A stretch of 64,000 nt of DNA from a bacterium (GTDB lineage Bacteria > UBA10199 > 2-02-FULL-50-16 > JAJFLM01): assembly GCA_965216315.1 (NCBI GenBank), contig CBDCFN010000016.1:992001-1056000 (forward strand). Reading direction: 5' to 3'. Below the pieces are notes generated by a model that worked only from the letters and a program-made list of their open reading frames with translations, searched no databases and was not told where the DNA came from. Positions 1 to 64,000 of this stretch are shown piece after piece (the stretch's first letter is position 1; each line of letters starts with the position of its first letter). The position numbers were made by a program, and so were the translations under genes.

Positions 1-345
1 GGGGAGTTGGAGTGCAGCGTAAGCTTCCAGGTGTCCCGCAATGCTGGCGACGGCGGCTTGATTATGTCTGAGTTCAAGCAGATGCTGGCGGCCGCGCTGC
101 AAGGTTTGAGCTGGCTCTTCGCCTGAGGAGGCCTGTTCGATCAGTTGGTCGACGGTCTCCATGTCAGTGGTGAGTCCCGCCAAGGCGTAGGAGCCGGCAA
201 GATCTTGGAAGCTCAAGGTTAAGGCGGCAGAAGTTTGATGCTGCGTGGCATTGCGGATCCAGTGATTTACATTGCTGGTATGCAATGGACCTGTGGCCGC
301 AAGAATAGGCGCAAGTGGGACCGATAATGTGAATATGCCCGACAC
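1..345 (-). CDS. Hypothetical orphan protein, 3' end runs off window (MSGIFTLSVPLAPILAATGPLHTS...)
   Basis: Hand translation: frame open from GTG at 345 to the window edge; preceded by the RCAAC-N14-GYCGATA motif. Confidence 0.6.
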   Translation of the reverse strand, partial: MSGIFTLSVPLAPILAATGPLHTSNVNHWIRNATQHQTSAALTLSFQDLAGSYALAGLTTDMETVDQLIEQASSGEEPAQTLQRGRQHLLELRHNQAAVASIAGHLEAYAALQLP

Positions 346-352
346 AGCTCAA

Positions 353-379
353 CTATCGACAATCCCTGGAAAAAGTTGC
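353..379 (-). promoter_or_regulatory. Putative alternative-sigma promoter GCAAC-N14-GTCGATAG
   Basis: One of six copies with the same spacing; 7 nt from the GTG start. Confidence 0.6.
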
Positions 380-460
380 ACAAAAGATATGCCGCACTGC
401 GTTATCATGGGTGGAGACTGGCGCGAAGCAACTTCTGATTGAGCTGACCGAAAGGAGGCC

Positions 461-1870
461 ATGCAACTTGCGTCGCTGCCGATCCACCAGCTCCATGGCC
501 TTCTCGTGGGGTATCAGATCAGTGCCGTTGATCTTACCCAGGAATGTCTCGCCCAAATTGAGGCCTTTGACGATGAGGTGAATGCCTTCATCAGCGTGAT
601 GCCGGAGCAGGCCATTCAGGCCGCGGTGGCTGCGGAACATCGCTTGTTGGATAGAGATCGCGTCACCCCCCTGACGGGAATTCCCATTGCTATCAAGGAT
701 AATATTTTCACAGTCGGGACGCCGACCAGTTGTGCGTCCCGCTATTTTGCCGGCCATCGGGCGGACTATGATGCCAGCGTGGTCCGCCGTCTCCAAGCCG
801 CGGGCGCCGTCATTATTGGCAAGACGAATATGGATGAATTTGCAATGGGTTCTTGGGCGACGACATCTTTCTATGGTCCCACCCGCAATCCATGGGATTT
901 GCAACGTTTGCCCGGCGGCAGTTCCGGTGGCAGCGCTGCGGCGGTTGCGGCGCACATGGCCGTGGCGGCATTGGGAACGGATACCGGGGGGTCCGTGCGT
1001 CAACCCGCTTCTTTGTGTGGTCTCGTCGGACTCCGTCCCACCCATGGCATTATTAGTAATCATGGACTCGTTCACTCGGTAGCGTCCCTTGATACTATTG
1101 GACCCATGACGCGTGAGGTGATGGACTGTGCCTATTTATTGAGTATTCTTATCGGCGAGGATGCTGCCGATCCTGCCGCGCGGCCTCTGGCGCGCGTCGA
1201 CCCTGATTTTCTAAGCGCCGGTATCAAAGGACTTCGCATCGGCGTGCCCCAGGAGCTGATGGAGACGCTGGAGAGCGATATTGATGGCGCGCTGGCAACG
1301 GCTCTGAATGAATTGTTGAGACTTGGGGCAAAGGTTCAAGCCGTATCGATCCCGAAAATCGAGACGGCCTTGGCGACCTACAATGTACTGGCTGCGGCTG
1401 GGGCCGCCGAGACGTTTAAGACAATTGACTTCGAGGGGGCGGGGCTGGGTGAGGAAGTGACGCGCCGGATTCTGGCCGGGGTGCGTTATTTAACGGGTGA
1501 TCAACAGGCCCGATTAGCAGAGGCGCGGCGGGAACAGTCGTCCCTTAAAAGGGCCTTCCAGCGGATTTTTAAGCGCGGTGTTGATATATTATTTGCGCCG
1601 ACTTCCCCCATAACCGCCATTCGACTCGATGAAATTGCCGATTACGACCCGGAACGCTTACACCTTTCCGATATGATGGTGGTCCCGGCAGCGTTGGCCG
1701 GCTTGCCGGCCTTGTCGCTGCCTGCGGGTTTTTCCACTGATGGCCTTCCCATCGGGATGCAGCTCATTGGTCCCGCCTTGTCGGATCAATGGCTCTTGCG
1801 CGTCGCTTATGCCTATGAGCAAAACACCGACTGGCATCGACGCCGGCCACCGCACTTAAGTGATCATTAA
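461..1870 (+). CDS. Amidase signature family protein, GatA-like
   Basis: IKDNI, GKTNMDEFAMGS, PGGSSGGS, LGTDTGGSVRQPAS motifs; AGGAGG SD; no gatC/gatB adjacent. Confidence 0.85.
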   Translation: MQLASLPIHQLHGLLVGYQISAVDLTQECLAQIEAFDDEVNAFISVMPEQAIQAAVAAEHRLLDRDRVTPLTGIPIAIKDNIFTVGTPTSCASRYFAGHRADYDASVVRRLQAAGAVIIGKTNMDEFAMGSWATTSFYGPTRNPWDLQRLPGGSSGGSAAAVAAHMAVAALGTDTGGSVRQPASLCGLVGLRPTHGIISNHGLVHSVASLDTIGPMTREVMDCAYLLSILIGEDAADPAARPLARVDPDFLSAGIKGLRIGVPQELMETLESDIDGALATALNELLRLGAKVQAVSIPKIETALATYNVLAAAGAAETFKTIDFEGAGLGEEVTRRILAGVRYLTGDQQARLAEARREQSSLKRAFQRIFKRGVDILFAPTSPITAIRLDEIADYDPERLHLSDMMVVPAALAGLPALSLPAGFSTDGLPIGMQLIGPALSDQWLLRVAYAYEQNTDWHRRRPPHLSDH

Positions 1871-1881
1871 TGGGGTTGAAG

Positions 1882-2451
1882 TTATTTATTTTTCGCCGCT
1901 TGCGCGACGGCATACGCTTTCGCTGATTTTTTCACCTTGGCGATTTCATCATAAAGAGTGCGTTCTGCAGATTGATGTTGTTTGAACAGCTGAATAAGTT
2001 TTGCGTGCATCGCCTTGCCCTGGGCGCAGTCGTCATTTTTGTACTGTCCCTGTAAATAATAGGCGCTGGCTTTTTGCGCCAACGGAACAAGTTCTTCATT
2101 GACCTTGGCAAAGACGGCGGCGGCTGTCTCGAGCGTAGGGAAAGGCAGTTTGTTGGCAGCCCCCAGTTCGGCGGCCCCATTACATTTGGCGATGCTGTCG
2201 TGGTAGAGCGGATAGAGTCCGTAGACAACATATCTCTCCTGACAGGTCGGGCCTGTCTCCGGATCGACCCAGGAAAGATAGCGCTCATAGCTCTCATGGG
2301 TGCGTGGAACGGCCTTTTCGAGGCAGGTCGCGTAGCGCTCGATTTCGTTGCTAAAATCAGGTTCAGCAAACGGATTGGGTTTTTTATCGGCACACTGAAT
2401 TAGAGACAGACATAAAGTGCTTAAGATAAGCAGCCTTGATAAAGTTTTCAT
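1882..2451 (-). CDS. Putative lipoprotein, YiiG/DUF3829-like
   Basis: Signal peptide ending in Cys (LIQC); RYLSWVD..GPT..ERYVVYGLY and YY.Q..YKNDD.A.GK..H resemble YiiG; GAGGAGG SD before ATG 2451. Confidence 0.7.
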   Translation of the reverse strand: MKTLSRLLILSTLCLSLIQCADKKPNPFAEPDFSNEIERYATCLEKAVPRTHESYERYLSWVDPETGPTCQERYVVYGLYPLYHDSIAKCNGAAELGAANKLPFPTLETAAAVFAKVNEELVPLAQKASAYYLQGQYKNDDCAQGKAMHAKLIQLFKQHQSAERTLYDEIAKVKKSAKAYAVAQAAKNK

Positions 2452-2486
2452 AATGACCTCCTCAGTAGTCAACGTCGATCGAGAGA

Positions 2487-3821
2487 CTAGTCAGGAAGGT
2501 CCGGAATCGCAAGTTCTATGCCCAATTTCTGCTTGGCATGTTTGACGAGTAAGGGAAGCATCGGTCGTGCATCAGGACTGACTCGTGCCCAGTATGCCTT
2601 GCCAAGAGGGGTTCCGCGCCGGTACTCATCACAGAGCCATTTGATGAGATAGACACTATACGCAAAATTAAGTTGCAGGTTCTCATACTCCTTTTTGTCG
2701 AACATAATTCTTAATTCCGCATCCGCAAATTCAAAACAAGTTATGGCGACCATCCAATTATGGAGGCGTTCATTGAGCTCCGTGATGTGCCTCTGTGTAG
2801 AATTGAGAATGGCCGGCATTAATGAGAATTGGCGGTAGTGTTGGTTCATTTCGTTGCGTAATAGGGTGTGGGCGCGATCCCAGCTTGGGGGATGATGGTC
2901 CTCGAATAAATAACCCCAGCCCTGGTAGCCAGGATCCATGGAGAAGCGGACACGAAAAACCGCCTGCCCTTTGTGGCCTTGATGGCCGAGGGCTAGCAGG
3001 AAACGCTTACCGAGTGAGCCGTGACCGTCAGCTCGGAACTCGAGTAGCTCCCAGGCATGCTGGATTTTTTCGATTCTGTCTTGATCGAAAAGATCGAGTT
3101 TAACATCGATAGAAATTAAGTATTCCTTAAATTGAGCGAGGACTTCGGTGCGATCTCTTTCACGTGCAAAATCAAAGCCGAGTCGAGGGAAGACGTAACA
3201 ACCCGCCTTAGTGACGGGCAGTTCCAGGGCATCCAGCCCCAAGCGCTGGAGAAAGGCGATCTCACGTTGGGTGCGCCGACGGCCGATACCCTGACCCTGG
3301 AGTTGATCGTTGGTAATAATGAAACCGTCTCCTTGAGCGATCCATGCTTCGCCGAGCGCTGTTTTTGCCGGAATCTTACGCGCGGAAAAACCGATTTCTT
3401 CATGGTCACTACTTGTTTCGACAAAGGCGCGGATATAGAGGCTGGTTTCACCGATGAATTCCAGTTCGAGGCGTCCGAGTTGAAAGCCCTCGACGTCGAG
3501 GTAAAAGGCGGCGGATAATTCCCGAATGGTCAAGGTGCGCCCGAAGAGCTGCGGGCTCTTTTCATCGAGTGCGTGTGCGGTGCCAGCGCCGGCTGGTTTT
3601 TCAAAGATCTCCGGTATTATGCCGCGAAAGAAGGTGACCTGTCGGATAGGTTCATCGCTGGGGCCTAGATCAGCCAAGAAGCGCCTGATTGGCTCGGATC
3701 CGAAGCGGTTCCACAATTGCTCCCGGGTGGAGTCGCTCAGGTCGGAACTCAGTAGGGTCGTACTGGCCAGGACGGGTGCGCTAATGGTTGTCAGGCTTGA
3801 GCAGGTCGACAAGTGCCACAT
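2487..3821 (-). CDS. Orphan protein with GNAT-like acetyl-CoA-binding motif
   Basis: 444-aa ORF; QLQGQGIGRR and GCYVFPRLGF resemble GNAT motifs A/B; S/T-rich N-terminus. Confidence 0.65.
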   Translation of the reverse strand: MWHLSTCSSLTTISAPVLASTTLLSSDLSDSTREQLWNRFGSEPIRRFLADLGPSDEPIRQVTFFRGIIPEIFEKPAGAGTAHALDEKSPQLFGRTLTIRELSAAFYLDVEGFQLGRLELEFIGETSLYIRAFVETSSDHEEIGFSARKIPAKTALGEAWIAQGDGFIITNDQLQGQGIGRRRTQREIAFLQRLGLDALELPVTKAGCYVFPRLGFDFARERDRTEVLAQFKEYLISIDVKLDLFDQDRIEKIQHAWELLEFRADGHGSLGKRFLLALGHQGHKGQAVFRVRFSMDPGYQGWGYLFEDHHPPSWDRAHTLLRNEMNQHYRQFSLMPAILNSTQRHITELNERLHNWMVAITCFEFADAELRIMFDKKEYENLQLNFAYSVYLIKWLCDEYRRGTPLGKAYWARVSPDARPMLPLLVKHAKQKLGIELAIPDLPD

Positions 3822-3828
3822 GGGCCCC

Positions 3829-3855
3829 TAATCGCAGGATAGCCAGCAATGTTGC
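3829..3855 (-). promoter_or_regulatory. Putative alternative-sigma promoter GCAAC-N14-TGCGATTA
   Basis: Same spacing as other copies; 7 nt from ATG 3821. Confidence 0.5.
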
Positions 3856-3878
3856 GAGAAAAATAACGCGCAGCGTTA

Positions 3879-4778
3879 TTAGAGCCTTTTCAGGTAAAAT
3901 TCATTCGAGAAGAGGTCCTTCTCGACACCGCTTAAGTGATAGCTCCAGCGATACTTGCCATAGCGTGGTCGACCCTCGGCATGTTGGAACAGCGGCGCGG
4001 AGAAGGGGAGTTCAAAACGCTGTTGGCGCGTTTCCGCTGGAGCACGCATGGGGACGCGGTTCCATTTACCGCGAAAGAAGTGTTCCAGCTGGATATCTTT
4101 CAGTTTCGCGGGATCCAGCTGGGTCCATTGAAAGTGGAGGGTATTTCCCTTTAAGTAATCGTTTTTGTTGCTGGTGAGTTGAGTGGCGATATCTTTATCT
4201 AGAAAGCCGACGAGTTTACGTGGAAAAGGCCCGCGTCTTCCCCAAGTGCGTACGGGGCCGCGATCGACATGCACGAAATCCATGGGGCCGTAATAACCAA
4301 CGCCGCCGGTTTTGAGCTGCTCCACATAATCTCTGACGGTTTCTTCGCGAATCTCATCGATATGAATATCGGCCGCTTGACCCGCCATGTGGAAGCTTAC
4401 CGGGCTGACGGCATGACCTTCGTTTTGTAGTTGTTTGTTGAGGGCCTTGGTTCGGTAACCGGAAATAATCTCGATAGCGTCTGCTTCAAAATGATCTTGA
4501 AGATGATCGAGCAGGTCGATGAGTTCGATCTGCATCTTAATGACTGCGGAGTTATCGCGCGAGCGAAACATCCGATTGATTTCCGCGATCCCCGCCGCAA
4601 CAATTTTCCCGTTCTCGCGGAAGGTGACCTCGGAATACTCGTCGAGGTGATAGTTGAAGAGGCGGAGCCGACCATCCCCTTGCGGCGTGGCCCAGCAGGG
4701 GCTAAGTCCTTGGATAAACAGGAAAACCGCGGAGCAGAGAGAGAGGGAATATTTTCGGATGGGTGCCGACGGGACCAT
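3879..4778 (-). CDS. YcbK/DUF882 (peptidase M15A, MepK-like) protein with C-terminal extension
   Basis: IISGYRT..N, SFHMAGQAADI, GGVGYYG..FVHVD.G motifs; signal peptide. Confidence 0.85.
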   Translation of the reverse strand: MVPSAPIRKYSLSLCSAVFLFIQGLSPCWATPQGDGRLRLFNYHLDEYSEVTFRENGKIVAAGIAEINRMFRSRDNSAVIKMQIELIDLLDHLQDHFEADAIEIISGYRTKALNKQLQNEGHAVSPVSFHMAGQAADIHIDEIREETVRDYVEQLKTGGVGYYGPMDFVHVDRGPVRTWGRRGPFPRKLVGFLDKDIATQLTSNKNDYLKGNTLHFQWTQLDPAKLKDIQLEHFFRGKWNRVPMRAPAETRQQRFELPFSAPLFQHAEGRPRYGKYRWSYHLSGVEKDLFSNEFYLKRL

Positions 4779-4946
4779 GGGAATTCCGCTACCTCATGCC
4801 GGGAAACGAAGTCAATCAGGGTATCAGGTTGGAATTCACTTGACCCGGGAGAAGATGTTGCTTATCAACTCTAGCTCCATTATACTTTGCGAAATCAAGG
4901 GCTTATTAAAAAATATTGAACAGCACTCAGCTAAGGGGGTTTTGTC

Positions 4947-5459
4947 ATGAAGAAATACGCAATAATCAGCTCGTTAAGCCTGGCGGCAGTATTACTGCTT
5001 GCAGTGACTGCGGATGTAAGGGCGGAAACGATGATTCCGGAGGATCCAGCACCTGATGCTTGCGCCCTGGCCGAGCGTGAAGGGAAAAACTGCGATCGTT
5101 GGTATGAGATGGGACAGCCCGCGCCCAAGGTGATTGTCCTGCACAACATCCATTTTGATGTGGGCAGTTCCAACATCAGGCCGGAATCACGCCGCATCTT
5201 GGACGATAATGTCTCTCAATTGAGAGGGGCTAATAAGCGCATTCGTATCGAAGGTCATACGGATTCCGATGGGAGCGATTCCTATAATCAGCGACTCTCG
5301 GAGGCACGGGCCAACGCGGTGCGGAGTTATTTTGCCGGCAAAGGTATCAGCAGCAGTAACATGACGGCAGTCGGACGTGGTGAGAACAGCCCGGTAGCGA
5401 CCAACGCAACCCGGGCGGGTAAGCAGCAAAACCGACGCATTGAACTCTACATCGATTAG
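4947..5459 (+). CDS. OmpA-family peptidoglycan-binding protein
   Basis: IHFDVGSS, IEGHTDSDGSDSYNQRLSEARANAV, NRRIE motifs; signal peptide. Confidence 0.92.
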   Translation: MKKYAIISSLSLAAVLLLAVTADVRAETMIPEDPAPDACALAEREGKNCDRWYEMGQPAPKVIVLHNIHFDVGSSNIRPESRRILDDNVSQLRGANKRIRIEGHTDSDGSDSYNQRLSEARANAVRSYFAGKGISSSNMTAVGRGENSPVATNATRAGKQQNRRIELYID

Positions 5460-5482
5460 TCCATAACGATAAGAACTTATTG

Positions 5483-5521
5483 AAACGGCACCTGGCTGAC
5501 GCTGGGTGCCGTTTTTTTTTA
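5483..5521 (+). terminator. Rho-independent terminator
   Basis: AAACGGCACC...GGTGCCGTTT stem followed by a T run. Confidence 0.8.
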
Positions 5522-6436
5522 TTCTTTTGGGATGGTGCGAGCCAGATAGGATCGAAATGCTTTGGTCGCGAGTGGATGAAGCAACGGTGAAACCTCCGCC
5601 AAGATGGCATAGGACATGTCCTGAAAAGCCTGTAGATAGACCCTATATTCAGGGCTTTCCAGGCCAACCAGGCTTTTTAGTCGTGCCAGTTCGGACAGGC
5701 CAGGTCCCCAAATGTAAGCGACCAACCCACTAATGGTAAAATCCTTGGTTTCGATATCGATCGCATGATTCATCATCGTGTTGAGTACATCATGCAGAAC
5801 AGGGTCTGAGGTATATGCTTTCATGGCATCGTAACATTCATAGGCGAACTGGCGCGCGTATTTGTGGAGGCGGCCGATACAGTAGCCGTGAAAGATGTCG
5901 TGAATAGCAAAAATAAAAGGATCGACTATGACGCGGGCGTCACCGAGCCACAGGGGCGCCTCGGCCATGCCAATGGGATGTTGATTTTCTCGATGCAGGG
6001 CATTGATGTCATCTCGCTCAAGAATGCCTGACGAGCGGACCCACTGAATCGGTACTTGGTCGCGCCCATCGAACGCAATGGCCGCCGAGAGTTCTAGAAA
6101 CGAAAGGGAGGGGACATGCCAGATGACGGCGTCATCTTGGCGCCTGACGAGCAGAAGTCGATGACGCAACATGTTTTCAAGTCGCTTGAACAACCAGTTG
6201 ACGTCAAAATCGCTGGTTTCTCTCAAGGAATCGCGTGGCATCGTCAATTGAAGTACCTGCAAAGCAGCGCTGTCGTCTGGGTGCTGCTGAGAGAGTCGTG
6301 ATTCAATCGTGGTGACGAACTGAGGATCACCTAAAGGGCCCGTGTCAGCTAAGACGGAGATGCTTGCATGGGCTATGCGGGTGGAAAAATTGACGGCGAG
6401 TTGGGTCCAGGCCAGGTTCATATTTTGGCTCAGCAT
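5519..6436 (-). CDS. Orphan hypothetical protein
   Basis: 305-aa ORF with an HDIFHGY His motif; preceded by the promoter motif. Confidence 0.65.
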   Translation of the reverse strand: MLSQNMNLAWTQLAVNFSTRIAHASISVLADTGPLGDPQFVTTIESRLSQQHPDDSAALQVLQLTMPRDSLRETSDFDVNWLFKRLENMLRHRLLLVRRQDDAVIWHVPSLSFLELSAAIAFDGRDQVPIQWVRSSGILERDDINALHRENQHPIGMAEAPLWLGDARVIVDPFIFAIHDIFHGYCIGRLHKYARQFAYECYDAMKAYTSDPVLHDVLNTMMNHAIDIETKDFTISGLVAYIWGPGLSELARLKSLVGLESPEYRVYLQAFQDMSYAILAEVSPLLHPLATKAFRSYLARTIPKE

Positions 6437-6443
6437 AATAGGC

Positions 6444-6470
6444 TCATCGGCGCTTGTGGGGATCTGTTGT
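6444..6470 (-). promoter_or_regulatory. Putative alternative-sigma promoter ACAAC-N14-GCCGATGA
   Basis: Same spacing; 7 nt from ATG 6436. Confidence 0.6.
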
Positions 6471-6591
6471 GGCTATTTATTAGTGCGCTTTTTATATTTC
6501 TCATATGCATAAATATCTATAATAGATATATAATAATATATAATTATAATATATCTTTATTTTCGTGGGGCCGTGGAGTAAGCTCAACACA

Positions 6592-7485
6592 ATGAAAATC
6601 ATTATTGCGGGTTCCAGTGGGTTGGTCGGGTCAGCACTCCGAGCCGCCCTTCAGGCGAACCATCATCAAGTCATTCCGCTCGTCAGGCGGGTTCCGCAGA
6701 CGGGAGAAATCAGGTGGGATCCCGAGGCGGGAGAACTGGACCCTTCGACACTCCTGGGGGCCGATGCGGTCGTGCATTTAGGTGGCGAAAATATTGCGGA
6801 CGGACGCTGGACGGCGGCCAAGAAAGAACGCATTCGCTCCAGTCGGCTCCGCGGGACCCGGCTCCTAAGTGATGCCCTCGCGTCATTACAGACGCCGCCG
6901 CCCGTTTTGCTGACGGCCTCGGCTATCGGCTACTACGGTGATCGTGGTGATGAACTCGTGGACGAGGCGAGCGCTGTAGGGTCCGGGTTTCTCCCGGAAC
7001 TTTGCGCGGACTGGGAGGCCGCATCGAACTCGGCCGAACACAAGGGTGTCCGGGTCATACGCATCCGCATTGGCATTGTATTGAGTTCCGATGGGGGTGC
7101 CCTGAGGAAAATGCTGCCGGCTTTTAAGTTGGGAATTGCCGGTCGTGTCGGTAATGGGCAGCAGTATATGAGTTGGATTGATATCGATGATTTGGTTGGG
7201 GCGATAGGCTATTTGTTGCAGCTTCCTGATGCCGTTGGCACCTATAATGGTGTGGCTCCGAATCCCGTGACGAATAGGGCGTTTACGAAGGTACTGGGGC
7301 AGGTGTTACGACGGCCGACGTTGTTTCCCATGCCTGCCGCCGCCGTTCGCCTTATCTTTGGCGAGATGGGTAACGATCTGCTCCTGGCGAGTACGCGTGT
7401 TCAGCCGGCTCGGCTGCTTTCCTCAGGATATGAGTTTCAGTATCCTCAACTACGCGCCTCATTAAGGCATTTGCTTCGCAAATGA
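6592..7485 (+). CDS. TIGR01777/YfcH-family epimerase-like oxidoreductase
   Basis: MKIIIAGSSGLVG, GENIADGRWT, ASAIGYYG, GNGQQYMSWIDIDD. Confidence 0.9.
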   Translation: MKIIIAGSSGLVGSALRAALQANHHQVIPLVRRVPQTGEIRWDPEAGELDPSTLLGADAVVHLGGENIADGRWTAAKKERIRSSRLRGTRLLSDALASLQTPPPVLLTASAIGYYGDRGDELVDEASAVGSGFLPELCADWEAASNSAEHKGVRVIRIRIGIVLSSDGGALRKMLPAFKLGIAGRVGNGQQYMSWIDIDDLVGAIGYLLQLPDAVGTYNGVAPNPVTNRAFTKVLGQVLRRPTLFPMPAAAVRLIFGEMGNDLLLASTRVQPARLLSSGYEFQYPQLRASLRHLLRK

Positions 7486-8498
7486 AGGCTGCGCTTCCTT
7501 ATATTTCGGCGGATATTCCGGGCATTGACGGAGAACTCAAGGTAGAGGCCGCTGATTTTATCGTGGTTGAGATGCCGGCCTATGAGGCCGAGGGCCGGGG
7601 CGAACATGTGTATGTCCGCATGGAGCGTGAGCTAATGACGACGACCGACCTCGTCAGACAGCTTAGCTGGATTTTTGGTCTCGATGAGGTCGCGATTGGT
7701 TATGCGGGACTCAAAGACAAGCTGGCACGAACGACCCAAACGATATCGCTGCATCTTCCATCGTTGAATGAAGACGAAGTTGCTTCCCGTATCGAGGCTG
7801 AAATTCCCGTGAAAGTCCATTCAGTGCAGAGACATGCGCATAAACTGCGGCGAGGACATCTGAAAGGAAATCGCTTCAGTATTTTAGTACGGACTCCGGA
7901 CCCCGAGGCCATTGCTAAGGCGCAGGCGATCGAAGCGGCATTGGAAGAGCGAGGTGTGGCTAATTATTTCGGTTCGCAGCGTTTTGGCCGTGAAAATGAT
8001 AATGCCGACCAGGGTTATCGAATTTTGCTGGGAAAGCGGCGGCGGCGCGATTGGAAGGCCCGCTTGCTCCTTTCCGCGTTTCAATCAGAACTGTTCAATA
8101 GTTGGTTGGGCGCACGCATACGCAGTCACCACTTTGATTGCCTCCTTAAGGGAGACGTCGCCAAAAAGCTGGAAACGGGCGGTTTATTTGTCGTGACGGA
8201 TCTGGAGGCGGATCGCGTGAGGTTGAGGAAGCGGGAGATATCTTATACGGGCCCCTTGTTTGGGGCTAAAATGATGGCTGCCGAGGCGGAGGCAGGGGCG
8301 GTTGAAGAAGAGCTCCTCAAGACGACCGGGCTCACGATGGAGCAATTTTCACGGCAGAAACTGCGGGGGAGTCGTCGCCTGGCACGCCTGTGGCCTGAGG
8401 AAAGGCGTATAAGTGCCGACGAGCAGGGCGTGCGCTTTTCTTTTACGCTCCCCAAAGGGGCCTATGCGACATCTTATCTGCGGGAATTCATGAAATAG
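7482..8498 (+). CDS. truD: tRNA pseudouridine(13) synthase
   Basis: DFIVVE, GYAGLKDKLARTTQ, HKLRRGHLKGNRF, NYFGSQRFG, FTLPKGAYATSYLRE. Confidence 0.95.
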   Translation: MKAALPYISADIPGIDGELKVEAADFIVVEMPAYEAEGRGEHVYVRMERELMTTTDLVRQLSWIFGLDEVAIGYAGLKDKLARTTQTISLHLPSLNEDEVASRIEAEIPVKVHSVQRHAHKLRRGHLKGNRFSILVRTPDPEAIAKAQAIEAALEERGVANYFGSQRFGRENDNADQGYRILLGKRRRRDWKARLLLSAFQSELFNSWLGARIRSHHFDCLLKGDVAKKLETGGLFVVTDLEADRVRLRKREISYTGPLFGAKMMAAEAEAGAVEEELLKTTGLTMEQFSRQKLRGSRRLARLWPEERRISADEQGVRFSFTLPKGAYATSYLREFMK

Positions 8499-8998
8499 GG
8501 TGGCCCATGAGCCGGCCGACGGTCACCCGTCGTCCGGCTCAGACCTTTTGAGTGTCGCTATGACTTTCTCTCCCCGCCCAGAGAGGCTGCAAATAGAGGG
8601 CCAACGCGGATTCGCGGCTAAGTCCTTGATAATACTGAGTCACCGCGGTGAAGGGGGGTGCCAAAAATGCAAAGATACCCCCATAAGTGTCAACTTATTG
8701 ACTCAAAAAACCGTTGGTAGCGGATTGTTTCTAAGGTTGAGCGCGGACGCTTCGTCACGGCTCAAGCGATGGCTGAAGAAATTTTATCTGTGACGATGCA
8801 CTCCATTTTTCTGCGCCACGTCCTCTCGGCATGTTTAAAAAATAGGCAACAAAAATTGAAGTCCGCTGAAAATAAATCTGCGTTTGACCCTATAAATAAA
8901 GGCTAAAATGAAAAAAAATATTCGACAAGCCTTGCTATTCTTGCTAATAATGGGCGCCTGAATAGCACTCATACTTTTACCGAAGGAGGTAATCTCTA

Positions 8999-9319
8999 AT
9001 GGCTAAAGCTCTAACAAAAGCACAAACAATCGACAAACTTGCGACACGCAGTGGTTTCACTAAAAAAGATATCGCGGGTGTGCTCGAAGAATTGGCCAAC
9101 TTAGCTTATAAAGAAGCAAAGAATGGTTTCACCTTGCCAGGACTGGGTAAACTCGTACTGGTGAATCGTAAGGCACGCATGGGACGTAATCCTCAAACTG
9201 GTGAGGCCATTAAGATTCCAGCGAAACGCGTCGTTAAATTCCGTGTAGCCAAAGCGGCTAAAGATTCCATTCTTGGACCTGCCAAGAAAAAGCCTGCTGC
9301 ACGTAAAAAGCGTAAGTAA
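8999..9319 (+). CDS. hup: HU family DNA-binding protein with basic C-terminal tail
   Basis: LPGLGKL...RKARMGRNPQTGEAIKIPAKRVVKFR; AGGAGG SD. Confidence 0.93.
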   Translation: MAKALTKAQTIDKLATRSGFTKKDIAGVLEELANLAYKEAKNGFTLPGLGKLVLVNRKARMGRNPQTGEAIKIPAKRVVKFRVAKAAKDSILGPAKKKPAARKKRK

Positions 9320-9340
9320 GTTAGTTTAGTTTTGAATTAT

Positions 9341-9380
9341 AAGGGGCGGATCGATTTTAATCGGTCCGCCCCTTTTTTTT
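9341..9380 (+). terminator. Rho-independent terminator
   Basis: AAGGGGCGGATCGA..TCGGTCCGCCCCTT stem followed by a T run. Confidence 0.85.
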
Positions 9381-10372
9381 TATTTAGCTAAATACTTGTA
9401 TTCGACGAACCAATCATAGGCTGTTTGAATTGCTTGCTGTGCGGAAGCGGGCTGGTAATCAAGCTCTTTGCGGGCCTTGTCGGAACTGACATAATGACCG
9501 ATGCGACCGATACGCATGACATGATTGTTAATGTCGGCGAAAGTATGGGGCCAAATGCGGCCGAGTAAACCGCCTAAGAATCCTACCGGCCAAGTCAAGC
9601 GCGGGTCGAGAGGCAGCTTAGGTGTTTTTGCTTTCGTGATGGTCGCCATGAGTTTCATGATATCCAGATAAGTCAGATTGTCTCCCCCGAGTATATAGCG
9701 TTCACCTGTCTTACCTTTTATTAAGGCATTGATGTGGCCATCGACGACGGCATCGACCGGGGCGAGAGAAATGCCACCAAGCGGATAAACGGGGACCTTG
9801 CCCTTGGCGATCATGATCAGCATGCGGCCGCTCGTTGGACGAATATCCCAGGGCCCGATGATATAACCGGGGTTGACGACCACCGCATCTAATGAATGGT
9901 TGCGGACGGCTTGCAAGACGACTTGTTCGCCTTCATATTTCGAATCACAGTAGGGATTATTGAGGTCTTTAAAATTCCACTCGCTGTTTTCTGTCGCCGG
10001 ATTATCGGGTGAGCCGTAACCGATTGCTGCAATAGAGCTGGTATGGACGAGACGTTTGACGCCGGCATCGAGGCAGGCGGTCACGATGTGGCGGACTCCC
10101 TCGACGTTGATGCTCTCGGTATGGTGACGGACAAAAGGGCTGATATTGACATAGCCGGCGACGTGAAAAACGACTTCACAGCCATCCACTGCCGAACGGA
10201 GCGTGCTGGGCTTCGTGATGTCACCATAGGCTTTTTCCAAAGGCAGCCCATCTAAGGGCCAGGTCTGGCTGCTCTTGCGGAGCAGGATACGAACATCATG
10301 TCCTGCTTTAATGAGACGTCGGACGAGATTGATGCCGACAAGCCCCGTAGCGCCGGTAACGAGTATTTTCAT
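9380..10372 (-). CDS. NAD-dependent epimerase/dehydratase (HpnA/dihydroflavonol reductase-like)
   Basis: ILVTGATGLVG, HTSSIAA, YCDSK (YxxxK), VNPGYIIGPWD. Confidence 0.9.
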   Translation of the reverse strand: MKILVTGATGLVGINLVRRLIKAGHDVRILLRKSSQTWPLDGLPLEKAYGDITKPSTLRSAVDGCEVVFHVAGYVNISPFVRHHTESINVEGVRHIVTACLDAGVKRLVHTSSIAAIGYGSPDNPATENSEWNFKDLNNPYCDSKYEGEQVVLQAVRNHSLDAVVVNPGYIIGPWDIRPTSGRMLIMIAKGKVPVYPLGGISLAPVDAVVDGHINALIKGKTGERYILGGDNLTYLDIMKLMATITKAKTPKLPLDPRLTWPVGFLGGLLGRIWPHTFADINNHVMRIGRIGHYVSSDKARKELDYQPASAQQAIQTAYDWFVEYKYLAK

Positions 10373-10415
10373 CGTGATTTCCTGAAGGAGCTATTACCGC
10401 GTTGCCTGACGATAA

Positions 10416-11384
10416 TCAATGTTCTATCTTGTCCAAGAGCGCATCGATCTGTGCGAGCCTGGCTTCAAGTCTGTTATATGTCTTGGAGAGGTACAGCCGT
10501 GCTTCATAGCCACGATCGGTTTGGGTGGCCACGTCGCGGGCGATTTCTTGAAACTCGCGCGCGTCGATAAGCCTAATGAGTTCAGCAAAGGCGGCACCAT
10601 AAAGATCCCGGTAATAAACAAAGCGCAGCTCACGAGGGGCCATGGCGTCCAATCCGCCCAAGAATTGGCGGGTCGCAGCGACAATGGAGTTGAGATAAAT
10701 CGAAATGACTCTGACTTGCTCGGGGCTATTCCGCGGCTGTGCGGCGTTGATATCATCAAAGTAAGTTTGGCCTTCATCGATCAGTCCCCGCAATAATGCA
10801 ATGAAGGTTCGGGCAAATAGCGCGCCAAAGGCATTCACTTCAGGATTATCTTTCAGGCGATAATATTGATTTAAACTATAGACCGTCATTGTTGGCGAGT
10901 CCTTGAGTTGATGTGGCTGCTGAGTAGCCGCCAAGGCAACTCTCTTGCGTGTGGGCGGTGTACGTAAAGTCGCTACAAAGACATCAAGCGCCCCGCGCCA
11001 TGAGGGCTGGTCCAGGTCAAGCAGGGCATGCAGTTCATTTAACTGACCGAAGGGGCGATACCGGTAAGACCATTCCAGCGCAAAGCGCCGGCTGAAACGA
11101 CTTGCTAGCAGGACCGCCCCGACTCCCAAAACTATAATTGTTGCGGGCCCCAAAGAATCATCAGTACAGCCGGCACTGCCGGCTGCCAATGCGGTTAGTG
11201 TTGTGCGCGTGGCTACCGATGAACGTATCTCGTGGAGAGAACAATCAGGGAGAATTGTAGCGTGAGGTTCTATTTGTGTTGAGTCAACACGAGTAGAGTT
11301 TTCCGAAAGGGAGGTATTAGAACGTATGGCTGCCAAGAGTAATCCTGGTTGGCAGAAACTTAGTATGTGAGATGAAGCGATCAT
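10416..11384 (-). CDS. Orphan protein with one predicted TM segment
   Basis: 322-aa ORF; hydrophobic ATIIVLGVGAVLLA; S/T-rich N-terminus. Confidence 0.6.
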   Translation of the reverse strand: MIASSHILSFCQPGLLLAAIRSNTSLSENSTRVDSTQIEPHATILPDCSLHEIRSSVATRTTLTALAAGSAGCTDDSLGPATIIVLGVGAVLLASRFSRRFALEWSYRYRPFGQLNELHALLDLDQPSWRGALDVFVATLRTPPTRKRVALAATQQPHQLKDSPTMTVYSLNQYYRLKDNPEVNAFGALFARTFIALLRGLIDEGQTYFDDINAAQPRNSPEQVRVISIYLNSIVAATRQFLGGLDAMAPRELRFVYYRDLYGAAFAELIRLIDAREFQEIARDVATQTDRGYEARLYLSKTYNRLEARLAQIDALLDKIEH

Positions 11385-11441
11385 TTACAACCTCGCTCCC
11401 ATGACCATGACATGACACCCCGTACAGCACCTGACTATGGT

Positions 11442-11468
11442 TCTTCGGCTAGGTGTCCAGCAGGTTGC
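11442..11468 (-). promoter_or_regulatory. Putative alternative-sigma promoter GCAAC-N14-GCCGAAGA
   Basis: Same spacing; upstream of orphan 10416-11384. Confidence 0.55.
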
Positions 11469-11515
11469 GTAATTTATTGAGATTATATGCGTGTCTTGCC
11501 GCTGGGCCAGATGTT

Positions 11516-11914
11516 CTATTCTTGGGAGCAGACGAGAAGCTTTAAAGCATCTTCAAATTGGACTTCGATCTTATCATCGATGGCCAGCCGCATGACAACG
11601 CCTTTGCCGAAGGTCTCATGGTCGATAAGGTCCCCCTCTTCAAAACTTTTATCCATGGCGTATGGTTTCGCGGCGCCATCTGTCTTAGCGAGGGCTTCTT
11701 TCCAAATTTCAGCTTCCGACGGGGTCGTTTTCTTTTTAGTCACCGCATCAGGGTCTCTGTAATTGTGTTTCGCGGAGCACGTCTTGCATTGGCACTTCCC
11801 GACTGTTGTGTCATTTTTCATGTCAATAATGACGTGGGCGAGAGCTAATTTGCATTTTCCACAATACGAAAGGACCTCTTTGCCCACTCCAAGTTCTTCT
11901 TTTTTAGTGCTCAT
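11516..11914 (-). CDS. Hypothetical protein with Zn-ribbon (CxxC...CxCxxC)
   Basis: CGKC, CQCKTC, C-terminal GDLIDHETFGKGVV. Confidence 0.8.
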   Translation of the reverse strand: MSTKKEELGVGKEVLSYCGKCKLALAHVIIDMKNDTTVGKCQCKTCSAKHNYRDPDAVTKKKTTPSEAEIWKEALAKTDGAAKPYAMDKSFEEGDLIDHETFGKGVVMRLAIDDKIEVQFEDALKLLVCSQE

Positions 11915-12089
11915 CAGTAGGACCTCTGGATAATAACGTTCATTTTATTAATAAATTTATGAATGTGATTTATTCTCGGTGTAAGATTTAGACCACGATG
12001 ACTGTGTGATGGTTATAGGCCAGGTTTCATTGAATAGCAAGGAGCAATATTCATGGTCATCGCGATAGAACTTTAGTAAAATCGAGTCT

Positions 12090-12485
12090 ATGGAAACTTC
12101 TATAATGCTTGCCCGGCTGATTGCATTGCTCTATGGGGCGGTTGGTCTCGGGATGATCCTCAACCGCGCTCACTACGAAAAACTCTATCGTGCGCTCATT
12201 GAAAGTCCGGCCTTGATTTATATCAGCGGCATCATTGCGCTGCTCTTTGGGTTCTTAATCGTCAGCATCCATAACATATGGGACGTGCAATGGACGCTCT
12301 TTATTACGATCTTCGGCTGGTTGGCCTTGATCAAAGGCATCGTCATATTAGCTGCACCCAAGCTGTTAATCATTACAGCCCAATTCTTTCTTGGGAAGAG
12401 ACACTTTATGGTCTGGGAAGGGGTCTTTGCGCTCGCACTCGGACTTGTCATGGCGTACTTCGGATTTTGTCCGGCGGCTCTTTAA
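12090..12485 (+). CDS. Small integral membrane protein
   Basis: Four hydrophobic segments; HNIW and GWLALIKG motifs. Confidence 0.8.
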   Translation: METSIMLARLIALLYGAVGLGMILNRAHYEKLYRALIESPALIYISGIIALLFGFLIVSIHNIWDVQWTLFITIFGWLALIKGIVILAAPKLLIITAQFFLGKRHFMVWEGVFALALGLVMAYFGFCPAAL

Positions 12486-12492
12486 TTTATTG

Positions 12493-13569
12493 TTAGAATC
12501 GCAAGTGTTTCCAATAGTCTTTTGGATCCTCGGAGCGGGAACGGCGCAAGCGGCGTTCCAGTTCCTGTGAGTTGCTTGCAGAGAGGTTCGAGTCAGTGAT
12601 GATGTCGAGAGCTCGCTCCCGTTGTCCACTCAATTCAAGGGCCCGAATCAGGTAATAATAGCCGATGATCGAGTCACCAAATTCATCCAACAAGGCTTCG
12701 GCCTCCGAGATAACTAAATCATAGTTGGCACTGGCAAGACCACGTTGCATCGGAATTTCAATAATATCTTGATTGATGAGGGTCTCATTTGCAATTAACT
12801 CTGCCTCCAGCTCATCTTCCAGTCGATCAATTTCATCCTCGCGTTCATCTATTTTTTCCTCGATGGTTAGCGCTTCATCCAGTAAGGCCGTCTCTTCTTC
12901 GCTGTCTTCTTCGACGAATTCCAAGTCAAAATCGATATCCGTGAGTTCTTCCTCCAGTTCGTCAAGATCATCTTCCATTCGATCGATACGCGCATCTGTC
13001 CGGGTAATCAGAAAGGCCTCCTTGCGTAGTCCTATCTCGCTTGTGACATCGAATGTTGCCATCTCGTCCAGAAGATTTTCCACGTCAGCGTCGTCAATAC
13101 TTTCTAAATGAGCAGCCTCTTTTGTGAGCAAGAGGATGAGTTTTGCTTTGTAGGCGGAATAGCTGGAGGGTTCGCGTTCGATAAGTTCTTCCGCTATCTC
13201 AATGCCATCGTTGATAGACTCAAGTGATAATTTTTCGCGGTTCTTGAGCGTAAACTCTACCTGTCTTGCCAGTGTGTCCGTGCGTTGCTCACTGATAGCT
13301 ATGGGTGCCTCGGACAGCGATTCGGGTTGATTGGATGCTTCCACCTCCGCTTGTCCCGCTGGAACAGGTTTAGAGCCTTCTTGCACGTCTTTAATGTTGA
13401 CTAATAGTTCGTGCCAAGGGACAGGCTTCTTTTTGCCCGCTTCGCTTAACTGTAGCTTCAGTTGCAGTGCGACGGTTTCCTTCTGTTTTGTGTAATAAAG
13501 ATAGGCCAAAGCGCCAGTGAGGCTGACTAAGACAAGAAACAGAACATAAGCGATACTTTTTTTCTTCAT
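12493..13569 (-). CDS. Membrane-anchored acidic coiled-coil/TPR-like protein
   Basis: MKKK plus N-terminal TM; long D/E-rich helical tract; directly downstream of the kinase-sigma54 gene. Confidence 0.7.
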   Translation of the reverse strand: MKKKSIAYVLFLVLVSLTGALAYLYYTKQKETVALQLKLQLSEAGKKKPVPWHELLVNIKDVQEGSKPVPAGQAEVEASNQPESLSEAPIAISEQRTDTLARQVEFTLKNREKLSLESINDGIEIAEELIEREPSSYSAYKAKLILLLTKEAAHLESIDDADVENLLDEMATFDVTSEIGLRKEAFLITRTDARIDRMEDDLDELEEELTDIDFDLEFVEEDSEEETALLDEALTIEEKIDEREDEIDRLEDELEAELIANETLINQDIIEIPMQRGLASANYDLVISEAEALLDEFGDSIIGYYYLIRALELSGQRERALDIITDSNLSASNSQELERRLRRSRSEDPKDYWKHLRF

Positions 13570-13643
13570 GGGCGGACCCCCGCAGCTTAGTATCCTTTTT
13601 ATAGCCGCAAGTTTTGCATAGAGTTGCTTCACATGTAAACTAC

Positions 13644-16600
13644 TCATTTAGCTCTCTTAATCATCTTATAAAAATACCCCGGGCTGACACCGAGTTGTTC
13701 GATGGCTTGATAGGGTTTGTCATTGCAGGTCTTGAGTGCGGCTTGAAATATTTCCGGGATATAGTCGGCGATTTTCTTACCCTTGGAATAGACAAAGGGG
13801 CTTGAGAATAAGGGATTATTTTTGTCGTTCAAGTCCCATTCTTTTACCTTCTTATACATGGTCGTGGCAGCAAGGCCGAGGGAGGTTGCGGTTGCCTTGA
13901 TCTGGTAGTTATGTTCCGCCAGAGCCTTCGCGATAATAACACGTTCATAATCCGCCCACTGCAGCTGCGAGTCGTAGTGATTGTGGGTATCAATTCTAAC
14001 CGTTGAGGTGGGGCTCGGAGCTACAGATGTCGTGCCGGCAGGTCGTACGTCTGACGCTGGGTTTTGCATGAAACGACTTAGTGGATGCGTCCTTGGAATA
14101 GCTGTCGTATCAATGACGCCTTTTTCGGACAAGGCGATCGTGACTTTGATCAGATTTTCGAGTTCGCGAATATTTCCCGGCCAGGGATATTCAATTAAAG
14201 TCTTCATTAGAGCGGAGACGACGCGTACTTTCTTATCGCCTTTCTCTAAGGAGATAAAATGGTCGATGAGAAGGGGAATATCCTCGGGGCGATCACGGAG
14301 TGCGGGGAGATCCAGTCGGATTTGGCAGAGTCGGTAAAAGAGGTCTTCGCGGAACTGCTCCTGTCTGACAAGCTCTTCCAGGTCTTGGTTGGAGGCAGAG
14401 ACGATACGGATATCGGCTTGCAAAACTTTTGTGTCGCCTACCCGCCGGAATTCACCTTCTTGAAGTAGGCGCAGGAGTTTGACTTGAAGCATTAAATCCA
14501 ACTCTGCAATTTCATCTAAGAAAAGGGTGCCGCCGTGAGCCTCCTCGACAAGGCCTTTTTTGTCGCGGGAGGCGCCGGTAAATGCGCCGGCCTTCACACC
14601 AAACAATTCACTTTCCATGAGGTTCTCCGGAATCGCACCGCAATTGACAGCGACGAAGGACTTATTGCTTCGCGTGCTGTGTCGATGCAACGCTCTGGCG
14701 ATGAGTTCTTTACCCGTGCCGGATTCTCCGTGGATGTAGACTGCGAGATCTGTGTCGGCAATTTTATCCATCAGCGAAAACAGCTCTTTCATCGCTTTGG
14801 AACGTCCGATAATGCCGTCGACTTCATAGTGAGATAGAGATTGGAGTTCAGGAAGCAGTGCCTGGTAGTGTTCGAGTTTACCGCTCATCTCGACGATTTG
14901 CGCCTCAAGATTGCTATGCGAGGCTTTTACTTGCGATAAAGTTTTGGCGTTAGCGATGGCAATGCCTGCCTGGTCGGCAAAAGCACTCATGACTTCCATG
15001 TTGGATTCATCAAAGGCGCCTTTTTGGAGTCGGTTCTCCAGATAAAGGGCCCCGATTGTTTGCTGCTTGGATCGTATTGGCAGACAGAGTACGGCTTTAA
15101 TGTCGAGCCCCGTAATCGACGATTCCTCGGAAAAACGCTCGTCGACCTTCGCATCCTGGGTCGTGATCCATTGCCCCGTCGACATCGCGCGTTCTGCGAT
15201 CGTTCGACTGAATTCGGCGATATCTTCCGAATTTTTCAAATTAAGCGAGGCCTTTATTTCTAATTTTCCATCCTCTGAATGAAGCAGAATGAGGCCGCTT
15301 TCAGCGCTCGAAAATTCCAAGGCGTATTGAAGCACTGTTTTGAGCACAAAGTCCAAATCCGACTCGGCGTTAATAAATTGATTGATCTTGAGAATGGAGG
15401 CGTAGGGATTGCTCATGTTAGGCTCCCGGGGTTGAGGCGTCGGCTCAGGTTGCATGATTTTCATCTTGAGCTGGTTGGCTTTTCTTTCCTCGTCGGGTGA
15501 CAACGATAGGGAACTCAATGCCGAGTAAGTTTCTTCGGCGTCGAGATAGCGATTTTGGTCGAGATGCAGCTCAGTGAGGGCGTGGAGAGCCCAAAACTTG
15601 AGCGACTCCACGTGATTTTTAGCCAGTTCATGGCACTCATTCAGGTAATTAAGACTGGCTTGCCATTCTTGTTGACGCCTGGCCATGTCACCGAGCTCGA
15701 GCAGAGCACGGCAGAGTGAATGCCATTCAAACGCGGATTTTAAGGGACGGTTGCGCAAGAGACTGACGGCGAGCTCCAGGCGCATCCGTGCTTTGGCGAA
15801 CTCCTGCTGTTGTGAGTATAAGGTGCCGAGATTGACGAGCAATGCCGTTTGACCGATCAAATCTCCAATGCGCTCACAGAGGGCCAGACCTCGTTCATAA
15901 TATGCGGTACTCTCCTCTGCATTTTCAGTAATATGATAGACATTGCCGAGACCGTTATAGGCGCGCAGTAACAATTCAGAGTTTTTTATTTGTTGGGCAT
16001 AGCGCGCGGCGTTTTTGTAATGACTGATAGCTTGATCATATTCTTCGAGAACGAGGCAGGCCTCGGCGATATTGTAGTGCCCTCTCGCGATGAGTAGATT
16101 GTCCTCGATTTTTTCATAAAAGAGGAGGTCTTCTTCGAATTGGCCTAAGGCTTTTTCATATTCACGCAAGGAAAAGAAGGCCATTCCCAAGTCGTTGTTG
16201 GTAACGCGTCGTTTCTCATCGTCAGACAATTCATTCTTCCATTGCAAGTAGGTTTCCCGAAAAATTTTAATCGCTTCTTCATAGTTTCCTTCTTGTAATA
16301 GAACACGTGCCTGAAAATTTTTAAGGTTCAATTGCTTGGTGAGCGGAGCCTCCGAGCTAGTGATAAGACTTTGTGCCTTATCGAATGAGGCTTGGGCCTT
16401 TTCTGTGTTGCCCAGTTTTAGGGATAACGCCCCAATACGGATGATCGTATCGAGCTGTTCTTGTAAGGCCTCTGTTTTTTTGAGCTTCTTAAGTGATTCA
16501 CTGACTTCATCGCACGCGGCTTCGGCGGCTGCATAATCAAGCGCTAATAAGCTCGCTTCAGACAGTTTGAGTAAATACTCAATACGTTCCCGCTTAGCCG

Positions 16601-18632
16601 TCTTGGGAATCCGGGAGAGTATATGTCGAAATATCGAAATGGCCTGGATTGATTCCGCCTTTTCTAGATGTGCATTGCCCCATTGAGATGCCGTGCTGAT
16701 GGCAAGCTCCAAATTGCTGCCGCGCAATTCATGATAGGCGCGCACACCTGAATTTTCTTCATAGAGAGTGGCCAATCGATCATGCAATTGCGATCGTTCT
16801 TTTTCAGTGATTTGAGCGTAAAGAATTTCGGCAATGGAGGTGTTTTGAATGTGGTAGGTGCCGTGTTCTGTTTCTCTCTCGATGAGGTTGTGGCGCCTAA
16901 GATCTTCTAACGAAGTGGATATATCTTTTTTATCTACGAGTTTCTGCAGCTGGCTTACTGTCAGCGGTTCTTGGGTGCATGCCAGCCATTTAAGGATTTT
17001 TTGTCCTTCAGTTGACGCCCGCTTGGCGCGTGCCAGCAGTAGTTCACTCAATGCCTCGGATATCTGGACGTCACTGAAGTCAACACCGATATCCTCAAAG
17101 ACGCTTGCTTGCCAGCGTCCGTTTTCATCGAAAAGGGCTCCCGTTTCAATCAGTGAACGGAGCACTTCCGTAACGAGGAGGACATTGCCTTCGGTTCGGT
17201 TCCAGAGTTCATCCAAAAAAGTGTCGGGGGGATCCTCGACACCGGTTAGCGACGTGACATAAGCGGCGACTTCACGTCGGGTGAAGGCCTTTAGTTGAAT
17301 GGGAATCGCATCCGGTTCCGAGAGTATTTCGCTGATTGTCTCAGAGAGTTCATCAGGGGTATCGCACGCCGCGATGATAAGAATGCCGTGTTCTCGTCTC
17401 GTATCTGACTTCAATCGCAAGAGCAGGGCGCTGAGCGTTCGCTGTATTTCCGAGAGCTCACATAACTGGTTGATGTCATCGATAAAGAGGGCCAGTGGTC
17501 TTTTGTCATTCAGGGCCTCTTCGCGGACCTGTTCGCACCAGTGGAGTAATGTGGCGACAGAGTTCTCTTCCGGTTGCCAGCCCGGAATGCCGCTTAGTTC
17601 GCATTCATAACGCATCTCTTTAAGGAAGCGTGTCTTGCCGGTCCCGCGGTCCCCCGAGACGAGGATCAAGCCATGCTTGCGTGTCTTGCGTTCAAAGAGT
17701 TGGCGGCGTTGCTCTCTAAAGAGCCGTTTTTCCTTGATGCGCCCGATAAAGCGCCCTTCGTCCGGGAGGTAAGATAAGAGCGTTTCACGGGTTTCAAGCG
17801 GTATTTTATCAGGAGAATGGGCGCTGATATCTCGAAGAATTTCATCGGCACTTTGATAACGATCGCCGCGGTTCTTCTCCAGCATCCTTAAAAGGATGCG
17901 ATCTAAGAAGGAGGGGATCTCTTTATTAAAGGAGGAGGGGAGCTCCGGTGTAAACGAAAGATGCTTTCTAAAGGTTGCTTGGATGCCTTTGTCACGAAAA
18001 GGATTCTTGCGGGTTAGGCAGTAATAAAAAAGAACGCCGAGTGAATAGATATCCGCGCGCCCATCGGGCCGTTGATGCCGAATGATTTCCGGCGCCATAT
18101 AAGAGGGGGTGCCGACGAGTTGCTCTCCGGGACTCATCGAGGCCAGTCCAAAATCAATGAGTTTTACCTGCCTGGGTGCTTGCTGGGTTACGAGCAGGTT
18201 GGCGGCTTTAACATCTAAATGAAAGATTCGGTACGAATGCAGGTAATTAAATGCGCGTAAAGCCTGAACAAATAGTTCCAAGGCCTCAAGAGGCGAGGTG
18301 TGTTCGGTGGCAGCGTAGAGGTTGACGCCGGCAACGTATTCGGAAGTGAAGTAGAATTGTTGTTTGTCGGGATCAAAACCAAAATCGAGAATGCCGGCGA
18401 TATGAGGGTGGTGGAGCTCTTTAAGAATAGCGAATTCATTTTTGAAGTCGGCAATGGCTTCCGCTTCGTCGGCGAGCGGTTGACCTCGGTTGAGCAGCTT
18501 GAGAGCGACATTTTGGCCATGGAAGCGCGTGAGGTAGACTTGGCTGAAGCTGCCTTGCCCCAGTGGTTCCTCGATCCGATAGTGACCGTCCACAATAGCG
18601 CCGGTAGCGAGTGAATCAGTAAATAGGCTCAT
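13644..18632 (-). CDS. Ser/Thr kinase - P-loop ATPase - TPR - GAF - sigma54 AAA+ activator - tandem HTH
   Basis: LGQGSFSQV/VALK/HLDVKAAN/DFG/GTPSYMAPE; GDRGTGKT; TPR helices; GAF; GESGTGKE, GAFTGA, LFLDEI, WPGNIREL; two HTH-like segments. Confidence 0.92.
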   Translation of the reverse strand: MSLFTDSLATGAIVDGHYRIEEPLGQGSFSQVYLTRFHGQNVALKLLNRGQPLADEAEAIADFKNEFAILKELHHPHIAGILDFGFDPDKQQFYFTSEYVAGVNLYAATEHTSPLEALELFVQALRAFNYLHSYRIFHLDVKAANLLVTQQAPRQVKLIDFGLASMSPGEQLVGTPSYMAPEIIRHQRPDGRADIYSLGVLFYYCLTRKNPFRDKGIQATFRKHLSFTPELPSSFNKEIPSFLDRILLRMLEKNRGDRYQSADEILRDISAHSPDKIPLETRETLLSYLPDEGRFIGRIKEKRLFREQRRQLFERKTRKHGLILVSGDRGTGKTRFLKEMRYECELSGIPGWQPEENSVATLLHWCEQVREEALNDKRPLALFIDDINQLCELSEIQRTLSALLLRLKSDTRREHGILIIAACDTPDELSETISEILSEPDAIPIQLKAFTRREVAAYVTSLTGVEDPPDTFLDELWNRTEGNVLLVTEVLRSLIETGALFDENGRWQASVFEDIGVDFSDVQISEALSELLLARAKRASTEGQKILKWLACTQEPLTVSQLQKLVDKKDISTSLEDLRRHNLIERETEHGTYHIQNTSIAEILYAQITEKERSQLHDRLATLYEENSGVRAYHELRGSNLELAISTASQWGNAHLEKAESIQAISIFRHILSRIPKTAKRERIEYLLKLSEASLLALDYAAAEAACDEVSESLKKLKKTEALQEQLDTIIRIGALSLKLGNTEKAQASFDKAQSLITSSEAPLTKQLNLKNFQARVLLQEGNYEEAIKIFRETYLQWKNELSDDEKRRVTNNDLGMAFFSLREYEKALGQFEEDLLFYEKIEDNLLIARGHYNIAEACLVLEEYDQAISHYKNAARYAQQIKNSELLLRAYNGLGNVYHITENAEESTAYYERGLALCERIGDLIGQTALLVNLGTLYSQQQEFAKARMRLELAVSLLRNRPLKSAFEWHSLCRALLELGDMARRQQEWQASLNYLNECHELAKNHVESLKFWALHALTELHLDQNRYLDAEETYSALSSLSLSPDEERKANQLKMKIMQPEPTPQPREPNMSNPYASILKINQFINAESDLDFVLKTVLQYALEFSSAESGLILLHSEDGKLEIKASLNLKNSEDIAEFSRTIAERAMSTGQWITTQDAKVDERFSEESSITGLDIKAVLCLPIRSKQQTIGALYLENRLQKGAFDESNMEVMSAFADQAGIAIANAKTLSQVKASHSNLEAQIVEMSGKLEHYQALLPELQSLSHYEVDGIIGRSKAMKELFSLMDKIADTDLAVYIHGESGTGKELIARALHRHSTRSNKSFVAVNCGAIPENLMESELFGVKAGAFTGASRDKKGLVEEAHGGTLFLDEIAELDLMLQVKLLRLLQEGEFRRVGDTKVLQADIRIVSASNQDLEELVRQEQFREDLFYRLCQIRLDLPALRDRPEDIPLLIDHFISLEKGDKKVRVVSALMKTLIEYPWPGNIRELENLIKVTIALSEKGVIDTTAIPRTHPLSRFMQNPASDVRPAGTTSVAPSPTSTVRIDTHNHYDSQLQWADYERVIIAKALAEHNYQIKATATSLGLAATTMYKKVKEWDLNDKNNPLFSSPFVYSKGKKIADYIPEIFQAALKTCNDKPYQAIEQLGVSPGYFYKMIKRAK

Positions 18633-18733
18633 TGTTCATAAAATGAAACATGTGCATTGATTGAATGCATATTATATACATAGAGCGGTTTTTAGCCTAG
18701 CGCTTAAATAACTTCTCTGTGAATACCTATTTA

Positions 18734-18746
18734 AATCAAATAGTTA
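18734..18746 (+). promoter_or_regulatory. IHF-binding site
   Basis: AATCAAATAGTTA matches WATCAANNNNTTR, just upstream of a sigma54 promoter. Confidence 0.55.
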
Positions 18747-18762
18747 CATATATGTCCTCATT

Positions 18763-18778
18763 TGGCACCCATTTTGCT
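18763..18778 (+). promoter_or_regulatory. sigma54 promoter
   Basis: TGGCAC-CCATT-TTGCT. Confidence 0.75.
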
Positions 18779-18799
18779 GTTACTCTCTCGTAAGGAGAT

Positions 18800-20302
18800 G
18801 TGCGCACTATGAATTTCAAACTGAAGCTGCCGATGGGTTTACGCTGGGTCCTGGGAATTCCGTTGTTACTCGTTCTCGCGGGTTGTTTGAGCGGGGCCGG
18901 TGAATCGGCCCCTCCTTTGTCTATTCCTGCGCCGGTGACGGGACGCATTACGGTGAGTTCGCCGGATGATCAAGGGCAGATCGCGGTGATCGGCGAAGAC
19001 AATGCGGTTGATGCCAATGCTCTGGTATTGGCCATCAATACGTCCAATGCGGTAGCGCTATTAAACTTATTCGATAGACTGATTCCCAATGCCTATGCGC
19101 AAACTTTTCCCGAGCGGTGCACTTTCTTGGGGCATGCTTGTACCTTCGCTGATGCTAATGGGGCTTTTGAGATATTACTGCCGGGAGATGAGGATGACGA
19201 TATCGAAATCGTCGTTATCGATTCAATAAATGGCGATGATCTTGGAACGCGCATTGTTAAACGTGTTCCCGCGAATTTCATGCATTTTTTGGATATTCCC
19301 ATCGATATCACAGTCGATTCCCTCGGTGGTTTTCTTTACGTTCTCTTACGGGATCCTGCGGATACGGCGACGGGCAGCCGTATTGTCCGTGTTGACCTCA
19401 CGACGGGGGCACGTGAATCGAACGGCATTGACGGCGTGGACCCCCAGTGTTTGAAGTTTGATTCGGATATGAACGTTCTGACTGCTTTGGATCGGGGCGG
19501 ACAAATGGCCACCATTGCAGACCTGGGTGGGGGCGGTTTTTCTGCGGCTTCGACCGTGAATCTGCCGGCGCCTCCCGTCGATGCGGCTTTAGATACTAAC
19601 GGCTTTGAGCTGTGGGTGACGCTGAATGATACTACCGATGCGATTGCTATCCTCGACACCACGGCTCGAGTCGTATCGGATGTGATCGCGGCGCCGGTCT
19701 TGCCCGGATGGTCTCATCAAGGTTCCCTGGCCATCGATTCGCGTAATATATCGGGATCAGAAGTCATGGGTGTTGTCAGTGAATTTTCTCGCGATGCGGA
19801 TGGTGTCGTTCGATGGGGGGTCTCCTTTTATGATATGGCGACACGGAATCTTGTCAGTGGTCCGACGATCATCAGTGATTCCGGATTGATTACTGATATT
19901 GCCTTCTTTCAAGACGACCAATTCATGCTCCTTGATAATCCAGGGAGTGCCATTATGGGGCTTACGATCCCCGGGCTTGGGGTTTCTGAAGTATCCGACT
20001 TGCCACGCGTCACGGCGGATCCGGCTGGAATTATTAAAGAGCCGGTCCAGGCTGTCATCGTGCATGATCTTATGATGGCCTTTGTCTCGGCACGTAACGG
20101 TGATGAGACTCATCCGGATACGGTCATGAGTATCGATATGAATACTCTCAGCGTCGTGGATGTGACTCCGGTGGGTCTCCGGCCCTCGCGCATGCACTGG
20201 GATCCGAACGCGATGGAGCTCTTTGTCGTCAGTCGAATCAGTCGCAGTGTGACGAGACTCCCGGCAGCGATCCTCCAGCCGGGCAGCACGAATCTCTTCT
20301 AA
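18800..20302 (+). CDS. Lipoprotein with probable C-terminal beta-propeller (YncE-like)
   Basis: Lipobox LAGC; repeated beta-strand blades; AAGGAG SD. Confidence 0.75.
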   Translation: MRTMNFKLKLPMGLRWVLGIPLLLVLAGCLSGAGESAPPLSIPAPVTGRITVSSPDDQGQIAVIGEDNAVDANALVLAINTSNAVALLNLFDRLIPNAYAQTFPERCTFLGHACTFADANGAFEILLPGDEDDDIEIVVIDSINGDDLGTRIVKRVPANFMHFLDIPIDITVDSLGGFLYVLLRDPADTATGSRIVRVDLTTGARESNGIDGVDPQCLKFDSDMNVLTALDRGGQMATIADLGGGGFSAASTVNLPAPPVDAALDTNGFELWVTLNDTTDAIAILDTTARVVSDVIAAPVLPGWSHQGSLAIDSRNISGSEVMGVVSEFSRDADGVVRWGVSFYDMATRNLVSGPTIISDSGLITDIAFFQDDQFMLLDNPGSAIMGLTIPGLGVSEVSDLPRVTADPAGIIKEPVQAVIVHDLMMAFVSARNGDETHPDTVMSIDMNTLSVVDVTPVGLRPSRMHWDPNAMELFVVSRISRSVTRLPAAILQPGSTNLF

Positions 20303-20454
20303 ATATATTGGTTCGAAATATACATATTTATTTTGAACTTTCGGAGCAGGTTTTAGTGCGGTGGGTTAGCGCGCGAAACAAGGTCCTCGCTTAACTAGCT
20401 ATAAAATAAGAAAAAAATTTATTTTTTAGAGCTTGGGCGGATTCTGCCTCATGC

Positions 20455-20470
20455 TGGCACTGCACTTGCA
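20455..20470 (+). promoter_or_regulatory. sigma54 promoter
   Basis: TGGCAC-TGCAC-TTGCA. Confidence 0.8.
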
Positions 20471-20528
20471 GTATGTACAGGGTATGGCTGTTAACGTTAC
20501 ATATCATGCACAACAAAGGAGGCAAGTC

Positions 20529-20636
20529 ATGGCCACAGTATTCACGATGATGATGGGAGTTACGCTCACGGCACTGTTAGTGGATCTGCTTTCCAGTCTC
20601 GTTGGAACGTCCTTATTAGAGTTGGTGCTTGCTTAA
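20529..20636 (+). CDS. 35-aa hydrophobic small protein
   Basis: AAGGAGG SD before ATG; MATVFTMMMGVTLTALLVDLLSSLVGTSLLELVLA. Confidence 0.55.
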   Translation: MATVFTMMMGVTLTALLVDLLSSLVGTSLLELVLA

Positions 20637-20674
20637 TTGAGGTCATGATTCAGCGCCGTCCTTAAGGAGGACTC

Positions 20675-21700
20675 ATGTTTGAGCGAATAACAAAAATTGG
20701 TTTGGGTGTATTCGTTCCCATCATTTTAATGGGAACCGGGTGCCCACAACAGGGAATGGAGAGTCCTACGGCTGCCACCGACGGGGAACCGACAAGTCTT
20801 AATGACGACGGTTTCGGGGGTTACAATACTGAAGATGAAGCGACGGCCTTTGGTTTGGATGTAATGAATCAGTTTGCCTCTGATGAGGCAATCGATGACC
20901 CGACAATTGATGAAGCCGAAATAGATGAGATGAGCGCCAGTGGCGACTACGATGCCTACTGGATCCGTCTTGTCTGGGGCAACCTCAAGTTAAATACTCA
21001 TCGGGGTGATGATTATGATGGACCGGTTATTGATTGGACCGGCAGCCTTACCCTTGATGGGGAAGGGGCGCTTATTTTAAGGCGGCTCATTCGATTTGAT
21101 CCCCATGACAGTATCATTGATGAAGACGATCGTAAGTTGGTGTTATGGGAATCATTCACAGGCCCCCACATCGATGGCTTGCTTATTAAGGTGCTGGTTC
21201 CAACAGATCTGACTGATGCTGAATTGACTCTGTTGGCAGGTCCCTTCGAAGCGACAATCACATTCGCGGAACTTGATCAATATAACGAAATTACGATGAT
21301 TGATGATGACGGGAATGGAATGGCCATTGTCGGGCTGAAAGCAGAGGATGATGCTTGTCATGAAGGTTTTATGCAGGGCAAGTACCATTCCCGCACGGAT
21401 CATCCGGGTGGAATCTTTCGTGGCCGTACCGTCAATGAGGCGGGTGTACTGAACGGCTATTTAAGAGGGCATTACGGTATCAATGATCTCGGTGATCAGG
21501 TCTTCTTTGGTAAATACATTAGTGAGACAGGCCACTTTAAGGGGCGCATGCGTGGAACTTACGGTGCAGGCGCTTTTTCAGGAATTTGGGCTAATCTCGC
21601 CGGTACCACCGAAGGCCATCTTAATGGAAAATATGTCACTGGAACCGGCACCAATACCGGTTTCTTCCAAGGTCTCTGGCAGGAGGCCTGTGTCGAATAA
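20675..21700 (+). CDS. Acidic lipoprotein with Gly/aromatic-rich beta-strand C-terminus
   Basis: Signal peptide ending GTGC; AAGGAGG SD. Confidence 0.75.
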   Translation: MFERITKIGLGVFVPIILMGTGCPQQGMESPTAATDGEPTSLNDDGFGGYNTEDEATAFGLDVMNQFASDEAIDDPTIDEAEIDEMSASGDYDAYWIRLVWGNLKLNTHRGDDYDGPVIDWTGSLTLDGEGALILRRLIRFDPHDSIIDEDDRKLVLWESFTGPHIDGLLIKVLVPTDLTDAELTLLAGPFEATITFAELDQYNEITMIDDDGNGMAIVGLKAEDDACHEGFMQGKYHSRTDHPGGIFRGRTVNEAGVLNGYLRGHYGINDLGDQVFFGKYISETGHFKGRMRGTYGAGAFSGIWANLAGTTEGHLNGKYVTGTGTNTGFFQGLWQEACVE

Positions 21701-21718
21701 TTCATCTCAACGCTCTCC

Positions 21719-21748
21719 GTGGGGGACGGCTTAGCGGCCGTCCTCCAC
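21719..21748 (+). terminator. GC-rich intergenic hairpin (terminator or mRNA stabiliser)
   Basis: GTGGGGGACGGC-loop-GCCGTCCTCCAC; no T tail. Confidence 0.45.
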
Positions 21749-21799
21749 ACCCCTCTCTACTGTGAGGATTATAGGTATTAACATTCGAGGAGGAATGCC

Positions 21800-22474
21800 A
21801 TGGGAAAAATGAAAATTGTTTTGGCAATGGGAATGATGTTGCTTCTTTCCGCGTGTGGTGGAACTGCAGCCAATATTATAGCGGTGACGCTGCAGGCGAT
21901 TGCAGACACTAGTGTCCAGAGCGATGCTCCAGATACAAACTTTGATGACAGTGAGCTTGGGGTCCAAAATTATACCGATGAATTTTCTCGGAGCTACGTG
22001 CTTTTTGATGTCTCATCGATTCCAAATACGGCCACAGTGACCGAAGCTAAAGTTGAGCTTTTTTACTGTAGCTGTGACGGCATCGATGACATCGCTGTCT
22101 TGAGTGCGGCCGACGCCTGGAGTGCGGATACGCTGACCTGGAACAATCAACCGGGAGAGACGGGTTCAGCTCTAGACGTTGTGAATCTCAATCCGGATTT
22201 CCTCAGTGATGGTATGTGTGGCGACGTTGACGACTACGTTGCAACAGCTGGTGGCATGGCCTCGAAAGCGGGCTGGTTTATTACCGACTTAGTGCAAAGC
22301 TGGGTAGATGGCTCAGCTCCTAATGATGGCATTGTCTTTATGGCCGACCCTGAAGAGCAAAATCCAACCCCACCGGGAAAACTCCTCGCTATTTTCGGGA
22401 ATAGCGAAGATTCAGGGAATAACCCCTCCTGTTATAACAACCCGCCCCAATTAATCGTTGAATACGAAAATTAA
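21800..22474 (+). CDS. Lipoprotein with DNRLRE-like (disaggregatase-related) domain
   Basis: LSAC lipobox; ADTSV..PDTNF, RSYVLFDVSSIP, TWNNQP, ITDLVQSWVDG..NDG. Confidence 0.8.
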   Translation: MGKMKIVLAMGMMLLLSACGGTAANIIAVTLQAIADTSVQSDAPDTNFDDSELGVQNYTDEFSRSYVLFDVSSIPNTATVTEAKVELFYCSCDGIDDIAVLSAADAWSADTLTWNNQPGETGSALDVVNLNPDFLSDGMCGDVDDYVATAGGMASKAGWFITDLVQSWVDGSAPNDGIVFMADPEEQNPTPPGKLLAIFGNSEDSGNNPSCYNNPPQLIVEYEN

Positions 22475-22477
22475 GCA

Positions 22478-22505
22478 AAGAGGGCGGCCCTAGGGCCGCC
22501 CTCTT
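22478..22505. terminator. Perfect 28-bp palindrome between convergent genes
   Basis: AAGAGGGCGGCCCTAGGGCCGCCCTCTT. Confidence 0.7.
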
Positions 22506-22536
22506 CGCAGGATGTGGGCTTTTGGAGCATAGAACC

Positions 22537-23310
22537 TTATCGGTCGCGTCCACTGCCGCGCTTGAGCTCGTTCTCGATGTCCTCGATTTCATCATCGAGC
22601 TCACCATCGTAGCCGCCGTTTTCATCGTCTTGATCGGTGTCAGCATTGCTTACGAGCAATCCATCAGCATTCGACCATTCGTTGCTGAAGGGTGGGCGCG
22701 GGTCTTCGTCGTCATTATCTCCCGGAGCGATTTCATCGATTCCGTGGGGGTCATCGAACGGTTCGGCGGTAGTCGGGTCTTCAACGCCGCGTGTCGTAAT
22801 CGTCGTTTCACAGGCGACAATCTCGCCGGCGGAATTTTTAATACGGCCCCTGATCGTCTTGACTTCTTCCGTCATGCTGGCTGTGGCCGGGATTATTTTC
22901 GTCGTTGATGCGGGTGTAAAAGCGGTTATTTCTAGGTTTCCATGAAAAGTCAGTAAGCCGGCAACGCCTTCTTCATCGACGCCTTCGGCGGTAAAGGTAA
23001 TCTCATAGGTGCTGCCGATGATCACGACTTCAGCGGATACCGTGACGGTACAGGCCAAAGGTGGTAACGGCTCGGGTTCTTCTGGCATTGTCTCTGCCGT
23101 TTCGCTTTCCTCCACTGCTTCGGTGGGTTCAGGCGTCTCTTCGACCGCTTCAGGGATAACAAAGTCAGGATCATTAACGGCGGGGGCATCGATGATGGTG
23201 GGGTTGAAATTCTGATCCGACACTTCACTAAGTGCTGAGTTGCATCCCGTCAGCGCCATAATGGCGAGACCGAGCAGGCTAAAAAAAGTCAGTGTTTTGG
23301 TATAAGTCAT
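22537..23310 (-). CDS. Acidic, Pro/Glu-rich lipoprotein
   Basis: LTGC lipobox; GGAG SD; low-complexity acidic linkers. Confidence 0.75.
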   Translation of the reverse strand: MTYTKTLTFFSLLGLAIMALTGCNSALSEVSDQNFNPTIIDAPAVNDPDFVIPEAVEETPEPTEAVEESETAETMPEEPEPLPPLACTVTVSAEVVIIGSTYEITFTAEGVDEEGVAGLLTFHGNLEITAFTPASTTKIIPATASMTEEVKTIRGRIKNSAGEIVACETTITTRGVEDPTTAEPFDDPHGIDEIAPGDNDDEDPRPPFSNEWSNADGLLVSNADTDQDDENGGYDGELDDEIEDIENELKRGSGRDR

Positions 23311-23361
23311 GTTCTTCTCCAATCCTCACGAGCAAATAGGGTTAGCAATACCCCTACACAT

Positions 23362-23377
23362 TGCAGCCGGCGTGCCA
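23362..23377 (-). promoter_or_regulatory. sigma54 promoter
   Basis: Minus strand TGGCAC-GCCGG-CTGCA. Confidence 0.65.
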
Positions 23378-23512
23378 GGTGGGCCTTGATTTAGAAAATC
23401 TTCTTAACTGTCAGGAATTAAAGGGGAAATTTCTATTAAGCTAAATGGGGCTGATCTCAGGATTGCATGAGAGCGTGCCGTCGAGGCCCCCAAATGGCTC
23501 GAAACGATACAA

Positions 23513-26500
23513 TTATTCTTCACGCGCGACCTTGAGGCGGACCTTGTGTTTGAGGGTGATCAACCAATGCTCCGCAACAAAGTAGATGCACGGCATGGCA
23601 TAGAGGGTAAAGAACATCGCGATAGCGAGGCCCCAGTTCATGGCGAGGGCCATGGGACGGATGAAAGGGTCACTGCCGCCGATTCCGTAGGCGGCGGGGA
23701 CGACACCGAGAAAGGTAGTGAGGGTCGTTAAAAAGATCGGGCGCAGCCGCATTCCCGCACCTTGGGCGATCGCCTCTTTAAGATGCATTCCCTCATCACG
23801 ACTTCTATTGACGAAGATAAATAAGAGAATGCCGGTATCGACGACGATTCCACTCAAGCCGACAATGCCAAGCATGGACATGAAGGTGAAGGGTTCATTG
23901 AGGATCGTGAAGCCAAGGACCACACCGACAAAGCCAAAGGGGATTGCCAGCATCACAACTAAGGTTTGTGAGACGGACTGAAAAGTGATCAATAGGATAA
24001 TAAAAATTAAAATCGCAGCGGCAACAAAGGCCCTCAGGAGGCTTTGTAACGATTCTTGCGTATCCTCGGCTTCACCGCCGAAAGCAATCGAGTAGCCGGG
24101 ATGTTCTTTTTCGACTCCGGTTAAGCGTTTTTCTAAGGCACGGTTGAGCTTCAATGAGGTCGTGACATTTTCATCTATATTAGCGGTGACAGTGACGACT
24201 CTCTTGCTATCAAAATGGCGGATCAGACTCACGCCGGGTGCTTCCCGAAGTGTGGCGACTCTATTTAGCGGGACAAGGTTTTGGGCATTATTTAAGATAA
24301 GCAACGACTCGAGTGCCTTGCGATCATAGCGCATTTTTTCGGGGAGTCGCACAACAACATCAATTTCCTCATCGGCTTTGCGGATCAGGGTCGCAGTCAT
24401 CCCTTCGAAGGCTTGGCGCACAGTGAGAGCAATGTCATTGAAGGTAAGCCCCGCGCGTAAGGCGGCAAGTTCATCGACATCGATCATTAATTCACCTTTG
24501 CCGGGCTCGTAATCGTCTTTGATGTCGTAAACACCATCCATCGTATGGAGCTCTTTTTTGAATTGGTCGGCGATTTTGTTGAGAACCGTGAAGTCTTCAC
24601 CACGGATACGTACCGCGACGGGTTTGCCGACGGGTGGTCCCGGCCGGACAGGATCCAGACGGACTTCTTTGAAGCCCTCAACCTTTTTGATGTCGGGCCG
24701 CATGGATAACATGATCTCATCGGCTTCACGATCGCGTCGGGATTCAGGGCTCAAGTAGACTTGAATCTGGGCCAAATGAGAACCACGGGATGTAAATGGG
24801 TCGTTCGGGTCGTTCTGAGTCAGGCCTATTTGAGTGACGTAGTTGTCGAGCTCAATGTCGGGGAGCTTTTCGACTAAAGCTTCAATCGGTTGCATGAGTT
24901 GTTCCGTTCTTTCGAGCGAGGTGCCGATTTGTCCCTCGGCCCGAATAAAAAAGGCCTCGATTCCCCGTGAAGGAAATAAAATAAATCTCATGCCCAAGAC
25001 AGCCCATAGTATTGCAATAGTCGTAATTGCCAATGCGACTAGAGAACTTTTATATGGGTGAGAGAGGCAAAAACGTAAGGACTGAATGTATTTGCCTCTG
25101 ACTTTATCAAAGAAGTGGTGTGAGCGTCGCTTGACGTAGACAGAATTCTTTCCCTCGCGCATGGGCCGATTTAGGTCCGAGATATGTGAGGGGAGTATAA
25201 TTAAAGCTTCTATCAGCGATGCGGCTAAGGTGATCATGACGACCTTGGGGATGTCGCCGACAAACTTGCCGAAAATTCCTGTCATGAACATCAGCGGCAA
25301 AAAGGCGATAATCGTCGTTAATACAACCGATATAACCGCTTTGGATACTTCGGCGGCACCGCGAATCGCTGCTTTAGCATGAGACATTCCCTCTTCGAGA
25401 TAGCGGGCGATATTCTCCGCCACGACGAGGTCTTCATCAACCAGCATACCGAGGACCATAATAAGACCAAACATTGAAATCAGGTTGATGCTGATGCCAA
25501 AAAATTTCATGGCGGCGATGGCCGTCAATAGCGCAACCGGCATTCCAATCGCAGCTCCGATAGCGACACGAGTTGATAGGAAGAGAATAATAGGAATCAT
25601 GACGAGGATGAGTCCTATCCAGCCATTGGATAAGAGGACATTCAGACGCCGTTTGATGTAATAAGAGATATCGTTGACGTAGGCGATTTGAAGTTTATCC
25701 GTATTACGGCTTTTGAAGTCCTCGATGTGAGTTTGTAAGCGCTTCATTAGACGAATGGCATCGGCTTTGTCTTTCTTGATAATGAGTAAATTGATGGCAG
25801 CGCTTCCATCGGTTCGTTGAATAATTTTAAGCTCTTCAAAACTGTCCCTGACTTCGGCAATATCCGCAATACGAACCCAATTGCCTTCATCGTTAGCGCG
25901 GACGATGACATTATTGACATCGTCAGCCGTTTCAAGTTCGCCGGTTGTACGCAATATCAGTTCTTTGCTTTGGCTTTTTAGGAGTCCACCCGGGACATTC
26001 ACGTTGCGTGCGGCCAAGGCCTGCATGACTTGAGGTAAGGCAATCTCAAATCTCGCCATTTTAACCGGATCGACTTCAACCCAAACCTGTAAATCGCGCA
26101 TGCCTTTGCGAGCAACGCTTGCGACGCCGCTAAGATCAAGGATTTCCGTTTCGAGGTTAACGGCGAGTTGGCGCAGTTCGGTTTCAGTAAGCTCTCCCGA
26201 CAGGGAAACCTCTACAATCGGGGTGTTGCGAACTTGGGCTTCACGAACACGCGGTTCATCACGCAAATCTTCGGGCAGGTCTTGGGCTTCCTCGACGGCG
26301 CGCTGAATGTCATTGACGACGCGGTCATTGTCAGGTGCGTCGGGATCAATCTTCAGGATAATCAATGACAGGCCCTCCACGGAAACCGAGCCCATCTCAT
26401 CGATATCATCCACTTCGCGAAGTTCTTTTTCGAGTGGGATCGTGATGCGTTTTTCGATGACGTCGGGGGAGGCTCCAGGATAATCGGTGCGCACGGTAAC

Positions 26501-26632
26501 AATGTCGAATGAGAAGTTGGGGAAGGCTTCGCGCTCAAGACCCATTAATGATAAGAGTCCGGCCAAGACGAGAAATACGGAAATCGAGTTAACAACAAGC
26601 GAATTCTTTACAGAATATTCTGAGAGACTCAT
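23513..26632 (-). CDS. RND efflux permease (AcrB family)
   Basis: 1039 aa; YPGASP, LGMLVDEDLVVAENI, RLRPIFLTTLTT; two TM clusters. Confidence 0.95.
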   Translation of the reverse strand: MSLSEYSVKNSLVVNSISVFLVLAGLLSLMGLEREAFPNFSFDIVTVRTDYPGASPDVIEKRITIPLEKELREVDDIDEMGSVSVEGLSLIILKIDPDAPDNDRVVNDIQRAVEEAQDLPEDLRDEPRVREAQVRNTPIVEVSLSGELTETELRQLAVNLETEILDLSGVASVARKGMRDLQVWVEVDPVKMARFEIALPQVMQALAARNVNVPGGLLKSQSKELILRTTGELETADDVNNVIVRANDEGNWVRIADIAEVRDSFEELKIIQRTDGSAAINLLIIKKDKADAIRLMKRLQTHIEDFKSRNTDKLQIAYVNDISYYIKRRLNVLLSNGWIGLILVMIPIILFLSTRVAIGAAIGMPVALLTAIAAMKFFGISINLISMFGLIMVLGMLVDEDLVVAENIARYLEEGMSHAKAAIRGAAEVSKAVISVVLTTIIAFLPLMFMTGIFGKFVGDIPKVVMITLAASLIEALIILPSHISDLNRPMREGKNSVYVKRRSHHFFDKVRGKYIQSLRFCLSHPYKSSLVALAITTIAILWAVLGMRFILFPSRGIEAFFIRAEGQIGTSLERTEQLMQPIEALVEKLPDIELDNYVTQIGLTQNDPNDPFTSRGSHLAQIQVYLSPESRRDREADEIMLSMRPDIKKVEGFKEVRLDPVRPGPPVGKPVAVRIRGEDFTVLNKIADQFKKELHTMDGVYDIKDDYEPGKGELMIDVDELAALRAGLTFNDIALTVRQAFEGMTATLIRKADEEIDVVVRLPEKMRYDRKALESLLILNNAQNLVPLNRVATLREAPGVSLIRHFDSKRVVTVTANIDENVTTSLKLNRALEKRLTGVEKEHPGYSIAFGGEAEDTQESLQSLLRAFVAAAILIFIILLITFQSVSQTLVVMLAIPFGFVGVVLGFTILNEPFTFMSMLGIVGLSGIVVDTGILLFIFVNRSRDEGMHLKEAIAQGAGMRLRPIFLTTLTTFLGVVPAAYGIGGSDPFIRPMALAMNWGLAIAMFFTLYAMPCIYFVAEHWLITLKHKVRLKVAREE

Positions 26633-26636
26633 CGGG

Positions 26637-28082
26637 CTAACGGACTAACGTATTCTGGGCCAGTCGTAGCCCCAGAACGGCCATTCGATAGTTAAATAAT
26701 GAATTGATCGTAACCCTTTGAGCGGTGAGATAATCTTCTTGGTAACGGATGACAATATCGCTGCTGGATCGTCCGGTGCGATATTTTTTAAGTTCTTCCT
26801 GCCATTTTTCATATTGAAGGTGCTGAATGCGCCGGTTCGTTCGTACCGTCTTGATTGAAGTTTGGAGGGCGCGCCACTGTTCTTCAACATCCTGCGTAAT
26901 TTTGTTTTCAGCGTCTTTTAGCTCATACAAGGCTTTTACTTTTTCTACTTCGGCGCGGTTTTTGCCGCTACGTGCAGCGCGATTCTCGAGCGGGAGTCTG
27001 AATTGGCCTCCAATAAAAAAACGCGGATGATCCGCGCTAAAAGCTTCAGACGAGGAGCCACTATAGTTTGAGTTGACTCCATTGAGTTCGAGTGAGGCGA
27101 TCAAATCCAGTTGCGGCCATTTAGCGTTTTTAGCCAAAGAAAGGCCGATTTTTCTGGCTTCTAAATTGCGTTTCGCAGCGAAATATTCGGGTCGCGACTC
27201 CAAGGCCGTTGTCAGGGCCAAATTGAGATCGGGAAGATGTTTAGAAAAGGGCATTTTCTCAGACGATTCAATTCGAACGGATTCTTTGAGGTTTAAACCG
27301 CGTCGAAAGCGACCAACAGCGTCATCGCGGCCGCGCTTGGCGGTTCGTAGCTGATTCAAGATTTGTAGACTGTTTGCCTTGGCCGCCAAGACATCGGTTG
27401 ACTCATGCAGGCCAAATTGCTCCTTTTGTTTCGAAATGTCTTCAAACTTTTTTGCCTGGCTATAGGATTGAGATGTGACCCTGACATTAGAGCGGTTGCG
27501 AATCCAATCCCAATAATTCTGCAGCACATTGAACACGGCTTCACTGATGCGACGTTGAGAGTTTGCATCTTGGGCTTCGTAATTTTTGCGTGCCAGGTTG
27601 ACCTGGCCTCGGTCCTGCATGCCCACAAAATTTTTCATTAAAGGTTGTTGGACCGAAAGGGCGACGACCGAGTCATAGTTGGGGTTGAAAGTTGCAAATG
27701 GTGAATCGGTCGTGTTGCGTTCATTGCGCCATTCCACTGAGGTTTGTGTCCCCGAAGGCAGCTTTTTGGAGACGCCTAAGTCCCATCGAGTGGTGCGGTT
27801 GTCCGTTCCAAAGATGGTCGAGGTTTGATCCCTTTGATCGATGAGGTGATTGACCTCAAAACTGGCGACCGTATCAAAGACCGATTTGGCCTCCATGATG
27901 CGGGTTTTGCTAATCGCTGCATCCGATTCAGCAATTTTAACCCCTAGATTTTGATCGAGGGCCAGCGCGAGCGCCTTGGCTTCGGTCATATTCAGGGTCT
28001 CCGCTGAAAGGGGAGTCACCGGGGTTCCGAGCACGGCGAGTAAGAGGGCGATTCGACAAATTTTGAGCGACCACGATGACAT
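26637..28082 (-). CDS. TolC-family outer membrane protein
   Basis: Signal peptide; ALALALDQN, ALESRPE, KWPQLDL, LPLEN; helical repeats; directly upstream of the RND gene. Confidence 0.88.
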   Translation of the reverse strand: MSSWSLKICRIALLLAVLGTPVTPLSAETLNMTEAKALALALDQNLGVKIAESDAAISKTRIMEAKSVFDTVASFEVNHLIDQRDQTSTIFGTDNRTTRWDLGVSKKLPSGTQTSVEWRNERNTTDSPFATFNPNYDSVVALSVQQPLMKNFVGMQDRGQVNLARKNYEAQDANSQRRISEAVFNVLQNYWDWIRNRSNVRVTSQSYSQAKKFEDISKQKEQFGLHESTDVLAAKANSLQILNQLRTAKRGRDDAVGRFRRGLNLKESVRIESSEKMPFSKHLPDLNLALTTALESRPEYFAAKRNLEARKIGLSLAKNAKWPQLDLIASLELNGVNSNYSGSSSEAFSADHPRFFIGGQFRLPLENRAARSGKNRAEVEKVKALYELKDAENKITQDVEEQWRALQTSIKTVRTNRRIQHLQYEKWQEELKKYRTGRSSSDIVIRYQEDYLTAQRVTINSLFNYRMAVLGLRLAQNTLVR

Positions 28083-28188
28083 CTGACCTCCCTTTATTAC
28101 TGGATCAGCGGGGAAAATACAATGAAATCAGTTGAGTGGCTCTCAACGAGCAACTGGGCGGACTCTCCAGACCGATAAGCTTATTGCG

Positions 28189-28317
28189 ATGAGTGAAACT
28201 GATTTGAGTCCGAGCGATCTTTCCCGCCTTTTAAACGAACTGGAAACCCGTTTACTGAAGATCAAGGCCGAGCTCTCCCTGTTAGGGGCAGATGCTAAAC
28301 ACAATATAAATCAATAA
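28189..28317 (+). CDS. Putative 42-aa coiled-coil small protein
   Basis: MSETDLSPSDLSRLLNELETRLLKIKAELSLLG; follows GCAAC-N16-ACCGATAA at 28150-28178. Confidence 0.4.
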   Translation: MSETDLSPSDLSRLLNELETRLLKIKAELSLLGADAKHNINQ

Positions 28318-28365
28318 GTTACTCCTTTATGATTACGTACTTGTAGAAGCTGAGCCGAGTCGTCT

Positions 28366-29493
28366 ATGGATGAGGCCATGGACGCTATTCTTTGCCTTCA
28401 TTTTGGGCAGTGTGGTGGCTGCACCCTGCAAGATCTCTCCTATACGGATCAATTAGGGCGAAAAACCGAACAGCTTCGTTCGATCCTGGACGAGCGCGGG
28501 GGCGTGTTGCCCGCGGCGTTCGGTGCGGCCCTGCAGGCGCGGCCCTGGGCCTATCGTCATCGAGCACGGCTCACGGTTTGGCAGCAAGATTCGGGAGAAA
28601 TTCAGATAGGCTTCCGGCATCGGCATAAAAAAAGGGTGCTCGTGGATATGGTGGAATGTCCCGTCCTTCCTGCGCGCTTTACCCAGCTCTTAACCCCACT
28701 CAAGGAATTGTTGGCGGAGTTGAGCGAGCAGCGTGCGGTCTCTCAACTTGAACTTGCGGCGACGGAGCAAGAGCTTGCATTAGTTTTTCGCGTTATGAAG
28801 ACGTTGAGTTCTGCCGATATTGAACGGCTATTGGAATTCGAAAGATGCCATGGGCTTCGCATTTATCTGCAGCGCGGAAATATGGAGTCCATAGAGCTGT
28901 TAAATGCCGAGCAAAAAAACTTACTTGAATATCAACTCAGCAGTGGGATTGGACTACGCTTCCATCCCATGGATTTCACGCAAGTGAATCCCGCCGTCAA
29001 TCGTCTTTTAGTCGAGCATGTTATTGAAGAACTCAGGCCGAAGGATGGCGATAAAATCGCTGACCTTTTCTGTGGCATCGGTAATTTTAGCCTTCCGTTG
29101 GCTCAACAAGGTGGGCATGTCACTGGAATGGAATTTGCTGCCAATCAAGTCGAGCGAGCCACCGAAAATGCGCAACATAACCAGCTCAGTCATCGTGTGG
29201 AATTTGTGCGCCGTGATTTAAGCAAGGCCTCTCAGGCCCTCGGGAATGAACTCGCCTTGTTTGATAAGATCTTATTAGATCCCCCGCGCTCCGGTGCGCC
29301 TGCGGTCGTGGCTTCCTTAAAGAAAGAACGGCCGCGACAGATCGTGTATGTTTCTTGCAATCCCGAAACTCTCGCGCAAGATGCCCATATGCTCGTCAAT
29401 AAGCATGGCTTTCACTTTAGAAAGTGTACTTTAGTGGATATGTTTCCGCATACGGATCACATGGAATCCGTTTCTGTTTTCGAGAGGGGCTAG
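28366..29493 (+). CDS. rlmD: 23S rRNA m5U methyltransferase (RlmD/RumA type, no TRAM domain)
   Basis: CLHFGQCGGC Fe-S motif, FTQVN, DLFCGIGNF, LDPPRSG, YVSCNP, DMFPHTDHME. Confidence 0.9.
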   Translation: MDEAMDAILCLHFGQCGGCTLQDLSYTDQLGRKTEQLRSILDERGGVLPAAFGAALQARPWAYRHRARLTVWQQDSGEIQIGFRHRHKKRVLVDMVECPVLPARFTQLLTPLKELLAELSEQRAVSQLELAATEQELALVFRVMKTLSSADIERLLEFERCHGLRIYLQRGNMESIELLNAEQKNLLEYQLSSGIGLRFHPMDFTQVNPAVNRLLVEHVIEELRPKDGDKIADLFCGIGNFSLPLAQQGGHVTGMEFAANQVERATENAQHNQLSHRVEFVRRDLSKASQALGNELALFDKILLDPPRSGAPAVVASLKKERPRQIVYVSCNPETLAQDAHMLVNKHGFHFRKCTLVDMFPHTDHMESVSVFERG

Positions 29494-29504
29494 TATCGTT
29501 TTGT

Positions 29505-29828
29505 TTAGGCGTCGAAGTTACGCTGATATTTCCCTGCCTGGTACTCAATAAAGTACTCATCGAGGAGCGGATGGTCGATGGGTGTCGGCGTCTCGTCTCT
29601 TTCAATATTTTCTTCAGCGACATAAGTCGTGTGTTCTTCTCCGTCGACGAGAACATGGTACCAGGGTTGATCGCGGCGCGGTAGCGGGCGATTCTCCTCT
29701 TCAGAGGTTTCTTCTTCCTCTTCATGACAGCTGTCATCGACATCGTAGATGACGCCTCGGTAGCCATGGCGCTTATGAAAGATGATTTGTCCCGTTTCAA
29801 ATTTGCAGGTGCAGATGGTCATGTTCAT
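29505..29828 (-). CDS. hspQ: Heat shock protein HspQ (YccV-like)
   Basis: KFETGQII.H...YRGVIYDVD, QPWYHVLVD, TYVAEENI. Confidence 0.88.
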   Translation of the reverse strand: MNMTICTCKFETGQIIFHKRHGYRGVIYDVDDSCHEEEEETSEEENRPLPRRDQPWYHVLVDGEEHTTYVAEENIERDETPTPIDHPLLDEYFIEYQAGKYQRNFDA

Positions 29829-29972
29829 GCACTCTTAATTGCTTGAAATGGGAGCCGCGTCAAGCCTTTGAGATGGCGTCTAAAGGAGTGTAGCTAAGGT
29901 CCAGATTTATAAGTGTATTTCATTCCCAAGTTGATTGAGCTCATCCTCTGCTGCTAGGAGGGGGACCACGCA

Positions 29973-32609
29973 ATGGAAGCCGCCGTATCGATCAATACCA
30001 CCCACAAGCTCACCCCGATGATGGAGCAGTACCGGTCGATCAAGCGTTCGCTACCGTCGGATACGATTCTGTTTTTTCGCCTCGGCGATTTCTATGAGAT
30101 GTTCTTTGAAGATGCGGTGAACGCCTCGGAAATTCTCAATATAACGCTGACCGGGCGGGAAGCCGGGAAGGCGGGGCGGGTCCCGATGTGTGGGATTCCT
30201 TATCATGCTTTTCAGGGCTATGTCGGGACACTCGTGGATAGTAATCTTAAGGTGGCCATTTGTGAGCAAGTCGGGGATCCCAAGGCCAAGGGTCTGGTCG
30301 AGCGGGAAGTGACGCGCGTCATTTCACCGGCAACGTACCTGGAAGGTGAGGGGCCCGAACGGCGCTTCGCCTACATGGTGGCCCTCGCCCAAGATAAGGA
30401 TCGTTATGGTTTAGCTTTTCTGGAACTCAGTACGGGGGAGTTCGCGGTCAGAGAGGTCCCTGAAGAGCGCTTGACCGGAGAGCTGACCTTGCTTTCGCCG
30501 CGCGAAGTCATTTTGCCTGAATCAGTTGCCAGCGACGAGGCGCTCTTGAATTTCATTAAGAACGGTCTCAAGGCAACGGTGACTCGCTACGAAGACTGGG
30601 TGTTTGAAGCGGACGAGGGCATGCGCCTCATGCAGGAGATCTTTGATCTCGCCTCGCCGCAGAGTTTGCCCTGTTATGATCGTCCTCTAGCCGTCCGCAG
30701 CGCGGGGGCCGTACTCTACTATCTTCGCGACCACCATCACGCTTCTTTGGGCCATCTCCAACTCCCGACGCTGTTGGAAACCAAAGAGTATATGGTTCTC
30801 GATCGACAGACGCAGCAGAGCTTGGAACTCGTGATGAGCTTGAGTGGTGATAAAGAGGGGCCGACCTTGTTGAAGACGATCGACAAAACGCTCACTTCCA
30901 TGGGCGGGCGGACGTTGCATCGCTGGATCACTCATCCCCTGCTGACATTATCGGAAATTAAAAAGCGGCAGGAGGTTCTGACTGAACTCATTGCTGATCA
31001 GACTCAATTGGAGGGGATGCGCTCCTTATTGCGAGGTGTTCGCGATATGGAGCGGGCCTTAAGTCGATTAAATTATGGCGTTGCGAATGCCCGTGATCTT
31101 AAAAACCTTAAATTATTCTTAGCACGTGTTCCGGAGTTGCAGAGCTTTATTGGCGCGCAAAAGAGTTCATTGATGCAAGAGCTGGTTCAATCCGTCGTGC
31201 CGCAGCCAGAGCTGCATGATTTAATCGAGCGCGCCATTGTTGAAGAGCCTCCTTTGGCCATCAAAGAAGGGGGGGTGATTCGTGATGGCTATGACGACGG
31301 CTTGGATGAACTCAGATCTATCTCAACAAAAGGGAAGTCGTGGTTGCTGGAATTCGAAAAGCGAGAAAGCATTCGCACCGGTATTAAAAAACTCAAAATA
31401 AAATACTCCGGCGTATTTGGCTATACGATAGAGGTTAGTAAGGCGAACTTGCAAAATATTCCCGATAATTATGTGCGTCGTCAAACCCTTGCGAATGCCG
31501 AGCGCTTTGTGACCCCGGAACTGAAAGAATGGGACGAAAAAATCTCCGGGGCACAAGACAAGATTAAAGCGCTTGAATATGACCTTTTTAATGATGTCCG
31601 CAAAAAAGTATTGGAGCAGCTCCGGCCACTACAGGCGATGGCGCGTGGGATCGGCGAGTTGGATGCGTTGTGTTCGTTGGCGATAACAGCCGCGCACAAA
31701 GGCTGGGTTTGTCCTGAAGTCGATTCAACCCGAGTATTGGCGATAGAAGGGGGGCGCCACCCCGTCGTTGAAAATATGTTGCCCGCGGGAGATTTTGTCG
31801 AAAATGACGTGCTGTTAAATGAGACGGATCAACAACTTGTCATTCTTACGGGCCCTAATATGGCGGGTAAATCAACGTATATCCGCCAGGTGGCTCAATT
31901 AGTGATTCTTGCCCAATTAGGGTCCTTTATTCCTGCAAACACGGCACGGATTGGAATTGTCGACCGTATCTTTACGCGTATCGGTGCTTCGGATGATTTA
32001 GCGCGGGGCGAGAGTACCTTTATGGTGGAGATGGTGGAGATGGCGCACATTCTCCATAAGGCAACGGAGAAAAGTCTTTTGATCTTGGATGAAGTGGGAC
32101 GCGGAACCTCGACGTTTGACGGCGTCAGTATTGCCTGGGCGATCTGTGAGCACCTTGCTAAGGAAAGCGGCCGCCCTCGTAGCTTGTTTGCAACTCACTA
32201 TCATGAGCTGACCCAGCTGGAAGAACATTTCCCCGGAATCAAAAATTATCACATTACCGTCAAAGAGACCGCTAACAACATTGTTTTCTTGCGTAAGGTT
32301 GTTCGCGGGGGGGCGGATCGCAGTTATGGAATACATGTGGCGCAACTTGCCGGGATACCTCGCCCTGTCACTCAACGGGCGCGTGAGATATTGCAAATAC
32401 TCGAGAATGAAAATACCGAGGCAACACAAATTATCGAAGGCCAAAAGACTAAGGAAAAGCGGGAGGTCACAAATCAGGCAACCTTGTTTGATTGGGCTCC
32501 CGTGGAGTCTCCGGTGGTGGAGGAATTGCGCAAGCTCGACATTAATTCACTGACACCGCTAGAAGCATTGAATCAATTGGCTAAGCTGAAAGAAGGTTTA
32601 GATGGCTAA
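29973..32609 (+). CDS. mutS: DNA mismatch repair protein MutS
   Basis: TPMMEQY, FRLGDFYEMF, TGPNMAGKSTY, STFMVEM, ATHYHEL, SYGIHVA. Confidence 0.98.
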   Translation: MEAAVSINTTHKLTPMMEQYRSIKRSLPSDTILFFRLGDFYEMFFEDAVNASEILNITLTGREAGKAGRVPMCGIPYHAFQGYVGTLVDSNLKVAICEQVGDPKAKGLVEREVTRVISPATYLEGEGPERRFAYMVALAQDKDRYGLAFLELSTGEFAVREVPEERLTGELTLLSPREVILPESVASDEALLNFIKNGLKATVTRYEDWVFEADEGMRLMQEIFDLASPQSLPCYDRPLAVRSAGAVLYYLRDHHHASLGHLQLPTLLETKEYMVLDRQTQQSLELVMSLSGDKEGPTLLKTIDKTLTSMGGRTLHRWITHPLLTLSEIKKRQEVLTELIADQTQLEGMRSLLRGVRDMERALSRLNYGVANARDLKNLKLFLARVPELQSFIGAQKSSLMQELVQSVVPQPELHDLIERAIVEEPPLAIKEGGVIRDGYDDGLDELRSISTKGKSWLLEFEKRESIRTGIKKLKIKYSGVFGYTIEVSKANLQNIPDNYVRRQTLANAERFVTPELKEWDEKISGAQDKIKALEYDLFNDVRKKVLEQLRPLQAMARGIGELDALCSLAITAAHKGWVCPEVDSTRVLAIEGGRHPVVENMLPAGDFVENDVLLNETDQQLVILTGPNMAGKSTYIRQVAQLVILAQLGSFIPANTARIGIVDRIFTRIGASDDLARGESTFMVEMVEMAHILHKATEKSLLILDEVGRGTSTFDGVSIAWAICEHLAKESGRPRSLFATHYHELTQLEEHFPGIKNYHITVKETANNIVFLRKVVRGGADRSYGIHVAQLAGIPRPVTQRAREILQILENENTEATQIIEGQKTKEKREVTNQATLFDWAPVESPVVEELRKLDINSLTPLEALNQLAKLKEGLDG

Positions 32610-34329
32610 AATTCATGTCCTGCCGGAGATTATCGCCAATAAAATAGCGGCTGGCGAGGTGGTTGAACGCCCGGCGTCGATAGTTAAAGAACTTATCGAA
32701 AATTCACTGGACGCCGGGGCAACTCAGATTGATGTGGTGATGCAGCATGCGGGGAAAAGTCTGATTCGCGTGGCGGATAATGGTGCGGGGATGAGCCGAG
32801 AAGATGCTTCATTGGCGATTCAGCGCCACGCGACCAGTAAGGTGGAGGTTGCCGAGGACCTGGAACAAATTCAGTCATTCGGATTCAGAGGAGAAGCCCT
32901 GCCGAGTATTGCAGCCGTTTCACGGATGCGACTTAGGACGCGGGAAAAGGGGAGCCCCTTCGGTGTCGAACTGCTCATTGAAGGGGGTGTTGTTCAGGGA
33001 GTCGAAGAGTGCTCCTGTCGCGAAGGGACCATTATTGAAATCCGCGACTTATTTTTTAATACACCGGCTCGCCGCAAGTTTCTTCGCAGTGAAGCGACGG
33101 AGCGCGGTCATATTGTCGATGTTGTTTCTAATTTTGCATTGGCGATGACCGCCGTTAAGTTTTCATTGACTTCAGGGGAACGTAAAATATGGGATTTTGC
33201 GCCGAATGAAACCCTGCTGAATCGAGCCGTTCAGAGTTTCGGGTTAAATCGTGCGGAAGATCTCTTAGCCTTTTCGGATGAGGAGAAGGGCGTGCGTGTT
33301 TCCGGGTTGATTGGCAAGGCGCAGGTTGCACGTGCCAATCGCTCAAGCCAAATTTTCTACGTGAATCGGAGGCAAGTTAAGGCCATCCCCTTAAGCTTTG
33401 CCTTGCAGGCGGGGTATCATGGTCTGCTGATGCATGGCCAGCATGCCGTAGCCGTCGTTTTTATTGAAGTCGATCCGGCACAAGTGGACGTTAACGTTCA
33501 TCCAACTAAGCAGGAAGTGCGCCTTTCCAATGAGCGCCTGGTAAAAAGTTTGCTCAAACGGGCGGTTGCTGCGCGACTTGGGCGGGAGGAAGATATGGCG
33601 CCTTTTCTTCAGCCGACGCAAGCGAGTCGGGGAGAGCAGCACGGTACTAAGCGGGACGAACGCTGGAATCTCACGGAAGTCCCGGTTTTTAATGCACCCC
33701 CGCAAGAGCGCGCCCTGAGCGAGCCGATATCATTGCGCAACAAACTCCATATCACCAAGCTGATGGGCCAGATTCATGGGACCTATATCCTGGCTGAGAC
33801 GGAAACGGGTTTTGTCTTGATTGACCAGCATGCCGCTCATGAGCGTGTTATGTTCGAGGAATTAATGCAAGGCCTTCAGTCAGGTCAGGCAAAAAAACAA
33901 GGGCTCTTGCTAAACGAAGTGCTGACTTTGCAGCCCAAGCAAGAGGCAGTGCTTCAAGAGTGTTTGCCTGTGATAGAAAAGTTGGGCTTTGAGTTGGACA
34001 AATTTGGAGAAAATGAATTTGTCATTCGTGCCGTGCCCGCGACGCTGAGTAACGCGGATCCGATTGCGAGTCTGCAACGTTTTTTGGATCAAAAAGAGGC
34101 CGGCAAGATGGTAACGGATTTAGAAAGTCATCCGGAAGAGATAGCGGCCCTTATCGCCTGTAAACGGCGCTCGGTGAAAGCCCATGACCGGATGACGCCG
34201 GAAGCGATGCAGTCATTGCTCGAGCAGCTGGCTGTCTGTGATTATCCATTCAGCTGTCCCCATGGCCGCCCGGCCTTTTTTAAAATGAATCTCGACGAGC
34301 TCGAAAAACAATTTAAACGAAAAGTCTAG
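32602..34329 (+). CDS. mutL: DNA mismatch repair endonuclease MutL
   Basis: IAAGEVVERPAS, GFRGEAL, DQHAAHER, CPHGRP. Confidence 0.98.
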   Translation: MAKIHVLPEIIANKIAAGEVVERPASIVKELIENSLDAGATQIDVVMQHAGKSLIRVADNGAGMSREDASLAIQRHATSKVEVAEDLEQIQSFGFRGEALPSIAAVSRMRLRTREKGSPFGVELLIEGGVVQGVEECSCREGTIIEIRDLFFNTPARRKFLRSEATERGHIVDVVSNFALAMTAVKFSLTSGERKIWDFAPNETLLNRAVQSFGLNRAEDLLAFSDEEKGVRVSGLIGKAQVARANRSSQIFYVNRRQVKAIPLSFALQAGYHGLLMHGQHAVAVVFIEVDPAQVDVNVHPTKQEVRLSNERLVKSLLKRAVAARLGREEDMAPFLQPTQASRGEQHGTKRDERWNLTEVPVFNAPPQERALSEPISLRNKLHITKLMGQIHGTYILAETETGFVLIDQHAAHERVMFEELMQGLQSGQAKKQGLLLNEVLTLQPKQEAVLQECLPVIEKLGFELDKFGENEFVIRAVPATLSNADPIASLQRFLDQKEAGKMVTDLESHPEEIAALIACKRRSVKAHDRMTPEAMQSLLEQLAVCDYPFSCPHGRPAFFKMNLDELEKQFKRKV

Positions 34330-35963
34330 GGTGACGCGGGTGGCGTCTTCGGAAGTTCGGTCCGAGAAGGACGCGTCAGCGGGCCGGAGTCATCGAGAGG
34401 GTCTTTTTTAGGCGGTTCCGTTGCCGCTTTGGGCTTCGGTGTTGGTTTTGCTGCGGGTTTCGGAGCGGCGGGTGTTGTGCTTTCCGCTGGCTTATCCGTG
34501 GCGGCAGCCTCTGCCGGCTCCGGCTTTGCCGATAAATTTTTCAGTTCCAACGTATAGGCAATAGGCCGGCTTACATTTGTTCCTAATTCAATTTGCAGAT
34601 AATAGGTGCCATCGTCAGGGATCTTGAATTGCTTGGAGCGAAGCCCTTCACCAATGCCCGATGTCTGACTCATGATTTTCTGCTTGTAGCTATCAAAAAT
34701 GGCTATTCGAAAATACGAACCGCTATCCCCATTGGGAATAAGGCCGACAAAGTAGTCATCGCCTTTTTTGGCATCGAAAGAATAGACGTCCTTGAGGTCG
34801 GAACCACCGATGTAGTTTTTTGTGTAGCGTTTGGCTTCAATGGCCTTCGCTTGCGTCAGGCTCCCCCCCGCATCTTCCTCAGTGTTGAGGTCGCCACGAG
34901 ACGTCAACGTGAGTTTGAAAGTCACATGGTCCTTGTTCATATCGTCATAGGTGCTGCCAATCAGTAAATAATAACGACCTTCCTGAGGTGGCGTGTAAGA
35001 AAATGATTTTACATTATGGGCTGACCCGATCAGATTAACGGTTTTAAGATTGTTTCGATTGCCGCCGTGAAATTGAAAGCCGGCGTACGGATTACCGGTT
35101 TCGCGGGGTTTCTCTCCTCGCAAATTGATCCCTTTTTCAAGCGTTTGCATCGTAATTGTCAGCTCTTTGCCCGGCTTGAGGTCGACGTAAAAATAATCGA
35201 AATAGCTGATCTTCTGGTGGTGATCGAGTTTGTGTTCGACGTCAAATGCGATAGGAACAGCAGTTTCGTAACTATCGCCGCCGCGAATAGCCTCTCCATA
35301 AGTCTTTTTTTCCTTTTCGATGACGAGCGATTCTTTGGTCGCCTCTTTGAGGGCCTCGGTGAGGGCGGCGGCTCCCTGGGCATCATAATAATGGCCATTA
35401 CCGGCTGCGGCTATGGCCTCAAGTTGCTGACGCGTTTTGGCGTCGACATTGAATCCGACCGTATGGACGACAACCTCAAAGCCGGCCTCTTTAAGTTTTT
35501 TTAATACGGCAACCGGGTCACCACCACAGGTTTCTTCGCCGTCACTGAGGAGGATAATAACCTTATCGGCCTCACGTTCGGTTTTAAAATCATTCTTGGA
35601 CTGCTCTAGCGAGTAGGCAATAGGCGTATAGCCCTTGGGAGTCAGTGCATTAATCTTGGCTTCAATCGTTTCTTTATTTACGGGTCCGAGCGGAATGATC
35701 AGCTCCGTATCTTTACAGCTTTCAGCCTTATTTTGTTGCTCGACTCGATGTCCATATGTCCTTAACGCGATAAGGCTGTCAGCAGGGACGTCCTTAATGG
35801 CGTTCATGAGTGCTTTGCGCGCAATGTCAATTTGTGTCTCTGCACCGCTCTTTTTCCGCATTGATCCGGAGAGATCGAGGAGAAATTCGATATCGCTCTT
35901 GGCGTAGGCTGCATTAGAAATCAACAATGCAACGCTTAAAAAGATTATTTTAAAATGTCTCAT
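34326..35963 (-). CDS. Secreted VWA-domain protein with PPC-like beta domains and Pro/Lys tail
   Basis: MIDAS DLSGSM, TPIA, LSDGEETCGGDP, HTVGF. Confidence 0.88.
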   Translation of the reverse strand: MRHFKIIFLSVALLISNAAYAKSDIEFLLDLSGSMRKKSGAETQIDIARKALMNAIKDVPADSLIALRTYGHRVEQQNKAESCKDTELIIPLGPVNKETIEAKINALTPKGYTPIAYSLEQSKNDFKTEREADKVIILLSDGEETCGGDPVAVLKKLKEAGFEVVVHTVGFNVDAKTRQQLEAIAAAGNGHYYDAQGAAALTEALKEATKESLVIEKEKKTYGEAIRGGDSYETAVPIAFDVEHKLDHHQKISYFDYFYVDLKPGKELTITMQTLEKGINLRGEKPRETGNPYAGFQFHGGNRNNLKTVNLIGSAHNVKSFSYTPPQEGRYYLLIGSTYDDMNKDHVTFKLTLTSRGDLNTEEDAGGSLTQAKAIEAKRYTKNYIGGSDLKDVYSFDAKKGDDYFVGLIPNGDSGSYFRIAIFDSYKQKIMSQTSGIGEGLRSKQFKIPDDGTYYLQIELGTNVSRPIAYTLELKNLSAKPEPAEAAATDKPAESTTPAAPKPAAKPTPKPKAATEPPKKDPLDDSGPLTRPSRTELPKTPPASP

Positions 35964-36023
35964 ATTTCGCGAGGTTAGCAGTTGGATTTGTTAAAATCAA
36001 TAGGAAGTCAATTCGCTACCGGG

Positions 36024-36689
36024 TTATGAGGGCCAACGTGATTCCATTCGTTTGAGTATCGTGCTGATGCGACTTTCAATATAAGGTCCCGGCGGCCAGC
36101 GACCCAGGCGTTGCGGGCCAGGAATGATGGCGGCTAAAAATGCGGCTTCGCGTGAAGAAAGAGAATGTACCGATTTTCCAAAATAGTGTCTTGATGCCGC
36201 TTCTGCTCCATAGATGCCGCGCCCCCACTCAATCACGTTTAAATAAATCTCAAAAATCCGATCTTTGCTTAATTTCTGTTCCATCCAGAGAGCGATAACA
36301 ATTTCTTTTATTTTTCGCGTCAGGCTTTTTTGAGGTGAGAGATATAGGTTACGTGCGAGTTGCATAGTTATCGTCGAAAAACCGCGGGCAAAACCGCGCT
36401 CGTCGATATTTTTTTTGAGAGATTCTTTGAATTCAAAAAAATCGATTCCATAATGCTGATAAAAGCGCCCATCTTCGGAAACGATAACGGCCTGACGCAA
36501 GTTTCTTGGTATTTGGGAGAGTGGAACCCAGTTCTGCTGCACACGACGACTCTTGTCGCCCATGAATGCGGTATGTTTAGGATTGGTCGTTCTCAGCGCG
36601 GCAACATCAGGTAAGAAAGTACCAATTACGTGAGAGAGAAAGAAAAAGCAGGCAAGAAACAACGCACCGAATTTCAATACTTTTAACAC
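36024..36689 (-). CDS. mtgA: Monofunctional peptidoglycan transglycosylase
   Basis: SEDGRFYQHYGID, GFSTITMQLARNL, RKIKE, YLNVIEWG. Confidence 0.92.
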   Translation of the reverse strand: MLKVLKFGALFLACFFFLSHVIGTFLPDVAALRTTNPKHTAFMGDKSRRVQQNWVPLSQIPRNLRQAVIVSEDGRFYQHYGIDFFEFKESLKKNIDERGFARGFSTITMQLARNLYLSPQKSLTRKIKEIVIALWMEQKLSKDRIFEIYLNVIEWGRGIYGAEAASRHYFGKSVHSLSSREAAFLAAIIPGPQRLGRWPPGPYIESRISTILKRMESRWPS

Positions 36690-36703
36690 ATGACCTCACT
36701 AAT

Positions 36704-38287
36704 TTAGATTGTTTCATTGAAAAGCAATGCGCGGACAAATTTAAGTGGAATGGCACCACATTGCAAGAACGCATCGTGAAATTCGCGTAGGCTATGACCT
36801 GCCGCCTCATAGTCTCGTCTCATTCGGTCCACCTCCAACATGCCCGTGAGATAGCTGAGCGGAGTTGTCGGACTTTGGGTGTACCAATTGACATCAATTC
36901 GAGCCCCCTGAGGAGAGAGCTGGGCATGTTTAACCAGGAAGTCGGCGGCTTCTTGATCGCTCATATTATTGCAGTGCATGGAAACATCGACAACAATTCG
37001 AGCGGCACGCCAGAGTCGGTCCTTAAGCTGATAGAGTCGCATGGCATCGTTGTAGAAGCCCTGGCGATACATCATTTCCTCACAATAGAGGGTCCAGCCT
37101 TCATAGTAACTCGCTACATCATAAACTTTTCGAATCGCGTGATTTAAAGTTCTTTGCAACGAAAATTGTAAATGATGTCCCGGATAGGCTTCATGTAAGG
37201 CCGTTAGTGGAAAAGCGGCGTAGCAGTGTTCTTGGAGGATTTCTTGATTTCCTTTGGCTGGAGATACGTAAAAAGTGCCACGATCGTCCTCGGCAAACAT
37301 GGTTGGCATTGAATAGGCCGCATAAGGAATAGAACTCTGGAGAAATTCGGGGGTTTCGATGACCTGCAGGGACTCTCGGTCGGGAAGAGTCACAATATTG
37401 TTTTCGCTAAGAAAGTGCTTAATTTCATCAACTTTTTCCCGATAACTGTTGAGAAGATTTTCTTCAGTCGGATGTTCTTGTTTAAGAGTCTCTACGAGTT
37501 CGGGCCAACTCTTTGCACTGTCCATTTCCGCTGCATGTTTTTCTAACTGCTTTGTAATCAAATTAATTTGTTCGATGCCGCGCTCGCGAATCTCCATGGC
37601 TGTTTCTTCAAAGCAGTGATATCGGTTTAATAGATAATCAAAATGAGTCTTCCCGATCGAGAAATCCTGCTGGGTATTTTGTAGTTGCTTAAGGTGTGTT
37701 ACAAAATCATCAATGTGGTGACATGCCGACTCTACAAGGGTGGTGCTCCCTGCAACATTATGGGTTTCCAGATAGGGCCTTACCGTACTGGCAAGATAAT
37801 TGATTAATCCGGGGGCCTCCTCGATTGCGATATGAGTCCAAAGCCGGACCGGGCTTTTATGCCGTTGTGTGGCTTCATGGATAAAGTTCGGAATCGATTG
37901 CAAACGCGCCACCAACGCGGTTGTTTTTTGAGCAGCGGAGCGATGTTGGCCCATCATCAGTGACCAACAACTATCTGCCAGCTCATCGATTGTTCCGGCA
38001 GGGTTTCGTTTGTGATGCTGTTCAATTGCTAATGAGAAAATCTGACGCTCAATAAAGCGGGCTAGCAGCTCTTTGTTGATATTATCCTTGATGGACGGTG
38101 TTGCGACGTCTTTAGTCTTGTCGGCAATTTCTTGCCAATTTTTCAATTGGGTATCAATTCGATCCGGAAGGTAGCAGGCAAGATCTTCATCATGGCCGTT
38201 CCAGCCTAAATGTGAGGCCGTCACCGGATAAAAAGAAAAATACGATTCCAGGAAAGATTGAGTCAGTGATTCCAACGAATTTTCCAT
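36704..38287 (-). CDS. DUF885 family protein (putative metallopeptidase)
   Basis: HEAYPGHHLQ, EGWTLYCE, LWRAARIVVD, FHDAFLQCG. Confidence 0.9.
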   Translation of the reverse strand: MENSLESLTQSFLESYFSFYPVTASHLGWNGHDEDLACYLPDRIDTQLKNWQEIADKTKDVATPSIKDNINKELLARFIERQIFSLAIEQHHKRNPAGTIDELADSCWSLMMGQHRSAAQKTTALVARLQSIPNFIHEATQRHKSPVRLWTHIAIEEAPGLINYLASTVRPYLETHNVAGSTTLVESACHHIDDFVTHLKQLQNTQQDFSIGKTHFDYLLNRYHCFEETAMEIRERGIEQINLITKQLEKHAAEMDSAKSWPELVETLKQEHPTEENLLNSYREKVDEIKHFLSENNIVTLPDRESLQVIETPEFLQSSIPYAAYSMPTMFAEDDRGTFYVSPAKGNQEILQEHCYAAFPLTALHEAYPGHHLQFSLQRTLNHAIRKVYDVASYYEGWTLYCEEMMYRQGFYNDAMRLYQLKDRLWRAARIVVDVSMHCNNMSDQEAADFLVKHAQLSPQGARIDVNWYTQSPTTPLSYLTGMLEVDRMRRDYEAAGHSLREFHDAFLQCGAIPLKFVRALLFNETI

Positions 38288-38340
38288 AACTATTTTTCCT
38301 TGCCTAATGGCCGCGAGTTCATTAATTGCGAGTGTCTCTC

Positions 38341-39372
38341 ATGACGATGCAATTGCGCAACATCCTTCTCGTGGTTACATTCATAGGTCTTTTCCTGGGG
38401 AGCAGTTTTTTGCCTTACTCGGCAGAAGGCTCACCGACGGGAGCGCGACTCTATCCCATCTCACTCAAGGGAAAATACGGCTATGTGAATAAAGAAGGTT
38501 TTTTTGTGGTTTCTCCTCAGTTTGAGCGTGCGCTGTCTTTCTCTGAGGGCTTAGCCGTGGTCGGTATTGGTGACGGTGATAGTCTGGAATTTGGATATGT
38601 AGGCCTAAATGGTCGGTTGGTTATCCAGCCACAATATAAAAAGGCGACGTCTTTTTCAGAAGGGCGTGCTGCCGTATGGGGTGAGGGGAAATGGGGTTTT
38701 ATCGATCAATCCGGTGCCTTGGTGATCAAAAAGCAATATGAGGAAGTTCAGCCTTTCAGTGGCGGTCTGGCTCGAGTCCGTTCAGCCGGTAAATATGGCT
38801 ATGTTAATAAGGGAGGAAAAGTTGTCATCCCCATCAAGTATATTCGTGCCGGTAATTTTTCTGATGGTTTGGCCCCCGTGATGGATGCGGGAAAAATGGG
38901 TTATATCGATAAGACGGGTAAGATGGTCGTAAAGGCAAAATATGTCGAGGCGGGCCCCTTCAGTGATGGATTAGCCCCCGTAAAGAAAAAGGCGGGTGGC
39001 CCCATTGGCTACATTAATAAGCAAGGTAAGTTGGTCATTAAGATGAAGTATGACCGGGCGGGGGCCTTTGCGGAAGGAAAGGCTCCTGTATCGATTAAAG
39101 GGAAATTTGGTTACATCGATACTCAAGGCAAGCTAGTCATTAAACCCCAATTTGAAGCCGTCCGTGGTTTCCGGGAGCGCTTAGCCCCAATTAAACAAGG
39201 TGCGAAATGGGGCTATATTGACGGCAGCGGAAAGGTCGTCATTCCCGCCCAATATGATGCCGTGTCTCCCTTCCAGGACTCGATTGCGAAAGTGCGTGTT
39301 GGCGGCCGCGAGGCCTATATCAAACCTTCGGGACAATACATGTATCGACCCGAAGGCGCGGTCCACCTATAA
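38341..39372 (+). CDS. WG-repeat-containing secreted protein
   Basis: Repeated K(W/Y/F)G(Y/F)ID..G..VI...Y..A..FSEG units; signal peptide. Confidence 0.92.
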   Translation: MTMQLRNILLVVTFIGLFLGSSFLPYSAEGSPTGARLYPISLKGKYGYVNKEGFFVVSPQFERALSFSEGLAVVGIGDGDSLEFGYVGLNGRLVIQPQYKKATSFSEGRAAVWGEGKWGFIDQSGALVIKKQYEEVQPFSGGLARVRSAGKYGYVNKGGKVVIPIKYIRAGNFSDGLAPVMDAGKMGYIDKTGKMVVKAKYVEAGPFSDGLAPVKKKAGGPIGYINKQGKLVIKMKYDRAGAFAEGKAPVSIKGKFGYIDTQGKLVIKPQFEAVRGFRERLAPIKQGAKWGYIDGSGKVVIPAQYDAVSPFQDSIAKVRVGGREAYIKPSGQYMYRPEGAVHL

Positions 39373-39394
39373 AATTTCAGCAATTTTTGTCGAT

Positions 39395-40264
39395 TTAATC
39401 TATTGTCGGCTCGACTTTTTCCAGCCGGGCGATACGAATGCAGCCGTAGATGACGATGCCAGTTCCGATCACTGAGAGTACCGTGGGTATTTCATTCCAA
39501 AAGATGATGCCGATAATAAAGGAAAAAACGACGCTGATGTACGACAAAGGCGCGAGGCGCGAGGCATCGTCAAGGCCGTAGGCCTGGCTGATAAAGACTT
39601 GCGCGAGTGTTCCGGTTATTCCGGCGGCAATCAAGAAACTCCATTCATTCAGCATTGGCGCGACAGAGTCGTATAAGACAAATGGAAAAGTAATGAGTGA
39701 TGATAGCGCCAATAGATAGAAGGTAATGCGCAAAGGATTTTCACTGCGGCGTAGAACCCGCATACTGATAACGTCGATTGATGAAAAGACGGCGGCGAGC
39801 AGCGCGATAAAACCGGCAAAATTCATTACCTGTACTTGCGGTTGGAGAATAATCAGTATGCCGATCCACGCGAGGATAATCAGCATAATGAGTTGACGTG
39901 TCGGTCGCTCTTTAAGGAAGAGGATGGAAAGAATGGCGACAAAAAGGGGGAAGGTCATGATGAGCATGACGGCATCGCTCAAACTGAGATGGCTCAGTCC
40001 ATAGAAGTTACAGCAGATCGCAAGAAATCCGGAAATGGAGCGAAGCGTAATCATCGGATAGTTCGTGCTGCGAAATGAAAGTCCTTTGAGCGGGAGCACG
40101 AACGCCAAAATCAGTACGGATACCAACGATCGTATGAAGACGATTTCGAGGAGGGGAATGCGTGGGGCGGCGGCCTTGACGCAGGCGTCCATAATGGTGA
40201 AGCACAGGGCGCCGAGGATGATCAGGAAGCGTCCATGCTGCCAGGCTCCGGTGATTGCTTTCAT
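39395..40264 (-). CDS. DMT/EamA family transporter
   Basis: About ten TM helices; LSILFLKE and IFWNEIP motifs. Confidence 0.9.
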   Translation of the reverse strand: MKAITGAWQHGRFLIILGALCFTIMDACVKAAAPRIPLLEIVFIRSLVSVLILAFVLPLKGLSFRSTNYPMITLRSISGFLAICCNFYGLSHLSLSDAVMLIMTFPLFVAILSILFLKERPTRQLIMLIILAWIGILIILQPQVQVMNFAGFIALLAAVFSSIDVISMRVLRRSENPLRITFYLLALSSLITFPFVLYDSVAPMLNEWSFLIAAGITGTLAQVFISQAYGLDDASRLAPLSYISVVFSFIIGIIFWNEIPTVLSVIGTGIVIYGCIRIARLEKVEPTID

Positions 40265-40401
40265 CGCATTATCGGATAGTAGAAATCCCCAATAATTTCA
40301 ATCATTTAAATTTAAACATTTAAATAAATATTGAATTATCTTGACGCGAGCTTATTAAATGATTAAATAATTATTGAAACATTGAACTAAGGAGGGGGGC
40401 A

Positions 40402-40692
40402 ATGTCGGGTGAAATTGGCAAGATATTTAAGGCGATCGCGGATGGGACGCGGCGTCAGATTTTGGAGGTCCTCAGGCAGGGTGAACTCTCTGCCGGGGCC
40501 ATTGCAAAACGCTTTGAGATGACGAAACCGGCTATTTCTCATCATCTCTCCGCGCTCAAGGAAGCGGGATTGGTGATTGATAAGCGAAAGGGTCAAAAGA
40601 TCATCTATTCGATCAAGCAGGATTCAATAGTCGCGGTTTGGGATGATTTTCTCGCGAAATTCTGCCCCGACCGCAAGGCCAAAAGGAGGTGA
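40402..40692 (+). CDS. ArsR/SmtB family repressor (SdpR-like)
   Basis: FKAIADGTRRQILEVL, TKPAISHHLSALKEAGLV..RKGQ. Confidence 0.9.
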   Translation: MSGEIGKIFKAIADGTRRQILEVLRQGELSAGAIAKRFEMTKPAISHHLSALKEAGLVIDKRKGQKIIYSIKQDSIVAVWDDFLAKFCPDRKAKRR

Positions 40693-40694
40693 CT

Positions 40695-40796
40695 ATGATA
40701 CTCGTAGGTAAGACCCTGATGCTCCTGTGGCTCGGGTTCATCCTGTTTGGGGTCATCGGCGGCCTCGTCGATGAGAATCTCAAACGGGCCCACTAG
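40695..40796 (+). CDS. 33-aa single-TM small protein
   Basis: Hand translation MILVGKTLMLLWLGFILFGVIGGLVDENLKRAH; AGGAGGT SD overlapping the ArsR stop. Confidence 0.55.
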   Translation: MILVGKTLMLLWLGFILFGVIGGLVDENLKRAH

Positions 40797-40894
40797 CCCA
40801 GGGAGCTTTCTATAATTATATATAACTTAACCTAATTATATATAATTATATCCCGCTATTTTCGATTTTTCGACAAGAAGTCTCCGCCCGTTCA

Positions 40895-40921
40895 ACAACA
40901 ATCCCTAAAATTCGCCGATAA
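40895..40921 (+). promoter_or_regulatory. Putative alternative-sigma promoter ACAAC-N14-GCCGATAA
   Basis: Exact sigma28-type -10 element; same spacing as other copies. Confidence 0.65.
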
Positions 40922-40939
40922 CAAAGATGAGGTAAGACT

Positions 40940-41239
40940 ATGAAACGTATCATCTTTCTATGGGGATTCTTGGGGTTCTTCGGAGGCTTCGGCACCCTCT
41001 ATGCGGGCGCAAGTTCCTTGGCGGTGGAGAGCCAACAGCACGCGCGGCAACTCGTCTTAGTCGACCCGAGCGGATGGCACCTTGGCGCTATGGCAGCCAC
41101 GATCTTTCGTGAGGACCCCGAGGACAATAATGATCCCATCGTTTTAGCTCGGGATCCCAAGGCGACGGGTTGGCAACCGGCCGTGTGGTGTGCCCCGGGC
41201 AAGGCCGCTATTGGGATGAAGGCGGTGATTTCATTTTGA
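40940..41239 (+). CDS. Small secreted hypothetical protein (possibly truncated)
   Basis: Signal-peptide-like N-terminus; GAGGT SD. Confidence 0.5.
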   Translation: MKRIIFLWGFLGFFGGFGTLYAGASSLAVESQQHARQLVLVDPSGWHLGAMAATIFREDPEDNNDPIVLARDPKATGWQPAVWCAPGKAAIGMKAVISF

Positions 41240-41276
41240 CAATCATGTCGCAAGATAGGTAGCTCATTGCCTAGGC

Positions 41277-41558
41277 ATGAATCTATCCGAACTCCGCGAT
41301 CTGCTCAGTCTCGTTGGCACCGTGTTTGTCATGGTGCTCGTCCTGGTTATTCCCATTTATTTAATAGCGATTCGGAAACCTAAAAAAGCGGTGCTCCGGG
41401 TGCTCTGGGCTCTGTTTTGGCGCGGGCCGGTTCTGGTGTTATTGGGAGCCACGCTTTATCCTGAAATGAGTGTTCTTTCGGCCGTACTGGTTTTGGTCAT
41501 TATTGTCGGCCCGCTGGAGTTAAGGGCGCGGTTTGTTCCGGAAAGTTTTTTAGAGTAG
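41277..41558 (+). CDS. Small membrane protein
   Basis: Three hydrophobic segments. Confidence 0.55.
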   Translation: MNLSELRDLLSLVGTVFVMVLVLVIPIYLIAIRKPKKAVLRVLWALFWRGPVLVLLGATLYPEMSVLSAVLVLVIIVGPLELRARFVPESFLE

Positions 41559-41608
41559 GACCTTTTGTCATCTTCCGCATCAAAGCCTATGCAAACAAAA
41601 AGGAGTCC

Positions 41609-41998
41609 ATGATGAGATATTTGGCGATAGCACTCTGTTTAGGGTTTATGGCTTGCTCGAGTGTAGCTAAAGAAGAATTGCCAACAATTTCAACGGGTGA
41701 TCTTGCCGCGGGAATAGCTGCTAAATCGCTCATGGTCATCGACAATAATACTCCGGAAATTTTTGCTAAAAATCACATTCCGACGGCCGTGCATATGGAT
41801 CCCCGCAATCCGGATCTAAAATTATTTCCGACGGATAAGGATGCCAAGCTGGTTTTTTATTGCAAAAATACATGGTGCATGGCGTCACATGCCGGTGCGC
41901 GTCATGCGCTCAAAGCGGGCTACAAGAACGCGCACGTCTATCCCGACGGAATCGACGGCTGGATCAAAGCCGGACAACGCGTTGAATCAAACCCATAA
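41609..41998 (+). CDS. Rhodanese-like domain lipoprotein
   Basis: FMAC lipobox; HIPTA, VFYC...C..S, DGIDGW. Confidence 0.88.
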   Translation: MMRYLAIALCLGFMACSSVAKEELPTISTGDLAAGIAAKSLMVIDNNTPEIFAKNHIPTAVHMDPRNPDLKLFPTDKDAKLVFYCKNTWCMASHAGARHALKAGYKNAHVYPDGIDGWIKAGQRVESNP

Positions 41999-42062
41999 GT
42001 CTATTCGCATGCTTCAGCCTTCCATTGAGGCGAGTCGCTATAATACTCTATAATAAGGGGGT

Positions 42063-43250
42063 ATGAGATGGGCTTCCGCCGTATCGGGTCATAAGAGCAT
42101 TCGCAAGGCCGTCGCACAGACTTCCCAAGAAATTCAATCTCAACTGGAAGGACGCCGTCCCGATTTAATCCTTATTTTTGTTTCGGATTATTTTGCCGCC
42201 GACTACGAAAAAATTCCGAATCTCGTCGCGGAATTCGCGAATGGTGCGATGATTGTCGGCTGTTCCGCTGGAGGCGTTATCGGTGGCGGGCGTGAAGTGG
42301 AACAGGGGCCAGGTTTTTCGATGACCGCTGCACTGCTTCCAGGCGTCGATATCATACCACTTCGCATGCAGACCAATTTAATTCCAGATGAGGAGGCCTC
42401 CTTGCAAGAATGGGAGGCTGTGCTTCACCTGAAGACCGATATGAATCCTGAGTTTGTCCTCTTACCTGAGCCATACTCTTTCGACGTGGAATATTTTTTA
42501 AAAGGTCTCGATAAATCGTTTCCGCAAAGCCAAAAAGTAGGGGGGATGGTGAGTGGTGATTATGACAGAGGGGGACATGCGATGTTCCTGGGAAAAAAAG
42601 TCTATCGCGAGGGCATGATTGGGATAGCTATGTCGGGAAATGTGACCGTCGATACACTTGTGGCGCAGGGGTGTCGTCCCGTTGGCCACCCCATGTTTGT
42701 CACTCGTTGTGAAGAAAATATTCTTTATGAACTCGATGGTCAGGAGCCGGTGGCAGCCATGCGAGATCTCTATAATGAAATGGATGAGGCCGATCAGGAG
42801 TTGTTCTCAACCTCTTTGTTTATCGGTGTCGTCATGAAAGATTCTCTTCAGGAGTATAAACAGGGCGACTTCTTGATTCGAAATATTATCGGTATTGAAA
42901 CCGAGACAGGGGCCTTAATAACAGGCGCCGATGTTCATGAAAATTCCGTTGTCCAGTTTCATCTTCGCGATGCGGCGACATCAGATGCGGACTTGACGGC
43001 ATTACTGACGCAGTATGTGAAAGGAAGTGGAAAGGGAACCGCGCGGGGTTCGTTATTGTTTTCTTGTTTGGGTCGCGGCATGGATCTCTATGGTTGCCCC
43101 AATCATGATACGGACTTATTGAAAAAATACTTGGGAGAGCTGCCGGTAGGAGGTTTCTTTTGTAATGGGGAAATCGGTCCGGTTCAAGGGAGTACCTTCT
43201 TGCACGGATATACCAGCTCGTTCGGATTTTTCAGGAGCCGTCGTTCCTGA
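42063..43250 (+). CDS. FIST N/C-domain signal transduction protein
   Basis: GCSAGGVIG, VAQGCRPVG, FLIRNIIG, FSCLGRG, GFFCNGEIGP. Confidence 0.92.
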   Translation: MRWASAVSGHKSIRKAVAQTSQEIQSQLEGRRPDLILIFVSDYFAADYEKIPNLVAEFANGAMIVGCSAGGVIGGGREVEQGPGFSMTAALLPGVDIIPLRMQTNLIPDEEASLQEWEAVLHLKTDMNPEFVLLPEPYSFDVEYFLKGLDKSFPQSQKVGGMVSGDYDRGGHAMFLGKKVYREGMIGIAMSGNVTVDTLVAQGCRPVGHPMFVTRCEENILYELDGQEPVAAMRDLYNEMDEADQELFSTSLFIGVVMKDSLQEYKQGDFLIRNIIGIETETGALITGADVHENSVVQFHLRDAATSDADLTALLTQYVKGSGKGTARGSLLFSCLGRGMDLYGCPNHDTDLLKKYLGELPVGGFFCNGEIGPVQGSTFLHGYTSSFGFFRSRRS

Positions 43251-44046
43251 CTTGAATGGTGACGGGTTCATTTAACTCACTGTCTAAGACTTCAAGCGCC
43301 GAACCGTTGCGCGCCGAAATTTCGAGAAAACCCGTCGATCCCCAGACGGCCAACAAGGATTCGCGCGCGGCCTGTTCATAAGTGCGTCCGAGCGGGATTT
43401 CCCAGTCGGCGATTTCAATCAGGCCGGCCTTCGTTTTAATGGATTGTTGATAGTCATCAAGGTGGATGTTGGTGATGAGGTTGCCGAAGCGGTCGATATG
43501 CATGACTTGCCCGTTGAGGCCGATCTCGGCGCTGTACTCGGCGTTGGGAGCCGAGAGCTTTTGGGGTTTGCCCTGAAGGGCCTCGCCGAGTGAATCCATG
43601 TTGCCATCCTGCGCAAGGTGGGCGGCGCAGGGGGCAAAAATATCGCGGCCGTGAAAGGTGGCGCTGACGGGATGACGCCACAAGCGTTCATTAGAGAGGT
43701 GAACAATGCGCTTAACGGCTTCCCGTTCGTAAATATATGAAAAAATGCCGTTATCGGGGCCAATGAAGTAATAGCTGCCGGCTTCGACGGCGATCGGCAA
43801 GCGCTTGCCCCCGACGCCCGGGTCGACCACACAGACAAAAATCGTTCCTTCCGGATAATCCCGATAGATCATTCGGAGCACAAAGGCGGCCTGCAAGATA
43901 TTCTGGGGGCGAATATGATGGCAGATGTCGATGATGGGCACGTCGGAGGCGACGTTATAGATCGCGGCCTTGAGGCTGCCCACGTAAGTATCCGTCGTGC
44001 CGAAGTCAGTCAGGAGCGCGATGGGCCGGAGCGAAGTGTTTGACAT
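43231..44046 (-). CDS. SAM hydroxide adenosyltransferase / chlorinase-fluorinase family (DUF62)
   Basis: LLTDFG, VVDPGVG, GPDNG, TFHGRDIFAP, IDRFGNLITN. Confidence 0.92.
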   Translation of the reverse strand: MSNTSLRPIALLTDFGTTDTYVGSLKAAIYNVASDVPIIDICHHIRPQNILQAAFVLRMIYRDYPEGTIFVCVVDPGVGGKRLPIAVEAGSYYFIGPDNGIFSYIYEREAVKRIVHLSNERLWRHPVSATFHGRDIFAPCAAHLAQDGNMDSLGEALQGKPQKLSAPNAEYSAEIGLNGQVMHIDRFGNLITNIHLDDYQQSIKTKAGLIEIADWEIPLGRTYEQAARESLLAVWGSTGFLEISARNGSALEVLDSELNEPVTIQVRNDGS

Positions 44047-44222
44047 AGTCTCCCTCAATACCGGATTCGGTCGAACCGGCCAAGCTTTTTAACGTCGTAT
44101 GCAGTAGCTTTTGACCCTCCCTGTCAAACTCTTGCCGTTACCGGATAGATCGTTTTTGCGGGTGCAATCGAAAGTCGAAGTTATTTCTTACACTTAGTCG
44201 CATAGGGGTCCTGCGTCAGCGC

Positions 44223-44238
44223 TGGCATGAATATTGCT
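44223..44238 (+). promoter_or_regulatory. sigma54 promoter
   Basis: TGGCAT-GAATA-TTGCT. Confidence 0.65.
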
Positions 44239-44284
44239 CATTTTATAATGAGTGTGAGCGGGGTGGCGTAAGGACGATAGAGCG

Positions 44285-44530
44285 ATGATCAAAAAAACCG
44301 TCCGGGTATTGATTATTATTGCCGTTTTAATCCCTTTTTTCGGCGACAGTACCGCTCTAAGTGCAGCAAACAGTTACGGTGAAGTGTCATGGCGGCCGAC
44401 ACTTTGGGAGTTGTCCTGGGTGCTTTGGGCCCTTCTGGCGATTTTTGCAGTGCGGAAGAAGCGCTACCACCGTGATGCCAGTTTGCATTGTCACGAGCAT
44501 CTCTATTCAGATCGCCATTGGCACCTCTAA
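44285..44530 (+). CDS. Small membrane protein with His-rich C-terminus
   Basis: Signal peptide, TM segment, basic RKKRY and His-rich tail; follows a sigma54 site. Confidence 0.55.
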   Translation: MIKKTVRVLIIIAVLIPFFGDSTALSAANSYGEVSWRPTLWELSWVLWALLAIFAVRKKRYHRDASLHCHEHLYSDRHWHL

Positions 44531-44579
44531 TGTAATCGCTTGCCTTACTATTCCACTATCCATTATTGGGTTCATCTCT

Positions 44580-44768
44580 ATGGAGGCCGTGCAACAGACA
44601 TTCAACTGTCCTTACTGCGGGGAATCAATTTCGGTGGTACTCGATTTATCCGTGGATGCGCAGTCTTATATTGAAGACTGCGAAGTTTGTTGTCGCCCGA
44701 TTGAACTCCATTATACCGTTGCAAACGCTGACTCTATTGCCTCATTTGAAGCGCGGAGGAGTCAATGA
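44580..44768 (+). CDS. CPXCG motif-containing cysteine-rich protein
   Basis: CPYCGE...QSYIEDCEVCCRPI. Confidence 0.9.
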   Translation: MEAVQQTFNCPYCGESISVVLDLSVDAQSYIEDCEVCCRPIELHYTVANADSIASFEARRSQ

Positions 44769-45427
44769 ATCAGGCGTTTCCTGTTCTCTATACTTTTAGG
44801 CGCTGCCCTTATGCGATCCGGGCCCGGATGACGCTCGCTTATGCGGGCATCAATTTTGAAGTGAGGGAAGTGGTCTTGAGAGACAAGCCACAAGAGATGC
44901 TTATGCTCTCGCCCAAGGGAACGGTGCCCGTGATGCAGTTAACTGACGGGACGGTGCTGGAAGAGAGTCTTGATATCATGAAATGGGCACTTCGACAATC
45001 GGACCCCGATGGTTGGAATCTATCTAATGCTTCTGTCCGTGCGATGATAGATCAGCTGATTGAAGAAAATGATTTTTCTTTCAAACCTTCGCTCGATGGT
45101 TACAAATATCCCCGAGGCAGTCCGGAAAAAACGGCCGAGGAGCATCGGGATGCCGGCGCGGTTTTCTTGGCCGCATTAGAAAGGCGACTGCAAAAATCCG
45201 ATTATCTGTTGGGTGAAACGATTTCCTTGGCGGATGTCGCGCTTTTTCCCTTTGTACGTCAGTTTGCCGGAGTGGACCAGGAGTGGTTTAAGTCATCGAC
45301 CTTTGTCAACTTACGCGCTTGGCTGCATTTTTTTGTCGAGCATCCGCTCTTTACACGAGTGATGCAGAAATATCCGCCGTGGCGGGCCGGAGACGCCCCT
45401 GTGTTCTTTAATAATTTATCAAAATGA
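44765..45427 (+). CDS. Glutathione S-transferase
   Basis: LYTFRRCPYAIRAR, SPKGTVPV, ESLDIM, LADVALFPFVRQFA. Confidence 0.92.
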   Translation: MNQAFPVLYTFRRCPYAIRARMTLAYAGINFEVREVVLRDKPQEMLMLSPKGTVPVMQLTDGTVLEESLDIMKWALRQSDPDGWNLSNASVRAMIDQLIEENDFSFKPSLDGYKYPRGSPEKTAEEHRDAGAVFLAALERRLQKSDYLLGETISLADVALFPFVRQFAGVDQEWFKSSTFVNLRAWLHFFVEHPLFTRVMQKYPPWRAGDAPVFFNNLSK

Positions 45428-45522
45428 TAAATTTATCATATTGATAAAAATTCCTGGTTCCAATAAAATATAAAACTATATGATATTAAATGGTAATCCG
45501 CGATCAAGTGCCGTGGGCTCAA

Positions 45523-45538
45523 TGGCACTGAAATTGCA
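45523..45538 (+). promoter_or_regulatory. sigma54 promoter
   Basis: TGGCAC-TGAAA-TTGCA. Confidence 0.8.
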
Positions 45539-45577
45539 GTATTTTCTTGGTGCAAGCGCATGGAGAGGAGAATACAC

Positions 45578-47368
45578 ATGAAACAATACCGATCCATCGC
45601 TTGTCTTTTTTTGCTTATCCTCTTAACGATTCCGACCGATATTCTTGCCGGACCCTTTTGTGAAACCACGGAAAGGGGCTGCGCTGCGGGGCAGTACTGG
45701 GCCGGGTGGCCCGCCTGTCCGGCCACGGGATATCAACCGGGACTCGTGCTGAATAATTGTGAAAACCTATGCATCTGTTCCTATTGTCCGGGACGTAGTT
45801 GTGAAGCCGAGTGTGAAAGCCGATACGGTTCCACGAGTTTTCAGGTCGACAGTGCCGAGGTTGCGCGACGCATCGAACAGCTTGATTGCCGCGCGGTGGG
45901 CTATGGCTGTTCCGAACCTTTTGTCGTCGTCATGACAGATTACGGAGCGGACTGTCGTTGTCCGGCAGGTTCTTATCAGGACGGTGATAGCTGTGTTTGT
46001 CGGGGCGGTGGCACGATGGTGGACGGTGTTTGCATGTGTCCTGGTGGCACGACGCGAGTGCGCGCCGACGGGACGTGTCCGGCGACACCCCCGCCGACCG
46101 ACAGCGCGTGTTTGGCTCCGGTCACGGACACGTGCAGTGCTCAATTGCGCATGCTGGAATTCGCTAAGACCCGGTTCCGCCGCGGGAGTGGTGACTATCT
46201 AACGGCGTACTGGAATTATTGGTGCGGTTGCAAGACGGAAGGGCGCACCGAGGTCTGCGGTTGCTTGAGGGGTGGACCCGATGCGCGCGGCGTGGCGGAT
46301 CCTGAGGGACTTTGTGATGCGGGAACCCCGAAACCGGCGGATTATTGTCCGAGCTGTGCGGAGCCGATGACACTCGTGGATGGAAGCTGTGTGTGTGCAC
46401 CCCCTCGTATAACGGCGGCGGATGGCACTTGTCAGTACCCGGTTGACCGGGAGCGAGACAGGTTGCCATGTTCCCGTCCGCAAATACGCAATGCCGACGG
46501 TGCCTGTGTTTGTCCCGCGCCGGCGACGATGGTAGGCGGGGTCTGCATTTGTCCCGATGGAACGACTTCGATGACTGAGGAGGGCCTCTGTCCGGTGACG
46601 GCCCGTGAGGAGGGTAGTACGCCCGGAACACCCGGAACCGAAATTCCGTGTCCTCCGGGAACGGTGAGGACGGAATCGGGTTGTGACCCGGTTCCCCCAC
46701 GTGTTCCCGGATCGAGTGATGGGCCGCGCTCAGGCGATCTTTTGCCGAGAGATCCGGCGACCGCGACGCCTCCTGCGCAAGGTTCCGATGAGCCACAAGG
46801 GAAGAGTACCGCTCTCGATTGTGGTGCCGCGGTTCAACTGCTGATACCGGAAGCCTACGAACTGCCCGATGGGACTCAAGCGATCGATTCTTATGGTGCC
46901 GCCCAACTGACAGTGTATCCGGATAAATTCCCTGCTCCCAGTCGATCTCCGGAGGTTGCGGATGATCGGCTTCGCTTGGTCAGTGACGCACCGGTTTCGA
47001 TTGACGTCTCCCTCAATCAGGTCAGTGGTTTTGCTCCCCGCGAGATTACCCTGAAATCGGGCGTAGCGGATGATGACGCGGCTAAGGATGCCGCTTCAAT
47101 GCCGGTGGCTCAGATTGAAGGTGCGATCCAAAGCAGGACGACGCACTTTTCGAGCTCACTGCGTACCAATCGTCCCCAGGTCCTTTCCATTGATTTTGGC
47201 ATGGCGCCGGCTAATTGGGATCAGTACATCCAAGGGCGTTACGGTGCGGATCACAACTTCGAGATGCATTTCCTAGTCAATGGAAAGCCTCATGTCTGTC
47301 AATTTAATGTCCCTCAGGTCTTGGCCAGCGTCGAGGGAGGAGCTTGCTCCCTGATACGCCGACCTTAA
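45578..47368 (+). CDS. Secreted cysteine-rich repeat protein ending in GGACSLIRRP
   Basis: Signal peptide; repeated DG.C.C.. and CP.GT motifs; GAGGAG SD. Confidence 0.8.
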   Translation: MKQYRSIACLFLLILLTIPTDILAGPFCETTERGCAAGQYWAGWPACPATGYQPGLVLNNCENLCICSYCPGRSCEAECESRYGSTSFQVDSAEVARRIEQLDCRAVGYGCSEPFVVVMTDYGADCRCPAGSYQDGDSCVCRGGGTMVDGVCMCPGGTTRVRADGTCPATPPPTDSACLAPVTDTCSAQLRMLEFAKTRFRRGSGDYLTAYWNYWCGCKTEGRTEVCGCLRGGPDARGVADPEGLCDAGTPKPADYCPSCAEPMTLVDGSCVCAPPRITAADGTCQYPVDRERDRLPCSRPQIRNADGACVCPAPATMVGGVCICPDGTTSMTEEGLCPVTAREEGSTPGTPGTEIPCPPGTVRTESGCDPVPPRVPGSSDGPRSGDLLPRDPATATPPAQGSDEPQGKSTALDCGAAVQLLIPEAYELPDGTQAIDSYGAAQLTVYPDKFPAPSRSPEVADDRLRLVSDAPVSIDVSLNQVSGFAPREITLKSGVADDDAAKDAASMPVAQIEGAIQSRTTHFSSSLRTNRPQVLSIDFGMAPANWDQYIQGRYGADHNFEMHFLVNGKPHVCQFNVPQVLASVEGGACSLIRRP

Positions 47369-47597
47369 GAGATCTTCGCTCATAGCTTTTGACAGGACAG
47401 AAAGAGGGTGCTACGGTCCGCCGCATCTCTCAGGGCTAGCAGGAACCTCAATTCCGTTTAGGAGGGGGTGACAGCGAGCGAAGCGAGTGTCCTCAGGGGG
47501 AACACCGTTCCCCCTAGGAAAGTTGTTTCACGTTATTGAAGTGAGGATGGTTGACGTGCTTCGCGCGTAGCGAAGCCCTCGAGAGCAATATAGATAT

Positions 47598-47669
47598 TCC
47601 GGGGTAGCTCAGCGGCAGAGTAGGTGGCTGTTAACCACTTGGTCGTGGGTTCGAATCCCACCCCCGGAG
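47598..47669 (+). tRNA. tRNA-Asn (GTT), CCA not encoded
   Basis: Acceptor stem TCCGGGG/CCCCGGA, D arm, anticodon loop CTGTTAA, T arm GTGGGTTCGAATCCCAC. Confidence 0.97.
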
Positions 47670-47870
47670 CATAAAAATCCGTTGGACCCTTCTGGGTCCG
47701 GCGGATTTTTTTTGTTTCGTGGTGGGTGAGACCCCCAACTGTGTTGGAAGGTTCGACGAGCGCTTCGCCGAAGGCGAAGACTTACGAAGTGCAATCGTCA
47801 TAAAGACGATTGCCTCCCTCCGAAGCGGGGAGTCCGCCAGCGGCGGACGAGCAAATCCCACCCCCGGAGC
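47649..47870 (+). repeat. 222-bp structured tRNA-tail unit, copy 1 (identical to 61632-61853)
   Basis: Direct comparison; six hairpins between two tRNA 3'-end copies. Confidence 0.9.
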
Positions 47871-48990
47871 AAATTATCCCCTCTAAGTCATTGTACTTGG
47901 AGGGGATTTTTTTAGGTCGTGACAAGTGGTCACCATTTGGTCGCCACATGGGCTGAACTGTTGCGTGTGACTCCGAAATAAATTCCTGACCGACGTTCAC
48001 GCCTCGATTGACCTTCTCGCGCCACTCACTCATCTGCTCAGGAATCATGTGCGTGTAGTGATCGGTAATGCCGCTGGTCTTTTGTCCGACCCATTCCATT
48101 AGTGTCTTCTTGTCGACACCGGCTTTTAGCATACGCGAAATGTACGTGTGCCGCAGCTGATGCAGGGTCCGTTCAAACTTGTGATCGGACTTGAAGGTAT
48201 ACCATTGATGTTCAAAGGCCTTACGGGTCCCGCTCAAAATGGATTCGCAGGGAATTGTCGGAATCAGTTCCATGATAACGTCGGGCAGCGGGACCACGCG
48301 GGCCCGATAGGTCTTGGTTGTTGCGCCCTCGACAGACTTGATCCGAACTACGCCCAGGCGCAGGTCAAAATCAGATTTTTTGAGCTGCGCTAGCTCGCCC
48401 ATCCGCATCCCCGTGTTGTAAAGCACAAGGCAGACACGTTTCACCTCTTCCTGCGCGTTGCGCATCACGAAGCGGAACTCTTCGTCCGTCCACGGAACTT
48501 GCTGGATCTTTGGTGTGTTGCGCGGCTTCTCGACGCCCTCAACGGGATTTTCAAAGGCAAAGCCATTGTCGATGGCCTTTTTGAACATGGTATTGAGGAT
48601 GCCTAAGTCATTGCGTACCGTCTTGGCCGAACGACCCAAAGCGCGCCGGTGGTTTCTAAAAGCGACCACATCCGCGCGGTCAATGTTGCAGACCAGCATG
48701 TCCTTGAAGAAAGAGACAAAGTTGGAACGGATCCGATAACAGGAACTACGCAGATAGCGCTCGGATTTTTCGCGGAAGTGATTCTCAATGAAAAGCTCAG
48801 CGTAGTCAGCGAAGGGAATCGGCTCGACGCTCTCCATGCCGGCGCGGCGGCGCCCCAGGTAGTCTTCCTTGAGCCGCAGAAACTCCTTGGCGTTCTGACG
48901 GTCCTTGAACGACTGCGTGTACCTAACGCCAGCCTCGCGCCAGTCGACGACCCAGCGCTTGCGATTTTTGCGATACCGAATCACGGCCAT
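47782..48990 (-). CDS. int: Tyrosine recombinase/integrase; ORF spans the att site
   Basis: TGMRMGEL, TKT, LHQLRHTY, TDHYTH catalytic motifs; arm-binding-like N-terminus. Confidence 0.93.
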   Translation of the reverse strand: MAVIRYRKNRKRWVVDWREAGVRYTQSFKDRQNAKEFLRLKEDYLGRRRAGMESVEPIPFADYAELFIENHFREKSERYLRSSCYRIRSNFVSFFKDMLVCNIDRADVVAFRNHRRALGRSAKTVRNDLGILNTMFKKAIDNGFAFENPVEGVEKPRNTPKIQQVPWTDEEFRFVMRNAQEEVKRVCLVLYNTGMRMGELAQLKKSDFDLRLGVVRIKSVEGATTKTYRARVVPLPDVIMELIPTIPCESILSGTRKAFEHQWYTFKSDHKFERTLHQLRHTYISRMLKAGVDKKTLMEWVGQKTSGITDHYTHMIPEQMSEWREKVNRGVNVGQEFISESHATVQPMWRPNGDHLSRPKKIPSKYNDLEGIICSGGGICSSAAGGLPASEGGNRLYDDCTS

Positions 48991-49174
48991 GTTGTCTGTA
49001 CCTCTCGATGTCTCTTATGACCTCGCTGACCTTAAAGAGCCAGCGCCGGCCCGCCTTATAGCCGGTGATGATGCCCTGGGCGGCCCAGCGATAGAGCGTG
49101 TCCTTGGGAACCGGCACGACTTGGAAGGCTACCAGCTGGTCCAGGGTCACGAACTTTTCCGGTTCTCGATTCAT
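48923..49174 (-). CDS. Excisionase-like HTH protein
   Basis: KDTLYRWAAQGIITGYKAGRRWLF; overlaps the integrase start. Confidence 0.8.
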   Translation of the reverse strand: MNREPEKFVTLDQLVAFQVVPVPKDTLYRWAAQGIITGYKAGRRWLFKVSEVIRDIERYRQHGRDSVSQKSQALGRRLARGWR

Positions 49175-49219
49175 TAACTTTATTCTCGCTCTGAGGCAAC
49201 TAGGCCCTGAGAATAGAGT

Positions 49220-49235
49220 TGCATGCGGTGTGCCA
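49220..49235 (-). promoter_or_regulatory. sigma54-like promoter upstream of xis-int
   Basis: Minus strand TGGCAC-ACCGC-ATGCA, 45 nt before the xis ATG. Confidence 0.5.
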
Positions 49236-49377
49236 GGAAGGCCTAAAAAATTCTTTAAGAATATTATGGGGATAGAAATGACATCACTTTAGGGTGGTGG
49301 TAAAGTTACCAGTAGTTACCGGTAACTTTTATTGAAGTTACCACATTAATATGGCGGTTATGAGCAGATGCCAGTGA

Positions 49378-49878
49378 TCAGTCGAAATTAGCCAAGACAA
49401 CGTGCACCCTTACGCCTTCATGCGATACAGTATGTACCTCCTTTTCCTTAATTTTTGCGTCTGGTGGTAACCTAGAATCAAATTTCGTGATATCCGGACC
49501 TATCAAAAAAAACATATTTGTATTGTCGGATATCCTGACGTGCTCAAATATTCGTGTATCTGCAATCTGGGGTGAATATTCTTCCATAAAATCTGGGCTA
49601 GTAAAACGAGCCCCTCGTGTTTCTACAGATACGTAATTCTTGATGTCTCTTATAGGGGTTTTAGCCCGCTTCCTCTTCTCATTAAACCTATGTGTATTTG
49701 TCTGATCGTAGATATGGGTCACCCAATGGTATCGTCCATCCCTGTGATAACTGGTGTGATGCTCGCCACCTTCTATAGGTGTCCGGAAATATACACCGTT
49801 AACTGCAATTCTTATGATGAGCGGCCGATACGTTTTGCCGTCGATCTCATAAAAAAATGAAAATACATTCTTTGCCAT
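49378..49878 (-). CDS. Orphan hypothetical cargo protein
   Basis: 166-aa AT-rich ORF with GAGGGG SD. Confidence 0.65.
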   Translation of the reverse strand: MAKNVFSFFYEIDGKTYRPLIIRIAVNGVYFRTPIEGGEHHTSYHRDGRYHWVTHIYDQTNTHRFNEKRKRAKTPIRDIKNYVSVETRGARFTSPDFMEEYSPQIADTRIFEHVRISDNTNMFFLIGPDITKFDSRLPPDAKIKEKEVHTVSHEGVRVHVVLANFD

Positions 49879-50475
49879 ACCATAGCCCCTCGACTTAATC
49901 GACCGTTTGCAATCTCATTCCGGCCATGAACTTCTTATCCCCGGCGCCATTTCTCATCTTTCTTCATGCCCGACCCCCCAACCACTTATAATCTCTATAT
50001 TTATGATTTATATTTCTACCAATATCACCATCACTCTCCCGCAATAGTACCCCCCAGCACCCGCAGTGTCTCCTGACCCCAGCATCTTGTACTACCGGAA
50101 GGTACGTAGAGAGGGTGGGGTCAGAAGTGTCCGGCGCTAAGCCGGACAAGCGAAGGGTGTGATATGATGGCGCTATTTCAGTTACCTAGTTGTCCGGTTA
50201 CTTTCCGGTCACCGGAAAGTTTACCGGACAGTTTAGTAGGGGTACCCGGTCTTAAATCATCACCGGACACTTATATATTTTTGTGACAATGAGACGCATT
50301 CACCCTCGTATCGTGTCCTTAACCGCATCGGATAAGAACGGATCTGAAGACGGAGGGAGCTCAGTCAGCACCTCATGAGCGCTTCAACTCTCAAAATAGC
50401 ATAATAATATTAAATAGTTATAAAATATAGGGACACGAATCATCCTGTGTTCTTGCATAATCGTCTCTTTTTTTC

Positions 50476-50518
50476 TATTGTCTACTAAATAGTAGACGAT
50501 ATATATTAGTAGACAATA
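50476..50518. promoter_or_regulatory. Inverted-repeat operator of the TA operon
   Basis: TATTGTCTACTAA...TTAGTAGACAATA plus internal GTCTACTA-AA-TAGTAGAC. Confidence 0.7.
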
Positions 50519-50520
50519 AT

Positions 50521-51222
50521 ATGCCCAAGACCGAGACAATCAATCCCTTCAAGGGGAACGCCGAGCTGGTCATCCGTGCTCTTTTTGCCGGACCGGATCA
50601 GAGCAGCAGTGGCCGCGATTTGGCACGTCACCTTGACCTTAGCCAGGCCTGGGTCAATCGTGTGCTTACCGCCTTGGAATCAAGCCGCTTAGTCCAGCGC
50701 AATACCCAAGGCCCGTCCAGCGAGACGAAACTCATCAAGCCCGCAAAGCTGCTCCATCGCTGGACGCTCGAATACCGGATCGACCTCAATCCCTATCACT
50801 TGTATTTAGATAGGCATGAGGATCCACTCACCCACCTTCGTGAACTCGCGGAGCAAGAAGGCTTTCGCTACGCCTTGACTGGATATGCGGCGGCCAACCT
50901 GATCAAAAAGATCATCCATGGAGACTTTCCCCCGATGCTGTATCTGTGGCCGAATAAAGGAAGTAAAGTTGCCTTCGAGGACATGCTCTTAAAACTAGAG
51001 AACGTTCATCAACTCGTGCCGGTCAAGAAGCACGCCAATCTTATCATCCTGCAGCCGCTGCAAAAAGACCGGGTTTTCTTCGGTGCTAAGGAACACGAAG
51101 GTTACGTCACCGTTTCTCCGCTCCAATTATTCCTGGATCTTTACGCCTTGGACCGCGGTGCCTTTGTCATCAAGGAGTTGAAGGACTATTGGGAAGAGCA
51201 CGGAATTCCCTATGAGCTATAA
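50521..51222 (+). CDS. wHTH protein resembling type IV TA antitoxin AbiEi
   Basis: GRDLARHLDLSQAWVNRVL HTH; YALTGYAAA and VSPLQLFLDL C-domain motifs. Confidence 0.75.
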   Translation: MPKTETINPFKGNAELVIRALFAGPDQSSSGRDLARHLDLSQAWVNRVLTALESSRLVQRNTQGPSSETKLIKPAKLLHRWTLEYRIDLNPYHLYLDRHEDPLTHLRELAEQEGFRYALTGYAAANLIKKIIHGDFPPMLYLWPNKGSKVAFEDMLLKLENVHQLVPVKKHANLIILQPLQKDRVFFGAKEHEGYVTVSPLQLFLDLYALDRGAFVIKELKDYWEEHGIPYEL

Positions 51223-51946
51223 GTATCCATTTCTCGATGTACTGGCCGACGCCCAGGAGGCCACTGGCGATCTTGTCTTAGTGGGCGGCTGGGCCCCGAC
51301 GGTCTACTTTGAATATTTGTGGGCCGGCCCACCACCATTGCTCAAAACAGGAGACATTGATTTTGGCATTCATCAGGCCATGCGAGTCAAGAAGCCCCTC
51401 CCGAATGTGTTTGATGGATCTCGATACAAAGAAAAGCACGAAGAGATCGGCAAGCTCACGCCTTATCAATTGATCTTTGGCGGTAAGATGAAACTTGATT
51501 TTATCTGCGATGAGGAAGATACCGCGTTTGCGCGCAAACAAATTCTCGAGAATAAAATCGTCCTCAGCGAATTCCCATCCTATCGCTTTCTCTTGAAGGA
51601 TTACTGTACGGTTGATTGTGACGGCATCGCCGTTAATGTGCCGCAGCCGGCCCGTTATATCGCCCATAAGATATGGGTCTACTTCGATGAACCAGAAGAG
51701 CGCGCCCAGGATATCACCGCGGCCTATTACTGCCTGACGCGTTCTCCACGCTCGGATGACATCTATCAGGAGATTCGCGCAATAAAAGACGAGACTGTCG
51801 TCACGACGATGTCAGCGAGATTAGCTGACCAGAAACTAACGAAAGATGCCCCTGTGATCATCGCTGTCGAATCCGGCCTGCGAGACATCGGCGATGAAGA
51901 AAGCCGCTCCGTGATCCATCGCAAGCTGAAACAACTTGTTGAGTGA
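51212..51946 (+). CDS. Nucleotidyltransferase-fold protein (AbiEii/GSU2403-like toxin)
   Basis: LVLVGGWA, TGDIDF, VPQPARYIAHK, RAQD; overlaps the upstream gene. Confidence 0.75.
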   Translation: MSYKYPFLDVLADAQEATGDLVLVGGWAPTVYFEYLWAGPPPLLKTGDIDFGIHQAMRVKKPLPNVFDGSRYKEKHEEIGKLTPYQLIFGGKMKLDFICDEEDTAFARKQILENKIVLSEFPSYRFLLKDYCTVDCDGIAVNVPQPARYIAHKIWVYFDEPEERAQDITAAYYCLTRSPRSDDIYQEIRAIKDETVVTTMSARLADQKLTKDAPVIIAVESGLRDIGDEESRSVIHRKLKQLVE

Positions 51947-52230
51947 TTTATGTGGTCACCATTTGGTCACCATCGCGATCCAGTAGCTCCGAACAAGACA
52001 CAATTATCCACAGCTATGAAAGCAACTTAACTCCGCCATCGGTATTTCTTTTTCAGCTTAGTGCCTGATTTTTGGGCGCGAGACGGCGATTCACGTAAGT
52101 CCTTGATTTCGCGTTCCCGCTCTTTTCGAATCCCACCCCCGGAGCATAAAAATCCGCTGGCCCCTTTTGGGTCCGGCGGATTTTTTTTGTTTTGTGGTGG
52201 GATTTGAACCCTCTGCCGCAGGCAGCTAGA

Positions 52231-53307
52231 CTAGAGGCCCATTCTGCCATCAGGTGCAAAGGGTTTCTCTAGGTGTAAGTTCGAAAAGACTGTTTCTCTT
52301 GCTGATTCAAGAGTTTTTCCCAATGCATTTCCAACGATGTCTAACAACATTTGATCATGATGTAATCCAGTATTAATATGGTAACACCGATACAAATACC
52401 CAAAACCTAATCCTGGGATAAGATTCGCTTCAAGAAAATATGGAACTCCCTTTTCATCCATTTTAATGTCAATTCTTCCATATCCTCTGGCGCCTAAGGC
52501 CTTAAAAGAATCAATTGCGAGTTGTGATACAATATCTTTAATATGTTCATCTTCAATTTTTAACGTTAGTTCCATATCAGCAATTTTATCATCAAAGCCT
52601 AATATTCTGTCACCTTTCGCATTTGCTTGAGCCTGAAGTTCAATTGGGTAAACTTGGTAGGTCTCGTTTTGAAAGTCTTCCATAATTGCAACAGTATATT
52701 CTTTTCCACATAAATATTTTTCAACTAATGACCCTGTATTTTGATGGTCGAATATCGATTTTACTTTGCTTTCATACTCTAGATAATTGTGCACTAGTGA
52801 ATTAGAGTCTATCCCTCGTGAGTCTCCTTCAAAAATTGGTTTAATAAATAGCGGGTAGGATAGGTGGATATTATCTTCAGTAAGCTCATCGGGCTTTGTG
52901 ATAAAAAAAGTGGCCGTATTCAATCCACAACTCTTAATCTTTTCTTTAGCTTTGCTTTTATCAAATTCGAGTTCAATAGATTCTCTACTTGATCCCGTAT
53001 AGGCAATATTGTGTTTGTCTAAATATTCTGAAAACCAAAGTTTATTTGTAGCATATCTTTTTACGGTGTTCTCATCGAAACCCAAATATTTGATTCCTGA
53101 AATTACTAAATCAGGCTTGTGGCTTACCAACTCTTCTAAATCATCCATATTATGGATAATCGATACTCTCACTTTAGTATAATATTTGCTTAATGTTTCA
53201 TGAAGATTAAGTGACACTTTACTTGGCATTAGATTCAAACCCCCAATGGGAGTTGTGACTATTTCAATATAGTTTTCAATTTTCATTAATTTAACTTCAC
53301 CTAACAT
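52231..53307 (-). CDS. D-Ala-D-Ala ligase-like ATP-grasp protein
   Basis: YTGS, DKSKAK, PLFIKP, EKYL.GKEYTV, YGRIDIKMD, FLEANLIPGL; AT-rich. Confidence 0.8.
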   Translation of the reverse strand: MLGEVKLMKIENYIEIVTTPIGGLNLMPSKVSLNLHETLSKYYTKVRVSIIHNMDDLEELVSHKPDLVISGIKYLGFDENTVKRYATNKLWFSEYLDKHNIAYTGSSRESIELEFDKSKAKEKIKSCGLNTATFFITKPDELTEDNIHLSYPLFIKPIFEGDSRGIDSNSLVHNYLEYESKVKSIFDHQNTGSLVEKYLCGKEYTVAIMEDFQNETYQVYPIELQAQANAKGDRILGFDDKIADMELTLKIEDEHIKDIVSQLAIDSFKALGARGYGRIDIKMDEKGVPYFLEANLIPGLGFGYLYRCYHINTGLHHDQMLLDIVGNALGKTLESARETVFSNLHLEKPFAPDGRMGL

Positions 53308-53828
53308 TCACATTTAATTATCAAGGCAAATTGAATAAGATTCTCGGGAAGCGAGTCTTGACAAGAGTCGTGATAATGAGCCGTCACCCTATCACTAAAG
53401 AGTCAATATAACTAATTCATAATGGATTATTCTCTGTTCAGGGACGGCTCCATGAGACTAATGAGAGGTAATTATGGAGTATTTTGCTATTTAGCAGGGC
53501 CTAATTACTTGCGCCTAAAGACACAGGCCAACAAAACCTTCAGACGAAGGACCCAACATGAAACCCTACGGTCCTAAAATGCGACCCTTCTGCGTCCAGC
53601 AAGCGGCGAAAACCTAGTTTTTTCACCAAACTCATCTTGGCATGATCCTTGCTTGGTAATGCCTCATGGCATCGCAACCACGCTTCGCGATTCTCGAGTA
53701 GTTTCTCGAGTAGTTTTAAGACGGAGGAACCCAAAAGCCAAATAATTTCAGGTCCGTAGAATTCAACTTACAGAATCACATGTCATTTTGGGCCCTTCGT
53801 CTTAAGTTTTTTATTGTGCCCTATATAG

Positions 53829-54986
53829 TTAAGCCATTCTGCTTGTATATTGTTTTATCAAACCAATCCAAGCTGGACTGATGAGAAGAGTCGCAAAAAT
53901 TGTTGCTATGGTTGTTTGGTAAGCAAATTCGTTAATAATATTTGTCTGTAACCCAATTGCTGCCAAGACAAAACTGAATTCTCCAATTTGAGAAAGAAGT
54001 GCTCCAGCATACAGAGAATCCTTCACAGTTACTCTCAGTGATTTTAAAATGCCCGCATTAATAAATGTATTGGTTAGTAAACTAGCTAGCATGAGGGTGA
54101 GCACAATAAACCAGTTGTTAGCTAAAAATTGGAGGTCAACCGTCATCCCTATGGAAACAAAAAAAAGAGCAACGAATATGCCTCGAAATGATTCTAAGCT
54201 CTGCTGTATCGAATGTGTCTCCTTTGCTACTGAGACAATAATGCCTGCCAAAAAAGCACCTAAGGCGGCTGAAAGTCCAAACAGTCCAGTAATGAAAGCC
54301 ATTCCTAATCCTAAGAATAGGGCTATTAATGTTTGAATCTCTTGATATCGCTTTATATATTTAGAAAATGGAAGGGGAATATTTTTTTTCACAAGAAGCC
54401 ATATAAGTAGAGCCAAAATGAGTAGCGCCCCCATAATTTGTAGAGTAATATTGGTAACATTAAGCTGCCCCCCCCCCATTAAATTAATTGCAATGAGCAT
54501 GGGAATAAGCAGAAAATCTTGCACTAAAAGAATGCCTATTACATTTTGTCCTACAAAAGAGTTGGTCTCATTTCGATCCTTCAGCATTGTAATGATGACA
54601 GCCGTACTGCTAAGGCTAATCACAAAGCCAAGAAAAATAATTTGTGACATCGGCCAAGATAACCAAAAGCCCAGAGCCCATACACAGACGATGCTAATAA
54701 CTACTTGAAGGACTGTGCCTGCAATCATGATGCGCCAATTTTTGACCAAGCTGGGTAGAGAAATCTCAGCTCCTACAAAAAAGAGTAAAAATAATACACC
54801 GAAGGCACCAATACGATTAAGTAGCTCTGTATCTGTAACAAATTCGAGAACATAAGGGCCGAGCACAACTCCTGCAACCATATAGGCAACTACAAACGGT
54901 TGATTGAGTCTCTTCATTAGAAGCGCAATCACAATAACGACTAATACCGATGCGGCAAGGAGTGGAATACTAGGGTCCATGTCCAT
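53829..54986 (-). CDS. Cation:proton antiporter (CPA2, KefB-like membrane domain only)
   Basis: GVLFLLFFVGAE, SLSSTA, ILLVQD, LFFVSIGM, LSQIGEFSFVL. Confidence 0.9.
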   Translation of the reverse strand: MDMDPSIPLLAASVLVVIVIALLMKRLNQPFVVAYMVAGVVLGPYVLEFVTDTELLNRIGAFGVLFLLFFVGAEISLPSLVKNWRIMIAGTVLQVVISIVCVWALGFWLSWPMSQIIFLGFVISLSSTAVIITMLKDRNETNSFVGQNVIGILLVQDFLLIPMLIAINLMGGGQLNVTNITLQIMGALLILALLIWLLVKKNIPLPFSKYIKRYQEIQTLIALFLGLGMAFITGLFGLSAALGAFLAGIIVSVAKETHSIQQSLESFRGIFVALFFVSIGMTVDLQFLANNWFIVLTLMLASLLTNTFINAGILKSLRVTVKDSLYAGALLSQIGEFSFVLAAIGLQTNIINEFAYQTTIATIFATLLISPAWIGLIKQYTSRMA

Positions 54987-55016
54987 AAATTATTCCTCTT
55001 TTATCTACTAATGGTC

Positions 55017-55598
55017 TTATTTGGATAAGCCGGCCGTCAACGCCCAGCGCAATGCATCCTTGGTCTTCATATCGACGGGTTGTATCTTCGATTTTGGCAC
55101 GTAAACGGTAAAGCCCCCCACTTGATAACTCCATGGCAGAAACACAGCCACCGTATCATCATGGTTTATCCCGTGCGGTGCGTCGCTTAAATCATGTCGG
55201 GTGACAACACCTAAGAAGCGGGTAGAGGCATCACCAATGGTTACCATAACGACAATCATATTATCGGATTGTTGTTTACCGCTTACGTATTGCACGACTT
55301 GTTTGAGGGCCCCATAGATCTCATTGACCAGTGGAATTTTCTCTACAAGGTACTCCGACCATCCCCAAAGTTTTCGCACGAACCATGCTTTCAGTAGCAA
55401 ACCAACAAGAAAGATCAGACCCAGGCCGAGAATGACACCCATACCGGGATGATACCAGCCGGTGGGGAGGAGCCAGCGCAGCGCAGCCTGGAATATGGAT
55501 TCAAGCCCTCGCATCAACCATACGAAAAGATAAATGGTAATAGCCAGTGGCAGGACCGCCAACAGGCCTTTCAGGAATATTGAATAAATCGATTTCAT
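55017..55598 (-). CDS. DUF502 membrane protein
   Basis: GLLAVLPLAITIY, KIPLVNEIY, VAVFLPWSYQVGG. Confidence 0.88.
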   Translation of the reverse strand: MKSIYSIFLKGLLAVLPLAITIYLFVWLMRGLESIFQAALRWLLPTGWYHPGMGVILGLGLIFLVGLLLKAWFVRKLWGWSEYLVEKIPLVNEIYGALKQVVQYVSGKQQSDNMIVVMVTIGDASTRFLGVVTRHDLSDAPHGINHDDTVAVFLPWSYQVGGFTVYVPKSKIQPVDMKTKDALRWALTAGLSK

Positions 55599-56044
55599 GA
55601 AGCATTCTCCAAAATAAATATTTCAATGAGCCTTTCGCTTGATTTCTGGTATTTGCATTTACTATACGATTTTGGCAAGATTTTATAGAAACTATGTCTC
55701 TCACAACCCCGCACAAAACTCTCAGTAAAGCACTGCATCTCCATCATCTGAGAAACCCGTATAGTCCCTTCAACATTCAAAAACGGATCCGCCTTGGCAA
55801 TCTCAACAGCCGCCTCAATGCTGTCCGCTTTAACAACGGCAAACCCTTTCATCGCATTAGGATCATTCTCGTCTTGAACATCACTTGAAGTCACAATTTT
55901 TGTGCTCATCAAAGGGGTTCCTGGATTGACGACCTGGTCGCCAAGACCTTCTGCCCAAGCTTTCCATTGACCCATCTGGGCCATGCCCTCTTCTTTTGAA
56001 CTCGGCTGCCTTCCGCCGTAATAGGCGATCATAAAATTGGCCAT
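55595..56044 (-). CDS. YciI-like protein with probable read-through C-terminal extension
   Basis: AAGGAG SD before ATG 56044; WKAW...G.PL, GFAVVKADSIEAAVEIAKADP. Confidence 0.75.
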   Translation of the reverse strand: MANFMIAYYGGRQPSSKEEGMAQMGQWKAWAEGLGDQVVNPGTPLMSTKIVTSSDVQDENDPNAMKGFAVVKADSIEAAVEIAKADPFLNVEGTIRVSQMMEMQCFTESFVRGCERHSFYKILPKSYSKCKYQKSSERLIEIFILENAS

Positions 56045-56094
56045 ACTGTTTCTCCTTGTGATGAGGATTATGCAGACGGGGGACAAAAAACACA

Positions 56095-56121
56095 GCAACT
56101 TTCTGTAAAATGGGTCGATAA
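56095..56121 (+). promoter_or_regulatory. Putative alternative-sigma promoter GCAAC-N14-GTCGATAA
   Basis: Same spacing; ATG 7 nt later opens a 25-codon ORF (56129-56206). Confidence 0.55.
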
Positions 56122-56271
56122 GTGTATAATGCTTGTACTTCGAGCAGGCCGCCTGTATGGACGGGCCGGTATTAACGTTAGAATCATTTCCCAAGCGCTT
56201 TTTTAGAGTGTCCCTTCTGTAGTTTTCGGTCCACCCCAAAAATAAACTCTTGTGAAAACAAAGGGACACAC

Positions 56272-57537
56272 ATGACAAAACTCTCATTTGCCGAGCTCAA
56301 GCTCGCTAAGCCCATCGCGCGGGCTTTAGCCGCGAACAATTATGAACACCCCACGCCGATTCAGGCCAAGGCGATTCCGCCCTTACTCAAGGGCGGCGAT
56401 CTGATTGGCTGTGCTCAAACCGGGACGGGAAAAACCGCGGCCTTTGCACTCCCGATTTTACAGAAACTGTTGCTGAAACCATCCAAGGTTCCCGCCCGGA
56501 AGGCGCGGGTTCTGGTGTTGACACCGACGCGGGAATTGGCCGCCCAGGTGGGGGCCAGTTTTGAGCGTTACGGGCGCTATCTTCAATTGAAACAGGCCCT
56601 CGTCTTTGGCGGCGTGGGTCAGACGCCACAGGTTCGGACGCTGAAGCGGGGTGTGGACATCCTGGTGGCGACGCCGGGCCGTCTCCTGGATTTGATGAAT
56701 CAGGGACATCTTTCATTGAGCCATGTGGATACCTTTGTCTTGGATGAAGCCGACCGCATGCTCGACATGGGCTTTCTCCCAGATATCAAGAAGATCATTG
56801 CCAGTTTGCCGCGCCAGCGCCAGACCTTGCTCTTTTCCGCCACGATGGCGCCGGAGATTCTTAAACTGGCCCACGGCATCCTGATCGATCCCATAAAGGT
56901 GGAGGTCTCACCGCCCGCGTCGACGCCCCATCGCATTGATGAACGGGTCTTGTTCGTGGATGATGGGAATAAACGGGCCTTACTCACGGAGATTCTTAAG
57001 TCGCCAGAGGTGGAGCGTACTTTGGTGTTTACTCGGACCAAGCACGGTGCCAATCGTTTGGTCACGCAATTGGAGAAAAAAGCGGTGAAGGCCCGCGCCA
57101 TTCACGGCAATAAATCGCAGAGCGCGCGGATGGCGGCCTTAAAGGATTTCCGTCAAGGCCGTTGCCAAGTCCTGGTCGCCACGGATATTGCGGCCCGGGG
57201 CATCGACGTCGCCGGAATCAGCCATGTGATCAATTATGACCTACCCAATGACCCGGAAAGCTATGTCCATCGCATCGGCCGTACGGCCCGCTCGGGTGCC
57301 GCCGGGATCGCGCTCTCTTTTTGTGGGGCCGGTGAGCGGCTCTATTTACGGGACATTGAGCGACTCCTGGAGCGTTCCGTGCCGATCGACAAAGATCATC
57401 CCTATTACTCGGTAAGCGCTGCCGCTGTGGGGCACTCGCGTCGTTCCACAAGCCGGGTTGGCAAGTCAGGAAATGGCCCGGCCCGACAGCGGAGACGTCG
57501 CTACAACAAGAATTCAGCGCGGGCACGGACTCCATAA
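56272..57537 (+). CDS. rhlE: DEAD-box RNA helicase (RhlE-like)
   Basis: PTPIQ, AQTGTGKT, PTRELA, DEAD, SAT, ARGID, HRIGRTAR. Confidence 0.9.
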   Translation: MTKLSFAELKLAKPIARALAANNYEHPTPIQAKAIPPLLKGGDLIGCAQTGTGKTAAFALPILQKLLLKPSKVPARKARVLVLTPTRELAAQVGASFERYGRYLQLKQALVFGGVGQTPQVRTLKRGVDILVATPGRLLDLMNQGHLSLSHVDTFVLDEADRMLDMGFLPDIKKIIASLPRQRQTLLFSATMAPEILKLAHGILIDPIKVEVSPPASTPHRIDERVLFVDDGNKRALLTEILKSPEVERTLVFTRTKHGANRLVTQLEKKAVKARAIHGNKSQSARMAALKDFRQGRCQVLVATDIAARGIDVAGISHVINYDLPNDPESYVHRIGRTARSGAAGIALSFCGAGERLYLRDIERLLERSVPIDKDHPYYSVSAAAVGHSRRSTSRVGKSGNGPARQRRRRYNKNSARARTP

Positions 57538-57704
57538 GTTTTATTGCTTAACGCATGACAGCTCTGGTCAGGAGTCAACCCCATGGTATTGCTCGTCAAT
57601 AGGCTATATCCGCGATCATATTGAGTCCGTCCCTTTAAGTTCATAAATCGCTTTATATCTATAACTGATTATTAATGTTATCCTGAACTGAAGGGAAATA
57701 TGAA

Positions 57705-58202
57705 ATGACAAAATACTTTTTGACATTGTGCCCCTCTGGTCTGCTTGGCCTGGCTATCGGAGTCGAAGCCTCAAATGCATGGCGCTATCGTGAGTGGGCA
57801 GATCGGTTCCGTCCTTTTAATGTAGGGGTGAGTGCACTTTTTGATGAGATGGCGGACGATGACGACAAACATGGTGATGATTTGCGCACGTTACATGGTG
57901 GGCAGTTCGGCAGCCTGATTGGGCTGGCAGATTCCGGGGAGATTGACACACATACTGAGGACGCAAAAGATGTGGAGGACCATTTCTTTGTAATCGATAA
58001 TGCGATGGCCCACAGCATCCTGATGGCTGCGTTCCACACATTGTCCAAGGCGCGTCATCTCTATCAAACGCTCCGGATAAGGACCAAGAGTACGGTGCTA
58101 CGTAAGGTGTACGAACCGCGGACTTTATCTGATGGAGGACACGTCCGAAGATTAAAGATGTTCCTGCAACAATTTCAACCGCTTCAACAACAAAACGCAT
58201 GA
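57705..58202 (+). CDS. Ferritin/rubrerythrin-like domain protein, degenerate
   Basis: LAI.VE....RY...A..F....LFDEMADDDDKH pattern; ExxH ligands altered. Confidence 0.6.
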   Translation: MTKYFLTLCPSGLLGLAIGVEASNAWRYREWADRFRPFNVGVSALFDEMADDDDKHGDDLRTLHGGQFGSLIGLADSGEIDTHTEDAKDVEDHFFVIDNAMAHSILMAAFHTLSKARHLYQTLRIRTKSTVLRKVYEPRTLSDGGHVRRLKMFLQQFQPLQQQNA

Positions 58203-58256
58203 GCTGCGTCATCAGCTCACGGAACTCTGTAACCGTGGCAAGTGCCGGCTGATTTT

Positions 58257-59457
58257 TCAGGCAGCAGGTGTACCGGACGGGCGCGAAAAGCCACTCACAA
58301 GAGTACTGGGCACGGAGAGTTTGGCGAAGCGCTTCACTGTGCCTTGCAGTGTTTGCCCCCAATGGCCTCGTTGATAACGAACACCGTAACGTTCGCAAAT
58401 CGCCTGAACCTTGGGCTGAATTTCACGCAGTCGATTTGGCGGCAGTTTCGGAAACAGGTGGTGTTCAATCTGTGTGTCCAAAGCACCGCACAGGATACTG
58501 ATGGGGAGAGGCACGTCATAATTATGCGCCGCCTCGACTTGGGCCTTATACCATTCTCCCCGGCCTTGGGTTTTAAAACCCTTGTCATAATAGTTCAGGT
58601 CATCTCCGAAATGCCCGCCATAAATGGTCGCTGTTGAATAAATGTTCCGCATCATATCCGCAGTCAGATTGCCCACGAAGACCTTCCACCACATCGGACC
58701 TGCCAAGGCCGGCCAGAACACAAAGTTGTAGGCCGAGTAAGGGATCATTTTTCTTGAGGGTTGTTTGGAGGGCGCGAGCCAGCGTTTTGGGTTTTCGGTC
58801 TGGCAATATCTTGGCGTAGGAAGCGTTGTCACCGGAATGGAACAAGTCGGTTAGTCCCGTGGCATAGGTAGCAATAATCCAGAGAAAGGCCGGGGCCGTC
58901 CAAAACAACTGCGCCACCTGGAGCAAGTGATAGGGAATCCATGAAATATGGGGGGAGGCCCGCAAAATACCGTAACTCAGATCCGGATCCCTTCCCACGA
59001 TGTTGGTATACTGATGGTGCAGGATGTTGTGCTCTCTTCTCCAACTCGCTTCGTCGACGGGGGTCTTCCATTTAAAGGAAGCCGAATAAAAGAGTTCGGC
59101 ACCGGCCAATCCGTCCCAGCAGCCATGCAATGCAGAATGACCGATTTCGGCGGTGTGCAGTTGATTATGGATGAAGAGGGCAAAGACACCCGCCGACCAC
59201 GTGAAAGGGTCCAGACTGACATGGATCAACAAACGGCCTGCGATCTCAGAGAGCCGAGCGACCCGCTCGACTTTCTTAATGTACGTAACATCGCGAGGGC
59301 CCAGTTTGGACTGGATGTCCTCGTGAAGGGCATCCAGTTCGGCCGCGAAGGCGCTATATTTTTCCCGGTTCCATGAAGAACGGGCCGTTAGTGTCGACCG
59401 ATGAGGCCGGGGCTTACTTCGAAACGAGCTCCGGCGCGATGCTGTCTGCCGCGGCAT
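58257..59457 (-). pseudogene. Fatty acid (acyl-CoA, DesA3-like) desaturase with a +1 frameshift
   Basis: His boxes GHSALHG and HNILHH in one frame, QIEHHLFP in another; frames join at the A5 run at 58748-58752. Confidence 0.8.
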
Positions 59458-59659
59458 AACAAATTCCTCAACGACGTAATATACTCCTGGGGCAAGTTTC
59501 TGTCAGCAAGATATCAAGAGGGTGGGGATGCTCCATCACTTCCTATTTCCAATAGCTTAATCCCCCTTCACCGGAAACTTTACCGGACACTTTAGTAGGG
59601 GTATCCGGTCTTAAATCATCACCGGGACACTTATATATTTTTGTGACAATGAGATGCAT

Positions 59660-61186
59660 TCATTCTCTCATCACGTCCGTAATCGCATCGGATAAGAATT
59701 TCGCAAACGGCTCAATATCCTGCCCCACGCTTGCAGCCTCCAAGGCTTCCATGTAAGTGTCTCGATCGTCGACCTTGATAACCGTCCAGGGATAGCCGCC
59801 TGCTGCCAACATCACATTCATTAAGAAACGTGCCATGCGCCCATTACCGTCCATGTAGGGGTGGATATAAACAAAGACAAAGTGTCCCAGCACCACGCGC
59901 ACAAATGGGTCTGTCTCTTCACGGAGCAATTCGAAAAATGCTGGCATACTATCCCGCATAGCTTCTTTGTTAGGGGGCACGTGCTTCGACCGACGAATAT
60001 AGACCTGATCGTTGCGGTAACCAGCGAGCTCAGCGGGCTTTAAAATACCTGCGGTGACACTTGGTCCAAACATCTCGCGATACCAAGTCCCGTGATCCTC
60101 ATCGGCAACTTGACCCGGATTTGCACCTTTCAAGACACGACGGACACTTTCCTTGACGCTTTGAAAAGCCTGCCAGTAGCCACGAGCGGCCAGGGCGTTG
60201 CGTTGCTCGCGATCTTCCTCGCTTTTGTCGGGATGCCAGGTGCCGCTGCGAACCTTCTCGATCAACTCGGGACTGACTCGATAACCTTCAATGGAAAGCG
60301 AGTGATAGGCATCCGTCACATAGGCCTCTTCGACGCGTTCTATATACGAATCAATATCAGGCGCTGTTTTTGACGAAGAGGGCGCAAATTTGCGGATAGG
60401 CTCCCGCATCGCTTGCCACATTAAGCGGATGCGATTGACATAGGGTGATCTTTCTCGAAGCGGTTCGAACCGCGTTTTCTCTCCGAAAGGATCTGTTTCT
60501 CGCATATCATAATCGGCGGCACGCATGGTATTAATGATGTCATCGGCAATGCGCCCGCGTCCGACATTGCGGAAGGCTCCCGCCAGGCGGCTTGCAATTC
60601 TACTGTGACCGCCTTCCAAGAGACGATCCAAGACCTGAGAGGCATCCTGAATCATCGCGAGCGCGGCGCGTGCGTCGGTCGGATACTGTGTGAAGAAGCG
60701 ATGGGAACACGCAACGAGGGCCGCCGCTAAGGTGTAAAGACGCAGGTCCATTTTTCCTTCAATGTCCTGAGCCTCGGGCAGTGCGGAACGGGTGTCGAGT
60801 AGCGACGTGTGATGCGGCAGCTGGGTCACTTTGTTGCGGCCCTTCGTGGAACGGACAATCAGCTGGCGTGGAACCGTGAAGTTGCCGACATGAAGCAAGA
60901 GGGACTGGTCAGGGGATAGACACCAGTCCGTGTCGAAACGATCTTTCAGGTAGGTGGTGCAAAATTTCCAGAAGGAGGCAAACCAGGCGGTGCTCTCGCC
61001 GGGCGCCTCGTCCGGGCGTGTCGGAATGTACCAGCCCTTGATGACCCGCTGCAGGTAGCCATTCTTAAACAGGCGCTCCTGGTGCGTGCGGCTCAATTCA
61101 CTGCTGCGAATGACGATATGACCCTGATCTTGCAGTGCCTTCAGTTCGTCCAGGGATTCAGCCAGTTTTTCTGCCGGCGTTGCCAT
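59660..61186 (-). CDS. Fic family protein with N-terminal extension
   Basis: HPYMDGNGRMAR Fic motif; AYHSLSIEGY inhibitory-like motif. Confidence 0.92.
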   Translation of the reverse strand: MATPAEKLAESLDELKALQDQGHIVIRSSELSRTHQERLFKNGYLQRVIKGWYIPTRPDEAPGESTAWFASFWKFCTTYLKDRFDTDWCLSPDQSLLLHVGNFTVPRQLIVRSTKGRNKVTQLPHHTSLLDTRSALPEAQDIEGKMDLRLYTLAAALVACSHRFFTQYPTDARAALAMIQDASQVLDRLLEGGHSRIASRLAGAFRNVGRGRIADDIINTMRAADYDMRETDPFGEKTRFEPLRERSPYVNRIRLMWQAMREPIRKFAPSSSKTAPDIDSYIERVEEAYVTDAYHSLSIEGYRVSPELIEKVRSGTWHPDKSEEDREQRNALAARGYWQAFQSVKESVRRVLKGANPGQVADEDHGTWYREMFGPSVTAGILKPAELAGYRNDQVYIRRSKHVPPNKEAMRDSMPAFFELLREETDPFVRVVLGHFVFVYIHPYMDGNGRMARFLMNVMLAAGGYPWTVIKVDDRDTYMEALEAASVGQDIEPFAKFLSDAITDVMRE

Positions 61187-61210
61187 CTAGGGGCCTCTCC
61201 AATTCCGTTC

Positions 61211-61300
61211 TATTTATAGCTTATTTGGCTGTGTGAATAATAGCTTATTCTGTTGTGCTATTTATAGCTTATTTTGCTGTACTGAAAAGCGCTTATTATG
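61211..61300. repeat. Four degenerate 24-bp tandem repeats upstream of fic
   Basis: GCTTATT at 61219, 61243, 61267 and 61291. Confidence 0.75.
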
Positions 61301-61631
61301 TCGAGCAAAATGGCGCTTTTCACGGATATGCTTGATATTATAGTATTTTCAATAAGTTATATGGAAATCTTAGTGCTGGTTTGTAACAAAAATAGATTAG
61401 TTTTTGTTACAAAAAATAAAGCCTTTACTTCGGTGCTGGGCTGAAATCACACCCCCGAAGTGGTCACCATTTGGTCACCATCGCGTGCAAGTGACTACGA
61501 ACAACACCGAACTATCCACAAGACTGAAAGTGCCTTAACTCCGCCAGCGATAATTCTTTTTCGGCTTAGCGCCTGATTTTTGGGCAGCAGACGGCGACTC
61601 GCGTAAGTCCTTGATTTTAGGTTCCCGCTTT

Positions 61632-61853
61632 GTTCGAATCCCACCCCCGGAGCATAAAAATCCGTTGGACCCTTCTGGGTCCGGCGGATTTTTTTTGTTT
61701 CGTGGTGGGTGAGACCCCCAACTGTGTTGGAAGGTTCGACGAGCGCTTCGCCGAAGGCGAAGACTTACGAAGTGCAATCGTCATAAAGACGATTGCCTCC
61801 CTCCGAAGCGGGGAGTCCGCCAGCGGCGGACGAGCAAATCCCACCCCCGGAGC
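61632..61853 (+). repeat. 222-bp structured tRNA-tail unit, copy 2
   Basis: Identical to 47649-47870. Confidence 0.9.
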
Positions 61854-61936
61854 CATGCACCGTACGGTGCATGGCGGAGCCCCATGCACCGCATGGTGCA
61901 TGGGAGCCCTCTGCACCGCATGGTGCAGGGGAGCCC
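61849..61936 (+). repeat. 27-bp tandem palindromic repeats (x3)
   Basis: GGAGCC at 61849, 61876, 61903 and 61930; the first three are each followed by a TGCACC..GGTGCA hairpin. Confidence 0.85.
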
Positions 61937-62015
61937 TTGAAATAAAGAGGTATCCGCCCACCGTACGCAACTTAATTAGCCGCTTCTGTCGATAAGCCGA
62001 CGGAAGCGGCTTTTT

Positions 62016-62090
62016 ATGTATTACACTTACGTCCTCAGAAGTCAGAAAGATGGTAATTTCTATATCGGTTATACGGGCAACGTGGCAAAA
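62016..62090 (+). pseudogene. GIY-YIG nuclease N-terminal remnant
   Basis: MYYTYVLRSQKDGNFYIGYTGNV, then similarity to the family is lost. Confidence 0.7.
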
Positions 62091-62123
62091 GCAGTTCCTT
62101 GTACCTGGATAGAAAATATTATA

Positions 62124-62333
62124 TCACCGCGCGGTGATGACTATTTCGCCGTCTTCTGCCGCGAATTTCTTGAGCGTCAGGTTTATCAGGGTTTGATAGG
62201 GCACGCCCGTCTTGTCGGCGAGCTTTTGATAATAGGTGAGAACGTCCTCGTCCAGACGGATAGTTTTTTGGACTTTGTTGGGTCGATAGAACTTGCCCCG
62301 CACACCTTTTGAAAAATCATATTCCTTCTTCAT
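62124..62333 (-). CDS. BrnA-family antitoxin
   Basis: MKKEYDFSKG..TIRLDEDVL.YY....GVPYQTLIN. Confidence 0.88.
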   Translation of the reverse strand: MKKEYDFSKGVRGKFYRPNKVQKTIRLDEDVLTYYQKLADKTGVPYQTLINLTLKKFAAEDGEIVITAR

Positions 62334-62604
62334 ATTGTTGTACCTCCCTGCGTGTCGCCTTTCGTGCCGAGATTATCCGAATAATCTCTTGCTGACTTAC
62401 TTCGATTCGATACGTATGCACGACTACAAGAGTCGCCGTATTGGCGCAGCGTCCGATTGTTACCCATCGTTCCTCTGATCGCGTCTTGGCATCCAGAATG
62501 GACAAATGAAACGGATCATCAAAGACCGACTGTGCCAGCTCAAATGAGATCCGGTGTTTGCGAAGATTGGCCTCCGCTTTCTTTGGATCCCACTGAAACA
62601 ACAT
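62317..62604 (-). CDS. BrnT-family toxin
   Basis: FQWDPKKAEANLRKHRISFE..VFDDP, EERW.TIG, IRIISARKAT. Confidence 0.9.
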   Translation of the reverse strand: MLFQWDPKKAEANLRKHRISFELAQSVFDDPFHLSILDAKTRSEERWVTIGRCANTATLVVVHTYRIEVSQQEIIRIISARKATRREVQQYEEGI

Positions 62605-62871
62605 TGTAACTACAATATAGGGTATGTCTTGCTTTGGCAAGTCCCAGCGACAAGGTTTCTGGCCCCTCGTTTCTCCCCCTTTTTAACCTTCCGCTCCCAA
62701 AATGAAACAGGTCATTCTCGGTCGAATTTGATAACATATTGATATAATAAAGAAAATTGCCTAGCTCATTCCTGGTAAGAACATATCTGATTCGGCCCCA
62801 GTCGTCTCAAAATGAAACCCTTCCAGGCCGCGATCGCCGCCTAACTTACAAGAATCATTAAAGATTTATTT

Positions 62872-62887
62872 CGGCACGAAACTTGCT
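62872..62887 (+). promoter_or_regulatory. sigma54-like promoter
   Basis: CGGCAC-GAAAC-TTGCT. Confidence 0.45.
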
Positions 62888-62971
62888 GTTTCCTGAGGCA
62901 TGGCAGGATTCCCCTCAAGAAGAGTATGTATAAATATATGGAAATAAAACCATATCTATGCGAGACTGATC

Positions 62972-63262
62972 ATGAAGACACATTATTTCGAATGGGATGA
63001 AGAGAAAGACAGTGCGAACCAAGCCAAGCATGGTGTGTCCTTTGAGGCGGCCAAACAGGCCTTTTTGGATCCAAGGCGTGTGATAGCTGAAGATAGTCGG
63101 CACATGGTGCATGAAAAACGCTATTTCTGTTTTGGAGAAGTGGAAGGGGGCATTCTAACGGTGCGTTTTACATGTCGCCATAACAGGATTCGTATTTATG
63201 GGGCGGGTTATTGGCGGAAAGGAAAGACGATTTATGAAAAAGAAAATAAAATACACCGATGA
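62972..63262 (+). CDS. BrnT-family toxin
   Basis: FEWDEEKD.AN.AKHGVSFE.A..AFLDP, EKRY, IRIYGAG. Confidence 0.88.
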   Translation: MKTHYFEWDEEKDSANQAKHGVSFEAAKQAFLDPRRVIAEDSRHMVHEKRYFCFGEVEGGILTVRFTCRHNRIRIYGAGYWRKGKTIYEKENKIHR

Positions 63263-63464
63263 ACCCATAGGGGAGCCTCGGGTGATTCGTGACTTTCTGC
63301 CTTCGCCTGCCGAGCTGGCGCTCGAAGAGGAGTCGGTGAAGGTGACCATGCACTTGAGTCAGTCCTGCGTCGACTTTTTCAAAAAACAAGCCAAGAAGCA
63401 TCATACCCAGTACCAAAAGATGATCCGTAAAGTGCTCGATCTGTATGTGGAGCATTATCGGTAG
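63234..63464 (+). CDS. BrnA/CopG-like RHH antitoxin
   Basis: DFLPSPAEL, KVTM.LS...VDFFK..A....QYQKMIR; overlaps the toxin. Confidence 0.85.
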   Translation: MKKKIKYTDEPIGEPRVIRDFLPSPAELALEEESVKVTMHLSQSCVDFFKKQAKKHHTQYQKMIRKVLDLYVEHYR

Positions 63465-63492
63465 AGAGGACAAAAGGTTCGAGTCGTGTTCA

Positions 63493-63564
63493 GTGGTGGG
63501 CGAGAGCCCCAGTTCTACTGGTGGTTCGACGAGCGTTTGCCACTTGCCTGCCGGTAGGCAAGTG
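63493..63564 (+). repeat. Diverged partial copy of the structured unit plus a REP-like palindrome
   Basis: 63493-63535 aligns with 47719-47762; CACTTGCCTGCCGGTAGGCAAGTG follows. Confidence 0.7.
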
Positions 63565-63587
63565 AAGATTTATCGTGCACGACTGCC

Positions 63588-63998
63588 TTAACGCCGCAGC
63601 GAACAGCCACCGCCGGGCACAACCGTAAAGCTGACGCTCGCGCTATTGTCACTGATGTCGCTTTCCTCGACCTGCGAAGTAATCGTGACGGCATTGGTGA
63701 AATCACCTTCCGTATCGCTGCTGCCGCTATACATGAGGGTCGTGCTGTCACCGGCCGCGACGCCAACTGAACAGATCAACGCACCGTTCAGGGTGCAGGA
63801 ACCGTCGTCAATACTGATCGAGCTTTCGGCTACCGTCAGGCCGGACGGAATCATGTCGGTGAGGGTTGCACCGGCCCGGTCGGGGCCGTCGTTGCTGATT
63901 TCAATGGTGAAGTCGATTGTATCACCCACGCTGACTTCTGAGGTGCTGCTGACCTTGGAGATTTGTAGCTCGGCACTGTTGCCGAGTAGCCTAAAGGC
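63588..63998 (-). CDS. DUF11-domain surface protein, C-terminal part, ending GGGCSLRR
   Basis: AELQISK...VGDTIDFTIEISNDGPD.A....LTD.IP.GL, DNSA; frame open to the window edge. Confidence 0.85.
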   Translation of the reverse strand, partial: AFRLLGNSAELQISKVSSTSEVSVGDTIDFTIEISNDGPDRAGATLTDMIPSGLTVAESSISIDDGSCTLNGALICSVGVAAGDSTTLMYSGSSDTEGDFTNAVTITSQVEESDISDNSASVSFTVVPGGGCSLRR

Positions 63999-64000
63999 GG

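Follow-up and report, generated by a model that had tools for sequence, protein, structure and literature searches.

The window is the whole stretch of 64,000 nucleotides that was analyzed; its promoter-like sites and the genes behind them are collected in Table 1. A sequence-only reading of this DNA had listed eight sites, and the coordinates of all eight were found to be correct. Six of them had been listed as occurrences of a 27-bp bipartite motif with one and the same 14-nt spacing. The RCAAC element and the 14-nt spacing are kept at all six, but the exact pattern RCAAC-N14-GYCGATAA occurs at only two, 40895(+) and 56095(+), the only exact matches in the window. The downstream boxes at 353, 3829, 6444 and 11442, GTCGATAG, TGCGATTA, GCCGATGA and GCCGAAGA, respectively, carry one to three changes. 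Both variants with a 16-nt spacer, at 28150 and 61967, are present, although the latter is doubtful, lying inside a terminator-like hairpin. Start codons were found 7 nt after the box at 345 (GTG), 3821, 6436 and 56129 as proposed, but the last opens 25 codons only. The 56095 site more likely serves the gene for a DEAD-box helicase, which begins 150 nt farther on. The site just ahead of the amidase was absent from the earlier reading. A secretin-bearing cluster that includes pilin-like genes directly precedes the window.

Table 1. Promoter-like sites in the window and the genes associated with them.
Positions	Strand	Feature	PWM score
1..345	-	354-aa orphan, 5' part, extending past the window edge; uncharged N-terminus, ILAAT tag	
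353..379	-	Promoter-like site, 14-nt spacer, GTG 7 nt downstream	17.9
428..454	+	Promoter-like site, ATG 6 nt downstream	18.6
461..1870	+	Amidase; 43% identity to a second GatA-like paralogue without such a site	
2487..3821	-	444-aa orphan, N-terminal tag VLAST; in a five-gene paralogue family	
3829..3855	-	Promoter-like site, 14-nt spacer, ATG 7 nt downstream	19.2
5519..6436	-	305-aa orphan; residues 1-19 uncharged, without a clear tag	
6444..6470	-	Promoter-like site, 14-nt spacer, ATG 7 nt downstream	16.9
10416..11384	-	322-aa orphan; from the first ATG, uncharged N-terminus and tag-like end LLAAI	
11442..11468	-	Promoter-like site, 14-nt spacer; 57-nt leader including an SD-like word	
28150..28178	+	Weaker site, 16-nt spacer; followed by an ORF of 42 codons and then an RNA methyltransferase	15.7
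40895..40921	+	Exact site; leader of 18 nt that includes GAGG, then a 99-aa orphan (40940-41239)	
56095..56121	+	Exact site overlapped by TATAAT; 25-codon ORF at 56129	
56272..57537	+	RhlE-like DEAD-box helicase; a 79%-identical paralogue elsewhere likewise has a site	
61967..61995	+	16-nt-spacer match, downstream box in a terminator-like hairpin (61978-62011); promoter doubtful	

The motif has the consensus RCAACttt-N11-gcCGATAA and sigma-28 geometry. The order of upstream 5-mer, T-run and downstream box at 14 nt is the sigma-28 layout, and CGATAA is the sigma-28 -10 core; the TAAAG -35 element of that class is replaced by RCAAC. In a position weight matrix of about 200 sites, the frequencies in the core were 0.96-0.99 for C-G-A and 0.70-0.73 for T-A-A. 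The exact pattern was not found in any of 100 shuffles of the window. A relaxed pattern gave 9 matches in the window at the 14-nt spacing vs. 0-3 at 13 other spacings. Over the whole genome, counts of the exact pattern were 28 for N14, 5 for N15, 8 for N16 and 0-3 for the 13 remaining spacings. When TAAA, TCAA and CAAG were tried as upstream boxes at all spacings across the genome, no spacing peak was found.

The motif stands ahead of about 250 genes in the source genome (G000), the 248 promoter genes analyzed comprising 193 with N14 and 55 with N15 or N16. Sixty-four of the 80 strict sites are intergenic and in sense orientation and only 2 are intergenic in another orientation, in a genome with an intergenic share of 8.7%. 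The target set is rich in orphan genes, as had been noted for the window, and also includes ordinary genes (helicases, riboflavin and biotin enzymes, an M23 peptidase) and Sec-type proteins. The targets divide by spacer, 14 nt for cargo and 15-16 nt for apparatus and exported proteins. Moreover, the motif is enriched in all 73 genomes of the UBA10199-like phylum, with 18-105 strict matches per genome vs. 0-7 for the reversed pattern. The motif is thus real, and it is a predicted promoter common to an uncultured bacterial phylum.

An in-frame ATG lies 6-10 nt after the box in 71 of the 248 genes, compared with 3.5 per position farther on, and this peak coincides with the +1 position expected for sigma-28. 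A Shine-Dalgarno word was found in 8 of the 79 leaderless-like genes vs. 100 of the 169 other promoter genes. No sigma-70-type leaderless peak was found among 923 other first genes. Judged from the position of the box, transcription of the leaderless-like targets would begin on the ATG itself. The description of the genes as often leaderless applies to about 30% of the targets, which appear to be leaderless or almost so, with an ATG at or near the expected +1 and no Shine-Dalgarno word.

The source genome has five genes of the sigma-70 family. One is FliA-type (G000:C16:350583-351410), the sole group-3 candidate, and is part of a gene cluster for type III secretion (T3SS). It scored 133.5 bits against TIGR02479, below the curated cut-off of 189.6 yet the best of all models, and its nearest solved structures are WhiG and FliA. 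Of the 11 E. coli sigma-28 residues that contact the -10 element, four are unchanged (R58, T69, R74, R84), R98 is replaced by K and six others are changed; D81 and R91 are also kept. The -35 recognition helix in region 4.2 is altered relative to FliA, reading SKSW[TV][SC]R in 120 of 120 homologues where FliA has ESR[IV]SQ. A second-tier TIGR02479 match was obtained in 71 of 73 genomes, and the gene stays within the T3SS cluster across the phylum, followed by a FliG-like gene in 44 of 48 related loci. It is distinct from flagellar FliA, which scores above the cut-off only in the 10 of 73 genomes with flagellin and exists there alongside the T3SS-linked sigma. No match to flagellin, rod or FlgM was found in the source genome, which is 98% complete, and the small gene preceding sigma has no likeness to FlgM by sequence. 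The motif is present in 17 of the 18 genomes with sigma loci; the motif-free exception has a weak partial sigma match outside a T3SS. The T3SS-encoded sigma very probably reads the motif.

As a control, the DNA upstream of flagellin genes in the 10 flagellated relatives was examined. The RCAAC motif was found in 0 of 11 upstream regions. However, a TAAA-type site was found in only 1 of the 11 (within 400 nt), and the control is therefore uninformative on FliA.

SctV of the T3SS cluster scored 806 bits against a cut-off of 692 for the non-flagellar model and fell below the FlhA cut-off. SctN was above both the SctN and FliI cut-offs, SctR, SctS and SctT were best matches below cut-off, SctJ is present, and the cluster has three SycD-like TPR proteins. 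An SctU-like gene with NPTH, identified by pattern only, is located elsewhere. The secretin is absent from the cluster, both secretin matches of the genome being elsewhere. A needle-like gene matched the 43-residue chain of a needle-chaperone complex (E 2.6e-4) and, more weakly, PrgI and MxiH. It had an Atlas score of 0.91 to a cluster with 11% T3SS_needle_F, and resembles hypothetical proteins of Myxococcota as an Atlas taxon lead. A rod-like gene matched MxiI weakly (E 0.027). Neither gene had a Pfam match, and Foldseek with the needle-like model, a single helix, gave none. Four paralogues adjoining the SycD-like genes are tip-like candidates, with Atlas leads below 0.9 to LcrV, EspA and IpaD clusters; no strongly hydrophobic segment was found in these tip or translocon candidates. 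All 25 loci that hold the gene before the needle-like one have a 15- or 16-nt site ahead of the needle-like gene.

Some 70-95 proteins of the source genome share a tag, an uncharged N-terminus ending in [LVA]-L-A-[AS]-[ASG] at residues 14-20. The tag was found in 74 of 236 promoter genes vs. 29 of 2136 others, and in 66 of 193 N14 genes vs. 3 of 55 N15/16 genes. Residues 1-17 after Met are uncharged in 102 of 248 promoter genes vs. 120 of 2215 others. The first 20 positions of tagged proteins have about 1% charged residues, a value due partly to selection, and the tag codons vary synonymously. The tagged proteins are mostly orphans and divergent copies of housekeeping enzymes; 65 of 82 have no Pfam family, many form paralogue arrays, and some are very large (2588 and 3854 aa). 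The enzymes, which include a carboxylase, a synthase-like protein, a malic enzyme, PFK and an acyltransferase, need ATP or CoA, and each that has a paralogue match has an untagged paralogue without a site. Kinases, cyclases and CoA enzymes are among the cargo. The tagged carboxylase contains its own biotin ligase; a eukaryotic origin of this enzyme was discarded because it is of the bacterial single-chain type. The needle-like and tip-like proteins, necessarily T3SS substrates, have no tag. No ATP/ADP translocase was matched in the source genome, and 11 of 73 genomes gave weak partial matches; a crude regular expression for Flp pilins found none.

A combined DNA pattern of promoter and tag occurs 31, 27 and 12 times in the three genomes of the source family, 12-21 times in five other genomes and 0-9 times in the remaining 82 of 90, while shifted and swapped controls in the source genome gave 9 and 14 of 98. 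In genomes of four other families the tag was not found behind the promoters: it was seen for 0 of 11 in G023 and, by direct translation, 0 of 27 in G061, and no promoter gene exceeded the tag score mark in G003 or G066. A phylum-wide tag was ruled out by the combined-pattern counts, the controls and the G061 translation. The tag is clear in the source genome's family only.

The earlier proposal of a divergent FliA/WhiG-type sigma driving dispersed lineage-specific genes is supported by the sole group-3 sigma, the sense intergenic sites and the orphan-rich targets. The best reading is that these genes are probably a T3SS cargo regulon. The motif would be the promoter of a sigma-28 paralogue retained as a flagellar export machine became a non-flagellar T3SS, and the sigma would turn on late substrates of the injection machine, as FliA does late flagellar substrates. 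The 15-16-nt sites would serve the needle-like and tip-like genes, the sigma's own operon and exported lipoproteins, and the 14-nt sites the cargo, often via leaderless mRNAs. The uncharged tag of 15-20 residues would be the export address of the cargo in the source family, and the cargo would act in the cytoplasm of another cell. On balance, a role of the tag in export and injection of the cargo seem the likelier case. Several observations speak against this reading: the missing secretin in the cluster, the weakness of the needle, rod and tip matches, the sigma score below cut-off with few contact residues retained, the lack of the tag in the four other families and on the needle-like and tip-like proteins, the great size of some tagged proteins, the bacterial type of the tagged carboxylase, and the ordinary genes in the regulon, which would also be expected under a life-stage programme. 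A wider picture is tentative, in which the phylum injects proteins by a machine of flagellar descent that bears a needle and is governed by its own sigma-28 and a FlgM-like checkpoint, and the source family addresses about 95 cargo proteins by one tag, including a self-contained lipid-making enzyme set delivered to a prey or host cell.

The possibility was considered that the same sigma and promoter run a life-stage programme comparable to those of Bdellovibrio or Chlamydia, for an attack, infectious or dormant form. Tagged proteins would then stay inside the bacterium, the tag being a degradation, localisation or compartment-loading signal of stage-specific isoenzymes. Bdellovibrio FliA is a precedent (PMC3627812), some of the target genes are housekeeping-like or encode Sec-type proteins, the T3SS-like substrates of the cluster have no tag, and the tagged carboxylase, synthase-like protein, malic enzyme, PFK and acyltransferase could make an in-cell lipid storage route. 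However, the lack of Pfam families and the many paralogue arrays among tagged proteins resemble effector repertoires, the sigma stays in the T3SS cluster across the phylum, and the carboxylase's own biotin ligase would be superfluous beside that of the cell. We regard this programme as rather unlikely.

Signal peptidase I requires small residues at -3 and -1, and the end of the tag obeys this rule. It could thus be an atypical Sec signal peptide, with [LVA]-L-A|[AS] as the cleavage site and exit via Sec and a Gsp type II system, for which the secretin-bearing cluster with pilin-like genes just before the window might be invoked. However, the near absence of charge in the first 20 positions means that there is no basic n-region, a hydrophobicity test was passed by only 8% of the leaderless group vs. 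24% of other genes, and the kinases, cyclases and CoA enzymes need cytoplasm; Sec export is very improbable. The different targets of the 14-nt and 16-nt classes could mean two readers, so that another sigma (one of two ECFs or RpoH) or a transcription factor might read the motif and the T3SS-encoded sigma might have local targets only. The sigma-28 -10 core, the co-occurrence of motif and T3SS-linked sigma across the phylum and the ATG peak at the sigma-28-expected +1 all argue against such a reader, to which we give hardly any weight.

If the wider picture is right, an early-branching T3SS would for the first time have a list of substrates and an export signal defined by sequence. Such signals of T3SSs usually vary too much to be read, and one constant tag shared by dozens of unrelated proteins would make the signal testable. 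The promoter would be a direct route to listing the proteins that are probably secreted in a phylum lacking both cultured members and a described lifestyle, and the altered helix a natural test of the region 4.2 residues that set the -35 sequence. The promoter also bears on the substrates of Myxococcus-like T3SSs without a secretin and on whether such systems really have no needle.

No description of the promoter, sigma or tag was found in the largely open-access literature searched; Myxococcus or Bdellovibrio promoter tables could bear on the point. The E. coli FliA class 3 promoters are alike in the box GCCGATAA, the T-run after the upstream 5-mer and the 14-nt spacing (PMC4183435; 10.1101/2020.01.02.893370), as in tar, TAAAG-N14-GCCGATAA (PMC4183435 Table 2). 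Their +1 is seven nt after the box, the same distance as predicted here. They differ in having TAAAG where RCAAC stands here; the sigma helix also differs and the source genome has no flagellin or rod genes. Since TAAAC and TCAAC sites also occur in E. coli (PMC4183435; 10.1101/2020.01.02.893370), what is consistently different here is chiefly the first base, together with the two Cs.

Bdellovibrio bacteriovorus, of a related bacterial group, has a FliA with a large non-flagellar regulon, often of uncharacterised genes (PMC3627812, PMC5430801). Of 140 promoters active in the attack phase, 92 are under its control, and many of these are non-flagellar (PMC3627812). However, that is the flagellar FliA itself, reading TTAAG-N16-CCGATA, while the sigma described here is a separate paralogue in a T3SS cluster, and 10 of the 73 genomes have both this paralogue and flagellar FliA. 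Chlamydia also retains sigma-28 as a non-flagellated T3SS bearer, but the cited account gives a canonical TAAAGTTT upstream box, a set of late genes and no link to a tag (PMC4893696). The Myxo T3SS, or T3SS*, of Myxococcus xanthus has a similar early-branching-type export apparatus and a locus without secretin (PMC3459982, PMC12075869). No sigma regulon or substrates are described for it in the literature searched, and it is described without needle or translocon, unlike the present cluster with its weakly matching needle-, rod- and tip-like genes. Export signals of early flagellar subunits, likened by description, also combine a hydrophobic extreme N-terminus with another short motif a fixed distance away (PMC8983047), but the tag here lies at residues 14-20 and on non-structural proteins. 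Finally, HrpL with the hrp box and HrpX with the PIP box are likewise T3SS-tied regulators with one motif on apparatus and effector genes, usable for effector prediction (PMC13436205). HrpL belongs to the ECF sigmas and HrpX to the AraC proteins, whereas the regulator described here is a group-3 sigma of flagellar descent, with predicted leaderless targets and a common peptide tag.

All eight motif sites named in the sequence-only reading were present at the positions it gave. The exact pattern RCAAC-N14-GYCGATAA, claimed there for six of them, was matched by only two, the other four having 1-3 differences in the downstream box. The motif class is nonetheless genuine, as indicated by spacing and orientation counts across the 2.96-Mb, 98%-complete source genome, for which genes were called with a simple caller of our own, so that starts and counts are approximate. 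The exact pattern occurred 28 times at N14, 5 at N15, 8 at N16 and 0-3 at 13 other spacings. Among 80 strict sites (RCAAC-N16-CGATAA), 64 were intergenic and faced a same-strand gene, 2 were intergenic otherwise and 14 lay inside called genes, a sense-intergenic excess in line with the regulon that had been proposed. When only CGA was required, the intergenic sense and other intergenic counts were 194 vs. 11, compared with 6 vs. 7 and 4 vs. 4 at control spacings. A matrix scan gave 195 intergenic sense sites at N14, a circular count since the matrix was trained on N14 sites, and, free of this circularity, 30 at N15, 28 at N16, 9 at N17 and 0-3 at N10-13 and N18-20. The consensus was RCAACttt-N11-gcCGATAA. 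The strict motif was found 18-105 times per genome in 73/73 genomes of the phylum, which are kin rather than independent samples, and the reversed pattern 0-7 times. Related loci came from Deltaproteobacteria-labelled MAGs; the phylum carries the lineage label UBA10199 because two of these are so titled.

The layout is identical to that of E. coli FliA sites, whose upstream box, in the accessible part of PMC4183435 (Table 2), is TAAAG, in some cases TAAAC or TCAAC, rather than RCAAC. CGATAA is placed at -13 to -8 in sigma-28 complexes in the available text of 10.1101/2020.01.02.893370; a start codon 7 nt behind the box would therefore be +1. The start codons expected near this position were indeed seen: 71 of 248 first genes had an in-frame ATG 6-10 nt past the box, with a peak of 23 at 7 nt and 3.5 per position further on. 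A Shine-Dalgarno word preceded 8/79 near-box starts vs. 100/169 leadered starts. Of 30 near-box ATGs in a distant family, 27 opened at least 60 codons and 15 stood at 7 nt.

The genome has five sigma-70-family genes: what we take, from sequence, to be RpoD, an RpoH-like gene and two ECFs, and one with FliA/WhiG as its best model, scoring below that model's cut-off. The divergent FliA/WhiG-type sigma that had been postulated has this gene as its single candidate. It is flanked by a SctJ-like gene on one side and by FliG-like, SctL, SctN, SctO, FliK-, FliM-, FliN- and FliO-like, SctR, S and T genes on the other, and the order is conserved in relatives, the FliG-like gene being directly next in 44/48 loci. 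Flagellin, rod and FlgM matches were not found in this genome. A comparable sigma was present in 71/73 phylum genomes, and flagellin in 10/73; these 10 genomes, and no others, also carry a canonical FliA. By score, helix and targets, the sigma falls outside FliA.

SctV, which lies upstream, scored as non-flagellar. When the C-terminal profile of a small cluster gene (20 homologues aligned) was compared with solved structures, a needle-chaperone complex ranked first through one of its chains, 43 residues long (E 2.6e-4); PrgI and MxiH came next, at E 0.1-0.8 and mixed with unrelated hits. In the Atlas the gene was placed with hypothetical proteins of Myxococcota (0.95) and with a cluster of which 11% is T3SS_needle_F (0.91). 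The gene after the sigma weakly matched the rod protein MxiI (E 0.027), and four paralogues adjoining SycD-like genes gave tip-protein leads below 0.9. A site with a 15- or 16-nt spacer preceded the needle-like gene in 25/25 relatives' loci and the sigma's own operon in 26/33; in these type III secretion (T3SS) loci the 16-nt spacer prevailed (59 vs. 3-13 at other spacings).

The gene preceding the sigma may, tentatively, encode a FlgM-like partner. The predicted complex scored 0.59, against 0.02 for the best control; 116/157 solved and 2/215 mismatched pairs reached the mark, and 18 solved pairs and both mismatches lay at the mark with scores no higher than 0.60. Runs had at least 33% of contacts in common, with a partner pLDDT of at least 44. 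The prediction is weak and may stem from likeness to solved sigma complexes.

Features of the source genome (G000; contigs C15 and C16; L, fetched stretches) and of the window, G000:C16:992001-1056000
Location	Strand	Feature
G000:C16:350010-350369 (L009:10011-10370)		Fast-evolving gene, 105-125 aa; precedes the sigma in most relatives
G000:C16:805005-806090		SctU/FlhB-like gene with NPTH; far from T3SS cluster, adjoining Ser/Thr kinase
G000:C16:1632121-1639887 (L070)		Single-chain acetyl/acyl-CoA carboxylase fused to biotin-protein ligase; among 120 homologues listed, fusion shared by only four near ones, also N-terminally extended
G000:C15:370007-381571 (L069)		Tagged 3854-aa protein; acyltransferase, MaoC, short-chain dehydrogenase domains; no ketosynthase match
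G000:C16:2163562-2205756		Array of ~15 orphan genes, strong site before each; two paralogue families without tag
G000:C16:91474-94470		Helicase fused to sigma-70 region 4 domain; site upstream, ATG 8 nt past box
Window 61978-62011	+	Terminator-like hairpin; a 16-nt match has its downstream box inside
Window 58257-59457	-	Fatty acid desaturase, split across two overlapping frames
Window 47598-48990		tRNA-Asn, then phage-type integrase; AbiEi-like pair, Fic protein and two BrnT toxin genes beyond (suggestive of an island)
Window 13644-18632	-	Kinase-AAA-TPR-GAF-sigma54 activator fusion, 1662 aa

Many genes behind motif sites encode proteins whose first 12-18 residues are uncharged (S/T/A/L/G) and lead into [LVA]-L-A-[AS]-[ASG], termed the tag. 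Its codons vary, and the signal therefore resides in the peptide. A tag matrix retained 69/248 first genes (65/69 in cross-validation) and, over all genes, matched 74/236 promoter genes vs. 29/2136 others, many of the 29 having a missed site or following a target. At a threshold of 1e-6, Pfam named 17/82 tagged proteins (cut at 1300 aa), 28/98 other promoter genes and 43/60 control first genes, out of 95, 179 and 241, respectively, the 82 being those in fetched stretches; one control proved tagged, and the 95 include a few ordinary signal peptides. Named tagged proteins included DAG kinase, PFK, malic enzyme, acyl-CoA synthetase, an acyltransferase, Ser/Thr kinases, a hybrid histidine kinase and cyclase-STAND proteins, as well as a synthase-like giant and a single-chain carboxylase that carries a fused biotin ligase. 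Targets bearing RelA/SpoT, RtcB and sigma region 4 hint weakly at a bacterial target cell. The tag was also seen in a same-family genome (7/20 ORFs) and was not found in the four other families searched. In G066, a genome of another family, targets (L169-L198) often had apolar G/A/S/L-rich N-termini that scored too low for the tag and may be a variant particular to that family.

We lean towards a mechanism in which late T3SS substrates would have their expression coupled to the machine through the sigma, with the tag as the address that directs cargo there. The possibility was considered that another factor reads the motif, a poorer fit and very improbable. All 120 sigma homologues carry the helix SKSW[TV] where FliA has ESRVSQ, amounting to E218K and Q223R; from sigma-70 contacts we presume that position 218 faces the last base of the upstream box and position 223 its first. 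The changes would fit C replacing G at the former base and G replacing T at the latter. Against this simple helix picture, identity extends to only 4 of the 11 residues that contact the -10 element in E. coli, and both -35 phosphate contacts are changed.

The tag could instead be an atypical Sec peptide, also a less good fit and improbable. It occurred in 66/193 genes with the 14-nt spacer vs. 3/55 with a 15- or 16-nt spacer, and Sec-like signals in 13/26 with the 16-nt spacer vs. 12/193 with the 14-nt spacer. The main rival is a life-stage regulon whose tagged proteins remain inside the bacterium, for which the available portions of PMC3627812 and PMC5430801 offer a precedent in Bdellovibrio. 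It is unlikely as the explanation and is compatible with the T3SS reading. Most named tagged proteins have a divergent, untagged, site-less paralogue; the exceptions, for which no such copy turned up, are the synthase-like giant, helicase, dioxygenase and HAD protein.

A literature search, for the most part of listings, found no description of the promoter, the sigma or the tag. A secretin was not found in the T3SS locus, and it is likewise absent from the locus in Myxo systems as far as the accessible part of PMC3459982 goes; the M. xanthus member is required for prey lysis according to the available text of PMC12075869. Under the favoured T3SS reading, the sigma would operate as FliA does, and would serve as an effector marker as HrpL does in the accessible part of PMC13436205.
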